DNA of 64,000 nucleotides from the NCBI GenBank assembly GCA_963575745.1, contig CAUYUJ010000248.1:434001-498000 (forward strand). The letters are read 5' to 3'. The stretch is from Prorocentrum cordatum (Eukaryota). The position numbers and the translations under genes are program-made. Below, piece after piece: positions 1 to 64,000 of the stretch. The notes beneath the pieces were generated by a model, which saw only the letters and a program-made list of their open reading frames with translations, was not told the origin of the DNA and did no database searches. Positions within the stretch are counted from its first letter, which is position 1; the number at the start of each line of letters is the position of its first letter.

Positions 1-597
1 GCCCCTCGACCCCCGAGGAGCCCCGAAGGTAGCAGAATGGCGCCCCGAGGTGCAGCGGTACGCGCACCCCGAGTGGTCCAGGACGGTCTCAACACCTCAA
101 CCCTAGGGCGCAGAGCGCCCCAGTAGCGCCGCTGGCGGCGGCGCCAGGGTGTTGAGACTGCGCTCAACTATTCGGGGGGTCTGCTGAGGCCAGCCAGGAC
201 TACTCGGGGGGCCTGCTCACGCCAGCCAGGCTGCCTGGGGGTGCTGCATACGCGCAACCCGAAGCCTTGCCACGAGGTGCGGCGGTGCGCGCACCGAGCC
301 CGAGCTCGAGTCCGAGCCCGAGCACAAGCCAGAGCCCGATCCTAGAAGCCCGAGCCCGATCCCCGAGCCCGATCCTCTGAGGCCCAGCCCGGTTCCGAGC
401 CCGACCCCCCGATCCGCCGAGCCCGAGCACGAGGGCAGTGGCCCGACGCCCGGAGGTGCGGCGGTACGCGCACCCCACTGAGTTCGCTTTCTTCGGGCCG
501 CTGCCCGAGCCGACGCTTGGCAGGCGCACCGCTCGGGGGGGCGCGCGCGCGCGGGCCGCCTGCCCGCGCGCCTGACTGGAGAGGCATATCCAATAGG

Positions 598-6618
<6,021 letters not shown>

Positions 6619-6725
6619 TCCGCCTGGTTTGCCTTTCTCCGCCAGAATTCTCTTCCGCGCGCGCCGTTGCGCAATTCGAGGGGGGGGCGCCCGCGGGGCG
6701 CCCGCCCCCCTTGCCCGCCGAGCCG

Positions 6726-6746
6726 GGAGGACGAGGAGGAGAGGAG

Positions 6747-6778
<32 letters not shown>

Positions 6779-6835
6779 GGACGAGGAGGAGGAGGAGGAG
6801 GACGAGGAGGAGGCGGAGGAGGAGGAGGACGACGA
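6726..6835. repeat. (GAG)n microsatellite
   Basis: Seen directly. Confidence 0.9.
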
Positions 6836-7149
6836 GCTCGCCCTGAAAAATCACCCCGTCCACCCCCCTGGCCCCCGCGCCCTGGATCGCCACCCCGCGC
6901 CCCCCCCCCTGGCCTTCCAGGCAGCCCGGAATTGTCAGCCCCCCGTCTGCCTGCCCTGCCCCCCCGCTATTGCGGGGGCGAGGAGGCCCGCGAAACAATT
7001 GTTTTAATCGTCCGCCCCAAAAAGTTTTTCCCGGAAAGGGCTCGAGCCCAGGGTTCTCTTTTAGTTGTCTCCCCCCGGTTTCGACTGCTGTAGGGCCGGC
7101 GAAATTATTCTGCGATCAATGACGTGCGGGAGTAGGGCCGGCGAATTAA

Positions 7150-7575
7150 AATTTGAGGATGTCTCGAACGAAACGCTTGAATTTCAGAATTTGTTGAGGA
7201 TGTCTCGAGCGAAACGCTTGTTTTGTATTATATATTGTGCTCTCCTGGGGACCTGAATTCAGAGGATCTCTCAGGTGAAATGCTTGTTTTCACGAGCCCA
7301 GGTTTTGAGGATGTTTCGAGCGAGACGCTTAGTTTCACGCTTCCAGGTTGCCCAGACGGGTGTCTAGCATGAGGATTTGTTGAGGATGTCTCGAACCAGA
7401 GGCTTGTTTTCACGTGTCCAAGTTGCCTAGGCGGATGTCTAGCACGAGGCGGTGTCGAGGAAGTCTCGATCGAGACGCTTGTTTGCGCGTGTCCAGGTTG
7501 TCCAGGCGGATGTCTAGCATGAGGATGTGCTGAGAACATTTTGAGCGAAACTCGTGTTTTCACGTGTCCAGGTCG
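7150..7575. repeat. Degenerate ~75-bp tandem repeat
   Basis: GAGGATGTCTCGA-like / CTTGTTTTCACGTGTCCAGG motifs recur at about 7307, 7382, 7457 and 7532, with partial copies from 7155. Confidence 0.8.
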
Positions 7576-7579
7576 CCCA

Positions 7580-9389
7580 GGCACAGCACAGCCCTCGGCA
7601 CGTACATCAATATCGATACCCTTAGCATTGCAGCCTGGCACGTTGCCTGGCACGTTCCGCGGAGCGTCCCGTGGCGAGTCCCCCTGGCACCTCGCGCGGT
7701 GCATGTCCATTGGCTCGTTCCGTAGCGCGTCCCCTTGGCACGTCCCGCGGTGCGTGCCCATGGCGCGTCCCTTGGGACGTTCCGCGGCGCGTCCTCCTGG
7801 CATGTCCCCCTGTCCATTAGCTCTGGGGCAGCTACTATGTGCTGAGGCCGCTCGAGCTTAAGATCTAGGTCGGTTCGGTCAGGACTCGTGTGCAAAGGAG
7901 GACTCGATCCACAACGCTATAGAGCACAATCGCGGCATGGCACGTCGCAGTTCAGCACAGCGCAGCACAGCACAGCCCACGGCACGGTACATCAAGTTCG
8001 ATACACTCAGCATTGCAACTTCGGCACGTTCCGTGGCGCGTCCCGTGGCGAGTCCCCCTGGCACGTCGCGCGGCGCGTCCCCTGGAACGTCCTGTGGCAC
8101 GTCCATTGGCACGTTCCGTAGCGCGTCCCCTTGGCTCGTCCCGCGGTGTCCCCATGGCACGCCCGTTGGCACGTCGCCTGGCGCGTCCCTTGGGACGTTT
8201 CGCGTCGCGTCCTCCTGGCATGTCCCTTTTGTCAATTAGCTCTGGGGCAGCTATATGTGTTCAGGCAGCTCGAGCTTCAGATCCAGATCAGTTCGGTCAG
8301 GACTCGGATGCAAAGGAGGACTCGATCCACGACGCTATAGAGCACAATCGCGGCATGGCACATCGCAATTCAGCACGGCGCAGCACAGCACAGGTCTCGG
8401 CAGGGTATATCAGGATCGATACACTCAGCATTGCAACCTGGCACGTTTCTGGCACGTTCCGTGGCGCGTCCGGTGGCGAGTCCCCTTGGCAAGTCGCGTG
8501 GCGCGTCCCCTGGCACGTCCTCTGGCACGTCCATTGTCACGTTCCGTAGCGCGTCCCTTTGAAGGCACATCCCGCGGTGCGTCCCCATGGCACGTCCCCT
8601 GGCACGTCGCCTGGCGCGTCCCTTGGGACGTTTCGCGGCGCGTCCTCCTGGCATGTTCCCCTGTCAGTTAGCTCTGAGGCAGCTACTATGTGCTGAGGCA
8701 GCTCGAGCTTAAGATCCAGATCAGTTCGGTCAGGACTCGGATGCAAAGGAGGACTCGATCCACAACGCTATAGAGCACAATCGCGGCATGGCACATCGCA
8801 GTTCAGCACAGCGCAGCACAGCACAGCTCTCGGCACGGTACATCAAAATCGATACATTAAGCATTGCATTTGCCCGTCGCCCAATCAGGTGTCTTTCAAA
8901 CGTTGCCATGCCTTACATTTCTATATTCCTTTCCGGGTTCGTGGGTCGATCATGTTTTAATCGTTTCCTCCCATTAAGTCGGTCTCTTGGGGGGCTCTTG
9001 GGGGCCCATTGGGGCGGGAGGCCACAATCCTCGTGAGGGATGGCGACAAATAGCCTCTGCCCTGGGATCGCGCGGGGGATTCGGGATCGGCCGGGGTACG
9101 TTTCGTGCGGAGCTCCCCAAGGGCAGCCCCGCGCGCGCGAACGACAAAAATGTTAAGCAACTGGAGATCTTAGCACGTCTCTGGCCCGTTGGGCCGGCGA
9201 ATTTACCAATCCAGGGCGCCACCACGCCCCACCCTCTTCCTCCTCCTCCTCCTGCTCATTTCTCTCGGCTCAGTTCGGCAGCGGTGCGGAACGCAGAGGC
9301 TTCCGACTTTGCACTGCCTCGCTTCAGGGCAGCCAGTGCCACGCACCAGCCTGGGTTGCAATGGGCCGTTCTTCTGCAATCGGGCCTGT
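7580..9389. repeat. Interspersed repeat, copy 1: three ~420-bp tandem units plus a unique right arm
   Basis: ACTCGATCCAC.ACGCTATAGAGCACAATCGCGGCATGGCAC recurs at about 7902, 8320 and 8753. The right arm ends ...CTGCAATCGGGCCTGT at 9389. Confidence 0.85.
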
Positions 9390-10639
9390 TCCTGCACAGG
9401 AGGAGTCTTCAAAAATAGTCCAACCATAGTCTGGGGACGACTTTTTGATTTCTTTTGAACTGTGTTGGGGTATCGTTGGACTGTTTTTAATTTTCGTCCA
9501 AAACCCGTTTGTGGGAGGACGCGCCCGACCTGACATTGTGCCTGCTTCCTCAAGGCTAATTTTCACAACACCAGTCGTCTCAGCCCTGTCTTAGCCATAG
9601 TCTTCGGTACTCGCCCCAGAATGGGGAACAAAGAGGGTGGAAGCGGCGCCCACAAGGGTCGTAGGACTGATTGCGGTGGCCACCCAGCGTTCTGTTGCAC
9701 AGCCAGCGCCGATGGCATCGACTGTCTGGAAGTCAGTATAGTAGCTCACTTGCTGCGTGCAGATCGCTCGATTGTCGAGGTGAGCAATGTCAATCCCCTG
9801 AACACCACCGTCAATTGATGCTTTTGGCTTCTCGGGTCGCTCTGGTGAGGCCTTTCGAGGCCACTTCGAGTGTCTTGGGGGCTTTTTCTTGGGCCGTTTT
9901 GGGATCATGTTCGGCGTCGTGGAGCGTCCTTTGGGCGTGTCGGGAGCCTCTTGGTCAGTCTTAGCGGCCTCTTGGGGCCTTCTTGGCGCGCCCTGGGGGG
10001 CCTGACAGGCCGTACTCAGGAGGAAAACCATCTCTGAGTAGAATTCCCCGTGACCTTTCCGCGACCTTCCCGGGCTGCGGTTCAGGCCTTCTGCAGCGCT
10101 CTTGGAGGCTTTTGGGGCGCCCTTGCAGCTACCTTGGAGGGCGTCGATCAAAAAAGAAGGTCAGCGTTTGATGGATTTTCGTCTTGGCGGCCTCCTTTGA
10201 GAGGCTGCGTGGCCACTTGGAGCCGTCTGGGAACTGTCTCGGGGCTTCTTGGAGTTTTGGAAACCATGCTGAGCCATCTGGAGCAATCTTGGAGGTCATC
10301 TTATCCTCTTTGAAGGCCTCCTGGAGCCATCTTGTGCCATCTTGGGCGCTCGTTTCCCTTGGCGCAGAAGGGCCCCGAGACGGCCCGAGCGGTATCCAAG
10401 ACAGGTTAGAGGGGCTTCAAACATTCCACGAGGGGCCCAACAGGAAGAGCCCGCACCAACTAAAAGATCCCACGAGGGGCCGAAGAGGGGGAGCCCGAAC
10501 CAAAAATCCAGCATCTTCAGCGTTTTGAAGCCTTGTGAACGTTTTCATGGGGGCTCTGCGAGCTTCTCCAGGGTTTATCGGCGCATCGTGGGAGTTTGTT
10601 GGGGGCCTCTTGGTGCTCTTTTGGTGTCGTATTCAGGCG

Positions 10640-11627
10640 TCGGCACGTCCATTGGCACGTTCCGTAGCGCGTCCCCTTGGCACGTCCCGCGGTGCGTCCC
10701 CATGGCTCGTCCCTTGGCACGTCGCCTGGCGCGTCCCTTGGAACGTTCCGCGGCGCGTCCTCCTGGCATGATCCCTCTGTCGATTAGTTCTGGGGCAGCT
10801 ACCATCTGCTCAGGCAACTCGAGCTTACGCTCCTCATCAGTTCGGTGAGGACTCGGATGCCAGGGAGGACTCGATCCTCAATGCTATGTAGAGCACAATC
10901 GCGGCATGGCACATCGCACTTCAGCACGGCGTAGCACAGCACAGCCCTCGGCACAGTACATCATCATCGATACATTCAGCATTGCATGTGCCCGTCGCCT
11001 AATCACGTGTCTTTGAGATGTTGCAATACCATACATTTCTATATTCCTTTCCGGGTTCGTGGGTCGATCATGTTATTCATCGGTTCGCTCATTCCGCTGG
11101 CCCTGGAGAGCTATGTGGGGCCTCTTGGGGCCGTCTTGGGGGCTTCTTGGGAGCGTCTTCGGCCTCGTTGTCAGCGTATTGGGCTCCCCTGTGGCCTCTT
11201 GGGGGGATCTTGGGGGCCCCTTGGGACGGGAGGCCACGATCCTCGTGAGGGATGTCGACAAATAGCCTCCGCCCTGGGATCGCGCGGGGGATTGGTGATC
11301 GGCCGGGGTACGTTTCGTGCGGGGCTCCCCAGGGGCCGCCCCGCGCGCGCGAACGACAAAAATGTTAAGCAAGTGGAGATCTTAGCACGTCGCTGGCCCA
11401 TTGGGCCGGCGAATTTACCAATCCAGGGCGCCACTGTTGTCTCGTGACCGCGCGCCATCACGCCTCACCCTCCTTCTCCTCTTCTCCTCCTGCCCATCTC
11501 TCTCGGCTCAGTTCGGCAGCGCTGCGGTACGCAGAGGCTTCCGACTTTGCATGGCCCCGCTTCAGGGCAGCCAGTGCCACGCACCAGCCTGGGTTGCAAT
11601 GGGCCGTTCTTCTGCAATCGGGCCTGT
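10640..11627. repeat. Interspersed repeat, copy 2 (homologous to ~8520-9389)
   Basis: Same 420-bp unit and right arm (e.g. CTATATTCCTTTCCGGGTTCGTGGGTCGATCATGTT), ending at the same CTGCAATCGGGCCTGT. Confidence 0.85.
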
Positions 11628-12571
11628 CGACTTGAGGCACGCACAGACGTGGCTTGACAGCCGCCTGCGCGACCTGAACGAGGATCAGAGGTTGGTAGGA
11701 GGGAGGAGGACGAAGAGGAAGGAGGAGGAGGAGGAGGAGGAGAAGAAGAAGGAGGATGAGGAGAAGGAGGAGGAGGAGGAGGACCAGTGCAAATCCAAGA
11801 CGCATCAACGATGTTGAAATACACCCTCCCTCCAAGATCCGCCACGTTCCATCTTCATAGGTCCCTGAAGGAAATTATGCTCATTGCGGGAAGTGGCCCG
11901 TTAGAAGACAACAGTCTGAGAATCCTCCATCGTGCCAAACACCGTTCCTGGGATTCCAGCGCCGCGGATCGACATGACTGGTGGGTCTTGACAATCCGAC
12001 ATCCTGCCAGAACGCCGTTCCTGGGACTACAACACCGCAAATCAGCGTGACTGTTAGGTCCCGACAATCCATGACAGTCCTGAATCGGGCCAGAGCACCA
12101 TTCCTGTGCGTGCCGCCACGTCGGTAGCCACATTCTGAAAAGGAATCGCCCTCCACCCGTGAAACTGCTGCAAACGTTAAAGACGAATGTGCGCGGCGCT
12201 GAGGCGAGAATCACATTTTGAAAGCCACCCGTCCTGTATCCGTGAAACTGCTGCAAGCTTTTAAGACGAATGCGCGCGGCGCTGAGGCGAGAGCCACATT
12301 TTGAAAAACGCCTGAAACCGGCGCGACCCCAATTAGGGGGAAGCTTCCTATTGCATGGACGCATTGCTTGGCATTGTTTGGCATTGCTTGGCATGAGGCA
12401 CCCGGGGAACCCTGGGAACCTCCGAGCAATGGGCAAACTAACCCCCCGAGGCACCAACCTTGAACCAGGTAAGAACCCCTTAGGCAAGCCTAATTGGGTA
12501 GAAATTCAAGCACGACCCCACTCTCCCAGGTCGAGTAGCGAGTTGCCCTTTTCTCGGCTCTCGAGAGGGCT

Positions 12572-14251
12572 ATGCGGCCGCCACTGTGGCGCGCCTGCGC
12601 CCGCCTGACCGCCTGGGGCGGCGACCTTCGGGAACCTCGGGCGGCGGTCGACATGGATATATTCGGGACCTGGGCTGGCCATTATCCATATCCACCACCT
12701 GCCGAGGTCCCCGAAGATCGCCACCTCAGGCGATGGCTGTGGATAAAGCCCCGCCTCGCAGAGGACGACTTCGAGGGAGGCCTCCGCATTTTCTGCACCA
12801 GCAACCTGGTGCCTCCGGAGGCCTTCCAAGACGTCTGGCACGTGATCTCCAGGGACTCGGACATACGCGAAGGTACACCCCTGCTCAGCGGGGAGGACTC
12901 GGCCCAGCTGCACACCATCCTGGTGTTCTGCAACCAGAACAGTTGCAACGAGGTCAAGAGGCTCTGTGACATCATCACGAACATAGATACGGGCAGCCAG
13001 GACGCCCCGCCGATGTTCTGGGTGCCCCACTCCGCTGCGCCTGGTTCCCAACGCCAAGACAACTCGGACTTAGTGAGGCCAGAGCTGGTGGGTGATCTCT
13101 TGCACAAGGGCCTGGACGGCATCGTGTGCGGCGAGCCAGCGGGGCTGCGACTCTCCATGGCCGTGCGCTCGATGATCCGCAAGTCGGCGAGCCTCTCGCG
13201 GAACCTGACCGAAATGGTCGCGGAGACCCGCTCGCGGACGCAGTACGCGGAGTATTTGCAGCATTGCGCGCACGCGACCCTGTGGGACTACGTGAGGGCC
13301 CGCCTGGCGCCCGAGATCCCGCCCGTCGACCACAACCTTGAGCCCGGAGAGCCGCAGGAGCTTCCCGGCTACATCATCGGGAACAAGCTCGGACAGGGGA
13401 TGTTTGGGTCTGTCTACAAGCTGACGGAGGGGCCCGGGGTGGGCAACAGGGTCCAGGTTGTCAAGGTGGTGTCCACTGAGGCCATCACGGAAATCAGAGA
13501 CTTGATGTACCTCAACCGCATGATCCGCGTGATGCAGATGCTGAGCGACGAGGAAACGCGTCACCCGAACATTATTCGCCTTCACCAGACATACCACTCG
13601 CCGACGCACATCATCTTTCGACTGGAGTACGGGGGCCCAGAGAACTTGTACCGCCGCCTGCACCACCGCCAAGCACTTCAGCCGGAGAAGCAGCGACCAC
13701 TGAGCATCGACAGGGTCGTGAAGATCGCCTCGCAGTGCGTCGAGGCAGTGTGGCACATGCACGCAGTGGTGCAGGTCTGCCACCGCGACATCAAGCCAGA
13801 AAATATCATCGTGAATGAGACACCCGAGACCATCACCATCAAGCTGGCCGACTTCGACCTCTCCGTCATCATCCAGGACGACAGCAAGATGTGCCAGAGC
13901 CCCTGCGGCACCGTGCCCTTCGCCGCCCCAGAGGTGCTCCGAGATGGTCCCGCCTTCGACCCCTGCCCAGCGGACATCTGGAGCCTGGGCGTCGTGCTCG
14001 CGGAGGTATTCTGCGGGGTGCGTGTGGTGGAGCTCGCGATCAAGGACGCAGAACCAGAGGTGCGGCCAGAGGGCGAAAACACAACGTTCACCGAGTGCAT
14101 CCAGACCTTCTTCCAGATGCCTGCCGCGGTTGCCAACATGCTGGAGAAGAGTTGCCGCCCAGAGCTCCGCTCACTGCTGCCCACCTGCAGTGCGATGCTC
14201 ACAGGGATGCTGGTGGTCGACCCCACTCAGAGGATCGGAGGCGTCATCTAA
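12572..14251 (+). CDS. Intronless Ser/Thr protein kinase (CAMK-like), atypical DFD motif; possibly a 3'-truncated retrocopy
   Basis: 559-aa ORF with GQGMFGSVY, VVK, HPNII, HRDIKPEN, ADFDLS, CGTVPFAAPEV, DIWSLGV and DPTQR. It stops four residues after the subdomain XI Arg and runs into repeat DNA. Confidence 0.9.
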   Translation: MRPPLWRACARLTAWGGDLREPRAAVDMDIFGTWAGHYPYPPPAEVPEDRHLRRWLWIKPRLAEDDFEGGLRIFCTSNLVPPEAFQDVWHVISRDSDIREGTPLLSGEDSAQLHTILVFCNQNSCNEVKRLCDIITNIDTGSQDAPPMFWVPHSAAPGSQRQDNSDLVRPELVGDLLHKGLDGIVCGEPAGLRLSMAVRSMIRKSASLSRNLTEMVAETRSRTQYAEYLQHCAHATLWDYVRARLAPEIPPVDHNLEPGEPQELPGYIIGNKLGQGMFGSVYKLTEGPGVGNRVQVVKVVSTEAITEIRDLMYLNRMIRVMQMLSDEETRHPNIIRLHQTYHSPTHIIFRLEYGGPENLYRRLHHRQALQPEKQRPLSIDRVVKIASQCVEAVWHMHAVVQVCHRDIKPENIIVNETPETITIKLADFDLSVIIQDDSKMCQSPCGTVPFAAPEVLRDGPAFDPCPADIWSLGVVLAEVFCGVRVVELAIKDAEPEVRPEGENTTFTECIQTFFQMPAAVANMLEKSCRPELRSLLPTCSAMLTGMLVVDPTQRIGGVI

Positions 14252-14460
14252 ATGCCCACCTCACCGATATCTGGGCCAGGCCAGGACCAGTGCATGGGTG
14301 TGCCCTCCTCTAGGCTGGCTTCTGGTGTGGCTTTCCGGTGTTGCCTTTTCTGTGTTCTTGCTATGCTGTTGCCATGTGACTGTGATGATATTGGCACGCT
14401 GATGCCATATTATGGCCATGCCTGAACCATATTATTGACGCTCCGCGTATCCCCACCAGC

Positions 14461-14712
14461 TCTGACTCACACCGAGCGATCGACCTCTGCGTGTTTATGG
14501 TCGCGCCGCAGCGCCATTTTGGCTACGCTTACTTGCTGGTCGCCACCGGGGTTTCCAACGCCACCGGGTTTGAGAGTATCGGTTCTGGCTCTTCTTCTGA
14601 GTGGCTGCCCGCGCGCTCGCTTCGCTTGCCTTTCTTTTCCTGCTGCCTAGTCGCGGCCCGACTAGTGTTCGGACGGCTTTCGACCCGCCTCGCGAGCCTG
14701 TTGACCAAAAAA
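14461..14712 (+). mobile_element. Short retroelement insertion (5'-truncated LINE 3' end or SINE) with A6 tail
   Basis: Flanked by the direct repeat GTATCCCCACCAGC (14447-14460 and 14713-14726) and ends in AAAAAA. Shares two motifs with the 3' end of the giant element. Confidence 0.85.
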
Positions 14713-15315
14713 GTATCCCCACCAGCCCATTCAGCAACGAGGCCCAGACGAGTTGCCCTGATCAGAGAAGGGGGGGGAGGGGCACAAAGGACTCGGGAAG
14801 CCTTCATACCCCAACAGGGGGAAGGTGGAGGATGAATCGGAGGAGATGGAGGAGGACACGGAGGAGGAGGAGGGGGGAGGAAAGAAAAGGAAGAGGGAGG
14901 ACGGAGAAGAAGTAAGAGGACGGTAAGAACGAAGAGGGCGAGCAGAAGAACAAGAGGCCGCTTGGCTGCCTCTCGGAGTCTCTTGGGATGTCTCCTGGGA
15001 GCTTCTTGGAGGCCTTTTGAAGCGTCTTGGGCGCCTCTTGGCGGTCCCGGGGGCATCTTGGAGCGTCTTCGGTGCCGCGGGGGAGCCTCTCGGGGCTCTT
15101 GAGGGGGCCGCTTGGGAGCCTCTTGGGGGCCTCTTGGGGCTTCCTGGGCGCCTCTTGGAGCCTCGTTGGGGCACTCTTGGGAGCCTTGGGGGCTCTCTGG
15201 GAGGCTCCCGAGGAGGTGGGTGGGTTGGTGGAGGGGCGGGGGGATGGGGGGGGGGGTGGGGGGCCGGTGAGGGTGGAGGGGGCGCGGAGAGAGGGGTGGA
15301 GGGGCGAGGGCGGGC

Positions 15316-16120
15316 CATGCTGTTGCCATGCTTTTGCCATGCAGTTGCCATGCAGATGCCATGCCATTGCCTTGCTATTGCCATGCAGTTGCCATGGAGT
15401 TGCCATGCAATTGCCGTGCAGTTGCCATGCAGTTGCCATGCTTTTGCCATGAAATTGCCATGCAGTTGCCATGCAATTGCCATGCTATTGCCATGCGATT
15501 GCCATGCAGTTGCCATGCAATTGCCCTGCCCTTGCCATGCTGTTGCCATGCAGTTGCCATGCAGTTGCCGTGCAGTTGCCATTCGGTTGTCATGCGGTTG
15601 CCATACAACTGCCATGCAGGTGCCATGCTAATGCAATGTTGCTGCCATGATATTGCCATACAATTGCCATGCAACTGCCCTGCCATTGCCATGCAGTTGC
15701 AATGCTATTGTCATGCTGCTGCCTTGCAATTGCCATACAGTTGCCATGCTATTGCCATGTTTTTGCCGTGCCGTTGCCATGCGATTGCCATGCTGTTGCC
15801 ATGCAGTGTCCATGCAATTGCCATGCAGTTGCCATGAAGATGCCATGTTATAGCCATGCTATTGCCATGCAACTTCCACGCAGTTGCCATGCTATTGGCA
15901 TGCAGTTGCCATGCTATTGTCATGCAGTTGCCATGCAATTGCCATGCTGTTGCCATGCTAGTGCAATGCTGTTGCCATGCTGTTTCCATGCTTTTGCCAT
16001 GCAGTTGTCATGCAAATGTCATGCTGTTGCCATGCTGATGCCATGAAGTTCCCCTGCTATTGCCATGCAGTTGCCATGCCATTGGTGTGCCATTGCCATG
16101 CTATTGCCATGCAATTGCCA
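15316..16120. repeat. 11-bp satellite (GTTGCCATGCA-type)
   Basis: Seen directly. Source of the spurious MLLPCCCHAVA ORFs. Confidence 0.95.
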
Positions 16121-16259
16121 TTCCTAGGCTGGCCTGGTGTGGTGTTCCGGTTTTGCCTTTTTCCGTGTCCGTGCTATGATTGTGCCATGTGATTGCCATG
16201 AGATTGGCACGCTGGTGCCGTACTATGGCCATGCCTGTACCATATTCTTGACACTTCGC

Positions 16260-16272
16260 GTATCCCTACCAG
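16260..16272 (+). repeat. Left target-site duplication of the giant retrotransposon (GTATCCCTACCAG)
   Basis: Identical 13-mer at 47772-47784, immediately after the (TA)n tail. Confidence 0.9.
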
Positions 16273-16294
16273 TCCGTAGCCCCTCTGGCTCAAG
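16273..16294 (+). other. Dinoflagellate spliced-leader relic
   Basis: TCCGTAGCCCCTCTGGCTCAAG matches DCCGTAGCCATTTTGGCTCAAG at 19/22 and begins at the first base after the TSD. Confidence 0.88.
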
Positions 16295-16705
16295 CCGTCT
16301 GGTGGGCCTGCCCTCTCCGGGGCAGTCTCCCGCCGCTCAAGGGGGCGCCCAGACGCTGCGCCGGGGGCCCGCGGCCCTGGACCCCCTCCAGCCCCGGGCG
16401 CGCCAGCCATCGCGAACGCCTTCCCGCCGCGCAGACGGGCTCAGCGGCCCGAGGCTCAGATCGGATCAGGACCGCTGCCTCATGTTTGGTCGGCCTGATA
16501 TAGCTTACGATCGATCGGCGACAATCCTGTCATCCCTGCGGGGGAAAGAGCCGCATCATCCGATGTCGGCCTCGGGACCACTGGGCCAAATGACTTTGGA
16601 CAGACTCGCCCTGGATCTCAGGACACCATCCCGCTGGGGCAACCGTCGCTCTCTGTTCCCTGGAATGGGAGCGTTTCGGCCGATGCTTCGGGCACGCGAG
16701 GACAA

Positions 16706-19700
16706 ATGGTCCCCAGCCAATCGGAGGGAGGGGCTGATCCCCTCAACACTGTGATACACACCGAACGTGCGACCTTCCGTCGCTACCCTGGACTTGAGAT
16801 CGACGGACGCGCAGCGGTAGACGGGGTTGATACGTTCAGCCCTCCGCTTCATACTGACAGCGCGACCTTCCGTCGCCATCCTGAAGGTAATAATGTCAGA
16901 CATGAGGCCCTCCCGCCCAGCTACCCTTCCCTTACCCCCACTCTTCCTCTGCCCACGGCTGGACGCCCAATCTCCTTTTCTCCAGGCAGCGCTGGGCACA
17001 GCGGGACCGCCCATGGCGATGCTAGGCTCACGGGGGCCGACGGGCCCACTCCTGAAGCAGTTTATTATCCCACGAACCCCCCTCCTCTCGGACAGTCTCG
17101 CGACGAGCCGGGAGTTGCCCTCGGCTCCCGACGCAGGGACCTCGATGGCGTGGATGGGGACTGTATGGACCCGACACCCCCAGCAAGCGCCCATGAAGGC
17201 GAAGTGGGGGGAGACGGGCAGTCACGTCGCCTCGGCCCCGTCGCGCATCCTAGGGGCTCTTGCCCTCACTCCGCCGTGCCCCCCTCTCTGGACGCGGCCG
17301 CCCCGAGTGAGGCTGCTCCCCACAACGGTTCGAGCATGGAAGACATGTCCTCAGGTTGCTGCGCGCACATCGATGCTGACACCACTCCAGGCCGCCTTCA
17401 GGAGCCTGACAGCGGCAGGCGTAGCATTGAAGGAGGGGGTAGTGCGGCCATCCCCACAATTCACACAGAACGCGCGGCCTTCCGTCGCTACCCTGGAACG
17501 GACTGCGACGGGCAGAGGAACGCCCGCGATGTTCAGCCCAGGGAACGGTGTGTAGGGGAAGAATGCACCAGGGAGCTGACCCCTGCGGGGGATGGTCGTG
17601 GCAACGTTGGCAGAGGACAACCCGACGCTGCGACCTTCCGTCGCTCCCATGGGCGCGATGACCTTGGGCACGAAGCCCTCCTGTCTAACCCAACCGCCTC
17701 TCTCACCCCCGCCGCTCCCATGCCCGCTGCAGGACGTCCAACTTCCCTCGCTCCAGGCGCTGTCGGTGAAACGACCCCAGGCGTCACCAGGGCTACGGGG
17801 GGAGAGGGCCCCGCTTCGGCACAAAACTCCCCCGCGGATCCAGTCTCGCTTAGGACAACCGACGAGGAACAGACAAACATCCGCCGCGGTCTTCCCAGGG
17901 GACAGGTTGACTCGGATGTTGCGCTCAGGGAGCTGATATCCTCAGGGGACGCTCACGAGGGCATAGGCAACAGGAGCGGGCAAGCCGCTGCCCGCAGCCC
18001 CTGCACGCCCCATCAAGGCTCACGCCAACCCACCGCCGACCCCCCCCCCTGGGCGTGCCCGCGCTGGGTGAGGCCGTCCCCGCTGGCGAGCTAAGCGGTG
18101 GAGCCACGCCTTCCACCTGTGAAGGGCATCCCGCCACCGACGCAGCATCCGACCGCTCCCGTGCACCCGAGAGCGGCAGGCATAATGTTGGAGAAGGGGG
18201 GGATGCAGACATTCCTGATATACACCCAAACCGTGCGACCTTCCGTCGCTACCCTGGAGCGGATGGCGGAAGGCTGGACGAGGCCCAAGGCGTTCGACCC
18301 AGGGAACAGTCGGACGGGGGAGCTAGGACCAGGGACCCTACCCCCACGGGGGTTGGACGGGGGTGCGGTGGTTATGTGCACCCCAGCGCTGCCGCCTCCA
18401 GTCGACCCACTGGAGACGAGAGCGCTAGGCACCACACTTAAGGAGTGGACGAGGCTCTCCCCCCCGCGATACACACAGAACGTGCGACCTTCCGTCGCTA
18501 CCCTGGACCGGACGACGGCGCGCAGAGAGAGGCGCACGGCGTTCAACCCAGGGATCGTTGGCAGAGGGAAGACATGACCTGTGACCCAGCCCCCACAGAG
18601 GCGGGACGGGACAGCGTCGTCAGTATACACGCTGATACCGCGGCCTCCCGGTGCCTCCCAGGAGCAGGCCACGGGCCGTGCCTCGCGCTTGAGGGAGGGG
18701 TGCGAGAGTCGGGGGTCCCCGGCTCCAGTGATCGCAGGGAGGCGCCCTCCTCCACAGGGATGATCGATCGCCTTTGTCTCGCCATGGGTTTGGCCGTTGG
18801 AAGGCCTGACGGGCCTCCTCGTTCGCCCAGCACCCCCAGGGTTGCTCCCGATCCCGCGGTCGGGGCCGCTCCTCATGTCGATCCGATCGATCGGGCAAGG
18901 TCTCCGATCCCGGCGGGTGGATCTCCTCGTGCCTTTCCTCCCTCGTCCACCAGCTCTTCCCCCGACTTCTCCCCTCCCGACCTGCCCCCTGGGCTCGAGT
19001 TTCTTAACACTGCGCTCGGTGGATGCCGTCGTGGACCTGACTCCTCGTCACAGGGCAGAGAGCGGGGGCCTCTCCTTTGGACGGACAGCGGCGCGCCCCT
19101 CGAGGTCAGCCACACGGCACACAGGGGCCCCGTCCTCACGGACCCCCCCTCCTACCCATCTCCAGATCTCGCCCTGGAAGATGATCTGCGAATGGAGAAC
19201 CCGCCCACCCCCTCAGACCTTGACGACCCCAGCCAAGCGCTGAGGAGCAGGGGGCAAAGCGCTGCGGACCTCCACGCACGGTGGCTGGACGCCACTGGGC
19301 ACACGAATGCTGACTGGGCGGCCAGCCGGGAGGCGGACGGACCCATCTGTGGCCCGCGCGTTGCAGACGCCAGGATCTCTGGCAGGGGGGGCACCATGAG
19401 GGCCCTACGCCGGCACCTTGTGCACACTGAGGGGCCATGGCGCGAGGTCCCCAACCGCGGAGCGCCGAGAACATCTCGTGAGACCAGCAACCTGGAGCTC
19501 CTCATACACCACGCGTGGAGGAGGCACCGCCCAGGCCACCCAGGCATACGAGCTGACAGCCCCATGCGCACGGCTCCTGTAGAACCAGCCCTCCCTGGAC
19601 GTTACTCCGAGGTCGCCACTTCAGCCCCAATTCTCGCTATCCTGGACCACACCTGGCTGGTATGGTCCATCACTGGAGGAGACTATGAAGGGCGTCTGGG

Positions 19701-21168
19701 AGGCGTTCAACCGGACCCAGTCCAGGTCCTCGCCTTCCGCTTTGCGAGCATTACTCATGATCTCAGTATAAGGAGTGAAAGAATGGACGCAGCCAACCCC
19801 TCTGTGACTGAGAGGCAACTAGCACGGCTCGAGTACGTTGCCATGGCCGCAGCTGCACACTACTGCGACATAGGAATGGAGCTCCCGAACGGATATGACA
19901 CATATAGGATGCTCATGCCCACCAGATCCCCTGAGGACTCTGCCCCCCTGCACATCGGTGGCCCCAACCGAGCAGACGGGACGCAGGACCCCATGGATGA
20001 CGAGGTCATGGGTTGCGCCCATCGAGTCCTGATTCACGAGCGCAGGCAAAACATAGTCCACTTTCCGGACCACGGGGACGTCAGGCAGTGGGCCATCACG
20101 AGAGGGAACCTCGAGCGTATGGGAAGTGACGTGCACTCGAGACGACAAGCAGGTAGAGGCCCAGTCCCATGGGTAGAGGCCGCCCTCTCGGGGATACCCG
20201 CCAGCTCCGCGGGCATCCCTGGAGTCCCCATCCAAGGAAGCGACAGTAGCGACGACGCTTGGCCATGGTCCACCACAGCTCACGGACTGCGGCTGCGGGA
20301 TTTTTTCTGCCCAGGAGAGAGATGTAATTTCTGTGGCACCTGGATGCTCCGAGACCCCACAGGACAAACCTGTATCACTTGCCACAGACTGGCCAGCCCC
20401 TGGAGTTACAACCCAGAGGAGCCGCGAGCAGACGCCTCACCTCAGAGTCACCCAGGAGCAGACCTCGGCAAGCCACCCAACAGGCACACCCTCGACCTCC
20501 TGGGCGGGACTCTGCTGATGCAGCTCGTCAAAGCGGGCATGCGATACGCCCCAATCGCCGAGCACTTGTGCTCCCCCACACCGCCTGGCCCCTCCGACTT
20601 CACCCCAACGTGGCTTGTGGGTGAACTCCTGGGAGCCTGGAGGCATATGGTGGCCCACGCTGCAGGCCTACCTGAAATCTGGTCATACGAAAACTCAGGA
20701 GGCCTCGAAGAGGTCGGGAGCGATTGGAAACTCCGCACAGCGTCGATCTCGCTGGCTTTACTTTGCTCAGCGCCAGGCTCCTGGGCCTTAAACGTCTGCC
20801 AGGAAATTCGGCACATCATCAGGACCCACCCCCATGGTCGGCTCGATGGGTGGTTCCCTCCCTCTCTCTACCACGGCGGCACAGACACTCACCCACAAAC
20901 ATACCAGAGGCCCCCACTACCCAGCAGAACAACTACATCCGTTCCCATTGGACCGAACACTCGGGTGCACCTGGACGACCTCTGCTGGCTAAGATACACC
21001 ATCGGCGGGGACCACCTTGACCGCGCTATAAGCGACGCACGTGATCACACCGATCTCAGCAGACGCTGGTGGCACAATAGAGACAGCCCCCACTCTCAAA
21101 CAGCAGAAGTACTGAGAAGGGCGCTGCAAGCAGCCGCACGCACTGACTGGCGCCCAATACATCCCTAA
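16706..21168 (+). pseudogene. N-terminal region of the element polyprotein, unknown function (ORFs 16706-18094, 18055-18441, 18445-21168)
   Basis: The HTERATFRRYPG repeat is shared by all three ORFs, which are joined by a frameshift at a C10 run (18040-18049) and an in-frame TAA (18439). A CNFC...CITC motif lies near 20324-20387. Confidence 0.6.
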
Positions 21169-21346
21169 ATGGGGCAGGGTACCCCCATGGGAAACCTCGT
21201 CACGGACGCCGTCATCAGACGACTGGAGGCAGACAGCAGGGGGCAGGACCAAGAGCGTTTTGGGCATCCTAGCGAAGGGCGCGCCCCCATGGACGTGGAC
21301 AACCCTTGCAACGGCAGGGACAGCCACGCGGGCTTAGAAGGGGTAG

Positions 21347-24300
21347 TTGCCAGGCCTCCCCAAAGACCCCCCCCCAGTCCTGGAGGAGGGGCTTTCTCAA
21401 GCAGAGCGGTCGCAGCGGGACGCATTCATCGAGGAGGTGAGGAGAATCAGGGCGAGGGCCGCAAGCAACTCCGTCACCCCTGGCATGCGTTGGAGCAGTA
21501 TCTTGGTCCCCTTCATATGGGGCACAGCCACTAACAGAGGTCGAAACGTCCTCGAACTAGCCTTCAGGAGCAGCAACCTCAGCACCGCTATTATCGAACA
21601 TGCAGCAGCCTGGTGGAGAGCACGAGGAGTCAGCTCCTACAGGGATGCCCAGTTAGCACTCGCATCCGAAGCAGATATGGCGTCCAGGGCAGCTGGTGCC
21701 TCGCTCGAGGCCCCCGAGGTAGGCGGCTACATCGCACCCCAGCTCCAGGAGCGAATGATGCTGCACCTGGATGCAAGCGGCTTCCTTCAGACTGCCATCC
21801 TGTCTGGGGATCGGCAGGCGGTGGAGGCTGGAGCGAGGGTTCGGGCTCAAATGGCCAGTACCGGACCGAGGTCAAACCCAAGGAACAGCGGGCCCGCGAG
21901 CGAAGGCAGACCACGCCCTGGAGTAGAAACCGAAACTGTGGAAGCCGCAAGCACAACCACGCCATCGCACGCGGATATAAGACAGATGCTCAACCGGGCA
22001 AGCTTCGCTACTCCCCAGGGCAGGTTACCGGCTGGCAGTACCAGAGAAGGGCTCCTGGACGGACTCATACGCACTCTCGACGCCAGGCAGCGGGATGAAG
22101 AGGAGGCAGGCAGAGGTACCATGCCGGCCCCCGGAGAAAGGACCTCTGTCAATGGAGACCAGGCACAGTGCCTCGCACAAAGCATGCTCCTGGAACACAG
22201 GGTAGATCGACAACCGGGTCCCTGGATCTCTAGAGCCCTGTGGCTCTGCCTGGCCCCACACTACTTCCCCCTCCTCAAGCCAGTGCTGACTGCGCGGGCC
22301 CTGGACTCCCGACCCTACGACGTTCTCTACCGCTGGATGACCAGGAATGAGGTGCACACGCAGGAAGACCTCGTGGCCTGCCTTCGGAGGGACTTCCCGG
22401 ATGCCGATCTAGCTCCATACTCCGACCTCAGCAACTCACAAATCCAGGCCCTTATATCCCATCTCAGTGAAGGAGCTAGTCTGACGCACCTCGACGCCAG
22501 TGTGTCCGCCAGAGCCCTCATCGAGAGCCTGGGGGATGGCTTATCCCAACTTAGCCACCCTCCTGGGGACAGTGTCAGGCCCCCTCCGGAAAGCATGGAC
22601 GCCGTGGAAGTTCCTCCTTGGGACCGGGAGGTAGGAACCCCTCGATGCATGATCTGCTGCGAGGACATCTTAGGTTTCGCGGAAGCCCTGGTACCATGCG
22701 GCCACCTGTATCACGCCGAATGCCTGAAACAGTGGAGGATTAGCCAATCAGCGCAAGCCCTGTCCTACGGAAGATGCTTCCCAGTTAACTGTCCCATATG
22801 CCGCTCCGTCGATAGGGGCAGCGTCGCCGTAAGGATTCCAGACCGACCACGAGATGCCGACGCCGCGGACATTGCGGTACCACCAGACCTCCTACAGCTC
22901 CGCGACGGGACCCTTCTCCCACTGCAGCCCTTCCTGAGCCTGCAAGAGTTAGCCGATGCCTTCAGGCACCTGGCCCCAGATCTGGACTGCCTCAGAGCAC
23001 AAACACTCTCCATCCGACGTCCCCACACATACGTCACACTTTCAGACATGCGCAGAATCCACGCGCACGTTACCGAGAGGAGAACCGCGCAGGAGGCACG
23101 TCATGCCCCGATGGAAGTGGATGGGACCCCACCTGACGGCGGGAACGGTGGAAGCGGCATGGACTCCGACGACACCCACAACAGCACGCAGGGACCTGGG
23201 ACCTCGCCTCCGCAGCGACCCCCTGGTCCCACCAACAGGGCAGATAGGAGACGGCAAGCCCCGCGAATCACTTTCGGAAGATGGGCACTGCTACTGGGAC
23301 GGAACCCCCCAGAGGATGAACCCATGAGGAGGGGACCTGGGCGGTTCCCGGTAGGGCTGCTCACCGCGGCCGTCCGAGACATTGCAGCCGATCTGGTAAT
23401 TTCCAGAAGCACCTACCTCGGCGAACGTGTAGCGGATGAGACTGGAGTCACCTTTGCCCTCGCAGGCCCAGACGCCTGGGAGCAGATCAAAGCAGTAGTC
23501 TCGGAGCGCAGGAACCAGCCTCACGGGAGCGCCGCCCCAACAATCCTTGTGGTAGATGCCCTAGCTCAACACATGGATGCCGCCCTGACGGCAGCTGCCG
23601 CCGCGGGCAGCCCATGCTGTCTCGTCGCCCTGGCCACCGAGGGAGTGCCGTCACCTGGAGGACCGGATCCGGTCGAGCTCGCAGCCCTGGCAAACGCGCA
23701 GTGGGGATACCGAGCCGCCAGCAAAATTACCCATCTCGTGCCGATTGGACACCCCAACCGAACAGGCAAGCCCAGCCCACCAATGCAGCAACTCTTCGCC
23801 GCTCAGTTCGACCTAGAGGGCAGGACACTGCGCACGATCCTACCCCCGTCAATAGTTGTGCACTGGGGTGGAAGGAATGGGGACACCTCTGATGCGCTGC
23901 ACATCCTAACCCCTGAGAGCGGCAATGACGGCGTCGTTGCGCAGATCATGAGGTGGAGGGATGAACTAGGGCGATCCCACAACGGGATGATCGCAGCCGA
24001 CTGGGTCACCACGAGAGTGCAACTCCCCCGGGACGAGCTCCTGAGATGCCAGGGACTCGAGATGTTCTTCCACCACGTTCTCCGCTGCAGAGCAGCGAGA
24101 CCCACGAGCTGTGAGGACGGCATACGTGCCCCCCTGGATAATCTGCAGGCGGCAGCTCAAACCACCATGCTGGCCTACCAGACGGCATGCGCCCGGAGAA
24201 CACACGAGACAAGTGACTCTGTACACATCCCAGTTCCCCCCAGAGCGATCTGCATAGCCCACTCTGTAGCCTCCACAACAGCTGGAGCTATGGGACACAG

Positions 24301-26410
24301 AGTCGGAATTTGCTGGACGGGGCTTCTCCTGATCTCCACTCCAGAACGGATTGCCACCCCCGTCTTGAGGCACCTCCGAGACGAGCTACCGCGAGTCTTT
24401 GGGGACGCCTCCTCCTCCATGGCACTAGGACCGCGCCGCATCCTCCTGGAAGGACCGTGGGATGGAGGACCCTCATTGGTGCGCCTCTCTGACCCCGAGG
24501 ACGGCTTCCACCTAAGATGGAATCTCGCTGACATGGGACAAACACGGCCTGAGGACGTCCTGCAAGCCGTAGAGGCCACGGTTGGTCCTGGCACAGTCGA
24601 ACAGGTTTCCACCGTATACGCCTGGTTCCCAGACGTCTCTGACTACAGATACATGACGCAAGTTCGCATACGCTTAGCTGCGGCCGACGCCATGGCAGCA
24701 GCCCTCGTGGGCACCAGTTGTATTGTGATCGGAGCCCAGACTGTCAGGATCTTCCCCGCCACACCTAGCAGCGACCCCATGCACAGAGCGGCTGCGACAT
24801 CCAGGGAACTGCAAGAGAATGTGGACGCGCTGGCCAGCATCTCTGTACGACAGGCCCCCAGACGCGCCATTCAGCCCCAAGTCCTCGAGATCACCACTCT
24901 CGACAGGCACGGGACGCAGCTGGGAGAAATTCGCCCACGCAGCATGCGCCCTGACGCTTGGCTCCCTGGACACAGTACGCTTCGGCTCTTCTCTGCATCG
25001 GTCGGCTCAGCGAACGCCCAGCTACTAACTCGACTCTGGCCACTCCCGGATGGCCCGGACGGTACCTCACACCCAGCCAACACAAGAGCTGCCCCACCTA
25101 TCATCACGGGGGACTGGCTCCGAGATAACGCCAGGGCGATGAGCAGGAGCGCGCCCAATACGGTACCTAGCATGTCGCAGGGAAGTGGCCTACGGGACTA
25201 CGAAACCGCCCTACAGCCCGGAGAATACTTACTCGCCGCAATAGCGGCTGGCGGGGCCGTTGAGGTCACCACTAGCGGTGAGGCAGGTTTCCTTTTCACT
25301 TCGGTCCCCACCTGGGCGACGGTGCTCCTCCCTGCGGACGCGGACACCAGGGCAGCCACGAGGGGTGCTGACAGACCACAAGCGAGACTCAAACTTCAGC
25401 TTGCCGCGGGCCCCATCCACGTTGCACGCCTGGACTCTGCCCCCGCAGCCACACCAACTCCCGCTTCAGTGGGGCTGAGGGTCCACGCTCCCGCCCAACA
25501 GCCACTTCCTAGACGTACCTCGGCTTCACTCAACCCACTCCCTGGACCCGCCAGACCCACTCACTTTCCGGAGCTCGCCGAGGTACTAGTGCGTGCGTGC
25601 AGGCCGCCCCCGGCCGAACTGGTAAGAGCCGATGAAGATGCGGTCCGCATCGCGCGGGGGATGTTGGGTAGATACGCTGCCGTGGTCCCGGAACAAGCAG
25701 TGCTCGACATGGCGCGCGGCGTCCAACGCCGGATTGCCTTCGAAATCCGCAGACAGTTCGAGGGCCGGCCCATACAGAGGTACAACTGGGACATGTTCGC
25801 CGCCATCTGGATCCTGCAACTAGCAAAACCGGGGAGCCTGGACCGAGACCACGTTTGGCATTTCATACGAGAGCTCGGGATCCGAGAAGAAGTCACGAGA
25901 CAGCTCCCTTTCACCCAATGGCTCGCGCCTGAGCCTGACGGCACCTACTCAGCCCACCAGCCCTGGCTCGAGGTCCCTGGATCCAGAGGTGCAGACGTTG
26001 ACGCCACCACGGCGCTCCCAGTCCCGGAAGGTGTCTCGAATGCCCTGGACGCCCTGATCAACAGGCTGTCCAACCTACACTGGGAGGAGCGACAGCGCCA
26101 TGACCCCGGGAGAGTCACCCGGGGACGGAGAGGCACCTCACAGACCCCCAGAACCGCCGGAGCGGGAGACAGACCCACGGACAACCCAGGTTCGAGCCAG
26201 CGCAGAAGCCGCAGTCGGGCGAACAATGAGGCGGACGTGGCAGGTATGCAAGCAAGTGACGCCAGACCACCTACTGCGACAGGCCCTAGACCGCCAGCCG
26301 CACCTGCAAGCCCCGGGCTCCCCACGTCGGTGACACCACAGACTTGCGCAAACCCCAGCGGAGGGGCCAACGACAACCCGACACTCACCGCACAGGGAGC
26401 GCAACCTTGA
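21347..26410 (+). CDS. 1687-aa element ORF with a RING-H2 finger (~22646-22804)
   Basis: CMICCEDILGFAEALVPCGHLYHAECLKQW...CPICR has C3H2C3 spacing. The rest is not recognised. Confidence 0.8.
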   Translation: MPGLPKDPPPVLEEGLSQAERSQRDAFIEEVRRIRARAASNSVTPGMRWSSILVPFIWGTATNRGRNVLELAFRSSNLSTAIIEHAAAWWRARGVSSYRDAQLALASEADMASRAAGASLEAPEVGGYIAPQLQERMMLHLDASGFLQTAILSGDRQAVEAGARVRAQMASTGPRSNPRNSGPASEGRPRPGVETETVEAASTTTPSHADIRQMLNRASFATPQGRLPAGSTREGLLDGLIRTLDARQRDEEEAGRGTMPAPGERTSVNGDQAQCLAQSMLLEHRVDRQPGPWISRALWLCLAPHYFPLLKPVLTARALDSRPYDVLYRWMTRNEVHTQEDLVACLRRDFPDADLAPYSDLSNSQIQALISHLSEGASLTHLDASVSARALIESLGDGLSQLSHPPGDSVRPPPESMDAVEVPPWDREVGTPRCMICCEDILGFAEALVPCGHLYHAECLKQWRISQSAQALSYGRCFPVNCPICRSVDRGSVAVRIPDRPRDADAADIAVPPDLLQLRDGTLLPLQPFLSLQELADAFRHLAPDLDCLRAQTLSIRRPHTYVTLSDMRRIHAHVTERRTAQEARHAPMEVDGTPPDGGNGGSGMDSDDTHNSTQGPGTSPPQRPPGPTNRADRRRQAPRITFGRWALLLGRNPPEDEPMRRGPGRFPVGLLTAAVRDIAADLVISRSTYLGERVADETGVTFALAGPDAWEQIKAVVSERRNQPHGSAAPTILVVDALAQHMDAALTAAAAAGSPCCLVALATEGVPSPGGPDPVELAALANAQWGYRAASKITHLVPIGHPNRTGKPSPPMQQLFAAQFDLEGRTLRTILPPSIVVHWGGRNGDTSDALHILTPESGNDGVVAQIMRWRDELGRSHNGMIAADWVTTRVQLPRDELLRCQGLEMFFHHVLRCRAARPTSCEDGIRAPLDNLQAAAQTTMLAYQTACARRTHETSDSVHIPVPPRAICIAHSVASTTAGAMGHRVGICWTGLLLISTPERIATPVLRHLRDELPRVFGDASSSMALGPRRILLEGPWDGGPSLVRLSDPEDGFHLRWNLADMGQTRPEDVLQAVEATVGPGTVEQVSTVYAWFPDVSDYRYMTQVRIRLAAADAMAAALVGTSCIVIGAQTVRIFPATPSSDPMHRAAATSRELQENVDALASISVRQAPRRAIQPQVLEITTLDRHGTQLGEIRPRSMRPDAWLPGHSTLRLFSASVGSANAQLLTRLWPLPDGPDGTSHPANTRAAPPIITGDWLRDNARAMSRSAPNTVPSMSQGSGLRDYETALQPGEYLLAAIAAGGAVEVTTSGEAGFLFTSVPTWATVLLPADADTRAATRGADRPQARLKLQLAAGPIHVARLDSAPAATPTPASVGLRVHAPAQQPLPRRTSASLNPLPGPARPTHFPELAEVLVRACRPPPAELVRADEDAVRIARGMLGRYAAVVPEQAVLDMARGVQRRIAFEIRRQFEGRPIQRYNWDMFAAIWILQLAKPGSLDRDHVWHFIRELGIREEVTRQLPFTQWLAPEPDGTYSAHQPWLEVPGSRGADVDATTALPVPEGVSNALDALINRLSNLHWEERQRHDPGRVTRGRRGTSQTPRTAGAGDRPTDNPGSSQRRSRSRANNEADVAGMQASDARPPTATGPRPPAAPASPGLPTSVTPQTCANPSGGANDNPTLTAQGAQP

Positions 26411-26416
26411 CGGCAG

Positions 26417-29265
26417 ATGGCACCACACGAGCAAAGTACGGCACCACCCTCCGTGGCCAGACCGGTCGGCGAAGGAGTAACGGACGAGGCCGCTACCCGG
26501 GCTGGCAGCACCGTCCAATTCCCACCCCGGACGACCTCTGCGATCCCCGCGACACCCAGAGAGGGACCAGCACGTTCACACGCCCCGGTCTGCGCCGCCA
26601 CGCCGAGCCCGGGCGTAGGCGAAGTCCCCTCCACAGCCTGCAGCGGTGCTGAAGCTGTGAGACGAGATAGTCCTGACCCCGCGGACCCTCCCGAGAGACA
26701 CATCGGCGTGAACACCCCTGGGGGCCCACGGATCTCTCAGGATGAAACAAACACCAACGCTGAGCTGCGCTCGACCCGAGGGTGTGGAGCCGCGACTCTC
26801 GACAGCACAGAGGAGGCTCGGGGCACGGCCCCGGCTGCCAGCACTACGGACGCGGGGGGCGCGGCGTGCAACGAGGACGCACCTCCACGGGTCCCCGCGG
26901 ATCCGGCGACAGTCCAGAGCAGGAGACCGCCGCCGGGCACGGCGCCTAGCACTTGCAACGACCCCCTGGGGCGAGGAGACACACCACGAGCTGGGCCTGA
27001 GCCCCCCCATGCATGGACGCGGACTGGAGACGGGAATATGAAGTCATGGCGCGTACGCTCAGACTGGCGCAGGCGCATGCCCCAGACGGCACAGGCCCCC
27101 CCCCCCTCCGAAGCCGAATGGAACCAAGTGCTCAGTGTGATCGCATGGGCTGCAGCGATACCCCAGCTGGACAAAGCTGTCAGAGACCTTTACCAAGAGC
27201 TTGGACTCGCCACGCGAATCCCAGACGCCTTCGGCGCCTACTGGACTACCCACCCACCTCCGGGTACGCGCAACCCCGCTGGCAGGAGGATAAACTCACG
27301 CCAAGCAGCTCTGACTGCAGACGCGGCCTGCGCTCACTTGAGGCAACTCGCAGGCGGTCCGGCCTCACGCTCGGACAGTGCGTCGACACCAGACGCCCCC
27401 TTTCAGAGCCTGACGCCAGCCATGCTCCGCACCATCCTGCGCGCGGGTGCAGGCCCCCCTTTCTCGGATGATAGGGACCAGGTCCTGAGCGAGACGGTGG
27501 AGGCCTCTCCAAGGAACCTACGCAGTACCGGTAGCACCGCCCGGCGCGCCGGCACTCCCAGACCTGCACGTGCCCCGGCCAGCACTGCCGTGAGCACAGC
27601 CGACGGCGGGCAAATCAGGCGTGCCCGTCATCGAAGTTCGACCGGACCGCGACCGGTAGCGCCCAGCACCCAGCCCCAGACTACCGCCGCTGACAGGGCC
27701 CGTGGGAGTCCGACCCACTGGCCACCCAGAGGCAGGAATGACGGCACGCGCAGGACCACACTACGCGGTGTGACACGACGCAGGGCTGCGGGCAACACAG
27801 ACAGGGAAAGGTCCACCCGACCAGACAGCAGACCTCCCCACCCAAGAACTCTGGTCGACCTTTGGGAACGCTCCCGCCCAGGGGAGGGCCCTCCCACCGG
27901 GGTCGCAGGAAGAGGTACCACAAGGCGGGCGTCCAGACCGGCGAGTGCGGAGGGCGCGCGGATCCGCAGGACGCGGCCCCGTCCCACTGTCTTCCTACCA
28001 GACGAGCCCACGGCCGCCCCCCAGCCTGCCGACATGCTTCAGCAGGTTTGGGAGCGACATAGGGACGGGCGAACTGGCCTCTCCCCCTCCCCAGTCACAC
28101 CTGTTGACACGACGCTTGCTGCGTACCAGGCCGCGGGCCTGGACAATGCACAGATCATCAACACACTAAGGACCCTCCAGCAGGATGGCCTCGTTTCCAG
28201 CGTTTCCCCCGCCGGCACATGGGACATCGCGGGACACCTCAGGCTCCACCCCATCAGCGATCCCAGACATGGGGAGGACTGGACGTATGACTTCACCCAG
28301 CAGACGAGGGCACGCATAGTCAACCCCCGACCTGACCCGAGTGCCACTGTGGGAGCTAGTCTTCATCTTGTATCACTCTTCGATGAATGGGGCCTGGCGA
28401 GACTTGCGGTAGGCGACCTCCTAGCCAAAGTCGCCGCGACTTCTCGGTTCAGATCTTCCGCGTTCGTCGAGTTCAGCGACGAAGCTGCTGCTCGAGTGGA
28501 GAGGCGTTGGGACCGGGACGGTGCCACGCGCTTTGATGGAGGACCCCCGCACATCAGATTGGGAGCTAATGTGGGGGACCTCCTGAGGGAGGACGACGGT
28601 CGGAGTCCCTGGACCGACCACCTCAGAACCCTGGACCCTGGAAGCTTACTCGTCATCACAGCGGGGCTCCCAGGTGCCAGCCTTTCTGCAGCCAGCCAGC
28701 ACGGAGGGCTAGATGGACTTGCGGGTTCCTAGACAGTGCAGTTTTTCGCCGTGCCTCTCCTGTGGAACGCCGCCCGCAGACTCCGCCCGGACGTCCACGT
28801 CATAATATGCTGCGAATGTCCAGCCACCATCCTACAGGCACACAAGCAGGCAATGTGCACTGCACTGGGGGAGCCCCCCCCCCAGACTGGGCGGTCCGCA
28901 TTGATTCTGCGGCCACAGTCGCCAGCCCGAGGGACCGATTGTGGGTCAGTAGCTGCCCTCCCGCGGAGGACCTAGTTACGCACCCTCGGCCCCCCAGTCC
29001 TTGGGAAAGGCAATGGACTTACAGACCTGACGAGCACGTCCCTCCCTGGACCCAGTCCAAGGCTCCTGCCAACGCCCTGGAGGCAATAGTCCCTTGCAGT
29101 TACCAGACACATCCCCTCTGCTTGCTATACAATGGGGACAGCAGCCACAGGTGGCTCCTCCGCACCCTCGTCGACACCAGGATTTGCATCAGGAACATTC
29201 TTCAAGAGACCGGAGCCGAGCGCAACTTCCTGGGCTGCACGGAAGGACTGACGCTCGTCTACCAC

Positions 29266-29316
<51 letters not shown>

Positions 29317-29737
29317 TCGCCAGCGAAGGAAAAGCGAGGGCCTGGGCGGGATGGCCCTTGGCCCACGGCAGAGAACATGGACTCGGATCCCATCTCCGGA
29401 GGAGCGGGCCCGAGCAGTGGGCCTGGGCTCTTACTATCGGTCCCTGGACGTCAGTGGAAAGAAACTCTACGACGCCGTGGGGGCCCACCTGGACCCGAGA
29501 TGCCTACAGCGCAGACTTGCGACCGCCATACTGGATTGGAGTAGGAGCGAGAACATCTCCGGGTGCCAACACGAAGCTCCGACAGAGGGCCAGATCTGGG
29601 CCACATGGAGACAGGCACGCAGGTTCGCCGACAGGAGCTGCCCTTGGGCGCCGCTCGCCGGGAACCCTTGTCCAGACGACATAGTCCGAGCCAGGCTGCA
29701 GCAACAGCTCCTAGATCAAGGGTCGCCGTTCCCCTAG
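26417..29737 (+). pseudogene. Pro/Arg-rich linker followed by a disrupted C5-cytosine DNA methyltransferase domain (~28361-29520)
   Basis: Motif I LVSLFDEWGLARLA, II FVEF, IV-like AGLPGASLS, GLAGS*TVQFF, VI-like CCEC, VIII IDSAATVASPRDRLW, IX RIPSPEERARAVGL, X LYDAVGAHLDP. Broken by TAG 28730, a C10 run and a (GA)n tract. Confidence 0.75.
29269..29313. repeat. (GA)n microsatellite inside the DNMT region
   Basis: Seen directly. Confidence 0.95.
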
Positions 29738-29900
29738 ACTCGCCTGAAGACCCAGGGACGCTTCATCTCGCCCTTGGGTCTCCCCCGCTCGCAACTCTCG
29801 TTCCGGGGGCGAGAACCAGAGCTTGGCAACTAGCCTGCTCCTCCCTGAGCCGCGCCCTCGCCCTGCACAGTAACCACACCGTCCGGCGACCGCGAGCCCT

Positions 29901-32900
29901 TTGGGCTTTCTTACACACTACCCCCTGGAGCAACCCCACCTGGGCGGACCTCTGCGGGGCCCTTTCCCTTCGTTCACTTATCGATGCCATCTCCAACGCC
30001 ACGCAAGCCGGTTCACTCAAGGTGGGCTGTTGGAACGTTGGTACCTCAAAAGCACGACTGTTCACAAGAACATGATTAAGCATGCCTTCTTGACGCAGAT
30101 GACCACCAACGGTAGGATCGGACTCATTCAGGAGACCCACTGGACAGAACACGAGGCTGCCGTCTGGTCCACCATGTTTCACGCCCGCACACTTGTCGCC
30201 TCTCCAGCCTACATTGGACCAGCCGGGGGTTGCGCCGGCGGAGTGGCGATCATCATTCCTCACGGCACCACACTCCTCCGGGCGGAAGACCTCGTCCCCG
30301 GATGTGCCGTTGCGGCCACCATGAGCCGAGGTGACAGCACCTACCGCCTGGTCTCGGTTTACCTCCCTCCCTCCAGGAAAGCCGAAACCATTGATGCCAT
30401 CAGGCAAGCCATCGAAAGGTGGGACGACACCCCTACATACTGGGGAGGGGACGTCAACATCCAGTTGGACAATCCCAGGGACGGTGAAACAGATGAGGCA
30501 GCGGCCCTGGCTGACCTGCTCTCACTGACTGGTTCAAGCGTCTGCCATTGCGATGGCCCCACAAGAGTGGACGCGGACAATGAACCACAGATCGACATCG
30601 TTGCCTGCCCCTTTCGTCAGCTCGGTGCCTACGGGGTCAGAAAGGCCTGGAAACCCTCAGTCTCCGACCACGCCATCCTTTACATGGAGCCGCAGGGCGC
30701 CCCCAGAACTCGCCGGGACAACACCATTCGCGCGGGCGACCTCCGCCTACTCCCAAGCGAGGCGCATGCTGAATTAAGGACTCTGTACTCCTTTCTTGGG
30801 CGCACCTTCGGGTTGCCGGACATCGACCTGACCGGCCTCCTTCAACCCGCCGACTGGGTCCGCCCGGCCACCCCTGGTCAATTCCCAGCCAGTCACTGCG
30901 ACAACGACGACGGCGAAGGGGAAAGGGAGCAGGAGACCTCCACTCCTCCCCCGGCCCCTAATCCGGGTGATGACCACACCGTCCCGCTTCTGCCCGCCCT
31001 CCTCACGCTTGGTCGCCACGCTCTGTCAGCCGCAATACAGGACTGGTGGAGGAAGTGGCGCAGAAGCAAAACCAACCGCTCGCCAGGGACCCTGCTTGCG
31101 GCCGCGGTAAGAGCGGATTCCACGACGCGCCCGGTGGGAGCGCTTGCTGCCTGGCTCGCGGAATACGAGTGGGACGGCAACGACTTAACACCTCAGCAGG
31201 CTGCCCTCTGGCTGCGAAGGTGGGACAATGACGCAGCGCAGAGACGCGCCACCCGCCTCACGCCCGCGCAAAGGGGCCCCGGAGTGGAGCGCCCCGCGCT
31301 TGCCTCTCACTACCGGACGGGGCGAGAAATCTTCGTCAGGACGCATGCCATCCTTGGAGTGCGCGACGAAGATGGAAGCTGGAAGGAGCGCACCAAGGAA
31401 GTTGACGACGTCCTATGGCGGAGCCGGAGTCCGATCTGGCAAACCGCCCCTCCTCTCCCCCCTACAGCGGACGGCATCCTAAACGAGTACTTCAAACAAA
31501 AGGACACGGGGCACTTCCCACACTCTCCCAGCCCACAGTGGGGCAGGATAGCCTCCCTCGTGCTGGGGCCTAGCGGCAGCGCCCCCGGTGTTGACGGTGA
31601 GCCGTACGAGCTGTATCATCCCGGTGCGCGCTTTGTTGCTGGACTCCTCGCCCAAGCCTGGTACGCCGCGGCACTGAACCCACGGCTCCTGGACCTGGCC
31701 CTTGGCCCCTCCGTCGACCTTCTGGTCTGGATCGGCAAGAAACCGGCCGCAGAGCGCCCTAACGACATGCGTGCCTTGCAACTCCCCACTTGCCTACGGA
31801 GACTGCATGGAGCGACCATTGCCGATTGCCTTGGCCCCGTGATTGAACCCAGGCTTAGCCCCAATCAAGCTGCCAAGCGCGGGGGACAGTGCGGCCCCAA
31901 CATCACCGCTGCCACCGACCATCTTGCCCTGGATCCCGTCCCCGACACCGAACCCGGGCCCTCCTGGACCGCCCTGCTTGGCGCACACCAAGAAGCTGTT
32001 GACCGCTATATACTGGACGCCGCTCGGCAACTAGGCCCTGCCCCGAGCACGGCTGTTCTCTTCTGCGATCAAAACAAAGCTTTCGAGCGCATATCCATAC
32101 AGTGGATGGGGCAGCTGGCAAGGCGTTGGCAGCTCCCGACCTGGCTCCTGCACTCCGTGGACTGCCTCGTCGGTAGCAGGAGCGCACGCACCTGCAAGGG
32201 TAGGTACAACATCAGAATAAGGAAGCTCTTACGGTCCATCGGAATGGGAGGCACCGCCTCCCCGCTCCTCTGGTGCCTAGGATACGACCCTCTCATCAGC
32301 GCCCTGGCCGACATCACCGGGGCGGACGATCCGACTTACGTGGACGACCTCGCTGCCCTGCTGGGCGCCACCGCCCAATCACTGCGCGCCGGCATCGCCT
32401 TGCCCTGGCTCGCAAGAGCGGCGGGGCTCCTCGTCGAAGCCCACCAGTGCAGGGGCATTGCAGCCCCATCCGGTATCAACATCAGGCAGTACCTGGACAA
32501 CGCCCCGGTGGACTTCAGCGATGATGGCACCACCACAACTGTTACAGGCCTGCCTGCCGGGCTCCTCCTGGAAATGATCAGTCGCGCTGCTGGCTCCAGT
32601 ATTGCGGCTCAGTGTTCTCCCTGGACCAGCCCATGCATGTGCAAATTTAAAACGGCCCTGGTCCCCGCCAGCAACCACGATTGGTGGAGACGCACCATGG
32701 ACTTCACCCCTTTCGGCTCGTCCGCCGTCCGTCCCCAGTGGCCCTATCTCGGCGCCTGCGTCGTATCTAGGGCTGCCGAAGGGGAAAATCTACCGCCCAG
32801 GGGGAGAATGACAAAGGGACAACTCGACGCCCTCGTCGCCGGCACCTGGGGCAAACCCCTCCCCAAGCTGCGGGGCCGGGCCATGGCCCTCCACCGTGCA

Positions 32901-33197
32901 AGCATGTCTCCCACTAAAACCGCCCTCGCCTGGAACACCTACCTCATCGCGCTCATCCCGTACCCATCCCACTACTCCCTCCCTGACACCGTGCAAGAAA
33001 GGGCACTCAGGGCACACCTGCGGGTAGCCCTTGGTCTTGCCTCTGCCTCCTGGACCCCAGACAACATCCTCACTGGCCTGGGCATCCGCTTCCAAGTCCC
33101 TGGCTGCCCCAAATGCCCGGTTGCTACCTCGCGTGCGATCGCGGCCAGGGCGCACGCCCTTGACGACCTGTGGGGGCCCCATACAGGCGAGACATAA
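29901..33197 (+). CDS. APE (EEP) endonuclease plus non-LTR reverse transcriptase
   Basis: EN: LKVGCWNV (adjacent frame, ~30016), IQETHW, GGVAI, VSVYLP, GGDVN, IDIV, SDH. RT: SAPGVDG, RALQL, DQNKAFERI, IGMGGTASPLLW, YVDDL (32337), WPYLG. Confidence 0.95.
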   Translation: MGFLTHYPLEQPHLGGPLRGPFPSFTYRCHLQRHASRFTQGGLLERWYLKSTTVHKNMIKHAFLTQMTTNGRIGLIQETHWTEHEAAVWSTMFHARTLVASPAYIGPAGGCAGGVAIIIPHGTTLLRAEDLVPGCAVAATMSRGDSTYRLVSVYLPPSRKAETIDAIRQAIERWDDTPTYWGGDVNIQLDNPRDGETDEAAALADLLSLTGSSVCHCDGPTRVDADNEPQIDIVACPFRQLGAYGVRKAWKPSVSDHAILYMEPQGAPRTRRDNTIRAGDLRLLPSEAHAELRTLYSFLGRTFGLPDIDLTGLLQPADWVRPATPGQFPASHCDNDDGEGEREQETSTPPPAPNPGDDHTVPLLPALLTLGRHALSAAIQDWWRKWRRSKTNRSPGTLLAAAVRADSTTRPVGALAAWLAEYEWDGNDLTPQQAALWLRRWDNDAAQRRATRLTPAQRGPGVERPALASHYRTGREIFVRTHAILGVRDEDGSWKERTKEVDDVLWRSRSPIWQTAPPLPPTADGILNEYFKQKDTGHFPHSPSPQWGRIASLVLGPSGSAPGVDGEPYELYHPGARFVAGLLAQAWYAAALNPRLLDLALGPSVDLLVWIGKKPAAERPNDMRALQLPTCLRRLHGATIADCLGPVIEPRLSPNQAAKRGGQCGPNITAATDHLALDPVPDTEPGPSWTALLGAHQEAVDRYILDAARQLGPAPSTAVLFCDQNKAFERISIQWMGQLARRWQLPTWLLHSVDCLVGSRSARTCKGRYNIRIRKLLRSIGMGGTASPLLWCLGYDPLISALADITGADDPTYVDDLAALLGATAQSLRAGIALPWLARAAGLLVEAHQCRGIAAPSGINIRQYLDNAPVDFSDDGTTTTVTGLPAGLLLEMISRAAGSSIAAQCSPWTSPCMCKFKTALVPASNHDWWRRTMDFTPFGSSAVRPQWPYLGACVVSRAAEGENLPPRGRMTKGQLDALVAGTWGKPLPKLRGRAMALHRASMSPTKTALAWNTYLIALIPYPSHYSLPDTVQERALRAHLRVALGLASASWTPDNILTGLGIRFQVPGCPKCPVATSRAIAARAHALDDLWGPHTGET

Positions 33198-35092
33198 GGC
33201 GGGGAGAAGGTGGAGCAAACTCGTGAAATTGGCGCGGGACTTCGCCCCTCGGGATGAGCCACGTAGGCCCGGCTCCAAGGTGCTGACCGACGCCAGGGCC
33301 GCTGACCTTTTCAATCGCGCCATGAGAGAGCCCCCTAGGCGCCGGGCTCGCTACTTCGGGCGCGTAGTTTACGTCGCGGCCTGGACGCAGCTCCACGGGC
33401 ACGTGGTGAGCTCCTGGTTCTCCACAAGCAGCCACGAACGTAGGTGGGCCCAAACAGACGGTGCGGAATGGTCCCTTCTCGGGCACTGCGCCTGCTTCAC
33501 CGAGGCGCACCACGTCCTCCGCGTTCTGGCCAACGGACTACCCGGATCCGCGCGTAGACGAAGCGTCGCTGACAGGATCCCCCACCAGTGCGGCTGCGGC
33601 AGGATGGCCAATAGAGTCTGGCTCACCGCTGGACAACGAGATCGCGGTCAGGCCTGGTGCGACTCGCGCCTCGGACCCTGGACCGGAGAGGCCTCCCTCT
33701 GGCCCCTCCTTGGCGACGACGCTTTGCCCGAGGACTTGCGTCCACTTGCTGCGGAGAGAAGAGGACAACTCGGAGACATCACCGTTCCAATACGGCAAGG
33801 ACTCTACGGAGCCTGCCCTCTCTGCGGCCTGGGAGAAGCCACTACTGAGCACGCGTGGGGCTGGTGCCCCGCCGCCGCCCTCGCCTGGGAAAAGACCAAA
33901 GGCCCTGACCACCCCAGAGACCTTCCCACCGCGATATGCCCCAGGCGGCAGCACCAGAGACTGGTCTGCCGCCTTCTACACCAGATCTCCTTTAGATACT
34001 GTGTGAACCTGGACTGTGCCCCCATCGGAGCCGACGAAGCCGCCAGAATCATTGTCCAGGGAATCTCCGTACCAGACACCGACCTCCAGGAAGACAATGA
34101 GGAGGAAGACGACATACAAGAAGGGCAGGCCCCTGCTGCACCGGCGGACGAAACTGCAGTCTGGGCCCCCATGCTGCTCCCCTGTCAACTTTGCAATCCC
34201 CAAGGCCCGCACCTGCTGCGCATTCAGGGGGCCGCTGGTCCGCATCTCGGCGGACAAGCTCCACGCGCTGGAGGGGAAATCCGGCACCTCCCTGTCACGA
34301 CCAGGATCGTGCGGAGTGGGGATCGGCTCGCCGTTCTCCAATCGGGCGACACCAGAGCGAGTTGGATGCCGCCTGGGTTGGGCTGGTTCCCCTGCCCCAG
34401 GACAGACAGGTCCCCCAGTGCCCTCTGGACCAAGAGCTACCGCCGACTCTGCGACCTGCATACCCTGGTGCTCAGAGCCAGCAGGGACATGGAAGCTGGC
34501 GAGGAGATCACCGTCAGAGACTCTCCGCCCCCCGCTGCCGATGCGGCCCAATGGCCCTTTGAGCTCACCTTCGACGGGGGGGCTCGCCGAATTGGGGGAG
34601 ACGACAAGGTCTCCGGGGCGGCAGCTGTCCTCTGGAAACACGACCCGCACCGCGGCTACCCTCGCGTCGTCGCGGTTGCCGTTGTTGCCCTCCCGGGCTG
34701 CGACAATGCACAGACGGCGAAGGCATCCGGGTGCAGAGCGGGACTCGCCCTGCTCCCCCACCTTGACACCACCCTCCGAGGTGCCCGGGGTGGTCGGCGA
34801 CAATCTTGCCGCCATCCGGTACGGAGCTGGCACGGGCCGCTATCGCCGGCTCTACCTGGCACAGCAGATGGACTTCGCCCTTCGGCAAGCAAGCGAAGCC
34901 GGATGGACACTTACATGGCAGGCCGTGCGTCGTCGCCTCAACAAAGCAGCTGACCGTCTTGCCACACTAGGTGTCTTCTGGGCCGATGCCCTTCGACGCG
35001 CCGGCGATCTAGCCGTCACTTCCTGGGTCGTCTGGGAGGGCTCCCAGCTGCCCCCCCCCCCTGTTTCCTGCCGCGGACATCGACCTCTGTGA
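33031..35092 (+). pseudogene. RT C-terminal region: CCHC zinc knuckle, SET-like segment, RNase HI (frameshifted)
   Basis: CPLCGLGEATTEHAWGWCP; LRASRDMEAGEEITV; FDGGAR...SGAAAVLW...NAQTAKA; then in the 34016 frame VVGDN...WQAVRRRLNKAADRLA. Confidence 0.8.
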
Positions 35093-35261
35093 CTTGGACC
35101 AAGTTGCGCTGTTTGTTGATGCCCTCGAAAATCCCCCCCCTCCCCCCCCTCTGATCGCCCCCCGCCGCGACACACTAAGGTCCTGACGGGTCGCAGCGTC
35201 ACTGCCATCACAAGAAGCGCAGCCATCCGCTGCCACCCTGGACCGGTTCCCACCCTAGACA

Positions 35262-38200
35262 ATGCCCAAAAACAACCAGGGCCCCCTCCGCCGTTGGCCC
35301 TCCTGCCTACCGCACAGTGACGAAGGGCCGCCAATGCGCGCGGGCACGCGCGTCTTCCTGGCCCGCTTCTGTCCCTGGATGCGTTGGGTCTACTTCCACG
35401 GCGGTTGGCGACACTGGCGCGAGATCTGCCAGGAGCCCGTCGACGACACAGAACACATCCTAAGCGCGAAGCACTACGACATGTCGGCGGCACGGTACCA
35501 GGACGGGCGGCCAGACCCGAACACTTTCACCACTCCTGGGAATCTTTGGTGCATGTGCGGAGGGAACCCCTACGACGCTACCCACCAGGTGTCTGTCACG
35601 CGGTTGGCCTGGCGCGGCTGGAAACCAGCCCAGCCCTTGGTTACCCGTGACGGGGTGCGCTCGCTACCTGGCATCGCGATCCCCGAGGATGCGCTGCACG
35701 TGCCCATTACCTACCCCCTCTGGGACGATCCGTCGACATACAACTGCCCAGGAGGCACCAGGGTGGAGCCGGAGAAGGTTCGTTCGCACATGATGGACAG
35801 GCGGGGCGCCGCAAAAGAGGGCCTCAGACAGCCCGAGGACGGCGACGGGAACAGGATGCGGGCGAAATCGTCCATCTGGCTACCCCCCTCACCTGGACAG
35901 GCCGCAGGCTCCTCTGGGGTACCTCCCCCTCCGCGCCCGCCGTCTCACCCTCCTCCTGCCTGGAGCCCACCCTGCCAGCAGCGAACAGTCCAGCTGGCCG
36001 AGGGCAGTGAGACGGAGATTGAAGCTCTCTCTCCGACAAGTCCAGCTGCCCTGGAAGATTCACTGGCCACGCAGGCAGCCTCAGACGTCGCCAACCTTTA
36101 CTCGGTTCCGCTGGACTCCCCGCACTCTAGAGTCCACCCCAAGGCAGCGCTCGGGGAACTAATCAATGCCGTCCGACTCCCCTCACAATGGCCATACTCC
36201 CTCCAGGACCGAGGGCAAACGTTAAGGAGGATCGCCTGGGTCGAAAGCCAAGCCTCGGTCGAGACGGTAGACGACGGCAGAGGCTCCACGCGAGAGGATT
36301 TAGCCAGAAGGGGTAACTGTGCCCTCGGAGTTCGCGTCACCAGGATCGATGCCAATACGCGCATGGAGGACCTGGACACCTTTCGGCTGCGGAACGCCAT
36401 GCACCTACCCGACGGTAAGGAATTTCTGTTGTTGGAGTGGCCCTCAATGTGCAAGGTCGCGACCAGACCCTTGGAACGTGACAAAGAGAGCAGGTGGCTT
36501 TACATTTCAGTCACGGGCCCGACGGTAGACAAGATCGCTGACGTCTCAGTTTGGTGGCCTCCCGCCCTGGGCGGTCACATCCATCCCAGGGATGCTCAAG
36601 CGCTAGGTCTCAGCCCTTCCGACAGGTACCCCTCGAACTTGCGCATCGTGGTCTACAACTACGGGAAGGGCGGGCAGTTTCACGAAGACGAAACCAAGGC
36701 GAGACGCCCCCCTAGCGACGATCTCCCCTGGCATCGTGTGGATGAAGCCCCTTCTGACATCCAGTTTTGGCGGCAATGCTCGGCACTGGACCAGATCTAC
36801 TACCTGCGCCAAAACCCAGCGGATCTGTTCGGCCACCAGCTTTCACCTCTGACGTACCTTCTTGCCTTTGTTCACGCCCCTCGGTCGGATCGAACCTTGG
36901 CCAACGACTTGGGACACATGCGTTCCCTGGGGCTGAGCCTTAGAGCCAGGGCGGAGGCCACCCTTGAGCGGAACGTCCCAGACGCCGACCACTTGCAAGC
37001 AGTCGAAGACGGCACGCTATTGCAGGCACCGCCTCTCCCCCAAGGCTTAAAGGCGTTCTCTGACGACGAAATCTCAGATACGACAGGCTCCGTCTTTCAG
37101 AGAGTGCGTCCTACTCCCAGCTTGGACACGCTCCACAGGATTATCGACAAGCACAGGCCGAACGGCGATGCGACCAGCGCCCTGCGTGCCACCCTGAACC
37201 ACCATGCTGTTCTATTGCACGGACCCCCTGGAACTGGCAAGACCACCTTCTCAGTTGCCTGCTTGGACATGTGGGGTTCCTGCCTACGCCCTGGACACGC
37301 TGTCGCTTTGGCAGCAGGGTCCAACACGGCGGTCGACCAACCAGCTCTGGCAATGATCGAGGCACAACGTCAGCGGCGCCTCGACCAAGACACGGGCTTC
37401 CCCGACAAGTTCGTGCGCCTGGCAAGGAAGGACCGTGTCAACGAGGCACTTGTTGACCTTACTCCCGAAGGTCACTACAGAAACGCCCACGGCGAGTTCC
37501 CTTTCCAGGACGGGGACAAGAACCAGGGCTTCAAGCCCTACAAGGCGAGCTTACTACGTCAGGCCAGGATAATCATGTCCACGCACGAGGCGTCAGAGGC
37601 ACTTGGCCAAAAGGACAGCCCCCAAATCGTCCTCCTAGTCATCGACGAGGCCGGACAAGCCACTGAGCTCCACGCGCTCATGTCCATGGTAAATCTGATC
37701 AACAGCGGAGGGACCGTGGTCCTCGTCGGAGACCCCAACCAGCTGCCCCCCACAGTGCTCTCCAAACTGGCGAACGAACTAGGGCTCTGCGTCAGCATCT
37801 TCGACAGGATGTTCCACGCACTCCGCGGCCAGGAGTCTTCAGTAGTTCACCTTTCAATCTGCTATCGGATGCATCCGCAGCTACTCGCTTTCCCGAATGC
37901 AGCCTACTACGGGAAAGGCATGAAATCTGGCATCCTGGATCCGCTCAGAGAGCGGCCAATAGTTGAGGGCATTCCCTGGAGAGACATTCGTGTGTGGGAA
38001 CCTGAGCGACTGGCAAAGCTGGCTACACTCACCGGTTCCGACGAAAGTGACCTCCGCGCCACCCTTGAGCCCCTGGACCCGCCGCTGAGCCCAGACAAGC
38101 ACCGTTTCCTAATGGTGCACACACCCTCCTGGGAGGTCACCTCCGAGCTACAACCAGGCTTTGCCAATCTTCCGGAGGCGGCCCAAGCCGTGGATATTGT

Positions 38201-40025
38201 GCGCGCCCTGCTACCGGAGCTCCACAAGGGCACCACTGTCAGAATCGTGGTCGGCTACCAGCTCCAGACGGCCATTCTCATGGACGGATGGCCGCAGGGT
38301 CCTCGTCACCTCTCCGGCGTTCTGCGTAACACCAGAGGTGGCGCCAAAGGGCAGCCCGGCAAGGGGAAAGACGGTCCTGGACGCGGTGGTCAGGATATTC
38401 CCGGCCCTGGACAACCCCCCCAAGGCCACTGGGTGGACACTCACCGCTGGCAACAGGTGTTCCGGGAAGACGACAATGCTAACACTGCCATCAGCTCTAA
38501 CTTCCCTGGACTACGTCAGGTGGCGGGCGAGCACATGAGCACTGGGGCTCTCAAACTCACGACAATCGACTCCAGCCAGGGAGGCGAGGCGGACATCGTA
38601 ATAGTGTTAACTGCTCGGAGCAACGGCAGCTACAACTGGGGTTTCGTCGACGACGCCAAGCGCCTGAACGTGGCAATCACCAGGGCCAAGCGGAATATCC
38701 TGACCTTGGGAGACGGTCGCATGTTCGCCAACGCCACATGGTCGCAGCTTCGCGTGCTCTCAGAGCATGGGAGATTGACTCGCCTCTGGGTCCAGTTTCG
38801 TGGCAGCGCCCCCGTGGGCCGCAGGCTCTCCCTGGACATTGACGACAGCTTCGACCCACTCCAGGACCTTGCCGCATGGATTCCCTCGCCCCCTGCCTGG
38901 GGCAGCGTCGCAAAGGGGGAGAACGGACAGAACGACCTGGACCTCGCCAAGAAGAAAGCGCGCGATGCCCAGGCCACCTGCTTCGCCGAGCGGTTCAATG
39001 CACCCCTGGAAGAGAGCTTCGACTGGGACACCCTGGGCAAGCTAATCTCGGGAGGGCTCCGCGATATCCTCTCGACGCCGGCCTTCCACGTGCTCATCTA
39101 CCTTATGTCTGGGCTGCATCCTCACGAGTTCACGTTGGCCAACACACCGCGGGAGCCGGGCATGCTCGACCGCAAGGCTTGGTCGCACCTGGGGTTCTTG
39201 TTTGACATGTCTCTCGGGCTCGACGCGACCAATCTAGTCTACAACACGCTGTGGGCAGCAATGGTTTGGTCGCTCGGCCTAGGCACCCCCTGGAGGGATG
39301 CGAGCTACGCCATTCCCGACGACTCCCTTCCCCCGCTGCCTCACGCCAGCGGCAGGCGTGCAACACTGTGGAAGCGCCGCCAGTGTACCCCCAAAGGGCT
39401 TTTCCGTCAGGTCCCCAAGGTTTGGAGCTCCGCTACCAAGGACTGCTGCAGACACCGGAAGCACCCTGGAATGACCGGGTTGGGAGACATCATCCGGGGG
39501 TGCGGCTCCTCGATGGAAGAGTTCCGTCAGGGACTCTTAGACACCGACGGCCAGCCCATGGATTCCTGCAAGGCCCGCTCGCTTCTGGCGGTCATGATGC
39601 TTATGCTCCGTGAGCCGCGAGTGTTTCTATGGCCTTTCTCTCATGCAGAGCAGGCCGGGGACGTCATCGAAGCGATTCTGGTTTTCTGCGTACCCTGGCA
39701 AGAGGTCCACCAGGATTCCCGAAGCCGGTTCGCCAGTACCTGGAGCCTCACCCTGGAAGACTTGGCCGACCTGCACAGTCGCATCGAGGCAGTGCTACCA
39801 CACATCTCCAAGCTCGTGGCTTTGGCCCATCACCACCCGGCTGCGCAGGAAGCCGGCTGCCCGCAAACCTGGAGCGAGATGGACAGGCAGGACTTCCAGC
39901 TGCAAGCGCCGATGATCGTTCTCGAACGGATCGTCCCGGCAGCAACTCTGACCTGCCTGGACACGGGCGACTGCTCGAGGGTGGATCGTTCAAGCGAAAA
40001 GACGCTCGTTCGAGCGAAAAGGTAA
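35262..40025 (+). CDS. UPF1/DNA2/NAM7-like superfamily-1 helicase, interrupted at 39977 by a nested insertion
   Basis: GPPGTGKT (37221), SNTAVD, VIDEAGQ (37644), LVGDPNQLPP, SIFDRM, YRMHP, TIDSSQGGEAD, RLNVAITRAK (38661). Confidence 0.93.
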   Translation: MPKNNQGPLRRWPSCLPHSDEGPPMRAGTRVFLARFCPWMRWVYFHGGWRHWREICQEPVDDTEHILSAKHYDMSAARYQDGRPDPNTFTTPGNLWCMCGGNPYDATHQVSVTRLAWRGWKPAQPLVTRDGVRSLPGIAIPEDALHVPITYPLWDDPSTYNCPGGTRVEPEKVRSHMMDRRGAAKEGLRQPEDGDGNRMRAKSSIWLPPSPGQAAGSSGVPPPPRPPSHPPPAWSPPCQQRTVQLAEGSETEIEALSPTSPAALEDSLATQAASDVANLYSVPLDSPHSRVHPKAALGELINAVRLPSQWPYSLQDRGQTLRRIAWVESQASVETVDDGRGSTREDLARRGNCALGVRVTRIDANTRMEDLDTFRLRNAMHLPDGKEFLLLEWPSMCKVATRPLERDKESRWLYISVTGPTVDKIADVSVWWPPALGGHIHPRDAQALGLSPSDRYPSNLRIVVYNYGKGGQFHEDETKARRPPSDDLPWHRVDEAPSDIQFWRQCSALDQIYYLRQNPADLFGHQLSPLTYLLAFVHAPRSDRTLANDLGHMRSLGLSLRARAEATLERNVPDADHLQAVEDGTLLQAPPLPQGLKAFSDDEISDTTGSVFQRVRPTPSLDTLHRIIDKHRPNGDATSALRATLNHHAVLLHGPPGTGKTTFSVACLDMWGSCLRPGHAVALAAGSNTAVDQPALAMIEAQRQRRLDQDTGFPDKFVRLARKDRVNEALVDLTPEGHYRNAHGEFPFQDGDKNQGFKPYKASLLRQARIIMSTHEASEALGQKDSPQIVLLVIDEAGQATELHALMSMVNLINSGGTVVLVGDPNQLPPTVLSKLANELGLCVSIFDRMFHALRGQESSVVHLSICYRMHPQLLAFPNAAYYGKGMKSGILDPLRERPIVEGIPWRDIRVWEPERLAKLATLTGSDESDLRATLEPLDPPLSPDKHRFLMVHTPSWEVTSELQPGFANLPEAAQAVDIVRALLPELHKGTTVRIVVGYQLQTAILMDGWPQGPRHLSGVLRNTRGGAKGQPGKGKDGPGRGGQDIPGPGQPPQGHWVDTHRWQQVFREDDNANTAISSNFPGLRQVAGEHMSTGALKLTTIDSSQGGEADIVIVLTARSNGSYNWGFVDDAKRLNVAITRAKRNILTLGDGRMFANATWSQLRVLSEHGRLTRLWVQFRGSAPVGRRLSLDIDDSFDPLQDLAAWIPSPPAWGSVAKGENGQNDLDLAKKKARDAQATCFAERFNAPLEESFDWDTLGKLISGGLRDILSTPAFHVLIYLMSGLHPHEFTLANTPREPGMLDRKAWSHLGFLFDMSLGLDATNLVYNTLWAAMVWSLGLGTPWRDASYAIPDDSLPPLPHASGRRATLWKRRQCTPKGLFRQVPKVWSSATKDCCRHRKHPGMTGLGDIIRGCGSSMEEFRQGLLDTDGQPMDSCKARSLLAVMMLMLREPRVFLWPFSHAEQAGDVIEAILVFCVPWQEVHQDSRSRFASTWSLTLEDLADLHSRIEAVLPHISKLVALAHHHPAAQEAGCPQTWSEMDRQDFQLQAPMIVLERIVPAATLTCLDTGDCSRVDRSSEKTLVRAKR

Positions 40026-40063
40026 TCCGTTCAAGCGAAAACCAACCGAGCGAAAACCAATCC

Positions 40064-40866
40064 AGAGCAGCAGAGAGCAGCAGAGAGCAGCAGAGAGCAG
40101 CAGCAGAACAGCAGAGAGCAGCAGCAGAACAGCAGAGAGCAGCAGCAGAACAGCAGAGAGCAGCAGCAGAACAGCAGAGAGCAGCAGCAGAGCAGCAGCA
40201 GCAGAACAGCAGAGAGCAGCAGCAGAACAGCAGAGAGCAGCAGCAGAACAGCAGAGAGCAGCAGCAGAACAGCAGAGAGCAGCAGCAGAACAGCAGAGAG
40301 CAGCAGCAGAACAGCAGAGAGCAGCAGCAGAACAGCAGAGAGCAGCAGCAGAACAGCAGAGAGCAGCAGCAGAACAGCAGAGAGCAGCAGCAGAACAGCA
40401 GAGAGCAGCAGCAGAACAGCAGAGAGCAGCAGCAGAACAGCAGAGAGCAGCAGCAGAGCAGCAGCAGAGACAGCAGAGAGCAGCAGCAGAACAGCAGAGA
40501 GCAGCAGCAGAACAGCAGAGAGCAGCAGCAGAACAGCAGAGAGCAGCAGCAGAACAGCAGAGAGCAGCAGCAGAACAGCAGAGAGCAGCAGCAGAGCAGC
40601 AGCAGAACAGCAGCAGAGCAGCAGCAGAACAGCAGAGAGCAGCAGCAGAGCAGCAGCAGAACAGCAGCAGAACAGCAGCAGAACAGCAGAGAGCAGCAGC
40701 AGAGCAGCAGAGAGCAGCAGCAGAAGCAGCAGAACAGCAGAGAGCAGCAGAGAGCAGAGAGAGAGCAGTAGAGAGCAGCAGAAGAACAGCAGAGAGCAGC
40801 AGAGCAGCAGCAGAACAGCAGAGAGCAGCAGCAGAACAGCAGAGAGCAGCAGCAGAGCAGCAGAGA
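40064..40866. repeat. 21-bp minisatellite (AGCAGCAGCAGAACAGCAGAG)
   Basis: Seen directly; the + strand is almost T-free. Confidence 0.95.
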
Positions 40867-40876
40867 ATCAGATAGC

Positions 40877-43800
40877 AAAATCATGGTTCCCGCCATCCTC
40901 GGGGCCGCCGTGGGTCCCACGGGCGCCAGCCAGAGCCCGGAACCACGATTTCGGGCTTTTCCGGCCTGGATCTCTCCAAAATCATGGTTCCCGCCATCCT
41001 CGGGGCCGCCGTGGGCCCCAGGGGCGCCAGCCAGAGCTGGGAACCACGATTTCGGGCTTTTCCGGCCGGATCTCTCCAAAATCATGATTCCCGCCATCCT
41101 CGGGGCCGCCGTGGGCCCCAGGGGCGCCAGCCAGAGCTGGGAACCATGATTTCGGGTTTTTCCGGCCTGGATCTCCCCAAAATCATGGTTCCCGCCATCC
41201 TCGGGGCCGCCGTGGGTCCCACGGGCGCCAGCTAGAGCCGGGAACCACGATTTCGGGTTTTTCCGGCTTGGATCTCTCCAAAATCATGGTTCCCGCCGTC
41301 CTCGGCGCCGCCGTGGGTCCCAGGGGCGCCAGCCAGAGCTGGGAACCACGATTTCAGGCTTTTCCGGCCTGGATCTCTCCAAAATCATGGTCCCCGCCAT
41401 CCTCGGAGCCGCCGTGGGTCCCACGGGCGCCAGCCAGAGCTGGGAACCGCGATTTCGGGCTTTTCCGGCCTGGATCTCTCCAAAATCATAGTTCCCGCCA
41501 TCCTCGGGGCCGCCGTGGGTCCCAGGGGCGCCAGCCAGAGCTGGGAACCACGATTTCGAGCTTTTCCGGCCTGGATCTCTCCAAAATCATGGTTCCCGCC
41601 ATCCTCGGGGCCGCCGTGGGCCCAGGGGCGCCAGCCAGAGCTGGGAACCACGATTTCGGGCTTTTCCGGCCTGGATCTCTCCAAAATCATGGTTCCCGCC
41701 ATCCTCGGGGCCGCCGTGGGCCCCAGGGGCGCCAGCCAGAGCTGGGAACCACGATTTCGGGCTTTTCCGGCCTGGATCTCTCCAAAATCATGGTTCCCGC
41801 CGTCCTCGGCGCCGCCGTGGGTCCCAGGGCGCCAGCCAGAGCCGGGAACCACGATTTCGGGTTTTCCGGCCTGGATCTCTCCAAAATCATGGTTCCCGCC
41901 ATCCTCTGGGCCGCCGTGGGCCCCAGGGGCGCCAGCCAGAGCTGGGAACCACGATTTCGGGCTTTTCCGGCCTGGATCTCTCCAAAATCATAGTTCCCGC
42001 CATCCTCGGGGCCGCCGCGGGCCCCAGGGGCGCCAGCCAGAGCTGGGAACCACGATTTCGGGCTTTTCCGGCCTGGATCTCTCCAAAATCATGGTTCCCG
42101 CCATCCTCGGGACCGCTGTGGGTCCCAGGGGCGCCAGCCAGAGCTGGGAACCAAGATTTCGGGCTTTTCCGGCCTGGATCTCTCCAAAATCACGGTTCCC
42201 GCCATCCTCGGGGCCGCCGTGGGTCCCACGGGCGCCAGCCAGAGCTGGGAATCATGATTTCGGGCTTTTCCGGCTTGGATCTCTCCAAAATCATGGTTCC
42301 CGCCATCCTCGGGGCCGCCGTGGGTCCCAGGGGCGCCAGCCAGAGCTGGGAACCACGATTTCGGGCTTTTCCGGCTTGGATCTCTCCAAAATCATGGTTC
42401 CCGCCATCCTCGGGGCCGCCGTGGGTCCCACGGGCGCCAGCCAGAGCCGGGAACCACGATTTCGGGGTTTTCTGGCCTGGATCTCTCCAAAATGATTCCC
42501 GCCATTCTCGGGGCCGCCGTGGGTCCCAGGGGCGCCAGCCAGAGCAAATCATGGTTCCCGCCATCCTCGGGGCCGCCGTGGGTCCTAGGGGCGCCAGTCA
42601 GAGCCGGGAGCCATGATTTCGGGCTTTTCCGATTTCGGGCTTTTCCGGCCTGGATCTCTCCAAAATCATGGTTCCCGCCATCCTCGGGGCCGCCGTGGGT
42701 CCCACAGGCGCCAGCCAGAGCCGGGAACCATGATTTCGGGCTTTTCCGGCCTGGATCTCTCCAAAATCATGGTTCCCGCCATCCTCGAGGCCGCCGTGGG
42801 TCCCAGGGGCGCCAGCCAGAGCTGGGAACCACGATTTCGGGGTTTTCTGGCCTGGATCTTTCCAACATCATGGTTCCCGCCATCCTCGGAGCCGCCGTGG
42901 GCCCCACGGGCGCCAGCCAGAGCCGGGAACCATGATTTCGGGTTTTTCCGGCCTGGATCTCTCCAAAATCATGGTTCCCGCCATCTTCGGGGCCGCCGTG
43001 GGCCCCAGGGGCGCCAGCCAGAGCTGGGAACCATGATTTCGGGCTTTTCCGGCCTGGATCTCTCCAAAATCATAGTTCCCGCCATCCTCGGGGCCGCCGT
43101 GGGTCCCAGGGCGCCAGCCAGAGCTGGGAACCACGATTTCGGGCTTTTCCGGCCTGGATCTCTCCAAAATCATGGTTCCCGCCATCCTCGGGGCCGCCGT
43201 GGGCCCCAGGGGCGCCAGCCAGAGCTGGGATGATTTCGGGCTTCTCCGGCCTGGATCTCTCCAAAATCATGGTTCCCGCCATCCTCGGGGCCGCCGTGGG
43301 CCCCAGGGGCGCCAGCCAGAGCTGGGAACCACGATTTCGGGTTTTTCCGGCCTGGATCTCTCCAAAATCATGGTTCCCGCCATCCTCGGGGCCGCCGTGG
43401 GCCCCAGGGGCGCCAGCCAGAGCTGGGAACCATGATTTCGGGCTTTTCCGGCCTGGATCTCTCCAAAATCATGATTCCCGCCATCCTCGGGGCCGCCGTG
43501 GGCCCCAGGGGCGCCAGCCAGAGCTGGGAACCATGATTTCGGGCTTTTCCGGCCTGGATCTCTCCAAAATCATGGTTCCCGCCATCCTCGGGGCCGCCGT
43601 GGGCCCCACGGGCGCCAGCCAGAGCTGGGAACCACGATTTCGGGCTTTTCCGGCCTGGATCTCTCCAAAATCATGGTTCCCGCCATCCTCGGGGCCGCCG
43701 TGGGCCCCAGGGGCGCCAGCCAGAGCTGGGAACCATGATTTCGGGCTTTTCCGGCCTGGATCTCTCCAAAATCATGGTTCCCGCCATCCTCGGGGCCGCC

Positions 43801-43910
43801 GTGAGTTCCTGGGGCGCCAGACAGAGCCGGGAACCGGAATTTCGGGGGTTTTCCAGCCTCGACCTCTCCAAAATCGTGGTTCCCGCCATCTTCTGGGCTG
43901 CCGTGGGTTC
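40877..43910. repeat. ~101-bp tandem satellite, about 30 copies
   Basis: AAAATCATGGTTCCCGCCATCCTCGGGGCCGCCGTGGG... recurs at 40877, 40978, 41078 and onward. Confidence 0.96.
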
Positions 43911-44004
43911 TTTTCGCGCGCGCGCGCCCAGCGGATTTTTTTCGAACGGCCCGCAGTTTTCGCGCGAATCGATTTCGCGCGGACGGCGGACCCTCCGACT
44001 GCTC

Positions 44005-46188
44005 AGTGTGTGCACTACACGTCGCACTGGCTGGTTCCGACGCCTCCCTCGGTCCCGACGACAGGGTTGCGGGCCTTTCCTACATCGGCGGCGGACTTGC
44101 CTTGTCCCAGTCGACCTCAATGCCCCTCCACCACTGGCTCCGGCCCCGGGCACCAGACTGGACCCTCTGTTCATCCCCGACGAAAGGCTCGCGCTCGAAA
44201 AGAAGAACAACAGATACACGTGCGACAGTTGCGGGAAGGACCACCTGACTGCCGCTGAATGTACCTGGATATCCGACAGCACGCGCCAGATGGTCGCTCA
44301 GAGTAGACCTCAGGCGTACATCAACGGCGCCAACGTGGGCTGGTACTGCGCTGGCTGCTGGATACGTAACCTCGAGGACAATGGCTTCCCTACGCCTGCC
44401 GGAACGAAGCTCACCGACAGAATCAGGGAACATGAGCAGCAGATATCGGGCGCCGGCAACGACAGAGCGAGCGCCCTCCCTTCCCTGGGACTCCTTCCGC
44501 TCGGCTACGGCTGCAGCCCCCTGGCGGACACGAGGCAGTTAGATGACCTCCTCATTGAACCGACGGGCATGAAGATCCCCGAGTGTGCCAATACCACCAT
44601 TCCGATCCTCCGGATCCGGGACGACCGCTTCGGCATCAAAGCCGCTCAGACGCGGACCTACTCCGCGCGGTGCGACACCTGCCCCCAGGGGGCCCCGCTC
44701 CTGGTCTGGGACCCCCGCTCTCCGCCGCTGGGGTGCTTCATATGGAAGCCGGCTGAAGACATAGGAGCTCCCGAGCAACATGGGCTGCCCCCCATCGATA
44801 AGCGTGCCCTGGCCTGGTCGGGGCGCCAATGGAACGCTACTTGGTGCTGCCGGCGCTGTCTGGTCCCGATCTGGAACATAGGCCCGGCCACCCTGGGCCA
44901 CATCCTGGATCGCGACTTCAGGCCGCTGTATCCAGATGAACCTCCGGCCCTTCCCCCGCTCAGCAGCCAGATTGGGTTCAAGGCACCTGTGGACATCGTG
45001 GATTCCCTCCCGTGGCTTGGCGAGGACGCCAAGGCCCAGGACCAATTCACCAAGGTCGGAGCAAGCAATCCCCCTGGACCCAGCCCCACAGGCAGCTCTG
45101 GCGCGGCGCCAGAGATCACCTCCCTGGCAGGGTCCCCGCCATCTGGCGCGTGTTCTGGTGGCGACGACAGGCCAGATACTCCCATGGCGGCCGACACAGA
45201 CAGGTCTCAGGGTTCAGCGGACAACGACTCACGCATGGGCCACCATGACCCGCCCGACGACGACAACGGTGAAGGCGCGGAAGACGGGCTCCCCCTTCAC
45301 AAGATGGAGCCCGACTACGAAGAGGATGAACCCGCCCGTCCTCCCACGCCTTCCGAGTCGGCCCAGGAGGGCGATGATAATCGCTCAGGCGGCGATGCCC
45401 CACAGCGAAGCCCGTCGGCGGGCAGCTCTGACACCAGCCGCGAGGATACCGCGACTTCAGTCGCAGAAGATACGCCCTACGCCGATCGCAGGAGGGCTCC
45501 AGCCCGAGACCCCGCGAGGCACGAGAGGACCAGCGACGGTGGCGGCTCGCGGTACGAGCGCTTTCCCGCGCCCACCCCGACGCCCCCTGAGCGGAGGCCC
45601 CATTACTCTCGCCATACTGGCTCTTCGGAGCAGGACGCACTCAACATGCTGTCCTGCCCTGATGGAGGCGGCCCAATGTACAAAGTCAGGCTGGGCACCG
45701 TCGAACTCGAACGTCCCGACGAGACACCAGCCAGTCGCATATCCAGGCTTCAGTCGCAGCTGGGAGCAGTCTTTTGCGCACTGTGGACAGCGAACACGCA
45801 GCGTACCTTGCTCCCTGGATGGGGGGCGCCCAAGTCCGACCCGAAACTACACATGCCCTCGGATATCATCAACTTCCTAGAGGCCTGGAAGGACTGCGGG
45901 CACGACGCCTACGAGATGAACAGGAGGCTGGGCTATGAGATCGACTGGAACAAGATACGAGCCAACTACCTGCGTCACTCCCAGACAGACGACAGGAGCA
46001 AAGGCGGCTATCGCCACACGGGCTGGCGCGACCGTGCGACAAGTTTCTGGGACACCTGGAGCAGTTGGCAGGGCGAGTGGCGCGACGGATGGCGCGAGGA
46101 CCACTGGCAGACGGGTGGCAAGCGCGGCGGAGGTTACCCTGATGATTGGGATGATCGAGAGGAAAAGAGACTCCGCTGGAGAGACTGA
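44005..46188 (+). CDS. 3'-most element ORF: paired CxxC motifs, acidic linker, W/R/D-rich C-terminus; unknown function
   Basis: Non-satellite part of ORF 43735-46188: CDSC...CAGC and CDTC...CRRC. The start codon in the track lies in the satellite and is artefactual. Confidence 0.65.
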   Translation, partial: SVCTTRRTGWFRRLPRSRRQGCGPFLHRRRTCLVPVDLNAPPPLAPAPGTRLDPLFIPDERLALEKKNNRYTCDSCGKDHLTAAECTWISDSTRQMVAQSRPQAYINGANVGWYCAGCWIRNLEDNGFPTPAGTKLTDRIREHEQQISGAGNDRASALPSLGLLPLGYGCSPLADTRQLDDLLIEPTGMKIPECANTTIPILRIRDDRFGIKAAQTRTYSARCDTCPQGAPLLVWDPRSPPLGCFIWKPAEDIGAPEQHGLPPIDKRALAWSGRQWNATWCCRRCLVPIWNIGPATLGHILDRDFRPLYPDEPPALPPLSSQIGFKAPVDIVDSLPWLGEDAKAQDQFTKVGASNPPGPSPTGSSGAAPEITSLAGSPPSGACSGGDDRPDTPMAADTDRSQGSADNDSRMGHHDPPDDDNGEGAEDGLPLHKMEPDYEEDEPARPPTPSESAQEGDDNRSGGDAPQRSPSAGSSDTSREDTATSVAEDTPYADRRRAPARDPARHERTSDGGGSRYERFPAPTPTPPERRPHYSRHTGSSEQDALNMLSCPDGGGPMYKVRLGTVELERPDETPASRISRLQSQLGAVFCALWTANTQRTLLPGWGAPKSDPKLHMPSDIINFLEAWKDCGHDAYEMNRRLGYEIDWNKIRANYLRHSQTDDRSKGGYRHTGWRDRATSFWDTWSSWQGEWRDGWREDHWQTGGKRGGGYPDDWDDREEKRLRWRD

Positions 46189-47728
46189 ACTCCCTCTCTG
46201 CCCTCGCCGCCCCCCAGTGCCCGCGCCACCACCTGCGCTTCACAACGCGCCACCGCGGCCCTCTGCCGCCCTTTCCCTCAACCTGGGGCAGCTCTGCCTC
46301 CCCCCCCTGAACGGCACCCTCTCTCACCCTTGGCCTCGGGGTGCCGTTCGGTAATACCGTCTGCTCCCTGCGTGACACCGCGCATCCTGCAGACCAACTT
46401 GCCACTGGCATCACTGCCTTTCCCCACCGGTGGCCGACGCCCTCTTGTCACACGCTTCCTCTTTCCCCGCCTTGCTTCACTTCCTGAATTCCAGCGGACG
46501 CTGCCCAGGCCGCGCTGCGGGCCCCTAATCGCGGCGCTCTGCCGCCCTCCACCCGATGCGCGCACCTCCTGCCTTTGGATCCAGGTGCGCGCTTCGGCAA
46601 TACCGTCCACCGCCTCTCCGCAGTGGACTCGCGGCCTCAGGCCCTACTGTAGTTGTCTCACCGCCAGGCCTTCCTGGCTTGTCAGTGGGCCACGGTTCGC
46701 CTGTCCACTGGCTTTCCCCCTGGACTTTCTAACCGAACGAACGGCCTTCCGCGTCACCCTGGACCTTTCAAACAAGCAGCACGGCCTTCCGCCGTCACCC
46801 TGGATCCAATGGCTCTGAGGGACACGTCTCGGGTACAAGGCGTCCTCGTCCCTCTGTGCTAGACGACTCGGTTGGGTATCGCTGGGCCACCTTAGATGTG
46901 CATACTCCTCGGGGTCTGCCGTGCATCGTGCTCTTCTACGCCCTTCCACTCGTCGGATCTGGGCTGTCGCATCTCAGTTGTGGAAGATATTCTTGTCATC
47001 TTGCTCCACACCCTGGATGCGCTTTCTAGCGTTGCGACTGGCTCGCCGTCTGCTTTTTTCCATTGGTCCGTGTTCCCAGTCAGCCTGTGGTACCCTTCAG
47101 GCTCCATGGATCGGTGCCCTCTGGTGCTCCCTTGCTGGACGGCTTCCTACCGCGACCCTGGATCAGTGGCTTTGTGGGACTTGCCTGGGTATACACGGTC
47201 TCGTTCCGCGTGTGCCCTCCGTCTCGTTCTGGACTGCACTGTGACACTGTGGTGTGCACACGCCGCGTTTCGACGGGTAGCGTGCATCAGGTGCCCTTCC
47301 ACCCGGGGGTCTGGGCCGAAACATCTCGGTGTGGTAGTCTTCTCGGAACATGTTCACACCTTGATGCCGTTCTGGCGCCGCGGCTCGCTGCCGCCGTCGG
47401 GATCCTCGCTGGACTTACCTCCCCGTCGTCTGTGCTACCCGACAGGCTGGGGTTGACGTCCTCGGGTCGTTCCCTTGTCCGCACCTGGACGTTGGAACGT
47501 TATCGCGCCATTTTGGCTGCGCTAGGTCGTCTCGGTGCCTACCTCAGGCCCGTTGGACGCACCTGCATGCCCGTTCAGGGGCTGTCATGGCACCTGGATT
47601 GCATCGGCCTCGCCCCCCTGGACGCTGTCGTGAGCCGCCTGATCCGCGGCCCTGCGCGCGTTAGGTAATTTAGTCGCGTCCGCGGCCCGTTCGCGACCTT
47701 CCGCCGCTGGCGCTTCCGCCTGCGGCTG

Positions 47729-47737
47729 TATATATAT

Positions 47738-47771
<34 letters not shown>
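47729..47771 (+). repeat. (TA)n 3' tail of the giant retrotransposon
   Basis: Directly precedes the right TSD. Confidence 0.9.
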
Positions 47772-47775
<4 letters not shown>

Positions 47776-48760
47776 CCCTACCAGCCCGTCCAAGAACATT
47801 GCCCAGACGAGTTGCCCTGGTCAGAGAAGTGGGGGAAGGGGGCATACAGAAGAACAAAGGGCTCGGGAAGCCATCGTACCCCAGCAGGGGGAAGATGAAG
47901 GGTGAATCGGAGGAGACAGAGGAGGACACGGAGGAGGACGAGGAAGAGGGAGGAAGAAGGAGGAGGGAGAATAAGAAAGAAGAGGCGGATGAGGACGAGG
48001 AGGGCGAGTAGAACGGCAAGAGGCCGCTTGGATGCCCCTCGGAGTATCTTGGAATGTCTCTTGGGAGCTTCTTAGAGGCCTTTTGGAGCGTCTTGAGGGC
48101 CTCTTGGCGGTCCCAAGGACCTCTTGGAGCGTCTTCGGTGCCTCGGGGAAGCTTCTTGGAGCCTTTTGGGGGGCCGCTTGGGAGCCTCTTGAGGGCCTCT
48201 TGGGGCTTCCTGGGCGCCTCTTGGAGTCCTGCTGGGGCACTCTTGGGAGCCTTGGGGGCCCTCTGGGAGGCTCCCGAGGGGGGTGGGTGGGGGGGTGGAG
48301 GGGGCGGGGGATGGAAGGCGTGGAAGGAGGGGGGGGGGCCAGGGAGGGCGGAGGGAGCGCGGAGAGAGGGTTGGAGGGGTGGGGGGGGGGGGGGGGCGGG
48401 CTATGCCATCGCCATGTGTTTGCCATGCTATTGCCATGCGATCGCCATGCTAGTGCCATGCAGTTGTCATGCCACTGCCATGCTGTTGCCACGCAGTTGC
48501 CGTGCAGTTGCCATGCAATTGCCATGCAGTTGCCATGCTATTGCCATGCTGATGCCTTGCAGTTGCCATGTTATTGCCATGCTCCTGCCTTACAATTGCC
48601 ATACAGTTGCCATGCTATTGCCATGTGTTTCCCGTGCCGTTGTCATGTGATTGCCATGCAGCTGCCATGCCATTGCCATGCTGTTGCCATGCAGCTGCCA
48701 TGCAATTGCCATGCAGTTGAAATGATATTGCCATGCTGTAACCATTCGGTTGCCGTGGTA
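47772..48760 (+). repeat. Right TSD (47772-47784) and remainder of host repeat unit copy 2
   Basis: Homologous to 14713-15600. Confidence 0.88.
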
Positions 48761-49279
48761 CGAATGTGCGAGGATGCGCGGCGCCAAGGCGAGAGCCCAT
48801 TTTGGAACTAACCGCCCTCCATCCGTCTAAGTGTTGGGAAATTGGAAGACCAACATGCTTGGCACCAAGGCGATAGTCCCAGTTCGACAACGAAATGCCC
48901 TCATGCTGCGTAAGTATTGTAACTTTTGAAGGCCAGTGCGCGCAGCCCCAAGGCGAGAGTCCACTTTTGGAGACCACACTCCACCAGTGTAGATGTTGTA
49001 AGTTTCAAGCTTCAGGGCTATTAACGGTGAGGAAGCCTCAGACGAAACGCCCGGACCACCCGAACGACTTGGCCAGGGGGTGCGACAGAGAATTATCATC
49101 CAAATAAGTTTGCCCTATAGGAGTTCTAATTCATTCTCTACTAATTGGTCCGCTGCCCCCCCCTAATTCCTATGCCTCCCCTAATTCCTATGGCTACGCC
49201 TATGCCTATGCCAATGCCTACCCCCTAACTCCGATGCCTACGCCTATGCCTATGCTTATGCACCACCTCTGAGCGCTCC

Positions 49280-49600
49280 TATGCCTATGCTTATGCCTAT
49301 GCCTATGCCTATGCCTATGCCTATGCCTATGCCTATGCCTATGCCTATGCCTATGCCTATGCCCTGCTTGCCCTTGCTTGCTTGCCCTTGCTTGATCTTG
49401 CGTGCTCTTGCACGCTTGCTCTTGCGTGCTTGCTATATCTTGCTATCGCTTGCTTGCTCTTGCTTGCCCTTGCTTGCTTGCACTTGATCGCTGGCTCTTG
49501 CTTGCTTGTTATTGCTCGCTTGCGCTTGCTTGCTTCTGCTTGCTTCTGCTTGCTTCTGCTTGCTTCTGCTTGCTTGTTTGCGCTTGCTTCATGTTGCTCC
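49280..49600. repeat. (TATGCC)n followed by (TGCT)-rich microsatellite
   Basis: Seen directly. Confidence 0.9.
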
Positions 49601-49779
49601 TCCAGTCCTCCTCCCGTCCTGCTCCCGTCCTCCTTTCGTCCTCCTCCCATCCTCCTCTCGTCCTCCTCCTTTCCTCCTATCTATTTGGAGTCAACGCTGG
49701 CTGATATCTAGAAGGAGAAGGACTTAAGGATGAGGATGAGGTAGAGGTGATAAGGTCGGTGATCGGAGACCAAACCATC

Positions 49780-52750
49780 GCAGTTGCCATGGCAACCGTT
49801 GCCATGGCAACTGCCGCGGCAACTATGGCAACAGTTGCCGTGGCAACTGCCATGGCAACAGTTGCCATGGTAGTTGCCATGGCAACTGTGGCCATAGTTG
49901 GCAATGTCAACTGTTGCCATGGCAACTGCTGCCAGGGCTCCCTAGAGCGAACGGTGCCATGGGCCTTCTCGGGCAGGTTCCTGAGGCGCTCTGTCCGAGC
50001 CCGTTGCCGGCGCATGTGATGGAGAGACCGTTGCCAGAATATTGCCATGGCCATTGCCATGGAGTTGCCATGCAGTTGCCATGCTATTGCTAAGCAGTTG
50101 CCATGCAGTTGCCATGCTATAGCATGGCAACTGCGAGGCAATTTCCATGCAGTTGCCGTGCCATTGCCATGCCATTGCCATGCCATTGCCATGCAGTTGC
50201 AACGCAGCTGCCATGCAGTTGCCCTGCTATTGCCATGCTATTCCCATGCCACTGCTATGCTGCTGCCAGGTTATAGCATGGCAACACGGCAACTGCATGG
50301 CAATTGCCATGCAATTGGAGTGCTAGTGCCATGCAAATGCCATGAAATGTCAATGCAATTGCCATTATGTTGCAATCCAATTGCCATGCTGGTGTCATGC
50401 GATTGTCATGCTGTTGCCATGCTATTGCCATGCCGATGCCATGCTCTTGCCAGGACGTAGGCATGCTGTCGCCATGCTGTTGCCATGCCGCTGCCATGCA
50501 GTTGCCATGCTGTTGCCATGCTGCTGCCATGCCGTTCAATGGTGTTGCCATGCTGTTGCCGAGCGGATGCGCATGCTGTTGCCTTGCAGTAGCGATATTG
50601 TTTCAATGTTGTTGCCATGCGGTTCCACATGCTGTTGACATGTTGTTGCCATGCTGTTTCCATGCTACTGCCACGCTGTTACAATGCCGTTGCCATGCAG
50701 TTGCCATGCCATTGCCATGCTGCTGCCATGCCGTTGCTATGCCGTTGTCATGCCGTTGCCATGCCGTTGCAATGGTGTTGCCATGTTGTTGCCATGTCAT
50801 TGCCATGCCGTTGCCATGCTGTTGCCATGCGGTTGTCATGCTGTTGCCATGTTGTTGCAATGCTGTTACAATGCTGTTGCCATGGTGGTGTCATGCTGTT
50901 GCCATGCTGTTGCCATGGTGTTGTCATGCTGTTGCCATGCTGTTGCCATGCCGGTGCCGTGCTACTGCCATGCGGTTGCCATGCCAGTGCCATGCCGTCG
51001 CCATGTTGCTACCATGTTGATGCCATGCAGAGGCCATGATGTTTCCACGATATTGCCATGTCATTGCCATGATGGTACCATGCTGTTGCCATGTTGCTTC
51101 CATGATGTGGCCATGCCATTGCCATGCTGTCCCCATGCCAGAGCCATTCCGTTGGCACGCTGTTGCCATGCTATTGCCATGCTGTGGCCATGCTGTGGCC
51201 ATGTTGTGGCCATGCGGTTTCCATGTTGTTGCCGTGCGGTTCCATGTGCTGTTGCTATGTTGTTGACATCTCGTTGTTGCCATGATCATTGCCCATGTTG
51301 TTGCTGCCATGCTGCTGCCACGCTGTTGCCATGCCGGTGCCATGCCATTGCCGTGCTGTTTCCATGCCATTCCCATGCCATTGCCATGCTGTTGCCATGC
51401 AGCGTCGATGCAATTCCCATGCTGCTGCCATGCCATTGCCATGTTATTGCCATGCCGTCGCCATACTGTTGCGGGGCTATTGCCGTGCTACTGCCATGCT
51501 GTTGCCATGTAATGTCCATGCCGTTGCCATGCCATTGCCATGCCGTTGCCATGCTTTTGCCATGCCATTGCCATGCTGCTGCCATGCCGTCGCCATGCCG
51601 TTGCCATGCCATGGCCATGCTGTTGCCATGCTGTTTCCATGTCATTGCCATGCCATTACCATGTTGTTGCCATGCGGTTGTCATGCTGTTGCCATGTTGT
51701 TGCCATGCTGTTGTCATGCTATTGCAGTGCTGTTGCCATGCGGTTGTCATGATGTTGCCAGCTGTTGTAATGCTGTTGCCATGCAGTTGCCATGCCGTTG
51801 CCATGCAGTTGCCATGCTGTGACCACGCTGTGTCCATGCAATTCCCAAGCTGTTGCCACGCCGATGCCAGGCTGTTGCCATGCTACTTCCATGCCATTGA
51901 CATGATGTTGCCATGCTGTTGCCATGCTCTTGCAATACTGTTGCCATGCTGTTGTCCTGCTGCTGCCATGCTGTTGCCATGATGCTACCATGCTGCCATG
52001 CTGTTGCCGTGCTGTTGCCATGCTGTTGCCATGCAGAGGCTATGCTGTTTCTACGATGCTGCCATGCCGTTGTTATGGTGTTACCGTGCTATTGCCATGC
52101 TGTGGGCATGCTGTTGCCATGCTCTTCCGATGCTGTGGCCATGATGTTGCCATGCCATTGGCATGCCGTTGTCATGCCGTTGCGATGCTGTTGCCATACG
52201 GTTGTCATGCAGCTGCCATGTTGTTGCAATGCGGTTGTCATGCAGTTGGCATGCTGTTGCCATGCGATTGCCATGCTGATGTCATGCGACTGTCATGCTG
52301 TGGCCGTGCTGTTGCCATGCCTTGGGCATGCTGTGGGCATGCTGTTGCCATGCTATTGCCATGCTGTTGCCATTACGCTTCCATGCCATTGTCGTGCCGT
52401 TGCCATGCTGTTGCCGTGCTGTTGCCGTGCTGTTGCCATGCGCTTGCCATGCTGCCATGATGTTGTCATGCCGTCGCCGCTGTGATGCTGCCATGCTGTT
52501 ATGCAGAGGCCACGTTGTTTCCACGATTTTGCCATGCCGTTGCCATGGTGGTACCGTGGTGTTGCCATGTTGTGGCCATGTTGTTGCCATGTTGTTGCCA
52601 TGCTGTTCCCATGCTGTGGCCGTGCTGTTGCCATGCCATTGCCATGCCGTTACCATGCTGTCGCCATGCCAGAGCCATGCCGTTGCCACGCTGTTGCCAT
52701 ACAGTTGCCATGCCATCGCAATCGCCATGCCATCGCATTGCCAATGCAGG
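49780..52750. repeat. 11-bp TTGCCATGC-type satellite (CTGTTGCCATG variant)
   Basis: Seen directly. Confidence 0.95.
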
Positions 52751-52909
52751 ATGACTTGCGGGACGACTCGCGGGGTGATTTGGGCAGGTCCAAGCGGGAA
52801 GGCCAGGTCCCTGATTTCAGGAATCTCCTGAAAATTAGCTTGGCGAAGGACCCAACCATATGCAGTTGTGAGCACCGTCGTTGTATGCACCGCATTCCGA
52901 GGAGCCCCC

Positions 52910-53985
52910 TGCAGGGCCACGAAACATGTGAGGGGTGTGCCGAAATGTGTCCGGTGGGCGCATGCGAAAGCAGCCACTGCGGCGGTCGGTGGAGCTCCTT
53001 TTGGGGCCACGGAACAAGTGAGAGGCGTGCCGAAATAGGCGCGGTGAGCGCATGCGAACGCAGCCATTGGGGCCGTCGGTGGAGCTCCCGACAGTGCCGC
53101 GAAACGTGTGATGGGTGTGCCGAAGGGCGCATGCGAACGCAGCCACGTGGAGCTACGTGCCGAAGTGGCGCTTCCTATAGGGCCTTCCGTGGAGCTCCCT
53201 ATGGGGCCACGAAACATAAGAGGGGTGTGCCGAAATAAGTGTGCGTGACGCATGCGGGCGGTGGCATTGGGGCCTTCGGAAGAACTCCTTATGGGGCCAC
53301 GAAACGTGTGAAGGGTGTGCCGAAATGGGTGTGCGTGGCGCATGCGGGCGGTGACACCGGGGCCTTCGGTGGAGCTCCTTGTGGGGCCACGAAACGTGTA
53401 AGGGGTGTGCCGAAATAAGTGTGCGTGACGCATGCGGGCGGTGGCTCTGGGGCCTTCGGTGGAGCTCCCTATGAGGCCGCGAAACGTGTGAAGGGTGTGC
53501 CGAAATGGGTGTGCGTGACGCATGCAGGCGGTGGCAATGGGGCCTTCGGTGGAGCTCCCTGTGGGGCCACGAAACGTGTGATTGGTGTGCCCAAATTGAA
53601 TGTGCGTGACGCATGCGGGTGGTGGCACCTGGGCCTTCGGTGGAGCTCCCTGTGGGACCACGAAACGTGTGAGGGGTGTGCCGAAATTGGTGTGCGTGAC
53701 GCACGCGGGCGGTGGCACTGGGGCCTTCGGTGGAGCTCCCTGTGGGGCCACGAAACGTGTGAGTGGTGTACCGAAATAAATGTGCGTGACGCATGCGGGC
53801 GGTGACACTGGGGCCTTCGGTGGAGCTCCCTGCGGGGCCACGAACGTGTGAGGAGTGTGCCGAAATGGGTGTGCGTGACGCATGCGGGCGGTGGCACTGG
53901 GGCCTTCGGAGAGCTCCCTGTGAGGCCACAAAACGTGTGAGGGGTGTGCCGACATGGGTGTGCGTGACGCATGCGGGCGGTGCAG
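52910..53985. repeat. ~90-bp tandem satellite, about 12 copies
   Basis: GGGCCTTCGGTGGAGCTCC recurs at about 53359, 53449, 53539, 53630, 53720 and 53810. Confidence 0.93.
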
Positions 53986-54299
53986 GGAGGAGGGGAGGAG
54001 GAAGGAAGGAAGGAAGGAAGGAAGGAGGGAACGCGGGGACCGTCTCTTCAAAACGAGGACCAAACACCACAGGATTGCTGAGAACAAAACACCCTTGATG
54101 TGCGCAAGGCAACGCTTTTGCCATGCTACTGCCATGCGACCGCCATGCAGACGCCATACTCTTGCCGCGCAGTTGCCATGCTATTTCCGTGCAGTTGCCT
54201 TGCCATGGCCTTCAAAATGACCCCTCTGACTTGCGCAAGTCAGGGGGGTAATTGTTCAGGAGATTCCTGAAACTTTACCCCCCTGGCTTGCGCAAATCA

Positions 54300-56710
54300 A
54301 CGCCGTTGCCATGCTACTGCCATGCTACCACCAGTTCCACACAGTTGCCATGCTATTGCCACAGAATTGTCGTACTATTGCATGCTATCGCCATGCGATT
54401 GTCATGCAGCTACCATGAAATAGCATGCAGTTGCCATGCAGTTGCCATGCGATTGCCATGCAGTTGTCATGCGACTGTCATGCAGTTGACATGCTATTGC
54501 CATGCAGTGTCCACGCTATTGCCATGCTATCGCAATGCGATTGTCATGCAGTTGTCGTGCAATTGCCATGCGATGGCCCTGCAGTTGCCATGCCATTGCC
54601 ATGCGACTGCCATGCCATTGCCATGCAGTTGCCGTGCAGTGGCACTGTGACTGCCATGCTATCGTCATGCAGTTGCCATGCGATTGACATGCAGTTGCCA
54701 TGCGATCGTCATGTGGTTCCCACGATATTGCCATGCAGTTGCCGCAGTTGTCATGCTATTGCCATGCAGTTGCCATGCTATTGCCATGCGAGTGTCATGC
54801 AGTTGCCATGCAGTTGTCATGCTGTTGTCATACGATTGCCATGCGATGGCCCTGCAGTTGCCATGCAGTTGCCATGTGCTTGCCACGCAGTCGTCATGCA
54901 GTTGCCATGCGATCGCCATGCAGTTGCCTTTCTATCGGCATGCAGTTGCCGTGCTATTGCCATGCAGTGGCTATGCCATTGTCATGCAGTTGCCATGCTA
55001 TTGCCATGCGATGTCCATTCAGTTGCCATGCTATTGCCATGCGAGTGCCATCCAGTTGCCATGCTATTCCCATGCCATTGCCATGCAGTTACCTTGCTAT
55101 TGCCATGCAGTTGCCATGCTATCCTCATGCAGTTGCCATGCTATTGTCATACAGTTGTCATGCTATTGCCATGCGATTGTCAGGCGATTGCCATGCAGTT
55201 ACCCTGCGATTGTCATACAGTTGCCACGCGATTGCCACGCGATTGTCATGCAGGTGCAATGCGATTTGCATGCAGTTGTCATGCAGTTGTCATGTTACCC
55301 CCATGGCATGGTCATGCAATTGCCATGGTATTGCAATGTGATTGTCATGCGATCGCCATGCAGTTGTCATGCAGTTGTCATGATATTGCCATACAGATGT
55401 CATTCGCTGTTCATGCTATTGCTATGCGATTGCCATGCAGATGCCAAGCAGTTGCCATGCTAGTGCCATGCGATTGTCATACAGTTGCCATGCTATTGCA
55501 ATGCTGCTGCCATGATGCTGTCTTGCAGTTGCCTTGCGATTGTCATGCAGTTGCCATGCTCTTGCCACGCAGTTGCCATGATATTGCCATGCGGTTGTCA
55601 TGCAGTTGTCATGCTATTCTCATGCGATTGCCATGCTGTTGGAATGCTATCGCAATGCAGTTGTCATGCTACTGCCATGCGATTGCCATGCAGTTGCCAT
55701 GCTGGTGTCATGCGATTGCTATGTTATTGCCATGCAGTTGCCATGCGAGTGTCATGCAGTTGCCATGCTAGTGTTATGCAGTTGCCGTGTTATTGCCATG
55801 CAGTTGCCATGCGATTGTCATGTGATTGCCATGCAGTTGCCATGCTATTGTCGTGTTATTGCCATGCAGTTGCCATGCTATTGCCACGCGATTGCCATGC
55901 AGTTGCCATGCGAGTGCCGTTCAGTTGCCATGGAATTTTGCCATGGTGTTGCCATGCTATTGACATGCGATTGCTATGCAATGTCCATGCTATTGTCAGG
56001 TGATTGCCATGCAGTTGCCATGCGATTGCCATGCAATTGCCATGCTATTGCCATGCTATTGCCATGCGAGTGCGAGCGCCATGCAGTTGCCATGGTACTG
56101 CCATGCAGTTGCCGTGCTATCGCCGTGCGATTGCCATGCAATTGCCATGCAGTTGCCATGCTATTGCCATGCGAGTGCGAGTGCCACGCAGGTGCCATGC
56201 GATTGCCATGCGATTGCTATGCAGTTGCCATGCTAATGCCATGTGATTGCCATGCTACTGTCATGCGATTGTCATGTTTTTGCCATGCTATTGCCATGCT
56301 ATTGCCATGCAGTTGCGATGTTATTGCCATGCGATTGCGATGCAGTTGCCATGCTCTTGCCATGCTACTGCCATGCAGTTGCCATGCTGTTGCCATGCAA
56401 GTGCCATGGTATGGCCATGGTATGGCCATGCAGTTGCCATGATCTTGCCATGCCATTGCCACGCGATTGCCATGCAGTTGCCATGCTATTGCCATGCTAT
56501 TGCCATGCGATTGCCATGCAGTTCCCATGCTAGTGGCATGCGATTGCCATGCAGTTGCCATGCTATTGCCATGCTGTTGCCATGCGATTGTCATGCGATT
56601 GCCATGCAGTTGCCATGCAGTTGCCATGGTATGGCCATGCAGTTGCCATGCTATTGGCATGCAGCTGCCCTGCAGCTGCCATGCAGTTGCCATGCTGCAT
56701 GGCAATAGCA
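54300..56710. repeat. 11-bp TTGCCATGC-type satellite (CAGTTGCCATG / CGATTGCCATG variant)
   Basis: Seen directly. Confidence 0.95.
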
Positions 56711-59639
56711 TGAGAATAGCATTGCAATATCCTGGCTACTTCATGGAAATATCATGTCCATAGCGGGCCCACTGAAAGGGTCGAATTTCTAATTTGGTTT
56801 CAGGTGTCCCCGAAGCCAGCATAGTCCTAGCTTGGCCGGGAAGACACCGATCCTGTTGGACCCTGGATCGACGAGATGGATGGCTGCAGAGGAAGCCCAT
56901 GCCAAGAAACACATTGCTTGTCTCCAGGGTGCCCTGGTTTTCTTGGGTTTCGATGGGTCCGATATGGAAAGCATAACGTTCCCACATCCAAAACCAATGG
57001 GCGTCCTGCGGTCTCAGGGTTGGGTTTCGTGTGGCAGGTTTTTTGTGGTCGAGTTCCTGGCGTTACACCGATCCTGTTGGACCCTGGTTCGGCGAGGTGG
57101 ATGGCCAACGCAGCCCCCCGATATCCACCTCACCGATATCTGGGCCAAGCCAGGGCTGGTGTATGCGTATGCCCTCCTTGCTTGGCCCGGGGGATTCACC
57201 CATCCTGTTGGACCCTGGATCGGCGAGGACGGAGGAGGAGGAGGAGGAGGAGGAGGCGGATCGGGAGCAAGCGGAGGAGGACGATGGCTGTCGCACCCCC
57301 ACAGGATGGAGGCCGACGACGTCCGCTCCGTGGTGGAGCAGGGCTTCGCGCCTCTGGCCCTGGGGCCCGTCGCGCCCGCGGGGCCGCCGGCGCCCGGCGG
57401 TCGGCGGCGGCCCGCCCCGCCGCGCGGAGCTGCGGAGGGCGCCCCGGCAGCGGGCGTCACACCGTGAGGCCCTATACCGCCACGCCGCGGCGGTGGCGCG
57501 GCGCACGGTGGGGTGGGATCCAGGCCATCTGTTAGCAGTTCTTTTGCGAGCAGCGGGACGCGCTTGTCTAGTTACCCCCTGGTCGCAAGTCAGGACCATA
57601 ATATATCATGTTACGGGCATTGGTTGCCGTTTTAATTCAACTTGAGCCGAGTGTGCTAAGAATGCTTTTTCGAGAGCCCGGCGACCCTTTGGGTACACAC
57701 GTCAGGCCGCCAGGGTTCTCACGCAGGGCGCATAGTGGAGGGACCCGGAGGCGAGAGTGGGTTCAGAGTGGGCTCCGCGGCAATGGTAATCGATATTCGT
57801 TTTTTTCCCAGCCTTGGCGTCGTTTGGTCAGAAGCCTCCACGAAGCTGGTTAAGTTTCATACCACTCTGTTGCATTTTTACAATACTACGCTGGCATGGC
57901 TGGCGCAGCGCTGGGAAACCACTTTGCCGGAAAGTGTGCGCAGCTTTCTAGGCCTCGCTTTGAATTTTGAATTACTTGTGCTTTCTGAGCAGTGCTTGCA
58001 TTGAAGCGTTGTTCTGTCTGTCTGGCGGTGCGCGGCGTTACGACCCCATGAGGATGGCCATCAGTGTTGTCAGATGACAGGGTCCCCGTAGGATTTCTTG
58101 CTCCAGCTCCCTGCAGCAAATCACACCACCGTGCCAGCGAAGCATGGAAATGCATGCAGGGTCATCTTGGGGGCGTCTGGGAAGCGGCGCTACGGGTTTT
58201 GATTCGCAGTGAAATCATGGGTCCCCTCAGGATGTTCTCGTTGTTTGCGTTCGGATGAAAAGGCTCATACCTGGAGGGTCTCACTCATAGGGTCCCGTCC
58301 ATATTGTCACACCGATAGCGTCCCACCAACAGGACCTCCCGCCTAGATCACGCTCATTCGTTGCAATGAACCGAATTGTTCCCGACAGCGCACCTAGTAT
58401 ACCATCCCACAGACCCCATAGCATGCATTCATAATACAGATTGCACCCCTTGCACCGCATCCAATCGCGCCCCACGTTTTGCACAGCGGATTTTGTGCCT
58501 GAGAGGTCTCACCCCGCATTGTATCCCACCAGTTTGCCCCTTAAGGATTGCATCCCATAGAACGCAGAGAGTCACTGTTTCGGGGTCCACGCTCCACGCG
58601 CCGGAGTCATGTGCGTCGAGCTGCAATATTGCTCTCATTCCGCATCTCCCCCAAACCTCCCAGTCCTCCTCCGCATCCCCCTATACTTCTAGTCCTCCGT
58701 CTCTTTCTCTTCCTCCCCCTGGTCCACCCTTCCGATTCCCCTCCTTCCTCCCCCATCTTCCTCCTTTGCCTCGTCTTCCTCCTCCTTCTCTTCCCCCTCC
58801 TTCCGCCCTGCCACCGTCGCTGTCGCCGTCACCCAAATCGGTGGTCTTGACGAGGGGGTGGTGGCGGCAGTGGCACTCACATTCGGGCCAACTCACCAGA
58901 GTCGTCGTTTCCGCTCGCACGGGTGCTCCAGGTGGTGGAAACACGTAAGCAACATTCGTGCATAGCATTATCGTTTAAATACCCCCCTCCCCCCGAATGC
59001 TATGTTGGTTTCGGATCTTCCAAGTTTGAGTGTCCAAGCGGTGATGCATAACCGTGCCAACTTTGAATTGCGGGGGAGTGGGAAAGTGTTGCTTAGTGGT
59101 TTCCATCGACCGTCCCCCCGCCCTCCTTCCTCCCTCCCCCTCCTGATCCTCCTTCTCAGTCCCCCTTTCTCTCGACCCTTCCTCCCCCCTCCTCCGTCTC
59201 CTCGTCCTCCTCGAATTCGTTTTCTTCCTAGTCATCCGTCTGCTCTGCCCACGCCGTTTTCGCGGCGAACGCTCGTGCGCGCGAGGGAGCAGTTGCAGCC
59301 TCGGGCGCTCGGTTAGCTGGTGGCGGAAGTAGTATTCGCGCTACCCAGCTTGCCCCTGATGTTACATGATGCCTCGGGGTCTCCGAGGAAGAAACTGATC
59401 CTACGTCTCTTTCCGGTCGTGTTTCTCCCCCCCTCCTATTTCTTCCTCTTCCTCATCTTCTTTCTCCTCCTCCTCCTCCTCCTCCTCCTCCTCCTCCCTT
59501 TCCTCCTCCTCCACCTCCACCTCCTCCTCCTCCTCCCCCCCCTCCGCATCCTCCTCCTCCTCATCCTCCTCCTCATCCGCCTCCTCCCCCATCCTCCCCC
59601 CCAGACGGGGCGGGCAATGCTGCAGGCTGTGATGTCTGC

Positions 59640-60490
59640 CCCTCGTTTCGCCTTCCCGTCCCCCTTCGTCTCTTCCGTGCGCTCCCAGGGCCGTTCCCTC
59701 CAAGGTCGGTGCTTGGAGCACGCTGGTCGTGTTGCTCTGTTCCGTGCTGCCGAGCATTCCAAAGCATCATTTGACACCAAGTCTCTCCTCGAAGATTTTG
59801 CTTCTACCGACGACTGTGTCATTGCATGGAAATCCCAGCCCACTATGGAGGAAATCGCATGTTCGACATATGCTCGAAGATTGTCTTTCCTTTTCTGTTC
59901 TGCTGGGCCTCCATTCTCCCTCATCCCACCGACAGGAAAAAGTTTGAGGCAGTTTTGAATGCTTACTCCAGCTACGCGTGCAACTCAGTGATTGTTCGAC
60001 GTGCTCGGAAGTTCGACCCAGACCGCACACAGGAGCAGGAGAATTATTTGAGCACGGTCATCACCAGGTTTTCTTTTTTTCTCCATCTGTGCGTCCTTTC
60101 CTCTTTCCTCCGCACGCTGTGCAATGCGTGGTGCACGACTGGTCGGTTCGGGAAGTCGCAGTGCTGCCGCGCATGCAATGCCCCCCCCCCGCGACGAGTG
60201 TCTGAGGCACATTGTTGTTTGCCCTACCGCTGAACCTCTTCTTCCCCGTCCTTCCGTATGTCTTCCAGTACGGTGGATGGCAAGACCATTTGTGTGTGTG
60301 GCGTTATTGTCCCATGGCTCTTGGGACTCTTGCTTCCACTGCTTTTGGCCCTTGGCATATTCAGCAAAACCTAACATGGCTGAACACATTGTTCTACAAC
60401 CGCAGCATGGTTTCGAAAGCATGCCGAGGCTCGATTGCAGCAGCTTCCACGCAGAGAAGGTCGAATATGCCACGTTCCTCGTAGAGAGAT
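59640..60490 (+). pseudogene. Decayed 3' fragment of another LINE (C-terminal zinc-knuckle region)
   Basis: LRTLCNAWCTTGRFG...CRAC, then a frameshift into ECLRHIVVCP, resembling the CCHC motif of LINE ORF2. Confidence 0.55.
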
Positions 60491-60853
60491 AGTGGTCTGA
60501 GTCCCATCCTCGCTATGGTTGGCCTCGCTGTCCGATGTCGGGATAGCCTTCTTGAGCGGCAGCGGGCTCCCTCTTCTCCATTGTTGTCGTTTCTCGCCCT
60601 TCTCATCCTGGAACGTCTTTCTTCACTTGTCCGCCCTTCCCTTGCTGGCCAGTGTCGCTCCCCCTCCCCCCCCCGTCCCTGCCTCCGCCCCCCCCTCCTC
60701 TCTTGCCTCCTCCCCCCTCCCCGTTAGCCCCTCCCTCCTCTCCTGCCTCCCCCCCCCTCCCCTCCTGCACACACCCCTCCCCCTTCCTCTTCCTCCCCCA
60801 TTATTCCTCCTCCTCCTCCTCCTCCTTTTCCTTCTCCTCCTCATCCTCCTCCT

Positions 60854-60876
60854 TCCGTAGCCATTTTTGGCTCAAG
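60854..60876 (+). other. Dinoflagellate spliced-leader relic
   Basis: TCCGTAGCCATTTTTGGCTCAAG is the consensus plus one T. Confidence 0.95.
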
Positions 60877-63070
60877 GAGGCAGGTTCCTTGCGTTCTGCG
60901 GCATCGTCAGTCTTGCCACTCTCCATAATCCAGATGTCTCGTCCTTTCCCGGCGCCATGGCAGGTGTTCTCCTTGGGTTCCGCGGTCGGGCGCTCCGCGC
61001 GGTTTGTGCTGCTATTGGACACCACCGCGAGGTTATTGCCCGAGCTGCCCGTGCTGCGCGCAAGTCTGGTCGGAGCTCGCCCAGTAGGGCCCGCAAACTC
61101 GGAAGGCTCGACATAGGTTTTAATATCGCACGGCACGTCACTGCGCCGAAGTGCGAAGCGTACGTGCGCGATGTCCTTGCAGAGCTCGGCGACAATACGG
61201 AGAGCCCCGATCGGGAGGAACCCCACGAGTTGTCGAGGCAGGATTGTGGCGGCATTGCTGATGATTATCGGTTTCTGTTTCCATGGGCGCGCCCGCGCCC
61301 TCATGCAGTGACCTACTTGTCGGCGCGCCCCTGAACCCGCTGGCTGAGATCTTCGTGCCCGCCCTGCTTGAGGACGACGCCCGTTCAGCAATCCCAGAAG
61401 CAGCAGGTGCACCTCTAGACTGTCATGCGACCCACGACATGGACATCCACTACTTCTACCTCGCCCGCGTCAATTCTCTGGAGGCACAGTTCATGGACCT
61501 ACGCAACCGTCGTATGGATGATCGGCTCTCTGGTTTGGCCTCCTCCCTCAAGCGTTGCGTGGACGAGGCTATCCTAAACGCTACCCCGAAACTGTGCACG
61601 AAATTGCAGGCTGGCATGGACTCCAAGCTCGTTGCGGTGGCCATTCAGTTCGACACCGAACTTATCTCCATGAGCAAGAAGCAGTCTGATTGCACACGGG
61701 CCCTGGTCGACAGTGTTGGGTGAAGTCATGGGCGCTATCCTAAATCTGATCCAGTCGGGCCAGTTCCCCTCCAACGCTGATACCGTGCAGGCTACGGTGG
61801 CCAGCGACGTGTCCGACTCCGTTTGGGCTGCATTATCTTATTCCCCGTCAGGATGTACCAACTTGCTGGCTCCGTCTTCGACTTGTTCGGTTTCGCCACC
61901 GACCGGGCGTCCCACCTTGAGGACGACCACGCTTGGATCAGCTTCCGCGCCGGCTGGGGATAGTAGCCTGGCCAGTACAACCGCGAGTGGCTCCGCTTCC
62001 GCGCCTACTGGAGGTTGCACCTTGAGGAGTACGATTGCGTCAGAATTCATATCAGCGCCGACCGTAGGTGACGCCTGGAGGATCACGCTTTCGAGTGGGT
62101 CACCCTCCGCGTTGTCTGGGGCTACCACCTTGAGGAGTGCGACCGCGACTGTATCAGCTTCCGCGCCTAGTGGGAGTTCAACCTCGGGTTCTGCGACCGC
62201 GACTGGAACAGCTTCCGCGCCGACTGGGGGCACCGCTCAGAACAGTACGACCGCGCCTGGATCAGCCTCCGCGCCGTCAAGGAGTACCACCATGCGAAGT
62301 GCGACCATGCTTGGATCTGCTTCCGCACCGACTGAGGGGGCCACTCTGGTAAGTACGACCGTGCTGGGTTCAGCTTCAACGCCGACTGGGGGTACCATCC
62401 TGAAAAATACGACCGCGCTTGAACCCGCTTCCGCGCCGTCCAGGAGCACCATTCGGCAAAGTACGACCGCGCTTGGATCAGCTTCAGCGGCCCCGTCGGG
62501 TATTACTTCGTGGTGTACTGGTCCATCCGCGGCTTCTTCTACTGCTGTAAGTACGCTGCGTCCTTCCACGCCTGGTCGAGCTTCCACATCGCCTGGGGGT
62601 ACCACTTTTGTAGAATACGATTGCGACTGGATCTCCTACCACCCTGAGGAATTCGGCCGCATCCGGGTCTACTTCCGCGCCGACTGGGGAGGGCAGCGGC
62701 GACAACGACATCAAGCCCCATAGCTCGAAGTTGCCGAACGAGTCCGAGGGCCACTGCGACGCGCGCCCTTGCCGCCGGATTCTGGCCCGTGGTTTTTGAA
62801 GTTGGGATTCGCGCGCTTCGTCCTCACAATCTGGCACCTCCAGTGGACTCCGACGACGACGACCTCGAGCCTGGCGGCGTTGCGACATCTTCATCTCGGT
62901 ACTTGCGTTCACCGACCAGCGGCCCCGTTCCGCCCAATGATCGCTTTAACTCCAATGTCGGCCACGTCTTCCGCGGCCGCTTCAATGGGGACAACGACCA
63001 TATCATCTACGGCCTCGCGCCGAATGCCTTTATTATCTGAGCGCGGGAAGGCCTGCCCCCGTCCGGCGTA
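60877..63070 (+). pseudogene. Fragmented retroposed transcript with 18-aa (54-bp) Ser/Thr repeats
   Basis: Follows the SL relic. Broken + strand ORFs (60867, 61283, 61713, 62789), with GSASAP repeats every 54 bp at ~61915-62490. Confidence 0.5.
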
Positions 63071-63265
63071 GCGGGGGGAGGGCGGACCGCGCATGAGGTC
63101 ATTGCCGCTCCTCCTCCTCCTCCTCCTCCTCCTCCTCCTCCTCCTCCTCCTCCTCCTCCCCCTCCCCCTCCTCCTGCTCCTCCCCCTTCTCCTCCTCCTA
63201 GCAGCAGTGTGGAACGGAGCGCGGCAGAGTGCCACAGAGCGCGCAACGCTATGTTTTCCCGCCTG

Positions 63266-63287
63266 GCCGCAACTATTGCGGCTCAAG
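63266..63287 (+). other. Degenerate spliced-leader relic
   Basis: GCCGCAACTATTGCGGCTCAAG matches the consensus at 17/22 with GGCTCAAG intact, and is followed by ORF-like sequence. Confidence 0.65.
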
Positions 63288-64000
63288 CGGTCTTTCTTGT
63301 GGCGGCGAATGGGGGATTTCGGCTGGAGACCCCCACCCGAAAGCTCCAGCCGCCGAGAGCTCCTGGGCCAGCGATTTGCGGGTCTCGCCGCGCGCGCTGG
63401 CGATCTCGACCACTGCCAACGCTTGCCTCATGATTGAACATCAGCCAGAGGCCGAAGATCCTGATAATTTGCGGGAAATGGAGATGTTCATCGACACAGC
63501 AAAGAAGATATACGAATTTGCTGAGAAAAAGGGAAAACACTAACCGGGAACGCATTCGGATTCGCGGAAGAAGTTTGCAGCCACTATTGCACAGCAGATC
63601 CGCAGCCACTATTGTACAGCAGATCCGAAGCGCGGCACCAGAATTCGTTCCTACCCTTGTGATCGCCGCCAAGAGCAAGCGGTCACAGCCTCGCACTGAA
63701 GGCGAATCTGTTGCGAGCGGAAGCAGACTGCCTACTCCCCCTGCGCCACCGCCCGGCCCAGCCGCGGCGGCGAGCTTACCTGAGCCCCCGCCTGGCCCAG
63801 CCAGAGCGGAGGCCAAACCGACGCAGGGAGATCAGATGATGGTTGATTCGAATGCTGCTGCTGCGCCACACGCTGCGCCTCATGAGGTTGCCGAACCGCC
63901 CCCCACCAGAGATGTTCCGAGCTCTTCCGATGAGGAGGCTGCTCCCGCTGCAAAGGCACCGCCGCCAGCCGTCGCTTCGAGTGTATATAACGCGGCGGAG

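Follow-up and report, generated by a model that had tools for sequence, protein, structure and literature searches.

Target-specific LINEs are natural models for programmable RNA-templated DNA insertion, and to our knowledge few APE-type lineages with sharp specificity have been described. The R1 clade includes R1, TRAS and SART, and the Tx1 clade includes Tx1L, Keno and others; L1, by contrast, nicks at a loosely defined consensus and leaves duplications that vary in length. Retroposition has also shaped dinoflagellate genomes on a large scale. According to excerpts of PMC4640811, the APE LINEs with target specificity fall into the Tx1 and R1 clades and as a rule insert into multicopy sequences, and spliced-leader exons are found among LINE targets. 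Passages of PMC6338049 describe insect TRAS and Jockey LINEs that acquired an SF1 helicase, virus-derived and fused to the polyprotein. A search of the open-access and bioRxiv literature found no description of a site-specific LINE in dinoflagellates.

Within the 64-kb window (the whole stretch of DNA analysed here), two copies of a host repeat are interrupted, one by a short A-tailed insert and the other by a large LINE-like element. The system resembles the R1/Tx1-clade LINEs in its APE endonuclease and reverse transcriptase, in the use of one precise nucleotide in a multicopy sequence, and in a fixed duplication length. It differs from them in its dinoflagellate host, in a target that is a species-level repeat and not rDNA, telomere or snRNA, and in the 31.5-kb size of an element that carries RING and helicase ORFs, two to three junctions being known. 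Among solved structures, the endonuclease is matched best by chains of the L1 endonuclease, and the short insert is like L1-mobilised SINEs or processed copies in being short, A-tailed, non-autonomous and flanked by a target-site duplication. Unlike in L1, however, both nick positions are common to two events, and the tail of the large element is (TA)n and not poly(A).

Three other systems invite comparison. As in the DinoSL-tagged dinoflagellate retrogenes, a relict leader is found at the 5' end of the large element (19/22), but those are copies of host genes, whereas the large element is a retroelement of the autonomous type. As in TRAS and Jockey (passages of PMC6338049), a LINE reverse transcriptase is associated with an SF1 helicase, although here the helicase (Upf1/Sen1-like, 1588 aa) has an ORF of its own, which follows the reverse transcriptase gene downstream. 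CRE/SLACS/CZAR and NeSL are likewise site-specific LINEs connected with trans-splicing biology; their endonuclease is restriction-like and their insertion site is the leader gene itself, whereas here the endonuclease is APE-type, the target is not a leader gene, and leader likeness is confined to two places within the large element, its 5' end and a box in its interior.

The two repeat copies and their insertions are arranged as follows.

14310-14446, + strand: L, left part of host repeat copy 1, 84.1% alike to 16124-16272
14447-14459, + strand: left target-site duplication of the short insert, GTATCCCCACCAG
14460-14712, + strand: short insert, 253 bp, of which 14707-14712 form the A6 tail
14713-14725, + strand: right target-site duplication of the short insert, GTATCCCCACCAG
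14726-15313, + strand: R, right part of host repeat copy 1, 81.9% alike to 47772-48389
15314-16121, + strand: 11-bp satellite array closing host repeat copy 1, 73.5 copies of GCCATGCAGTT (TRF)
16124-16259, + strand: L', left part of host repeat copy 2, by alignment to L
16260-16272, + strand: left target-site duplication of the large element, GTATCCCTACCAG
16273-47771, + strand: large LINE-like element, 31,499 bp, with perfect 13-bp duplications within one repeat copy
47772-47784, + strand: right target-site duplication of the large element, GTATCCCTACCAG
47785-48389, + strand: R', right part of host repeat copy 2, by alignment to R; satellite 48403-48736 follows

With up to one mismatch allowed, the 13-mer GTATCCCYACCAG has four matches in the window, against 0.11 expected by chance, and four or more were seen in none of 100 shuffles. 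These matches form two perfect pairs: the pair with C (14447 and 14713) brackets the 253-bp insert, and the pair with T (16260 and 47772) brackets the 31,499-bp element. The junctions of copy 1 read TTGACGCTCCGC/GTATCCCCACCAG/CTCTGAC...GACCAAAAAA/GTATCCCCACCAG/CCCATTC, and those of copy 2 TTGACACTTCGC/GTATCCCTACCAG/TCCGTAGCC...(TA)n T/GTATCCCTACCAG/CCCGTCC. Duplication length is 13 bp in both insertions, the first and last base are the same in both, and the duplications agree at 13/13 positions within each pair, each pair having its copy-specific base. The preliminary description had the two repeat copies split at the same nucleotide, with an own base for each duplication pair, and the four 13-mers bear this out; its length of 252 bp for the short insert is corrected to 253 bp.

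The left flanks of the two copies (14310-14459 and 16124-16272) are 84.1% alike over 151 columns and the right flanks (14713-15314 and 47772-48389) 81.9% over 625 columns; this homology extends to the 13-mer on either side and ends exactly there. L is the degenerate end of an 11-bp GCCATGCAGTT-type satellite. The head of R contains a conserved GCCCAGACGAGTTGCCCTG 17 nt downstream of the 13-mer. In the related DNA run X1, L is low-copy, with 3 contigs at 14340 and a depth of 4-11, which like all run depths is one figure per contig and gives no copy number. R is high-copy in the same run, with at least 87 contigs over 14741, and the target thus lies at the head of a multicopy sequence. The earlier term host repeat holds insofar as there are two homologous copies, but the arrangement is less simple than described, since only the right part is high-copy. 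One contig each of runs X1 (record 4) and X5 (record 23) loses its match at 14438/14439, 8 nt ahead of the 13-mer; X5 and X7 contain essentially the kinase gene alone.

An uninterrupted target of L, 13-mer and R was not found among the contigs of the public runs compared with the window. The empty-site joint 14459 to 14713 is absent from the 15 joints listed of 36, and loose ends at the insertion junctions from the 24 listed of 466, neither of which is evidence either way. A joint from 14459 to 14845 occurs in one contig (side 25) and is uninterpretable. Scanning genome contigs with the conserved 19-mer of R gave one match, in an unrelated bacterial MAG, and scanning viral contigs with the target pattern gave none.

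The large element has no similarity to the rest of the window, and every long ORF in it is on the + strand. Its main parts are listed below.

16273-16294, + strand: spliced-leader-like 5' end, TCCGTAGCCCCTCTGGCTCAAG, 19/22 match to DinoSL
21347-26410, + strand: ORF of 1687 aa with a RING finger (Pfam zf-RING_2, E 1.3e-6, 29 bits, cut-off 27.3)
29725-35062, + strand: APE endonuclease / reverse transcriptase / RNase H-like gene (tblastn of the relative P0002, Pfam, family profile)
35259-40025, + strand: ORF of 1588 aa whose helicase core is of SF1 type, Upf1/Sen1-like (Pfam AAA_11 and AAA_12, each at E about 6e-27)
40063-43907, + strand: internal tandem repeats, one 21-bp array and two 101-bp arrays
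47729-47771, + strand: 3' tail of 43 nt, (TA)5 GA (TA)15 T

The element is without terminal repeats, ends in a simple 3' tail and is flanked by 13-bp duplications, as is a non-LTR retrotransposon. Its tail is the only (TA)n run of at least 5 units in the window, and outside the tandem arrays its sole long internal repeat is a 142-nt pair of 75% identity. Nested poly(A)-tailed insertions within it were considered and rejected, there being no A8 or longer, T8 or longer or further (TA)n run in the window. The leader-like sequence lies at the exact 5' end; when the window is compared with the 21-nt core of DinoSL and no more than 3 mismatches are allowed, it is the only match, with 0 expected (reference DCCGUAGCCAUUUUGGCUCAAG, from excerpts of PMC2606063). 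This relict leader has three changes in its Sm-like core, though the duplications of the element are perfect.

An APE-like endonuclease domain lies N-terminal to the reverse transcriptase domain, as in APE-type LINEs. In the window copy itself the Pfam scores are under the curated cut-offs, RVT_1 having E 8.3e-5 and 22.8 bits (cut-off 29.6) and Exo_endo_phos_2 19.2 bits (cut-off 27.4). In the relatives P0006 and P0008, Exo_endo_phos is found at 36.2 and 43.7 bits, above its cut-off of 24.5, and against PDB the family profile A3 matches L1 endonuclease variants and L1 ORF2p (E 2.4e-11 to 1.8e-7, profile positions 103-318), TRAS1 endonuclease (E 1.2e-5) and R2 reverse transcriptase (E 1.6e-7). 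An APE-type endonuclease together with a reverse transcriptase is confirmed by these Pfam matches in relatives and by the profile. A YVDD motif is present in P0001, and the protein atlas neighbours of the reverse transcriptase are RVT_1 and Exo_endo_phos clusters. Searches of viral contigs with P0001 and with profile A3 gave no match. The gene is in four frame pieces, i.e. has three frameshifts, which could be long-read indel errors. Because its closest database relative is only 62% identical, a multicopy status of the large element is without support. The closest relative of the helicase ORF, P0033, has 50% identity.

The short insert is a member of a repeated family found in at least 8-16 distinct X1 contigs, at a depth (again one figure per contig) of 270-975 compared with 5-13 for the neighbouring kinase gene. 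Rfam gave no match in the whole window and none at E up to 1 in 14300-14800, and ARAGORN gave no tRNA in 14000-17000; by these two programs the insert has no SINE-type head from tRNA, 5S or 7SL. A spliced leader has left no trace at its 5' end. An ORF runs through the insert and across its two junctions; a protein search with it scored 89 candidates, without a significant match among them.

Both inserts contain one related box.

14511-14529, + strand: box in the short insert, GCGCCATTTTGGCTACGCT
47505-47523, + strand: box in the 3' region of the large element, GCGCCATTTTGGCTGCGCT

CCATTTTGGCT occurs at two places alone in the window, in the short-insert box and at 47508. The window copies of the box agree at 18/19 positions, where about 0.002 such matches are expected by chance, and the majority letters of X1 at 14510 (C) and 14525 (G) equal those of the large element, which brings the agreement to 20/20. 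The distance from the box to the 3' end is about 180-260 nt in both inserts, and in both the minimum-free-energy fold makes a small hairpin of it. Besides this box, the last 250 nt of the two inserts give no alignment above chance. A metagenome scan with the box found 19 loci, all of them chance matches of 22-34 nt, with the 13-mer in none.

Judged from sequence, we hold with high confidence that target-primed insertion took place here twice and independently, with the nicks of the two events at the same positions on either strand. At a rough probability of 0.6, we suggest that a tandem repeat was struck twice at one position by target-primed reverse transcription, by means of an endonuclease that recognises sequence. 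The starting state would have been a two-unit tandem host repeat of L, 13-mer, R and 11-bp satellite. In both events the bottom-strand nick would fall between C and G of ...CGC^GTATCCC..., the top-strand nick would fall 13 nt further downstream, at ...YACCAG^CCC, and nicks staggered in this way would produce the two perfect 13-bp duplications. One event would have inserted the 31.5-kb LINE-like element encoding the APE endonuclease and reverse transcriptase, and the other a 253-bp non-autonomous RNA of a repeated family. Since the hairpin-forming box is common to the short insert and the large element's 3' UTR, the short RNA was probably mobilised by the enzyme of the large element or by a sister enzyme. 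The endonuclease, with DNA-binding parts, would recognise the target as in the target-specific APE LINEs, and since the nick positions are identical on both strands, such an enzyme is the simplest cause. The anatomy, the separateness of the two events and the APE and reverse transcriptase domains are established by the sequence; we infer that the specificity is seated in the endonuclease of the large element, that the short insert is this element's partner, and that use of the site extends to the whole family.

How far this extends beyond the locus depends on a third junction. A 221-nt contig of run X2 (record 10), with a match of about 87% to 14526-14728, is another short-family copy, in which the A tail is followed by the 13-mer and then by CCC, although it could be a co-amplified copy instead of an independent insertion. 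With both insertions in the window (2/2) and this one further junction at the target, site specificity of the R1/Tx1 kind throughout the family is plausible, on two events and one contig of a public run. Of the target-site specificity claimed in the preliminary description, the part that stands is the identity of the nicks in two independent events; genome-wide use of the site is our extrapolation.

It is unlikely that the site is only a local hotspot, made by a weakly selective LINE endonuclease or by DNA structure or chromatin near the satellite, in a family that otherwise inserts widely. Two events alone are involved, both in one 2-kb tandem repeat, and in another short-family copy (X1 record 5) the match breaks off at 14708 and 22 or 46 letters remain unmatched, so that its 3' flank may differ from the target. 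The endonuclease profile also scores 36.7 bits to the non-specific L1 endonuclease against 25.9 bits to the target-specific TRAS1 endonuclease, a difference that is not decisive for clade. Against a hotspot speak first- and second-strand nicks at identical nucleotides and a 13-bp duplication both times, and the same junction in a third copy (X2 record 10) that is about 13% diverged.

Quite improbable is a reading in which the site served two retrotransposition machineries that have nothing to do with each other, or was opened by a staggered break of the host's making; the A-tailed short RNA would then owe its insertion to a poly(A)-dependent enzyme of the L1 kind, and the (TA)n-tailed element to its own. 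The different tails, A6 and (TA)n, and the unrelated bodies would fit two enzymes, but their convergence on both nick positions is less parsimonious, and the 19-20-nt box at a similar 3' distance suggests a common template-recognition element.

It is very improbable that one ancestral insertion came first and the repeat was duplicated afterwards, the short insert being a deletion derivative or one insert having replaced the other. Duplication after insertion is conceivable in a tandem repeat, and X2 record 10 shows that insert and target can occur together in diverged copies. However, neither the 5' nor the 3' end of the large element has a counterpart in the short insert, which matches its 19-nt box only, though the host copies are 82-84% alike, and the duplication pairs are perfect, each with its own base; had insertion preceded duplication, both pairs would have stayed 13/13 with P of about 0.006-0.011 at 16-18% divergence. 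BLAST and Smith-Waterman alignment likewise find the box only, and because the bodies are otherwise unrelated the short insert is not a deletion derivative of the large one; descent by deletion from a duplicated single insertion was what the preliminary description had named as fatal to its proposal. Its view of separate events after the targets diverged is upheld by 13/13 duplications with their own base inside copies that are 16-18% different, as is its statement that inserts and tails differ, there being no common 5' or 3' end. An assembly artefact, in which the high-copy R caused a false join and one junction is absent from the genome, is scarcely credible: R is indeed high-copy in X1 and the reverse transcriptase frameshifts might be read errors, but a false join would not yield matched 13-mers with a copy-specific base flanking each insert, and a contig of the independent run X2 (record 9) is identical to 14138-14396.

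A further reading, which we regard as decidedly unlikely, ties giant site-specific APE LINEs of dinoflagellates to trans-splicing, through insertion after the AG of YACCAG, a leader-bearing template and a leader-derived 3' handle. Insertion directly after the AG of the pyrimidine-rich YACCAG would place the element at the head of a transcribed, high-copy repeat, where host read-through RNA could be trans-spliced at or beside the element's first base. The product would be a capped, leader-bearing full-length template, and this would account for the leader-like 5' end of the large element. In the 3' UTR, a hairpin box that derives from the leader and resembles an Sm site would serve as the handle of the reverse transcriptase, selecting the element's own RNA and that of its short parasitic partner.

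If the target specificity is true, this dinoflagellate example would bring to such LINEs a host group and a target that are both new, and a cargo of unusual size (31.5 kb between duplications). It would bear on how dinoflagellate retroposition picks its sites and on whether trans-splicing supplies retroelement templates. In practical terms, the target is defined and centred on a 13-mer, and is directly assayable with recombinant endonuclease domain.

Elsewhere in the window, a canonical DinoSL relict with one extra T is located at 60855.

The 13-bp target sequence GTATCCCYACCAG, searched with at most one mismatch, has only four matches in the window, where 0.11 would be expected by chance and four were reached in 0 of 100 shuffles. 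They carry C at 14447 and 14713 and T at 16260 and 47772, and they flank two inserts in neighbouring copies of a host repeat. The main features are:

14460-14712, short insert, 253 bp, with an A6 end
15314-16121 and 48403-48736, arrays of the 11-bp satellite GCCATGCAGTT, closing each host unit
16273-47771, large element, all long ORFs on the + strand
within the large element, + strand, upstream of the reverse transcriptase gene, RING finger ORF of 1687 aa
within the large element, downstream of the reverse transcriptase gene, ORF of 1588 aa with an SF1 helicase core (AAA_11 and AAA_12, E ~6e-27)

The left flanks of the first and third 13-mers (14310-14459 versus 16124-16272) are 84.1% alike over 151 columns, and the sequences running rightward from the second and fourth (14713-15314 versus 47772-48389) are 81.9% alike over 625 columns. 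On both sides the homology stops exactly at the 13-mer. Both host repeat units are now split, each with a duplicated 13-mer, bearing out the preliminary description in that two repeat copies are interrupted at one same nucleotide and each duplication pair has its own base (C or T). The left part of the repeat (L) is a degraded end of satellite sequence, and before the insertions the arrangement would have been two tandem units, each of L, 13-mer, right part (R) and satellite. The inserts were described correctly apart from the length of the short one, which was given as 252 bp; the large element is now refined to 31,499 bp, with a 43-nt tail, (TA)5GA(TA)15T.

There is good support for two separate insertions at a single nucleotide. 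Judged from the sequence, it is very likely (probability about 0.9) that they took place after the targets had diverged at the C/T base, as previously proposed, given that the inserts are unlike, the duplications perfect and the variable base specific to each pair. The same three observations contradict a single insertion that preceded duplication of the repeat: the inserts should then be ~82-84% alike, like the host copies, which is not the case; the probability that both duplications stayed 13/13 is ~0.006-0.011; and the C/T difference would require parallel changes, which does not fit the data. The short insert as a deletion derivative of the large element is ruled out, since it matches neither end of it.

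No BLAST similarity between the two inserts was found at E 1e-3, and the short insert has no Rfam match (whole window and insert region) and no tRNA match. Smith-Waterman alignment found one block common to both, GCGCCATTTTGGCT[A/G]CGCT, at 14511 and 47505. Its core CCATTTTGGCT occurs twice in the whole window, both times as this box, and ~0.002 instances of 18/19 matches would be expected by chance. The box lies ~180-260 nt before the 3' end in both elements, and in the minimum-free-energy fold of each its GCC...GGC arms are predicted to base-pair.

Public sequencing runs provide a view beyond the window. Run X1 is DNA from a related organism; its kinase gene and that of the window are ~97% alike. 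In this run the kinase gene and L are covered by 1-3 contigs at a depth of 4-13. The short insert is found in at least 8-16 distinct contigs at a depth of 270-975, and is thus a member of a repeated family. The head of R is found in at least 87 contigs at 14741, which places the target where a multicopy sequence begins; unlike the R head, L is low-copy. The X1 majority has C at 14510, in 16 contigs, and G at 14525, in 10 contigs, as the large element does at 47504 and 47519, making the box 20/20. In X2, an estuary metagenome that includes a contig 100% identical to 14138-14396, record 10 (221 nt) aligns to 14526-14728 with 26 differing letters and 5 gaps, which makes it a diverged member of the short family that runs through the A tail and 13-mer into CCC. 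It adds a third such junction, although it may stem from co-amplification and not from a further insertion. Counting against a common target, another short-family copy, X1 record 5, loses its match at 14708 and has 22 or 46 letters left; its flank may be different. Searches of public metagenomes, genome contigs, viral contigs and proteins yielded no further copies. A further observation that speaks against the reading, or at least is not accounted for by it, is that matches of X1 record 4 and X5 record 23 end at 14439 and 14438, 8 nt short of the 13-mer; the X5 contig goes on with 186 letters that do not match. High-copy R may start near 14438-14440, in which case another repeated element would contain the target, ~20 nt in from its edge.

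In target-primed reverse transcription of LINEs, the first nick is read from the junction next to the tail and the second from the 5' junction. Read in this way, the first nick would fall on the bottom strand, 5'-...GGGATAC^GCG-3', and the second 13 nt away on the top strand, after ...YACCAG^CCC. Because two insertions that arose independently, from different RNAs, share both positions, sequence recognition is the simplest cause, and we moderately favour endonuclease-driven site preference as the best explanation. The APE endonuclease and DNA-binding parts of the element would recognise the target, and the short RNA would ride the same or a sister enzyme via the shared box. The large element behaves like target-specific APE LINEs, a group that PMC4640811 assigns to the Tx1 and R1 clades, with multicopy sequences as typical targets. 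The open-access and bioRxiv library searched yielded no account of a dinoflagellate LINE with site specificity.

The ORF P0001 (29874-33197) has weak Pfam matches to RVT_1 and Exo_endo_phos_2, both under the cut-offs. Nine relatives (815-1851 aa, 62-37% identity) were recovered with E <=1e-3 among 8000 candidates scored; among the relatives, Exo_endo_phos scores over its cut-off and an RNase H-like RVT_3 lies at the C terminus. A profile of the ten sequences matched L1 endonuclease chains (E 2.4e-11 to 1e-7), R2 reverse transcriptase (1.6e-7) and TRAS1 endonuclease (1.2e-5); the higher score of L1 over TRAS1 is not decisive for placement in the Tx1 or R1 clade. Mapping of an intact relative (P0002) places the APE/RT/RNase H-like gene at 29725-35062 in four frame pieces, hence with three frameshifts, which are either genuine or assembly errors. 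The helicase ORF has 107 matches, of which P0033 is the only close relative (50% identity) and the remainder score <=103 bits. The longest contig is 15,598 bp for both P0033 and the reverse transcriptase relative P0016, and from these equal figures the two genes may be linked in a relative element too. SF1 helicases are likewise carried by LINEs in insects, as reported in PMC6338049.

At 31.5 kb the large element is far above the usual LINE size, with nearly continuous + strand ORFs and internal tandem repeats, with units of 21 bp and 101 bp, that total ~3.8 kb. Nothing elsewhere in the window resembles the element. Runs of A8+ or T8+ and a further (TA)n stretch are absent throughout the window, and thus nested tailed insertions are not indicated.

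The first 22 nt of the large element, TCCGTAGCCCCTCTGGCTCAAG, are 19/22 identical to the dinoflagellate spliced leader, DCCGUAGCCAUUUUGGCUCAAG (PMC2606063), and are the sole match in 64 kb to its 21-nt core with up to 3 mismatches (0 expected). This relict is three positions off the canonical leader despite the perfect duplications. Pyrimidine-rich sequence plus AG closes the target and is directly followed by the leader-like 22-mer, so read-through transcripts could be trans-spliced near the junction, a speculative and improbable scenario. A second, degenerate stretch ending GCTCAAG, ~45 nt downstream (16326-16342), may be an older relict leader. Elsewhere, a near-canonical relict leader with one extra T, TCCGTAGCCATTTTTGGCTCAAG (60855-60877), lies directly behind a CT-rich tract; a retroposed + strand gene probably has its 5' end here. 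On the strength of this relict the DNA is taken to be that of a dinoflagellate or a near relative.

The window is GC-rich (~51-70% in 2-kb steps) and abundant in tandem repeats. A 6-kb GAC trinucleotide array at 600-6617 (~2000 copies, 72% matches) accounts for the strong AT skew at its start. Two more large arrays of the 11-bp satellite TTGCCATGCAN (50041-52713 and 54345-56695) are not preceded by R sequence, and the second terminates in an inverted satellite segment (~56696-56740). In the stretch 14235-14251, kinase-gene contigs of three organisms (X1, X5, X7) cease to match at 14235, with 14 nt to go to the stop codon; the window's copy of the gene seems to differ at its 3' end from the abundant copies. 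Just past this stop codon is a 54-bp block (14256-14309), of which a second copy with 87% identity lies at 57125-57178, ~430 bp beyond the second large satellite array.

Follow-up and report, generated by a model that had tools for sequence, protein, structure and literature searches.

A probable giant multi-ORF LINE inserted in a satellite of a Prorocentrum-like dinoflagellate

Our analysis of a 64-kb stretch of DNA (referred to as a whole as the window) indicates that the insertion it carries is probably a giant LINE, an APE-type non-LTR retrotransposon with several ORFs, present as a full-length copy in a Prorocentrum-like dinoflagellate host. The family it represents is most likely a four-ORF, SymbioLINE-Dnmt-like one, several times larger than ordinary LINEs and equipped with RNA-helicase and ubiquitin-ligase-like genes of its own. 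Of the element described in a first-pass annotation, the TSD-bounded, SL-headed, tailed and co-oriented APE–RT LINE with a RING finger and a helicase stands, whereas the SET-like domain and the size of ~27.5 kb do not, and the DNMT is weakly supported. The interval 16273–47771 measures 31,499 bp, or 27,654 bp once the internal arrays at 40063–43907 (3.85 kb) are subtracted.

Results

The unit is flanked by exact 13-bp TSD copies, GTATCCCTACCAG, at 16260–16272 and 47772–47784, which are the only two perfect copies of this sequence in the window; when up to two mismatches are allowed there are five matches against 0.78 expected, and none of 100 shuffles gave at least five. Immediately 3′ of the 5′ TSD copy, at the exact 5′ terminus (16273–16294, plus strand), lies a DinoSL relic, TCCGTAGCCCCTCTGGCTCAAG, which agrees at 19 of 22 positions with the DinoSL given as DCCGUAGCCAUUUUGGCUCAAG in PMC6050394, its three mismatches all falling inside the AUUUU core. 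At the other end a (TA)n tail (47729–47771, plus strand) abuts the 3′ TSD copy and was delimited by TRF as 47729–47775, with 23.5 copies and 91% matches. The host repeat resumes right after the tail: from 47772 onward, 943 bp can be aligned with 14713–15628 of the preceding satellite unit at 81%, the sequence upstream of 16260 matches that upstream of 14447, and the neighbouring satellite unit reconstructs the identical empty target site. The TSD pair, SL relic, tail and resumption of the host repeat had all been read in the first-pass annotation, and all were recovered here. A search of the unit ends for terminal direct or inverted repeats found none (no LTR or TIR). The 31.5-kb unit is most likely a single clean insertion in the satellite, its contiguity resting on the assembly.

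That contiguity would be false if a long-read assembler had chained different repeat families into a spurious 31.5-kb unit, which we regard as highly improbable. Frame breaks do sit in homopolymers (C9 at 28876, C6 at 35157 and CCCGGGG at 34787), as is typical of consensus errors, so the assembly is imperfect, and among the contigs examined (up to ~0.8 kb) no record spans the unit. However, a chimera would not give an exact TSD pair at the two ends with the host repeat continuous across them. In addition, contigs from four runs cover the 5′ 20 kb, with few listed joints at low depth, and the relatives P0054, P0046 and L003 reproduce local junctions in independent data.

The short-read contigs came from four independent runs (X1, X2, X3 and X5), none being longer than ~0.8 kb, and were examined over 16100–36099. 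Contigs at least 90% alike occupy all 30 bins of this region in X1, X3 and X5 and 27 of 30 in X2. The 3,930 X1 contigs comprise 707 at 99% or above, 1,373 at 95–99% and 1,850 at 90–95%; each listed variant is carried by 1–15 of them, and by 4–8 at most listed 5′-ORF places beyond 16600. Thus, the four runs contain multiple copies of the 5′ 20 kb, which form many diverged variants. This abundance argues against a one-off processed retrocopy, in which LINE machinery would have retroposed, a single time, a very long SL-trans-spliced host read-through transcript that happened to include a LINE. Dinoflagellates do have abundant SL-tagged retrogenes (PMC6050394), and a further SL relic heads sequence at 60855 in the window. 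Nevertheless, a relic diverged at 3 of 22 positions beside perfect TSDs is what would be expected of an inherited part of a family, and we give the retrocopy very little credence.

All long ORFs of the unit lie on the plus strand, as had been annotated. The 5′ UTR (16273–16481) leads to an ATG at 16482, the start used if a 2-nt TA slip at 16498 is absent; these 2 nt are missing from every covering contig (one each from X1 and X2), and the frame then opens at this ATG. ORF0 (16482–21165), a region with no assigned function that is spanned by contigs of X1, X3 and X5, is broken in the window copy into 16499–18091, 17911–18438 and 18442–21165. It holds four to five repeats of the motif IHTERATFRRYPG (repeat families D5/D6), and a Pfam scan of it gave no match. 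At the other extremity, the 3′ UTR (46189–47728) includes GCGCCATTTTGGCTGCGCT at 47505–47523, and a fold signal was absent from the 3′ UTRs (z −0.61 and +1.34).

Pfam detected RING, Exo_endo_phos_2, RVT_1 and AAA_11/AAA_12 in the window ORFs, and DNA_methylase, SET, RNase H and zf-CCHC in none of the 15 ORF translations. ORF1 (21347–28729, plus strand) is interrupted in the window copy by a TGA at 26408–26410, where every covering contig (five from X1, one from X2) has C for T at 26408, giving CGA and a continuous frame of 2,461 codons. Its RING-H2 finger (22643–22804; residues 433–486) matches zf-RING_2 with E 1.3e-6 and a score of 29 bits, the cutoff being 27.3, and shows the C3H2C3 ligand pattern. 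The DNMT-like (C5-MTase-like) region at 28202–28870 contains a TAG at 28730 and has PG in place of the PC motif. All 30 of the 30 Atlas matches listed for it are PF00145 (scores 0.91–0.93), a language-model lead, and BLASTP links it at E 1e-9 to an ORF of L003 that carries GSPC; against this, Pfam, PDB and fold searches of the region gave no support and the catalytic Cys is replaced. Its sequence may place it among the DNMTs, an identity that we consider weakly supported. In the ORF1–ORF2 spacer region lies an (AG)23 microsatellite (29269–29314), at which reads seem to be cut.

ORF2 (29545–35089, plus strand) carries three 1-nt frameshifts in the window copy, near 30040, at 33177–33181 and at 34787–34789. 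Short-read contigs of other copies have indels at these places (30039 +A, 33181 −1 and 34787 −1), and with these corrections ORF2 is a single frame of 1,848 codons, other copies thus carrying it intact. Seven homologues aligned by tblastn share 36–62% identity with it, six of them measuring 1,735–1,815 aa, and the window is collinear with them over 29725–35062; Pfam finds RVT_1 in six of the seven, an EEP-type endonuclease in five and RVT_3 in three. The APE-type endonuclease (30042–30760; Exo_endo_phos_2, E 1.1e-3) gave profile matches to the L1 ORF2 endonuclease (2v0s 6.9e-8, 8uw3, 1vyb) and that of TRAS1, and the reverse transcriptase core (32016–32402; RVT_1 E 8.3e-5, with YVDD at 32337–32348) to an R2 protein (9nl2, 5.3e-8). 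The CCHC zinc knuckle (33814–33867), CPLCGLGEATTEHAWGWC, is borne out by alignment, though not by Pfam: the pattern C-x2-C-x8-H-x4-C (C1369, C1372, H1381, C1386) is invariant in six of six aligned homologues and present in the window. Similarly, the RNase H domain (34558–35062) is recognized through RVT_3 in the homologues P0004, P0005 and P0006, and in the window a Lys (34720–34722) takes the place of its invariant Glu, E1671 in P0001. Thus, the RING-H2, APE, RT, CCHC and RNase H assignments of the first-pass annotation are upheld, as are the SF1 helicase and Cys-rich ORF described below, and its SET-like domain was found neither in the window ORFs nor in the ORF2 homologues.

ORF3 opens ~170 nt past the stop codon of ORF2, and the sequence between them contains neither a tail nor an SL or a TSD. 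Its N-terminal part (35259–40022, plus strand) begins at Met 35262, the position at which P0046 and P0197 have their N-termini, and consists of a Cys/His-rich N-terminus followed by an SF1B helicase core of the Upf1/Sen1 type (37176–38714; AAA_11 6.3e-27, AAA_12 5.9e-27; Sen1 5mzn 5.1e-30, Upf1 2xzo 4e-27). The C-terminal part (43994–46185, plus strand) comprises a Cys-rich domain (44149–44934) and a conserved C-terminal end (45712–45954), and is matched by aa 1528–1848 and 2812–2894 of P0046 and, at 65%, by aa 559–722 of P0017. P0046 and P0197, the closest full ORF3 relatives, are free-standing predicted proteins with their own N-terminus. P0017 and P0054 are automatic gene models, which may splice across unrelated fragments, and the two parts of P0017 are unequal in identity (92% and 65%).

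ORF3 is interrupted by the tandem arrays, a 21-mer at 40063–40866 and a 101-mer at 40876–42545 and 42631–43907, each 101-nt unit of which carries an imperfect palindrome. These arrays have clearly expanded within ORF3, since P0046 is fused without them. Nested transposable elements are common in repeat-rich genomes, and the unit might have grown in this way, as an older insertion that later gained same-strand insertions and array expansions, so that no single RNA ever carried the whole 31.5 kb. We consider such a pile-up improbable. The element has a single SL relic, the only other SL-like site in the window (60855) lying outside it; no poly(A) or (TA)n tails were found inside the unit, and apart from the arrays and the ORF0 repeats no stretch of 40 nt or more is duplicated within it. 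Moreover, the modules meet at ORF starts and stops that relatives have conserved, and composition is even across modules (GC 0.62–0.65, CpG o/e 0.65–0.92).

Relatives also bear on whether the modules belong together. In P0054 (P. cordatum CAK0863567.1), aa 310–398 correspond to 33304–33570 and aa 400–561 to 35280–35771, followed by helicase pieces, so that in this gene model, 37–57% identical to the window, a piece of ORF2 runs into the N-terminus of ORF3. P0046 (2,945 aa) matches 35292–39986, helicase included, and continues with 43994–44934 and 45712–45954, thereby fusing helicase and Cys-rich parts in one protein at ~30% identity. The metagenome sequences L003 and L007 keep 28643–29943 collinear upstream of ORF2, and one metagenome contig retains the DNMT-like region immediately before ORF2. 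The recurrence of the ORF1–ORF2, ORF2–ORF3 and helicase–Cys-rich adjacencies in diverged relatives indicates, at the level of sequence, that the modules form one family; with the multi-copy 5′ 20 kb, these linkages run counter to the possibility, raised at first pass, that helicase or RING parts occur unlinked to this RT.

An unlikely alternative is that an autonomous LINE of ~7–9 kb (the DNMT-like ORF plus ORF2) acquired ORF0, the RING part and the ORF3 helicase gene as passive cargo, host or other-TE genes gained by 5′ or 3′ read-through in a recent sublineage. Transduction at the 3′ end is established for L1 (PMC6431247), relatives of ORF3 are predicted as stand-alone proteins that have a start of their own, and contigs of X3 and X5 depart from the window just 5′ of ORF2, with loose ends at 29720. 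The ORF2-bearing metagenome contigs L001 and L002 span only 4.9–6.1 kb and hold nothing of ORF3; however, both stop at contig edges and are therefore silent on what follows ORF2. The ORF2–ORF3 and helicase–Cys-rich linkages appear to be old, because they recur in the strongly diverged P0054 and P0046. Neither the short, featureless ORF2–ORF3 junction nor the multi-copy state of every 5′ segment alongside ORF2 fits recent capture.

A second retro-insertion (14447–14725, plus strand) lies at the same position of the host repeat, in the adjoining satellite unit. It consists of a 253-bp insert (14460–14712) ending in A6 and bounded by a 13-bp TSD, GTATCCCCACCAG, at 14447–14459 and 14713–14725; both copies of the host site in the window are thus occupied, with a 13-bp TSD at each. 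Because two insertions share one satellite site, albeit within one window, they suggest site-specific integration. The insert aligns to the unit's 3′ end no better than shuffled sequence does (score 46 against 39.5 ± 7.7), a 19-nt motif in common (E 0.009) being the sole likeness.

Discussion

Collectively, these data favor a giant LINE family whose core would be a DNMT-like domain ending the upstream ORF, followed by an ORF2 with APE, RT, CCHC and RNase H. Beyond this core the family would carry a 5′ ORF0, a RING-H2-bearing N-terminal extension of ORF1 of ~2,000 codons, and the large ORF3. An SL-headed RNA spanning the whole unit may have been copied by target-primed reverse transcription, with a bottom-strand nick at CGC|GTAT, a top-strand nick 13 bp downstream and an endonuclease that favors this satellite site. 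Given its divergence at 3 of 22 positions beside identical TSDs, the SL relic probably came with the source copy and was not a new addition. The helicase, RING and DNMT-like proteins may work for the RNP of the element, rather than being passively carried host genes, and could, for instance, help it to cope with an exceptionally long template RNA or to counter host restriction. The window copy itself is damaged (TGA 26408, TAG 28730, Lys for the RNase H Glu, and arrays splitting ORF3), and several of its 1–2-nt frameshifts fall within homopolymers, where errors of the assembly may account for them.

Site-specific LINEs include R1/R2, the Tx1 group, NeSL/SLACS and Utopia (see also PMC4640811). 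Like these elements, the present one may use one sequence in a repetitive target repeatedly (two of two sites), its specificity being read from two insertions in one window, the second not assignable to the same family. Its endonuclease is of the APE type and its target a satellite without assigned function.

Among retroelements, giant sizes of tens of kb together with extra ORFs are known from the Penelope-like Terminons and from Burro and Ogre of the Ty3/gypsy type (PMC6431247). The present unit resembles them in size and in its extra ORFs, and Burro has ubiquitination-related domains; these elements are, however, PLE or LTR elements, unlike the non-LTR LINE described here. As far as the available portion of PMC6431247 goes, L1 is mentioned solely for short 3′ transduction and no giant non-LTR (LINE) element is named. 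Acquisition of an SF1 helicase by a non-LTR retrotransposon has a parallel in insect R1 LINEs, in which a tobamovirus-like helicase domain is fused C-terminally to ORF2 (PMC4686597). In contrast, the helicase here is Upf1/Sen1-like and lies in a separate giant ORF3, whose Cys-rich domains at the N- and C-terminal sides are conserved.

SymbioLINE-Dnmt (de Mendoza et al. 2018, PMC5890265) is a dinoflagellate LINE with a DNMT-type domain in an ORF upstream of ORF2. As described there, it shares with the present unit, likened to it by domain architecture, an ORF2 with Exo_endo_phos, RVT_1 and RNase H, as well as TSDs, conserved UTRs and the lack of a poly(A) tail. Unlike in SymbioLINE-Dnmt, the DNMT-like part here is the C-terminal end of a 2,461-codon ORF that also bears RING-H2, and PC is PG in the window copy. 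Furthermore, the unit has an additional ORF0 on its 5′ side and, on its 3′ side, a large ORF3 that encodes a Upf1-like helicase, reaches 27.7–31.5 kb, and resides in a Prorocentrum-like host rather than in the Symbiodiniaceae.

Ends, size and insertion site of the element

The sequence at window positions 16273–47771, whose four parts (ORF0 to ORF3) all lie on the + strand, is rather likely to be a member of a giant LINE family that moved as one unit. An exact 13-mer, GTATCCCTACCAG, is found at 16260–16272 and 47772–47784, with no further exact copies within the window; with up to two mismatches the window holds five matches versus 0.78 expected, a count reached in 0 of 100 shuffles. At the first base 3′ of the upstream copy begins TCCGTAGCCCCTCTGGCTCAAG, which agrees at 19 of 22 positions with the dinoflagellate spliced leader (DinoSL), DCCGUAGCCAUUUUGGCUCAAG as given in the available portion of PMC6050394, and a (TA) run fills the final 43 bases preceding the downstream copy. 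A search for direct or inverted repeats at the termini of the element found none. The ends are those of a LINE, with a 13-bp target-site duplication (TSD), a 3′ (TA)n tail and neither LTRs nor TIRs, and the TSD, spliced leader (SL) relic and tail reported in the first-pass annotation are all borne out. Its length of ~27.5 kb needs correction, because the interval measures 31,499 bp and comes to 27,654 bp only when the internal arrays at 40063–43907 are removed. The two TSD copies are identical, yet 3 of the 22 positions of the SL relic have diverged, so the source copy probably already carried the relic. Another DinoSL relic, TCCGTAGCCATTTTTGGCTCAAG, has a single additional T and lies at 60855–60877, behind an extended CT-rich tract; it resembles the start of an SL-tagged retrogene.

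Satellites are abundant in the window, where GC content is 0.51–0.70 per 2-kb bin; a 6-kb (GAC)n-type trinucleotide array of ~2,000 copies with 72% matches occupies 600–6617. The host repeat has a unit of ~1.8 kb, which passes from GAGGAGG-rich to CTCTTGG-rich sequence and then into an array of the 11-mer GCCATGCAGTT. This repeat does resume after the tail, as had been proposed: the 943 bp from 47772 align at 81% to 14713–15628 of the preceding satellite unit, and the sequence ahead of 16260 matches that ahead of 14447. At the latter position, one unit upstream and at the exact host-satellite site used by the giant element, lies a second insert (14447–14725) of 253 bp, which ends in A6, is flanked by the TSD GTATCCCCACCAG at 14447–14459 and 14713–14725, and has neither an SL relic at its 5′ end nor an ORF. 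Excising either insert together with one TSD copy restores the identical uninterrupted host sequence, and therefore each of them arose by insertion, with 13-bp TSDs whose phase is identical. Both of the two site copies in the window, whose sequence is GTATCCCYACCAG, are thus occupied, which may point to a preferred target site with a putative bottom-strand nick between CGC and GTAT. A nested pile-up of insertions, in which the present interval would have been built up by successive events, is very unlikely in our judgment; sequence composition is uniform across the element modules.

The two inserts have in common a 19-nt motif, GCGCCATTTTGGCT(A/G)CGCT (47505–47523 and 14510–14528; E 0.009), located ~190–215 nt from the 3′ end of each. 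Aligned as a whole to the 3′ end of the element, the 253-bp insert scored no better than shuffles, the RNA folds of the 3′ ends of both inserts were likewise no better than shuffles, and an Rfam scan of the whole window returned 0 matches. The core of the motif, GCCATTTTGGCT, corresponds to DinoSL positions 7–18, including the Sm-site-like AUUUUGG.

ORF2 encodes the LINE core

The ORF at 29874–33194 has seven relatives at E≤1e-3 (7,999 candidates scored), all from metagenome assemblies on contigs of up to 33 kb; six of them are 1,735–1,815 aa long and share 38–62% identity with it. In tblastn these relatives are collinear on 29725–35062 in three frames, which places 1-nt frameshifts near 30040, 33177, and 34789. 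Pfam recognizes RVT_1 in six of the seven, an EEP-type endonuclease in five, and RVT_3 (RNase H) in three. The window copy itself gives RVT_1 at E 8.3e-5 (22.8 bits, below the gathering cutoff of 29.6 bits), with the YVDD of the reverse transcriptase (RT) at 32337, and Exo_endo_phos_2 at E 1.1e-3, with QETHW, GGD.N, and SDH conserved. A profile built from six relatives matched the R2 RT 9nl2 (5.3e-8) in the PDB and, for the endonuclease, L1 EN 2v0s (6.9e-8), 8uw3 (2.6e-6), and TRAS1 (4.2e-4). A CCHC knuckle, CPLCG...H...C, is present in the window and invariant in all six relatives, and an RNase H block is also present; at 34720–34722 the window has Lys versus a Glu that is invariant in 6/6 homologues (E1671 of the ORF2 homologue P0001). 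Collectively, these matches agree with the first reading of this region as APE, RT, CCHC, and RNase H.

The SET-like domain of that reading could not be upheld. Pfam detected no SET domain in the window ORFs or in the seven ORF2 homologues, and the patterns NH[SGAT]C, [RK]F[IVL]NH, and E[LIV]x[FYW]DY, modeled on the NHSC and ELxFDY-type motifs that we take to be the SET signature, were absent from the window and six homologues. An ESM Atlas search with the 'SET-like' stretch (residues 1440–1615 of P0001) gave no usable match, and the sole resemblance to a SET C-terminal motif is LRASRDMEAGEEITV (34471–34515). A SET-domain methyltransferase is accordingly not supported.

RING and DNMT-like modules upstream of ORF2

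ORF0 (16482–21165) has no recognizable domain and contains four to five repeats of IHTERATFRRYPG. In ORF1 (21347–28729), residues 433–486 score 29.0 bits against the 27.3-bit cutoff of zf-RING_2 (Pfam) and show the C3H2C3 ligand spacing C-x2-C...C-x-H-x2-H-x2-C...C-x2-C; by these sequence criteria it is a RING-H2 finger, as first annotated, of a putative E3 ligase. A word-indexed protein search with this ORF returned one match.

A DNA methyltransferase (DNMT) had also been proposed, and here the evidence is divided. By eye, what look like DNMT motifs I–VI can be followed through the last ~180 residues of ORF1 and in frame past the TAG at 28730. In the ESM Atlas, PF00145 clusters account for 30 of 30 among the matches listed for this segment (0.91–0.93), and the stretch also has a homologue (E 1e-9) in the metagenome contig L003, in the ORF that lies immediately 5′ of ORF2. 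Neither Pfam (E up to 10) nor phmmer against the PDB found a DNMT match for the segment or for the L003 ORF. GLPGAS in the window aligns with GSPCDQ in L003, giving PG in the window versus PC in the relative; the window TAG at 28730 aligns with a His of the L003 ORF; and at the place where the ENV motif is expected, the window has CEC versus QEM in L003. An AF2 model from a two-row alignment reached a pLDDT of only 52.3, and a Foldseek search of this poor model against the PDB yielded nothing at E≤1e-3 and only generic Rossmann-like folds. A DNMT in ORF1 that is degenerate in the window copy is therefore plausible.

ORF3 joins a helicase to a Cys-rich part

ORF3 starts at Met 35262, ~170 nt past the ORF2 stop. 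Its helicase matches AAA_11 (6.3e-27) and AAA_12 (5.9e-27) in Pfam and, among structures, Sen1 (5.1e-30), Upf1 (4e-27), and IGHMBP2 (2.3e-20), so the annotated SF1 helicase is, on sequence, an Upf1-like SF1B enzyme. Searched by HMMER against the whole library, ORF3 residues 1–1200 matched 14,458 proteins at E≤1e-3, of which 22 reached E≤1e-30. A word-indexed search with the helicase ORF gave nine matches, only distant ones of the Sen1/HELZ2 type. The best HMMER match, P0046 (2,945 aa, 31% identity), shares the ORF3 N terminus (35292), spans the helicase to 39986, and continues directly with 43994–44934 and 45712–45954; because it runs from the helicase into the Cys-rich part, the two ORFs form one gene in this distant relative, and from these alignments the arrays of the 21-mer and the 101-mer have expanded within the ORF3 gene. 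Within every 101-nt array unit (40876–43907) lies an imperfect palindrome, GGGAACCATGATTT...AAATCATGGTTCCC, and hence the RNA or DNA could form ~29 tandem hairpins. An AF2 model of the ORF3 N terminus reached a pLDDT of 49.8 (seven rows), and of 43 pattern matches in a metagenome scan with ORF3, 0 were confirmed.

Copy number, linkage and frame breaks

Logan contigs from four runs of four studies (X1, X2, X3, and X5) were matched to 16100–36099 at ≥90% likeness, and covered 30/30 bins in X1, X3, and X5 and 27/30 in X2. The 3,930 contigs matched in X1 comprise 707 at ≥99%, 1,373 at 95–99%, and 1,850 at 90–95%, with 1–15 contigs per listed variant. From cover and variants it follows that the 5′ ORFs are as repetitive as ORF2, and the 16.1–36.1 kb part is multi-copy in all four runs. 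That the element is a one-off retrocopy, a single product of one reverse-transcription event, has very little probability beside this record.

The contigs also bear on the reading frames, since their indels coincide exactly with the ORF2 frameshifts of the window. An additional A at 30039 accounts for 74 of a depth of 141 in X1; the −1 at 33181 takes the entire depth in X1, X2, and X5, whereas the depth in X3 is without it; and the −1 at 34787 is in all covering contigs of 4/4 runs. Applying the three in silico yields a single ORF2 of 1,848 codons. At 26408, T>C in 6/6 covering contigs converts TGA to CGA and extends ORF1 to 2,461 codons; the TGA at 26408–26410 looks like a real CpG transition (CGA>TGA). 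With 2 nt deleted at 16498, ORF0 begins at ATG 16482. The window copy is unable to make intact ORF1 or ORF3 products. Differences of 1–2 nt between window and contigs fall in homopolymers (28876 C9, 33181 CCCC, 34787 CCCGGGG, 35157 C6), which suggests consensus errors of the assembly; the breaks in the window may therefore partly be assembly errors. A misassembly of the whole unit is a different matter, and we regard it as highly improbable; the listed contig pieces, at ≤0.8 kb, are evidence of local sequence and not of long-range order.

Order is addressed by relatives. In P0054, a P. cordatum gene model, an ORF2 piece (33304–33570, 50–57% identity) is followed immediately by the ORF3 N terminus (35280–35771) and then by helicase pieces, and thus ORF2 and ORF3 are neighbors in a highly diverged copy as well. 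None of the contigs with ORF3 relatives has the length of a contig that carries an ORF2 relative. A metagenome scan with the ORF2 profile gave ten loci, all ≤6.1 kb; in a comparison limited to collinear rows, with many low-complexity matches left out, L003 and a second contig, L007, the only informative ones among the matches listed, keep 28643–29943 collinear upstream of ORF2. In L003 (471–3278) the DNMT-like ORF and ORF2 share a frame with a single stop codon between them, which could reflect read-through or two ORFs. Another P. cordatum model, P0017, joins 21746–21862 (92%) to 44185–44676 (65%), a link that is weak because the two identities are unequal. Exact look-up of eight window ORFs in the protein collection gave 0 matches, and viral contigs and prokaryote genome contigs gave no match. 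That the additional modules are passive cargo, gained by capture or transduction, is unlikely.

Discussion

Our preferred reading, movement of the element as one unit, could proceed as follows. A full-unit, SL-headed RNA would be made from the element, the APE of ORF2 would nick the satellite site, cDNA synthesis would be primed on the (UA)n end, and a second nick would fall 13 bp downstream. The element's own 5′–3′ helicase would assist the very long RNP, and the possible targets of the RING and DNMT-like modules are host factors or nucleic acid. A stronger proposal, serious but slightly on the doubtful side, is that this is an active, site-specific, SL-headed giant LINE family of ~27–31 kb with four large ORFs (~8,000–9,000 codons), the largest non-LTR element described, in which the Upf1/Sen1-like helicase, the RING E3, and a possibly non-catalytic DNMT-like module are working RNP parts. 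If this is true, target-primed reverse transcription (TPRT) copies a template of >27 kb in vivo.

LINEs are considered compact, at ~3–8 kb with one or two ORFs, and their size is thought to be capped by RT processivity and 5′ truncation. With four giant ORFs, a 27–31 kb LINE would set this limit anew and provide a naturally occurring example of TPRT with extreme processivity. Moreover, we know of no explanation for the genome gigantism and rampant retroposition of dinoflagellates; such elements could make up much of the bulk and also be the machinery that produces SL-tagged retrogenes. That a multi-ORF mRNA encodes an Upf1-like helicase would also be a lead on how the element evades or exploits RNA surveillance.

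Our full-text literature search, in the passages covered, found no giant LINE, no LINE with this domain set, and no dinoflagellate LINE described with a helicase or RING; the passages covered of a 2019 review of giant retroelements (PMC6431247) name no giant LINE. The same passages describe giant retroelements among LTR and Penelope-like elements, and the present element would show that non-LTR elements, like these, can gather accessory toolkits, here an RNA helicase, an E3 ligase, and a methyltransferase-like domain. Insect R1 LINEs with an SF1 helicase are already known (PMC4686597). The closest parallel in plan is SymbioLINE-Dnmt, whose core, as described in PMC5890265, appears to equal that of the window element: the features of its ORF2, endonuclease, RT, and RNase H, with a TSD and no poly(A), are all found in the window.

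Follow-up and report, generated by a model that had tools for sequence, protein, structure and literature searches.

An Upf1-like helicase gene behind the reverse transcriptase of a giant LINE-type retrotransposon

The window analysed here, a stretch of 64,000 nucleotides from Prorocentrum cordatum, contains a giant non-LTR retrotransposon, within which an open reading frame at 35262..40025 (+; 1,587 aa, ATG start) holds the first part of a helicase gene. Its layout runs from a Cys/His-rich N-terminus through a probable 1B barrel and an SF1B core to a conserved C-terminal domain. The features of the locus, with the evidence for each, are as follows.

16260..16272, + strand: left 13-bp target-site duplication (TSD) GTATCCCTACCAG, one of an exact 13-mer pair
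16273..47771, + strand: giant non-LTR (LINE-type) retrotransposon (TSD, (TA)n 3′ end, ORF2 with APE-like domain and RT, all long ORFs on one strand)
16499..29544, + strand: putative upstream open frames (16499-18094, 18442-21168, 21347-26410, 26411-28732 and 28570-29544)
29725..35092, + strand: ORF2, APE-like endonuclease and reverse transcriptase (weak Pfam matches in the right order, tblastn of P0122/P0123)
35093..35261, + strand: spacer of 169 nt from the ORF2 stop to the helicase ATG
35262..39976, + strand: helicase gene, first 1,571 codons (Pfam, PDB matches, alignment with P0002 and P0003)
37119..38786, + strand: Upf1-like SF1B helicase core, aa 620-1175 (AAA_11/AAA_12, PDB matches, invariant motifs)
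37221-37244, + strand: Walker A, GPPGTGKT, aa 654-661
37641-37664, + strand: motif II, IDEAGQAT, aa 794-801
aa 823-832: helicase motif GDPNQLPPTV
aa 867-872: helicase motif CYRMHP
aa 1101-1109: helicase motif TIDSSQGGE
about 38661-38693, + strand: motif VI, NVAITRA, aa 1136-1142
39009..39881, + strand: conserved all-alpha domain, aa about 1250-1540 (kept in P0002, P0003, P0124, P0125 and P0133)
39977..44004, no strand assigned: 4,020-bp nested insertion (39977-43996) together with the downstream copy of an 8-bp TSD
43997-44004: second copy of the 8-bp TSD, GACTGCTC
44005..46188, + strand: remainder of the helicase gene, Cys-rich at first and then with a long Pro-rich tail (tblastn of P0002)
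46189..47771, + strand: 3′ untranslated region, with the (TA)n tail at its end (about 47731-47771)
47772..47784, + strand: right copy of the 13-bp TSD GTATCCCTACCAG, directly after the (TA)n tail

A sequence-only reading of the window had placed the helicase within a TSD-bounded unit, and this unit is borne out by the 13-mer pair, its right copy following the (TA)n tail, and by a paralogous flank unit that matches the left flank up to the 13-mer (133 of 160 positions) and aligns from the 13-mer onward on the right side. The enclosed element measures 31,499 bp in the window copy and ~27.5 kb without the nested insert, and both its 13-bp TSD and its (TA)n tail are hallmarks of non-LTR elements. 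Among the repeats listed, which are dominated by satellites, no long direct repeats occur at the element ends, and an Rfam search of the window gave no match. A 253-bp retroposon is nested in the flank. The usual picture of a LINE is a two-gene element of 4-8 kb that relies on helicases of the host. The element resembles APE-type LINEs (L1-like organisation) in the order of the putative APE and the RT within ORF2, the 13-bp TSD, the simple-repeat 3′ end and the many 5′-diverged copies, but differs from them in its length of ~27.5 kb, its ~13 kb of upstream ORFs and a third gene after ORF2.

The upstream frames include an ORF (21347-26410) whose aa 433-486 form a RING finger and which the frame at 26411-28732 continues in the same reading frame after one stop; a search for homologs of 927-2,953 aa to the ORF at 21347-26407 gave none, and the upstream 13 kb as a whole gave no detectable relatives. 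In ORF2, the APE-like endonuclease lies at about 30345-30677 and the RT at about 32016-32402. Both domains scored below their Pfam cut-offs, with Exo_endo_phos_2 at 19.2 bits in the window and 20.4 bits in P0123 (cut-off 27.4), in the expected place in both, and RVT_1 just short at 22.8-28.6 bits (cut-off 29.6). The RT is so divergent that Pfam fell below cut-off and only R2 was matched in the PDB, where the ORF2 family profile hit the R2 retrotransposon protein over the RT (9.1e-6); this RT is of the non-LTR kind. An RNase H domain at the end of ORF2 was considered and dropped, as neither Pfam nor the PDB sequence search supported it. In the window copy, ORF2 is split into four pieces by frameshifts near 30040, 33177 and 34789, as located by tblastn with the intact relatives P0122 (1,811 aa) and P0123 (1,791 aa), and contigs of other sequencing runs carry indels at 30039, 33181 and 34787.

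The helicase gene follows ORF2 on the same strand after 169 nt and precedes the 3′ untranslated region, the (TA)n tail and the TSD, and therefore sits inside the element and behind the RT, as had been proposed. Its start, MPK..NQGP, is kept in the related protein P0002. Contigs of other runs cover position 35157 within the spacer, and none of those listed bridges the whole spacer because they are only 200-700 bp long.

The helicase ORF matched Pfam AAA_11 and AAA_12 at 95.4 and 94.9 bits, respectively (cut-off 27 each), and both families also exceeded the gathering score in P0002, P0003 and P0124. A PDB search returned Sen1 (7e-28) and UPF1 (2e-25) as the best solved relatives, followed by IGHMBP2 and DNA2. 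The SF1 motif set I, Ia, II, III, IV, V and VI is complete in a single frame, invariant in a three-way alignment with P0002 and P0003, and aligns to the UPF1 and Sen1 chains, which upholds the earlier claim that the motifs from Walker A to VI lie within one ORF. The helicase is likewise of the cellular Upf1/Sen1/DNA2 type, as that reading had it, with AAA_11 and AAA_12 at ~95 bits each against 22.8 bits for Viral_helicase1. An alphavirus-like identity was rejected, since the Viral_helicase1 match contains no stretch that passes alone and lies beneath an AAA_12 match that is far stronger. A Gly/Lys-rich insert occupies about 38319-38546 in the second RecA domain, between motifs IV and V, and this G/K-rich loop is common to P0002, P0003, P0124, P0125 and P0140.

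For aa 1-600, the leads from an atlas search were 1B domains of Upf1-like helicases at scores of 0.85-0.87, below 0.9, and the predicted model, poor over the N-terminal 640 aa (pLDDT 39.5), places beta strands at aa 353-495 with low confidence, making this stretch a candidate 1B barrel. From the CxxC...H...H spacing in P0002 and P0124, we read a putative N-terminal zinc finger; two of its Cys are replaced in the window copy, and no zinc-finger Pfam match was found in the N-terminal 640 aa.

The helicase had also been described as uninterrupted, which holds for the core and not for the full gene, since the latter is split by a 4-kb insert and carries one frameshift. Homology to P0002 (2,541 aa) ends at 39977 and picks up again at 44000-46182, so that 39976 marks the breakpoint of a 4-kb transposon-like insertion rather than the end of the gene. 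The insert is bordered by imperfect terminal inverted repeats that begin with GAGGGT; inside it are a CAG-rich 21-nt array and a 101-nt satellite in ~29 copies. The empty insertion site, in which 39976 runs straight into the letters of 44005-44034, is present in contigs of runs X2, X3 and X4. The window gene is thereby cut at codon 1572, and the last 16 codons of the 1,587-aa ORF derive from the insert. Downstream of it, tblastn placed aa 1553-1590, 1603-1939 and 2120-2541 of P0002, with one frameshift between 44113 and 44149; the whole helicase gene encodes ~2,500 aa (7.6 kb). With three frameshifts in ORF2 and a helicase gene split by the insert and frameshifted once, the window copy of the element is dead. 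Of the 17 listed window-specific substitutions in the ORF, 7 hit codon position 1, 4 position 2 and 6 position 3, indicating that this copy decays neutrally and is silent on selection.

The conserved domain behind the core gave a predicted AF2 model with a pTM of 0.73. In VIA-align, 11 of the 50 listed rows were RNase III or Dicer by title (Z 3.3-6.9, Entamoeba RNase III at 6.9), the top row was an editosome chain (9dei_B, Z 7.7), and all scores lay below the caution line for helical folds. Foldseek with this model returned nothing at E <= 0.001, Pfam nothing at E up to 10 and the atlas search no usable match, while the PDB profile search was dominated by the helicase part. The RNase III signature has the consensus ERLEFLGD, with an acidic pair in a later helix. 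Where this signature is expected, the family has LGFLFD, its glutamates seemingly replaced; GDxxEA is retained. With hhalign, only the second motif aligned to four bacterial RNase III proteins (P 0.023). We therefore treat an RNase III-like fold as a lead only. As a comparison of function, Dicer and other helicase-plus-RNase III proteins place a helicase before an RNase III-type fold in one polypeptide, as the element would on the tentative fold assignment. However, the Dicer helicase is SF2 (RIG-I-like) rather than SF1B, and Dicer has two RNase III domains against the one RNase III-like domain of the element, in which the signature glutamates are apparently missing.

Short-read contigs of four public runs (X1-X4) were mapped on 28000-40050. 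Run X1 contributed 2,728 short contigs on 12 kb, with 374 at 99% identity or more, 766 at 95-99%, 1181 at 90-95% and 407 under 90%. Single sites were covered by 10-15 distinct contigs in the RT part and the helicase part alike, a depth that is not a copy number, and the helicase is multi-copy.

Protein relatives matching the whole query region are few, namely 2 of 408 matches, P0002 (51% identity) and P0003 (34%); by tblastn, P0002 is 48% identical over aa 1-1554. An exhaustive search added P0124 (2,945 aa, 470 bits) and ~20 fragments, with cellular helicases at 135 bits or less. The nearest proteins outside the family are only ~25-40% identical over the core, the best of them at 7e-32 and ~30% identity. 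In the lineage of P0002, which is 62% identical in RT and 51% in helicase to the window element, all four full-length helicases of the cluster lie on contigs of 15,598, 26,613, 27,133 and 24,281 bp, and the RT-cluster members P0282, P0122, P0278 and P0285 lie on contigs of exactly those four sizes. The linkage is read from matching sizes, not from the contigs themselves, and all four come from one 90%-identity lineage. RT and helicase are thus linked in a second lineage, 40-50% diverged in protein, and the check for linkage beyond this locus came out positive. For P0124, P0273, P0003 and P0276, no RT partner on a contig of equal size was found among the 18 RT-cluster members listed.

These data bear on whether the gene belongs to the element at all. 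That a helicase of another mobile element or of the host came to lie beside the LINE by nested insertion, making the 27-kb unit a mosaic, would fit the abundance of nested insertions (the 4-kb insert in the gene, the retroposon in the flank) and the upstream 13 kb without detectable relatives. However, a single TSD pair encloses the unit, the (TA)n tail follows the helicase 3′UTR, the RT-helicase pairing recurs on four contigs of the diverged lineage, and many diverged contigs extend over the RT part, the spacer and the helicase part alike, so we hold a composite locus to be very improbable. Even less credible is a helicase gene of the host, present in one copy and close to a retrotransposon by chance: no observation spoke for it, the searches gave no close cellular relative, and the gene is multi-copy in four runs, lies inside the TSD and is RT-linked elsewhere. 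The finding named in advance as fatal, near-identity to a single-copy host gene with RT linkage only here, was not what we observed; the helicase is multi-copy, distant from cellular relatives and linked to RT in a second lineage.

In a phylogenetic tree that omits ZNFX1, the element helicases form their own long-stemmed clade (SH-aLRT 99) outside SEN1, UPF1-like, DNA2, MOV10-like and IGHMBP2, and the Sen1 clade (SH-aLRT 99) excludes them. The proposal of a captured cellular-type helicase accordingly stands as to type, but not as a recognisable capture from host UPF1, SETX or MOV10. A UPF1 orthologue was rejected, with no UPF1_Zn_bind at E up to 0.01-0.1 (the domain is present in the true UPF1 P0187) and a position outside the UPF1-like rows of the tree, as was a Sen1/SETX orthologue, with no SEN1_N match and a position outside the Sen1 clade. 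The element helicase shares with Sen1/SETX, UPF1, IGHMBP2, MOV10 and DNA2 the same core and motifs and a probable 1B domain before the core. By contrast, it lacks Pfam matches to SEN1_N, UPF1_Zn_bind, R3H, the MOV10 barrel and the DNA2 nuclease, scores ~95 bits for AAA_12 against ~148-263 bits in 53 cellular matches, and is transposon-borne and multi-copy. Among its nearest cellular matches are helicases fused to an RdRP (P0162) or a dsRNA-binding motif (P0141).

Whether the gene serves the element is a separate matter. A cellular helicase gene acquired by one LINE lineage and merely carried along would be consistent with the broken window copy and with the C-terminal third, which varies in relatives from 1,314 to 2,945 aa. 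However, a stop-free run of 1,571 codons has a chance of ~2e-20 at local base composition, the catalytic motifs and three flanking domains are kept across lineages at 33-51% identity, much more than would survive in a gene without selection, and 7.6 kb is a heavy load for nothing. A mere passenger is therefore improbable. With moderate confidence, we favour instead that the ORF is ORF3 of a giant APE-type non-LTR retrotransposon, a long-standing part of it whose protein acts on the element's own nucleic acids.

The most likely role of ORF3 would be that of a replicative helicase for a very long RNA intermediate. Its product of ~2,500 aa is predicted to be a 5′-to-3′ Upf1-like SF1B helicase with extra modules, namely the Cys/His-rich N-terminus, the probable 1B barrel, the Gly/Lys-rich loop, the RNase III-like domain and the Cys-rich module. 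Such a protein would bind the roughly 27-kb GC-rich element RNA and, powered by ATP, clear away structure, proteins or RNA:DNA hybrid while target-primed reverse transcription proceeds. A 5′-to-3′ helicase travels on RNA in the direction opposite to the reverse transcriptase, so simple unwinding ahead of the RT misfits and hybrid removal or RNP remodelling must be assumed. Long-genome RNA viruses may offer a parallel, since their helicases perform this task. Helicases accompany long RNA genomes, and nidovirus nsp13 combines a zinc-binding domain, a 1B domain and an Upf1-like core. The helicase family profile matched nidovirus helicases (MERS 4.9e-10, SARS-CoV-2 nsp13 ~1e-6), and both systems join a Cys/His-rich N-terminal module to an Upf1-like core and an RNA of about 30 kb. 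No kinship beyond the shared superfamily is evident, the zinc module of the element is putative, and the replicon here is a retroelement rather than an RNA virus. Its RNase III-like and zinc modules point equally to dsRNA or silencing and to replication.

The main rival to the replicative role, which we regard as rather unlikely, is RNA-silencing counter-defence, in which the helicase would bind or unwind element dsRNA or disturb host Upf1-type surveillance, shielding a 27-kb multi-ORF transcript from silencing or NMD. The RNase III-like predicted fold behind the helicase argues for it, the seemingly replaced signature glutamate (LGFLFD) would suit binding over cutting, and the fusions in P0162 and P0141 point the same way. 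It also draws on PMC6338049, in which the viral-type SF1 helicases of insect LINEs weakly suppressed silencing, and on PMC5821459, in which the Upf1-like helicases UPF1 and MOV10 meet L1 RNPs in human cells. However, the RNase III assignment on which it leans is weak (Z below the caution line, Pfam none at E up to 10, hhalign P 0.023), and all helicase motifs are retained, which a mere decoy would not need.

In the literature found, LINEs with a helicase are confined to insect elements whose domain is of viral origin. Passages of PMC6338049 and PMC5563155 (Lazareva 2015; Morozov 2017) describe a viral SF1 helicase domain in LTR elements and in insect LINEs (TRAS of the R1 clade, Jockey). Going by these passages, the insect LINEs and the present element both have an SF1 helicase with all motifs, regarded as an accessory function, and the same two ideas apply to both, help in reverse transcription or interplay with RNA silencing. 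On the same accounts, the insect helicase is alphavirus-like (Viral_helicase1), stems from plus-strand RNA viruses and is fused into ORF2, whereas that of the element is Upf1-like (AAA_11/AAA_12) and is predicted to be a separate third gene of 2,500 aa with further domains, carried in an alga-type host by an element of roughly five times the length. In the open-access literature, Repbase-type catalogues and supplements apart, we found no paper on an Upf1-like helicase encoded by a LINE, and the pairing of an RT with a cell-type helicase is unusual for this class.

Taking the replicative reading further, we tentatively propose a giant-LINE lineage with a replicase-like kit, an RT and an Upf1-like helicase fused to an RNase III-like domain, that would enable retrotransposition of a 27-kb RNA and possibly blunt silencing or NMD. 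If so, a separately encoded, conserved 2,500-aa helicase in a 27-kb LINE would extend what non-LTR elements are known to encode, the element would be a natural test of long RNA replicons needing their own helicase, and it would offer a way into algal and dinoflagellate genomes that are rich in repeats and poorly annotated. The modules of ORF3, including the one predicted to be RNase III-like, offer targets for study. On this reading the lineage would occur in a pyramimonad-like green alga, in marine relatives that are uncultured and perhaps also in dinoflagellates. Should it sit in two far-apart eukaryotic phyla, horizontal spread would be indicated.

In 79 further loci examined (601,341 bp; at least 78 from JGI), the N-terminal part, the C-terminal domain, the P0002 tail and the RT were unmatched. 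Viral contigs yielded one generic helicase locus only, at least 78 loci matched on JGI metagenome contigs, all over the helicase core only, and prokaryote genomes contained 80 loci, again with the helicase core only.

The helicase gene occupies a long open frame in a window whose G+C content is 51-70%:

35262..40025, forward strand, helicase ORF starting with ATG and encoding 1,587 aa

Pfam detected AAA_11 (95.4 bits) and AAA_12 (94.9 bits), both well above the cut-off of 27, together with Viral_helicase1 at only 22.8 bits, and the closest solved structures were Sen1 (7e-28), UPF1 (2e-25), IGHMBP2 (2e-18) and DNA2 (1e-14). The full set of SF1 motifs lay in a single frame and was invariant in an alignment of the window protein with its first two relatives, and the chance of a 1,571-codon open run at the base composition of the window was ~2e-20. 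Taken together, these observations confirm the UPF1/DNA2-type SF1 helicase described by the sequence-only reading.

The gene lies within a giant non-LTR retrotransposon that also contained the following features:

16260-16272 and 47772-47784, two copies of the 13-bp target-site duplication GTATCCCTACCAG
21347-26410 and 26411-28732, frames of 1,687 and 773 aa in the same phase, with a single stop between them at 26408-26410
29725-35092, forward strand, ORF2, in which Pfam gave a weak APE match and, after it, a weak RVT_1 match

A paralogous flank unit at 14280-14860 matched the left flank as far as the 13-mer (133/160) and the right flank from the 13-mer on, which, with the 13-mer pair, indicates that the unit 16273-47771 is bounded by a true target-site duplication. 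The element spanned 31,499 bp, or ~27.5 kb minus a nested insert, in agreement with the 27-kb duplication-bounded unit proposed earlier, and 3′ of the helicase gene contained 1.6 kb of non-coding sequence with a (TA)n end at ~47771. The long frames in its first 13 kb had no relatives, near-length relatives of the 21347-28732 frames being likewise not found, and a RING finger at aa 433-486 of the 21347-26410 frame was the sole domain there. Together with 18442-21168, the 21347-28732 frames form an unusually large ORF1 region of ~10 kb.

The ORF2-family profile matched an R2 retrotransposon protein at 9.1e-6, while a single member reached only 0.066. Compared with its two near-length relatives, P0122 (1,811 aa, 62% identity) and P0123 (1,791 aa, 52%), the window ORF2 was split among four reading-frame segments, the shifts lying near 30040, 33177 and 34789. 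Other runs showed one-base indel differences at these places (30039, 33181 and 34787), with nearly all aligned depth at 33181 and 34787 disagreeing with the window; the window copy is dead or mis-assembled at these points, and intact versions exist.

The helicase gene lies on the same strand as ORF2, 169 nt downstream and within the target-site duplication. In X1, one of four public sequencing runs (X1-X4), 2,728 short contigs aligned over 28000-40050, with 374 at at least 99% identity, 766 at 95-99%, 1,181 at 90-95% and 407 below 90%. In the RT part (at 30158 and 34853) as in the helicase part (at 36194, 37898, 38704 and 39866), single sites were covered by 10-15 distinct contigs, a depth that does not equal copy number; so many diverged contigs are not expected from a single-copy gene. 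The four full-length members of the 90% cluster of the helicase relative P0002 were found on contigs of 15,598, 26,613, 27,133 and 24,281 bp, and the P0122 RT cluster has members on contigs of exactly these lengths (4/4), an agreement that would not arise by chance. These four contigs represent one lineage, bringing the lineages with RT-helicase pairing to two, P0002's and the window's, which share 62% protein identity in the RT and 51% in the helicase. Among the 18 RT-cluster members listed, no partner on an equal-length contig was found for the helicase relatives P0124, P0273, P0003 and P0276.

A search of 5.8 billion proteins gave 408 matches, of which P0002 and P0003 alone spanned the whole query region; the next best reached 7e-32 at ~30% identity. 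An exhaustive search (15,460 matches, E up to 0.001) was headed by P0124 (2,945 aa, 470 bits) and ~20 fragments, with cellular helicases at no more than 135 bits. The helicase thus belongs to the element by its position, copy number, recurrent linkage to RT in the P0002/P0122 lineage and absence of a cellular twin. A near-identical single-copy host gene linked to RT only at this locus was rejected, given the many diverged contigs, the lack of such a twin and the pairing in a second lineage.

The sequence-only reading had called the gene uninterrupted, which is true of the 1,571-codon open run but not of the gene, which is broken at 39976, the end first assigned to it, by a nested insert:

39977-44004, 4-kb insert resembling a non-autonomous DNA transposon, with an 8-bp target-site duplication and imperfect inverted ends starting GAGGGT

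Residues 1-1554 of P0002 (2,541 aa) matched 35262-39977 at 48% identity, while its residues 1553-1590, 1603-1939 and 2120-2541 matched 44000-44113, 44149-45189 and 45049-46182. The insert was flanked by the 8-bp repeat GACTGCTC at 39969-39976 and 43997-44004, and contigs of X2, X3 and X4 continued directly from 39976 into the sequence of 44005-44034. The gap in the P0002 match, the duplication and the empty sites in other runs together indicate that the 4-kb block is an insertion private to the window copy or genome. Past the joint, the reading frame is that of 44000-44113, followed by one further frameshift before 44149. The interior of the insert was almost entirely taken up by tandem repeats, namely an array of a CAG-rich 21-mer and a 101-nt satellite in ~29 copies (93-94% identity), which produce spurious long ORFs at 41515-44258.

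A quick maximum-likelihood tree was calculated from 43 helicase cores over 435 columns (5 element, 6 Sen1/SETX, 2 UPF1-like, 4 IGHMBP2, 3 DNA2, 3 MOV10-like and 20 unnamed top matches). The element helicases formed a single clade (SH-aLRT 99, stem 0.97) outside the Sen1 (99), DNA2 (100) and MOV10-like (100) clades and the IGHMBP2 group, its sole neighbours being two unnamed rows with long branches, joined at an open fork. ZNFX1, aquarius and HELZ, which the tree does not include, scored far weaker (1e-14, 9e-14) than UPF1 and Sen1 (about 1e-45) in a PDB profile search, and SEN1_N, UPF1_Zn_bind, R3H and the DNA2 nuclease were absent by Pfam from all family proteins checked. By sequence, the helicase is of cellular type, element-borne and linked to RT also outside the window locus. 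Its origin is old and likely cellular, and no donor family can be named. The earlier idea of a captured cellular-type helicase is partly supported, as to type and location.

A Gly/Lys-rich loop between motifs IV and V was present in every family member seen. Behind the core, a domain of ~300 aa was conserved in P0002, P0003, P0124, P0125 and P0133, with the blocks LHPHEF, DRKxWSxxGFLxD, LDAxNxVY, REPR, GDxxEA and HHH..EAGCP. Its AF2 model was all-alpha (pLDDT 65, pTM 0.73) and gave no Foldseek match at E up to 0.001, and Pfam gave none for the domain at E up to 10. Against 48,161 chains, VIA-align placed the trypanosome editing-complex chain 9dei_B at the top (Z 7.7), followed by an Entamoeba RNase III (Z 6.9), and among the best 50 rows the titles of 11 named RNase III, Mini-III or Dicer RNase III domains (Z 3.3-6.9), all values below the tool's caution line for helical folds. 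With hhalign, only GDVIEAIL aligned to four bacterial RNase III, at the later RNase III motif (P 0.023). The model thus offers a lead, which could equally well hold or fail, that the domain has an RNase III-like fold; if so, the signature glutamates appear replaced (LGFLFD).

The N-terminal 600 aa were modelled poorly (pLDDT 39.5), with Atlas leads to Upf1-like helicase 1B barrels (scores 0.85-0.87). Its first 75 residues (35262-35486) are Cys/His-rich, with a CxxC ... C ... CxxC ... H ... H pattern in P0002 and P0124 that was read by eye without Pfam support; two of the pattern cysteines are substituted in the window copy. In P0133, labelled Prorocentrum cordatum, the helicase is represented by its second half, together with the conserved C-terminal domain; at aa ~700-760 they are followed by a stretch that we take to resemble the last part of a cytosine-5 DNA methyltransferase, and P0133 may be a chimeric gene model.

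The helicase gene is element-borne, conserved, multi-copy and, as far as its motifs tell, catalytically complete. RNA replicons larger than a few kilobases carry helicases, and nidovirus helicases combine a zinc module, a 1B domain and a Upf1-like core, the same layout as in the element helicase with its putative zinc module and probable 1B domain; the family profile also matched nidovirus helicases in the PDB profile search. On this analogy, we give an even chance to the helicase serving the element's own replication, in which a 27-kb GC-rich RNA would need to be copied end to end and kept free of structure. Because Upf1-like enzymes translocate 5′ to 3′, the helicase would more likely free the RNA of proteins and structure, or peel RNA from an RNA:DNA hybrid as Sen1 does, than clear the path ahead of the RT. 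The main rival to a replication role, counter-defence against RNA silencing or NMD, seems unlikely; it would fit the possible RNase III-like module, many Upf1-like helicases act in silencing pathways, and there is a precedent in viral-type helicases of insect LINEs, which are reported to suppress silencing weakly (PMC6338049). That the helicase is a passenger, the locus composite or the gene a host gene share the remaining probability.

Helicase-bearing LINEs of insects have a viral-type domain fused into ORF2 (PMC6338049, PMC5563155), whereas the window element has a Upf1-like helicase as its own gene, and host UPF1 and MOV10 occur in human L1 particles (PMC5821459). In the open-access literature, we found neither helicase-bearing LINEs outside insects nor a LINE that encodes a Upf1-like helicase in a separate gene or that reaches this size. 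We regard the giant element as a non-LTR retrotransposon whose accessory gene is new.

Short fragments with 75-95% identity to the window helicase were labelled in EukProt as a Pyramimonas species, which makes a pyramimonad-like green alga the probable host. Relatives 32-42% identical were labelled Prorocentrum cordatum, one also Polarella glacialis, both dinoflagellates. The other relatives derive from ENA or Logan contigs, and the window DNA was present in two organism-labelled runs and several marine metagenome runs.

The flanks contained further features:

600-6617, 6-kb (GAC)n array of ~2,000 units with 72% matches
12572-14251, intron-free protein kinase ORF of 559 aa (Pkinase 1.4e-42)
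15314-16121, 48403-48736, 50041-52713 and 54345-56695, 11-nt satellite arrays (TTGCCATGCAA and variants) surrounding the element

The satellite arrays belong to a larger flank unit that is itself repeated. At 14460-14712 (region 14447-14725) lies a 253-bp retroposon that carries a short A tail and has GTATCCCCACCAG on either side, the same 13-mer target as that of the giant element, in the paralogous flank unit, and its inner GCGCCATTTTGGCT is similar to the giant element 3′UTR near 47505. The shared target and this likeness suggest that the 13-mer is a preferred target site and that the retroposon is perhaps a small non-autonomous partner of the giant element. The (GAC)n array gives long artefactual ORFs on both strands, and the kinase ORF, possibly a host gene, lies directly upstream of the repeat-rich flank.
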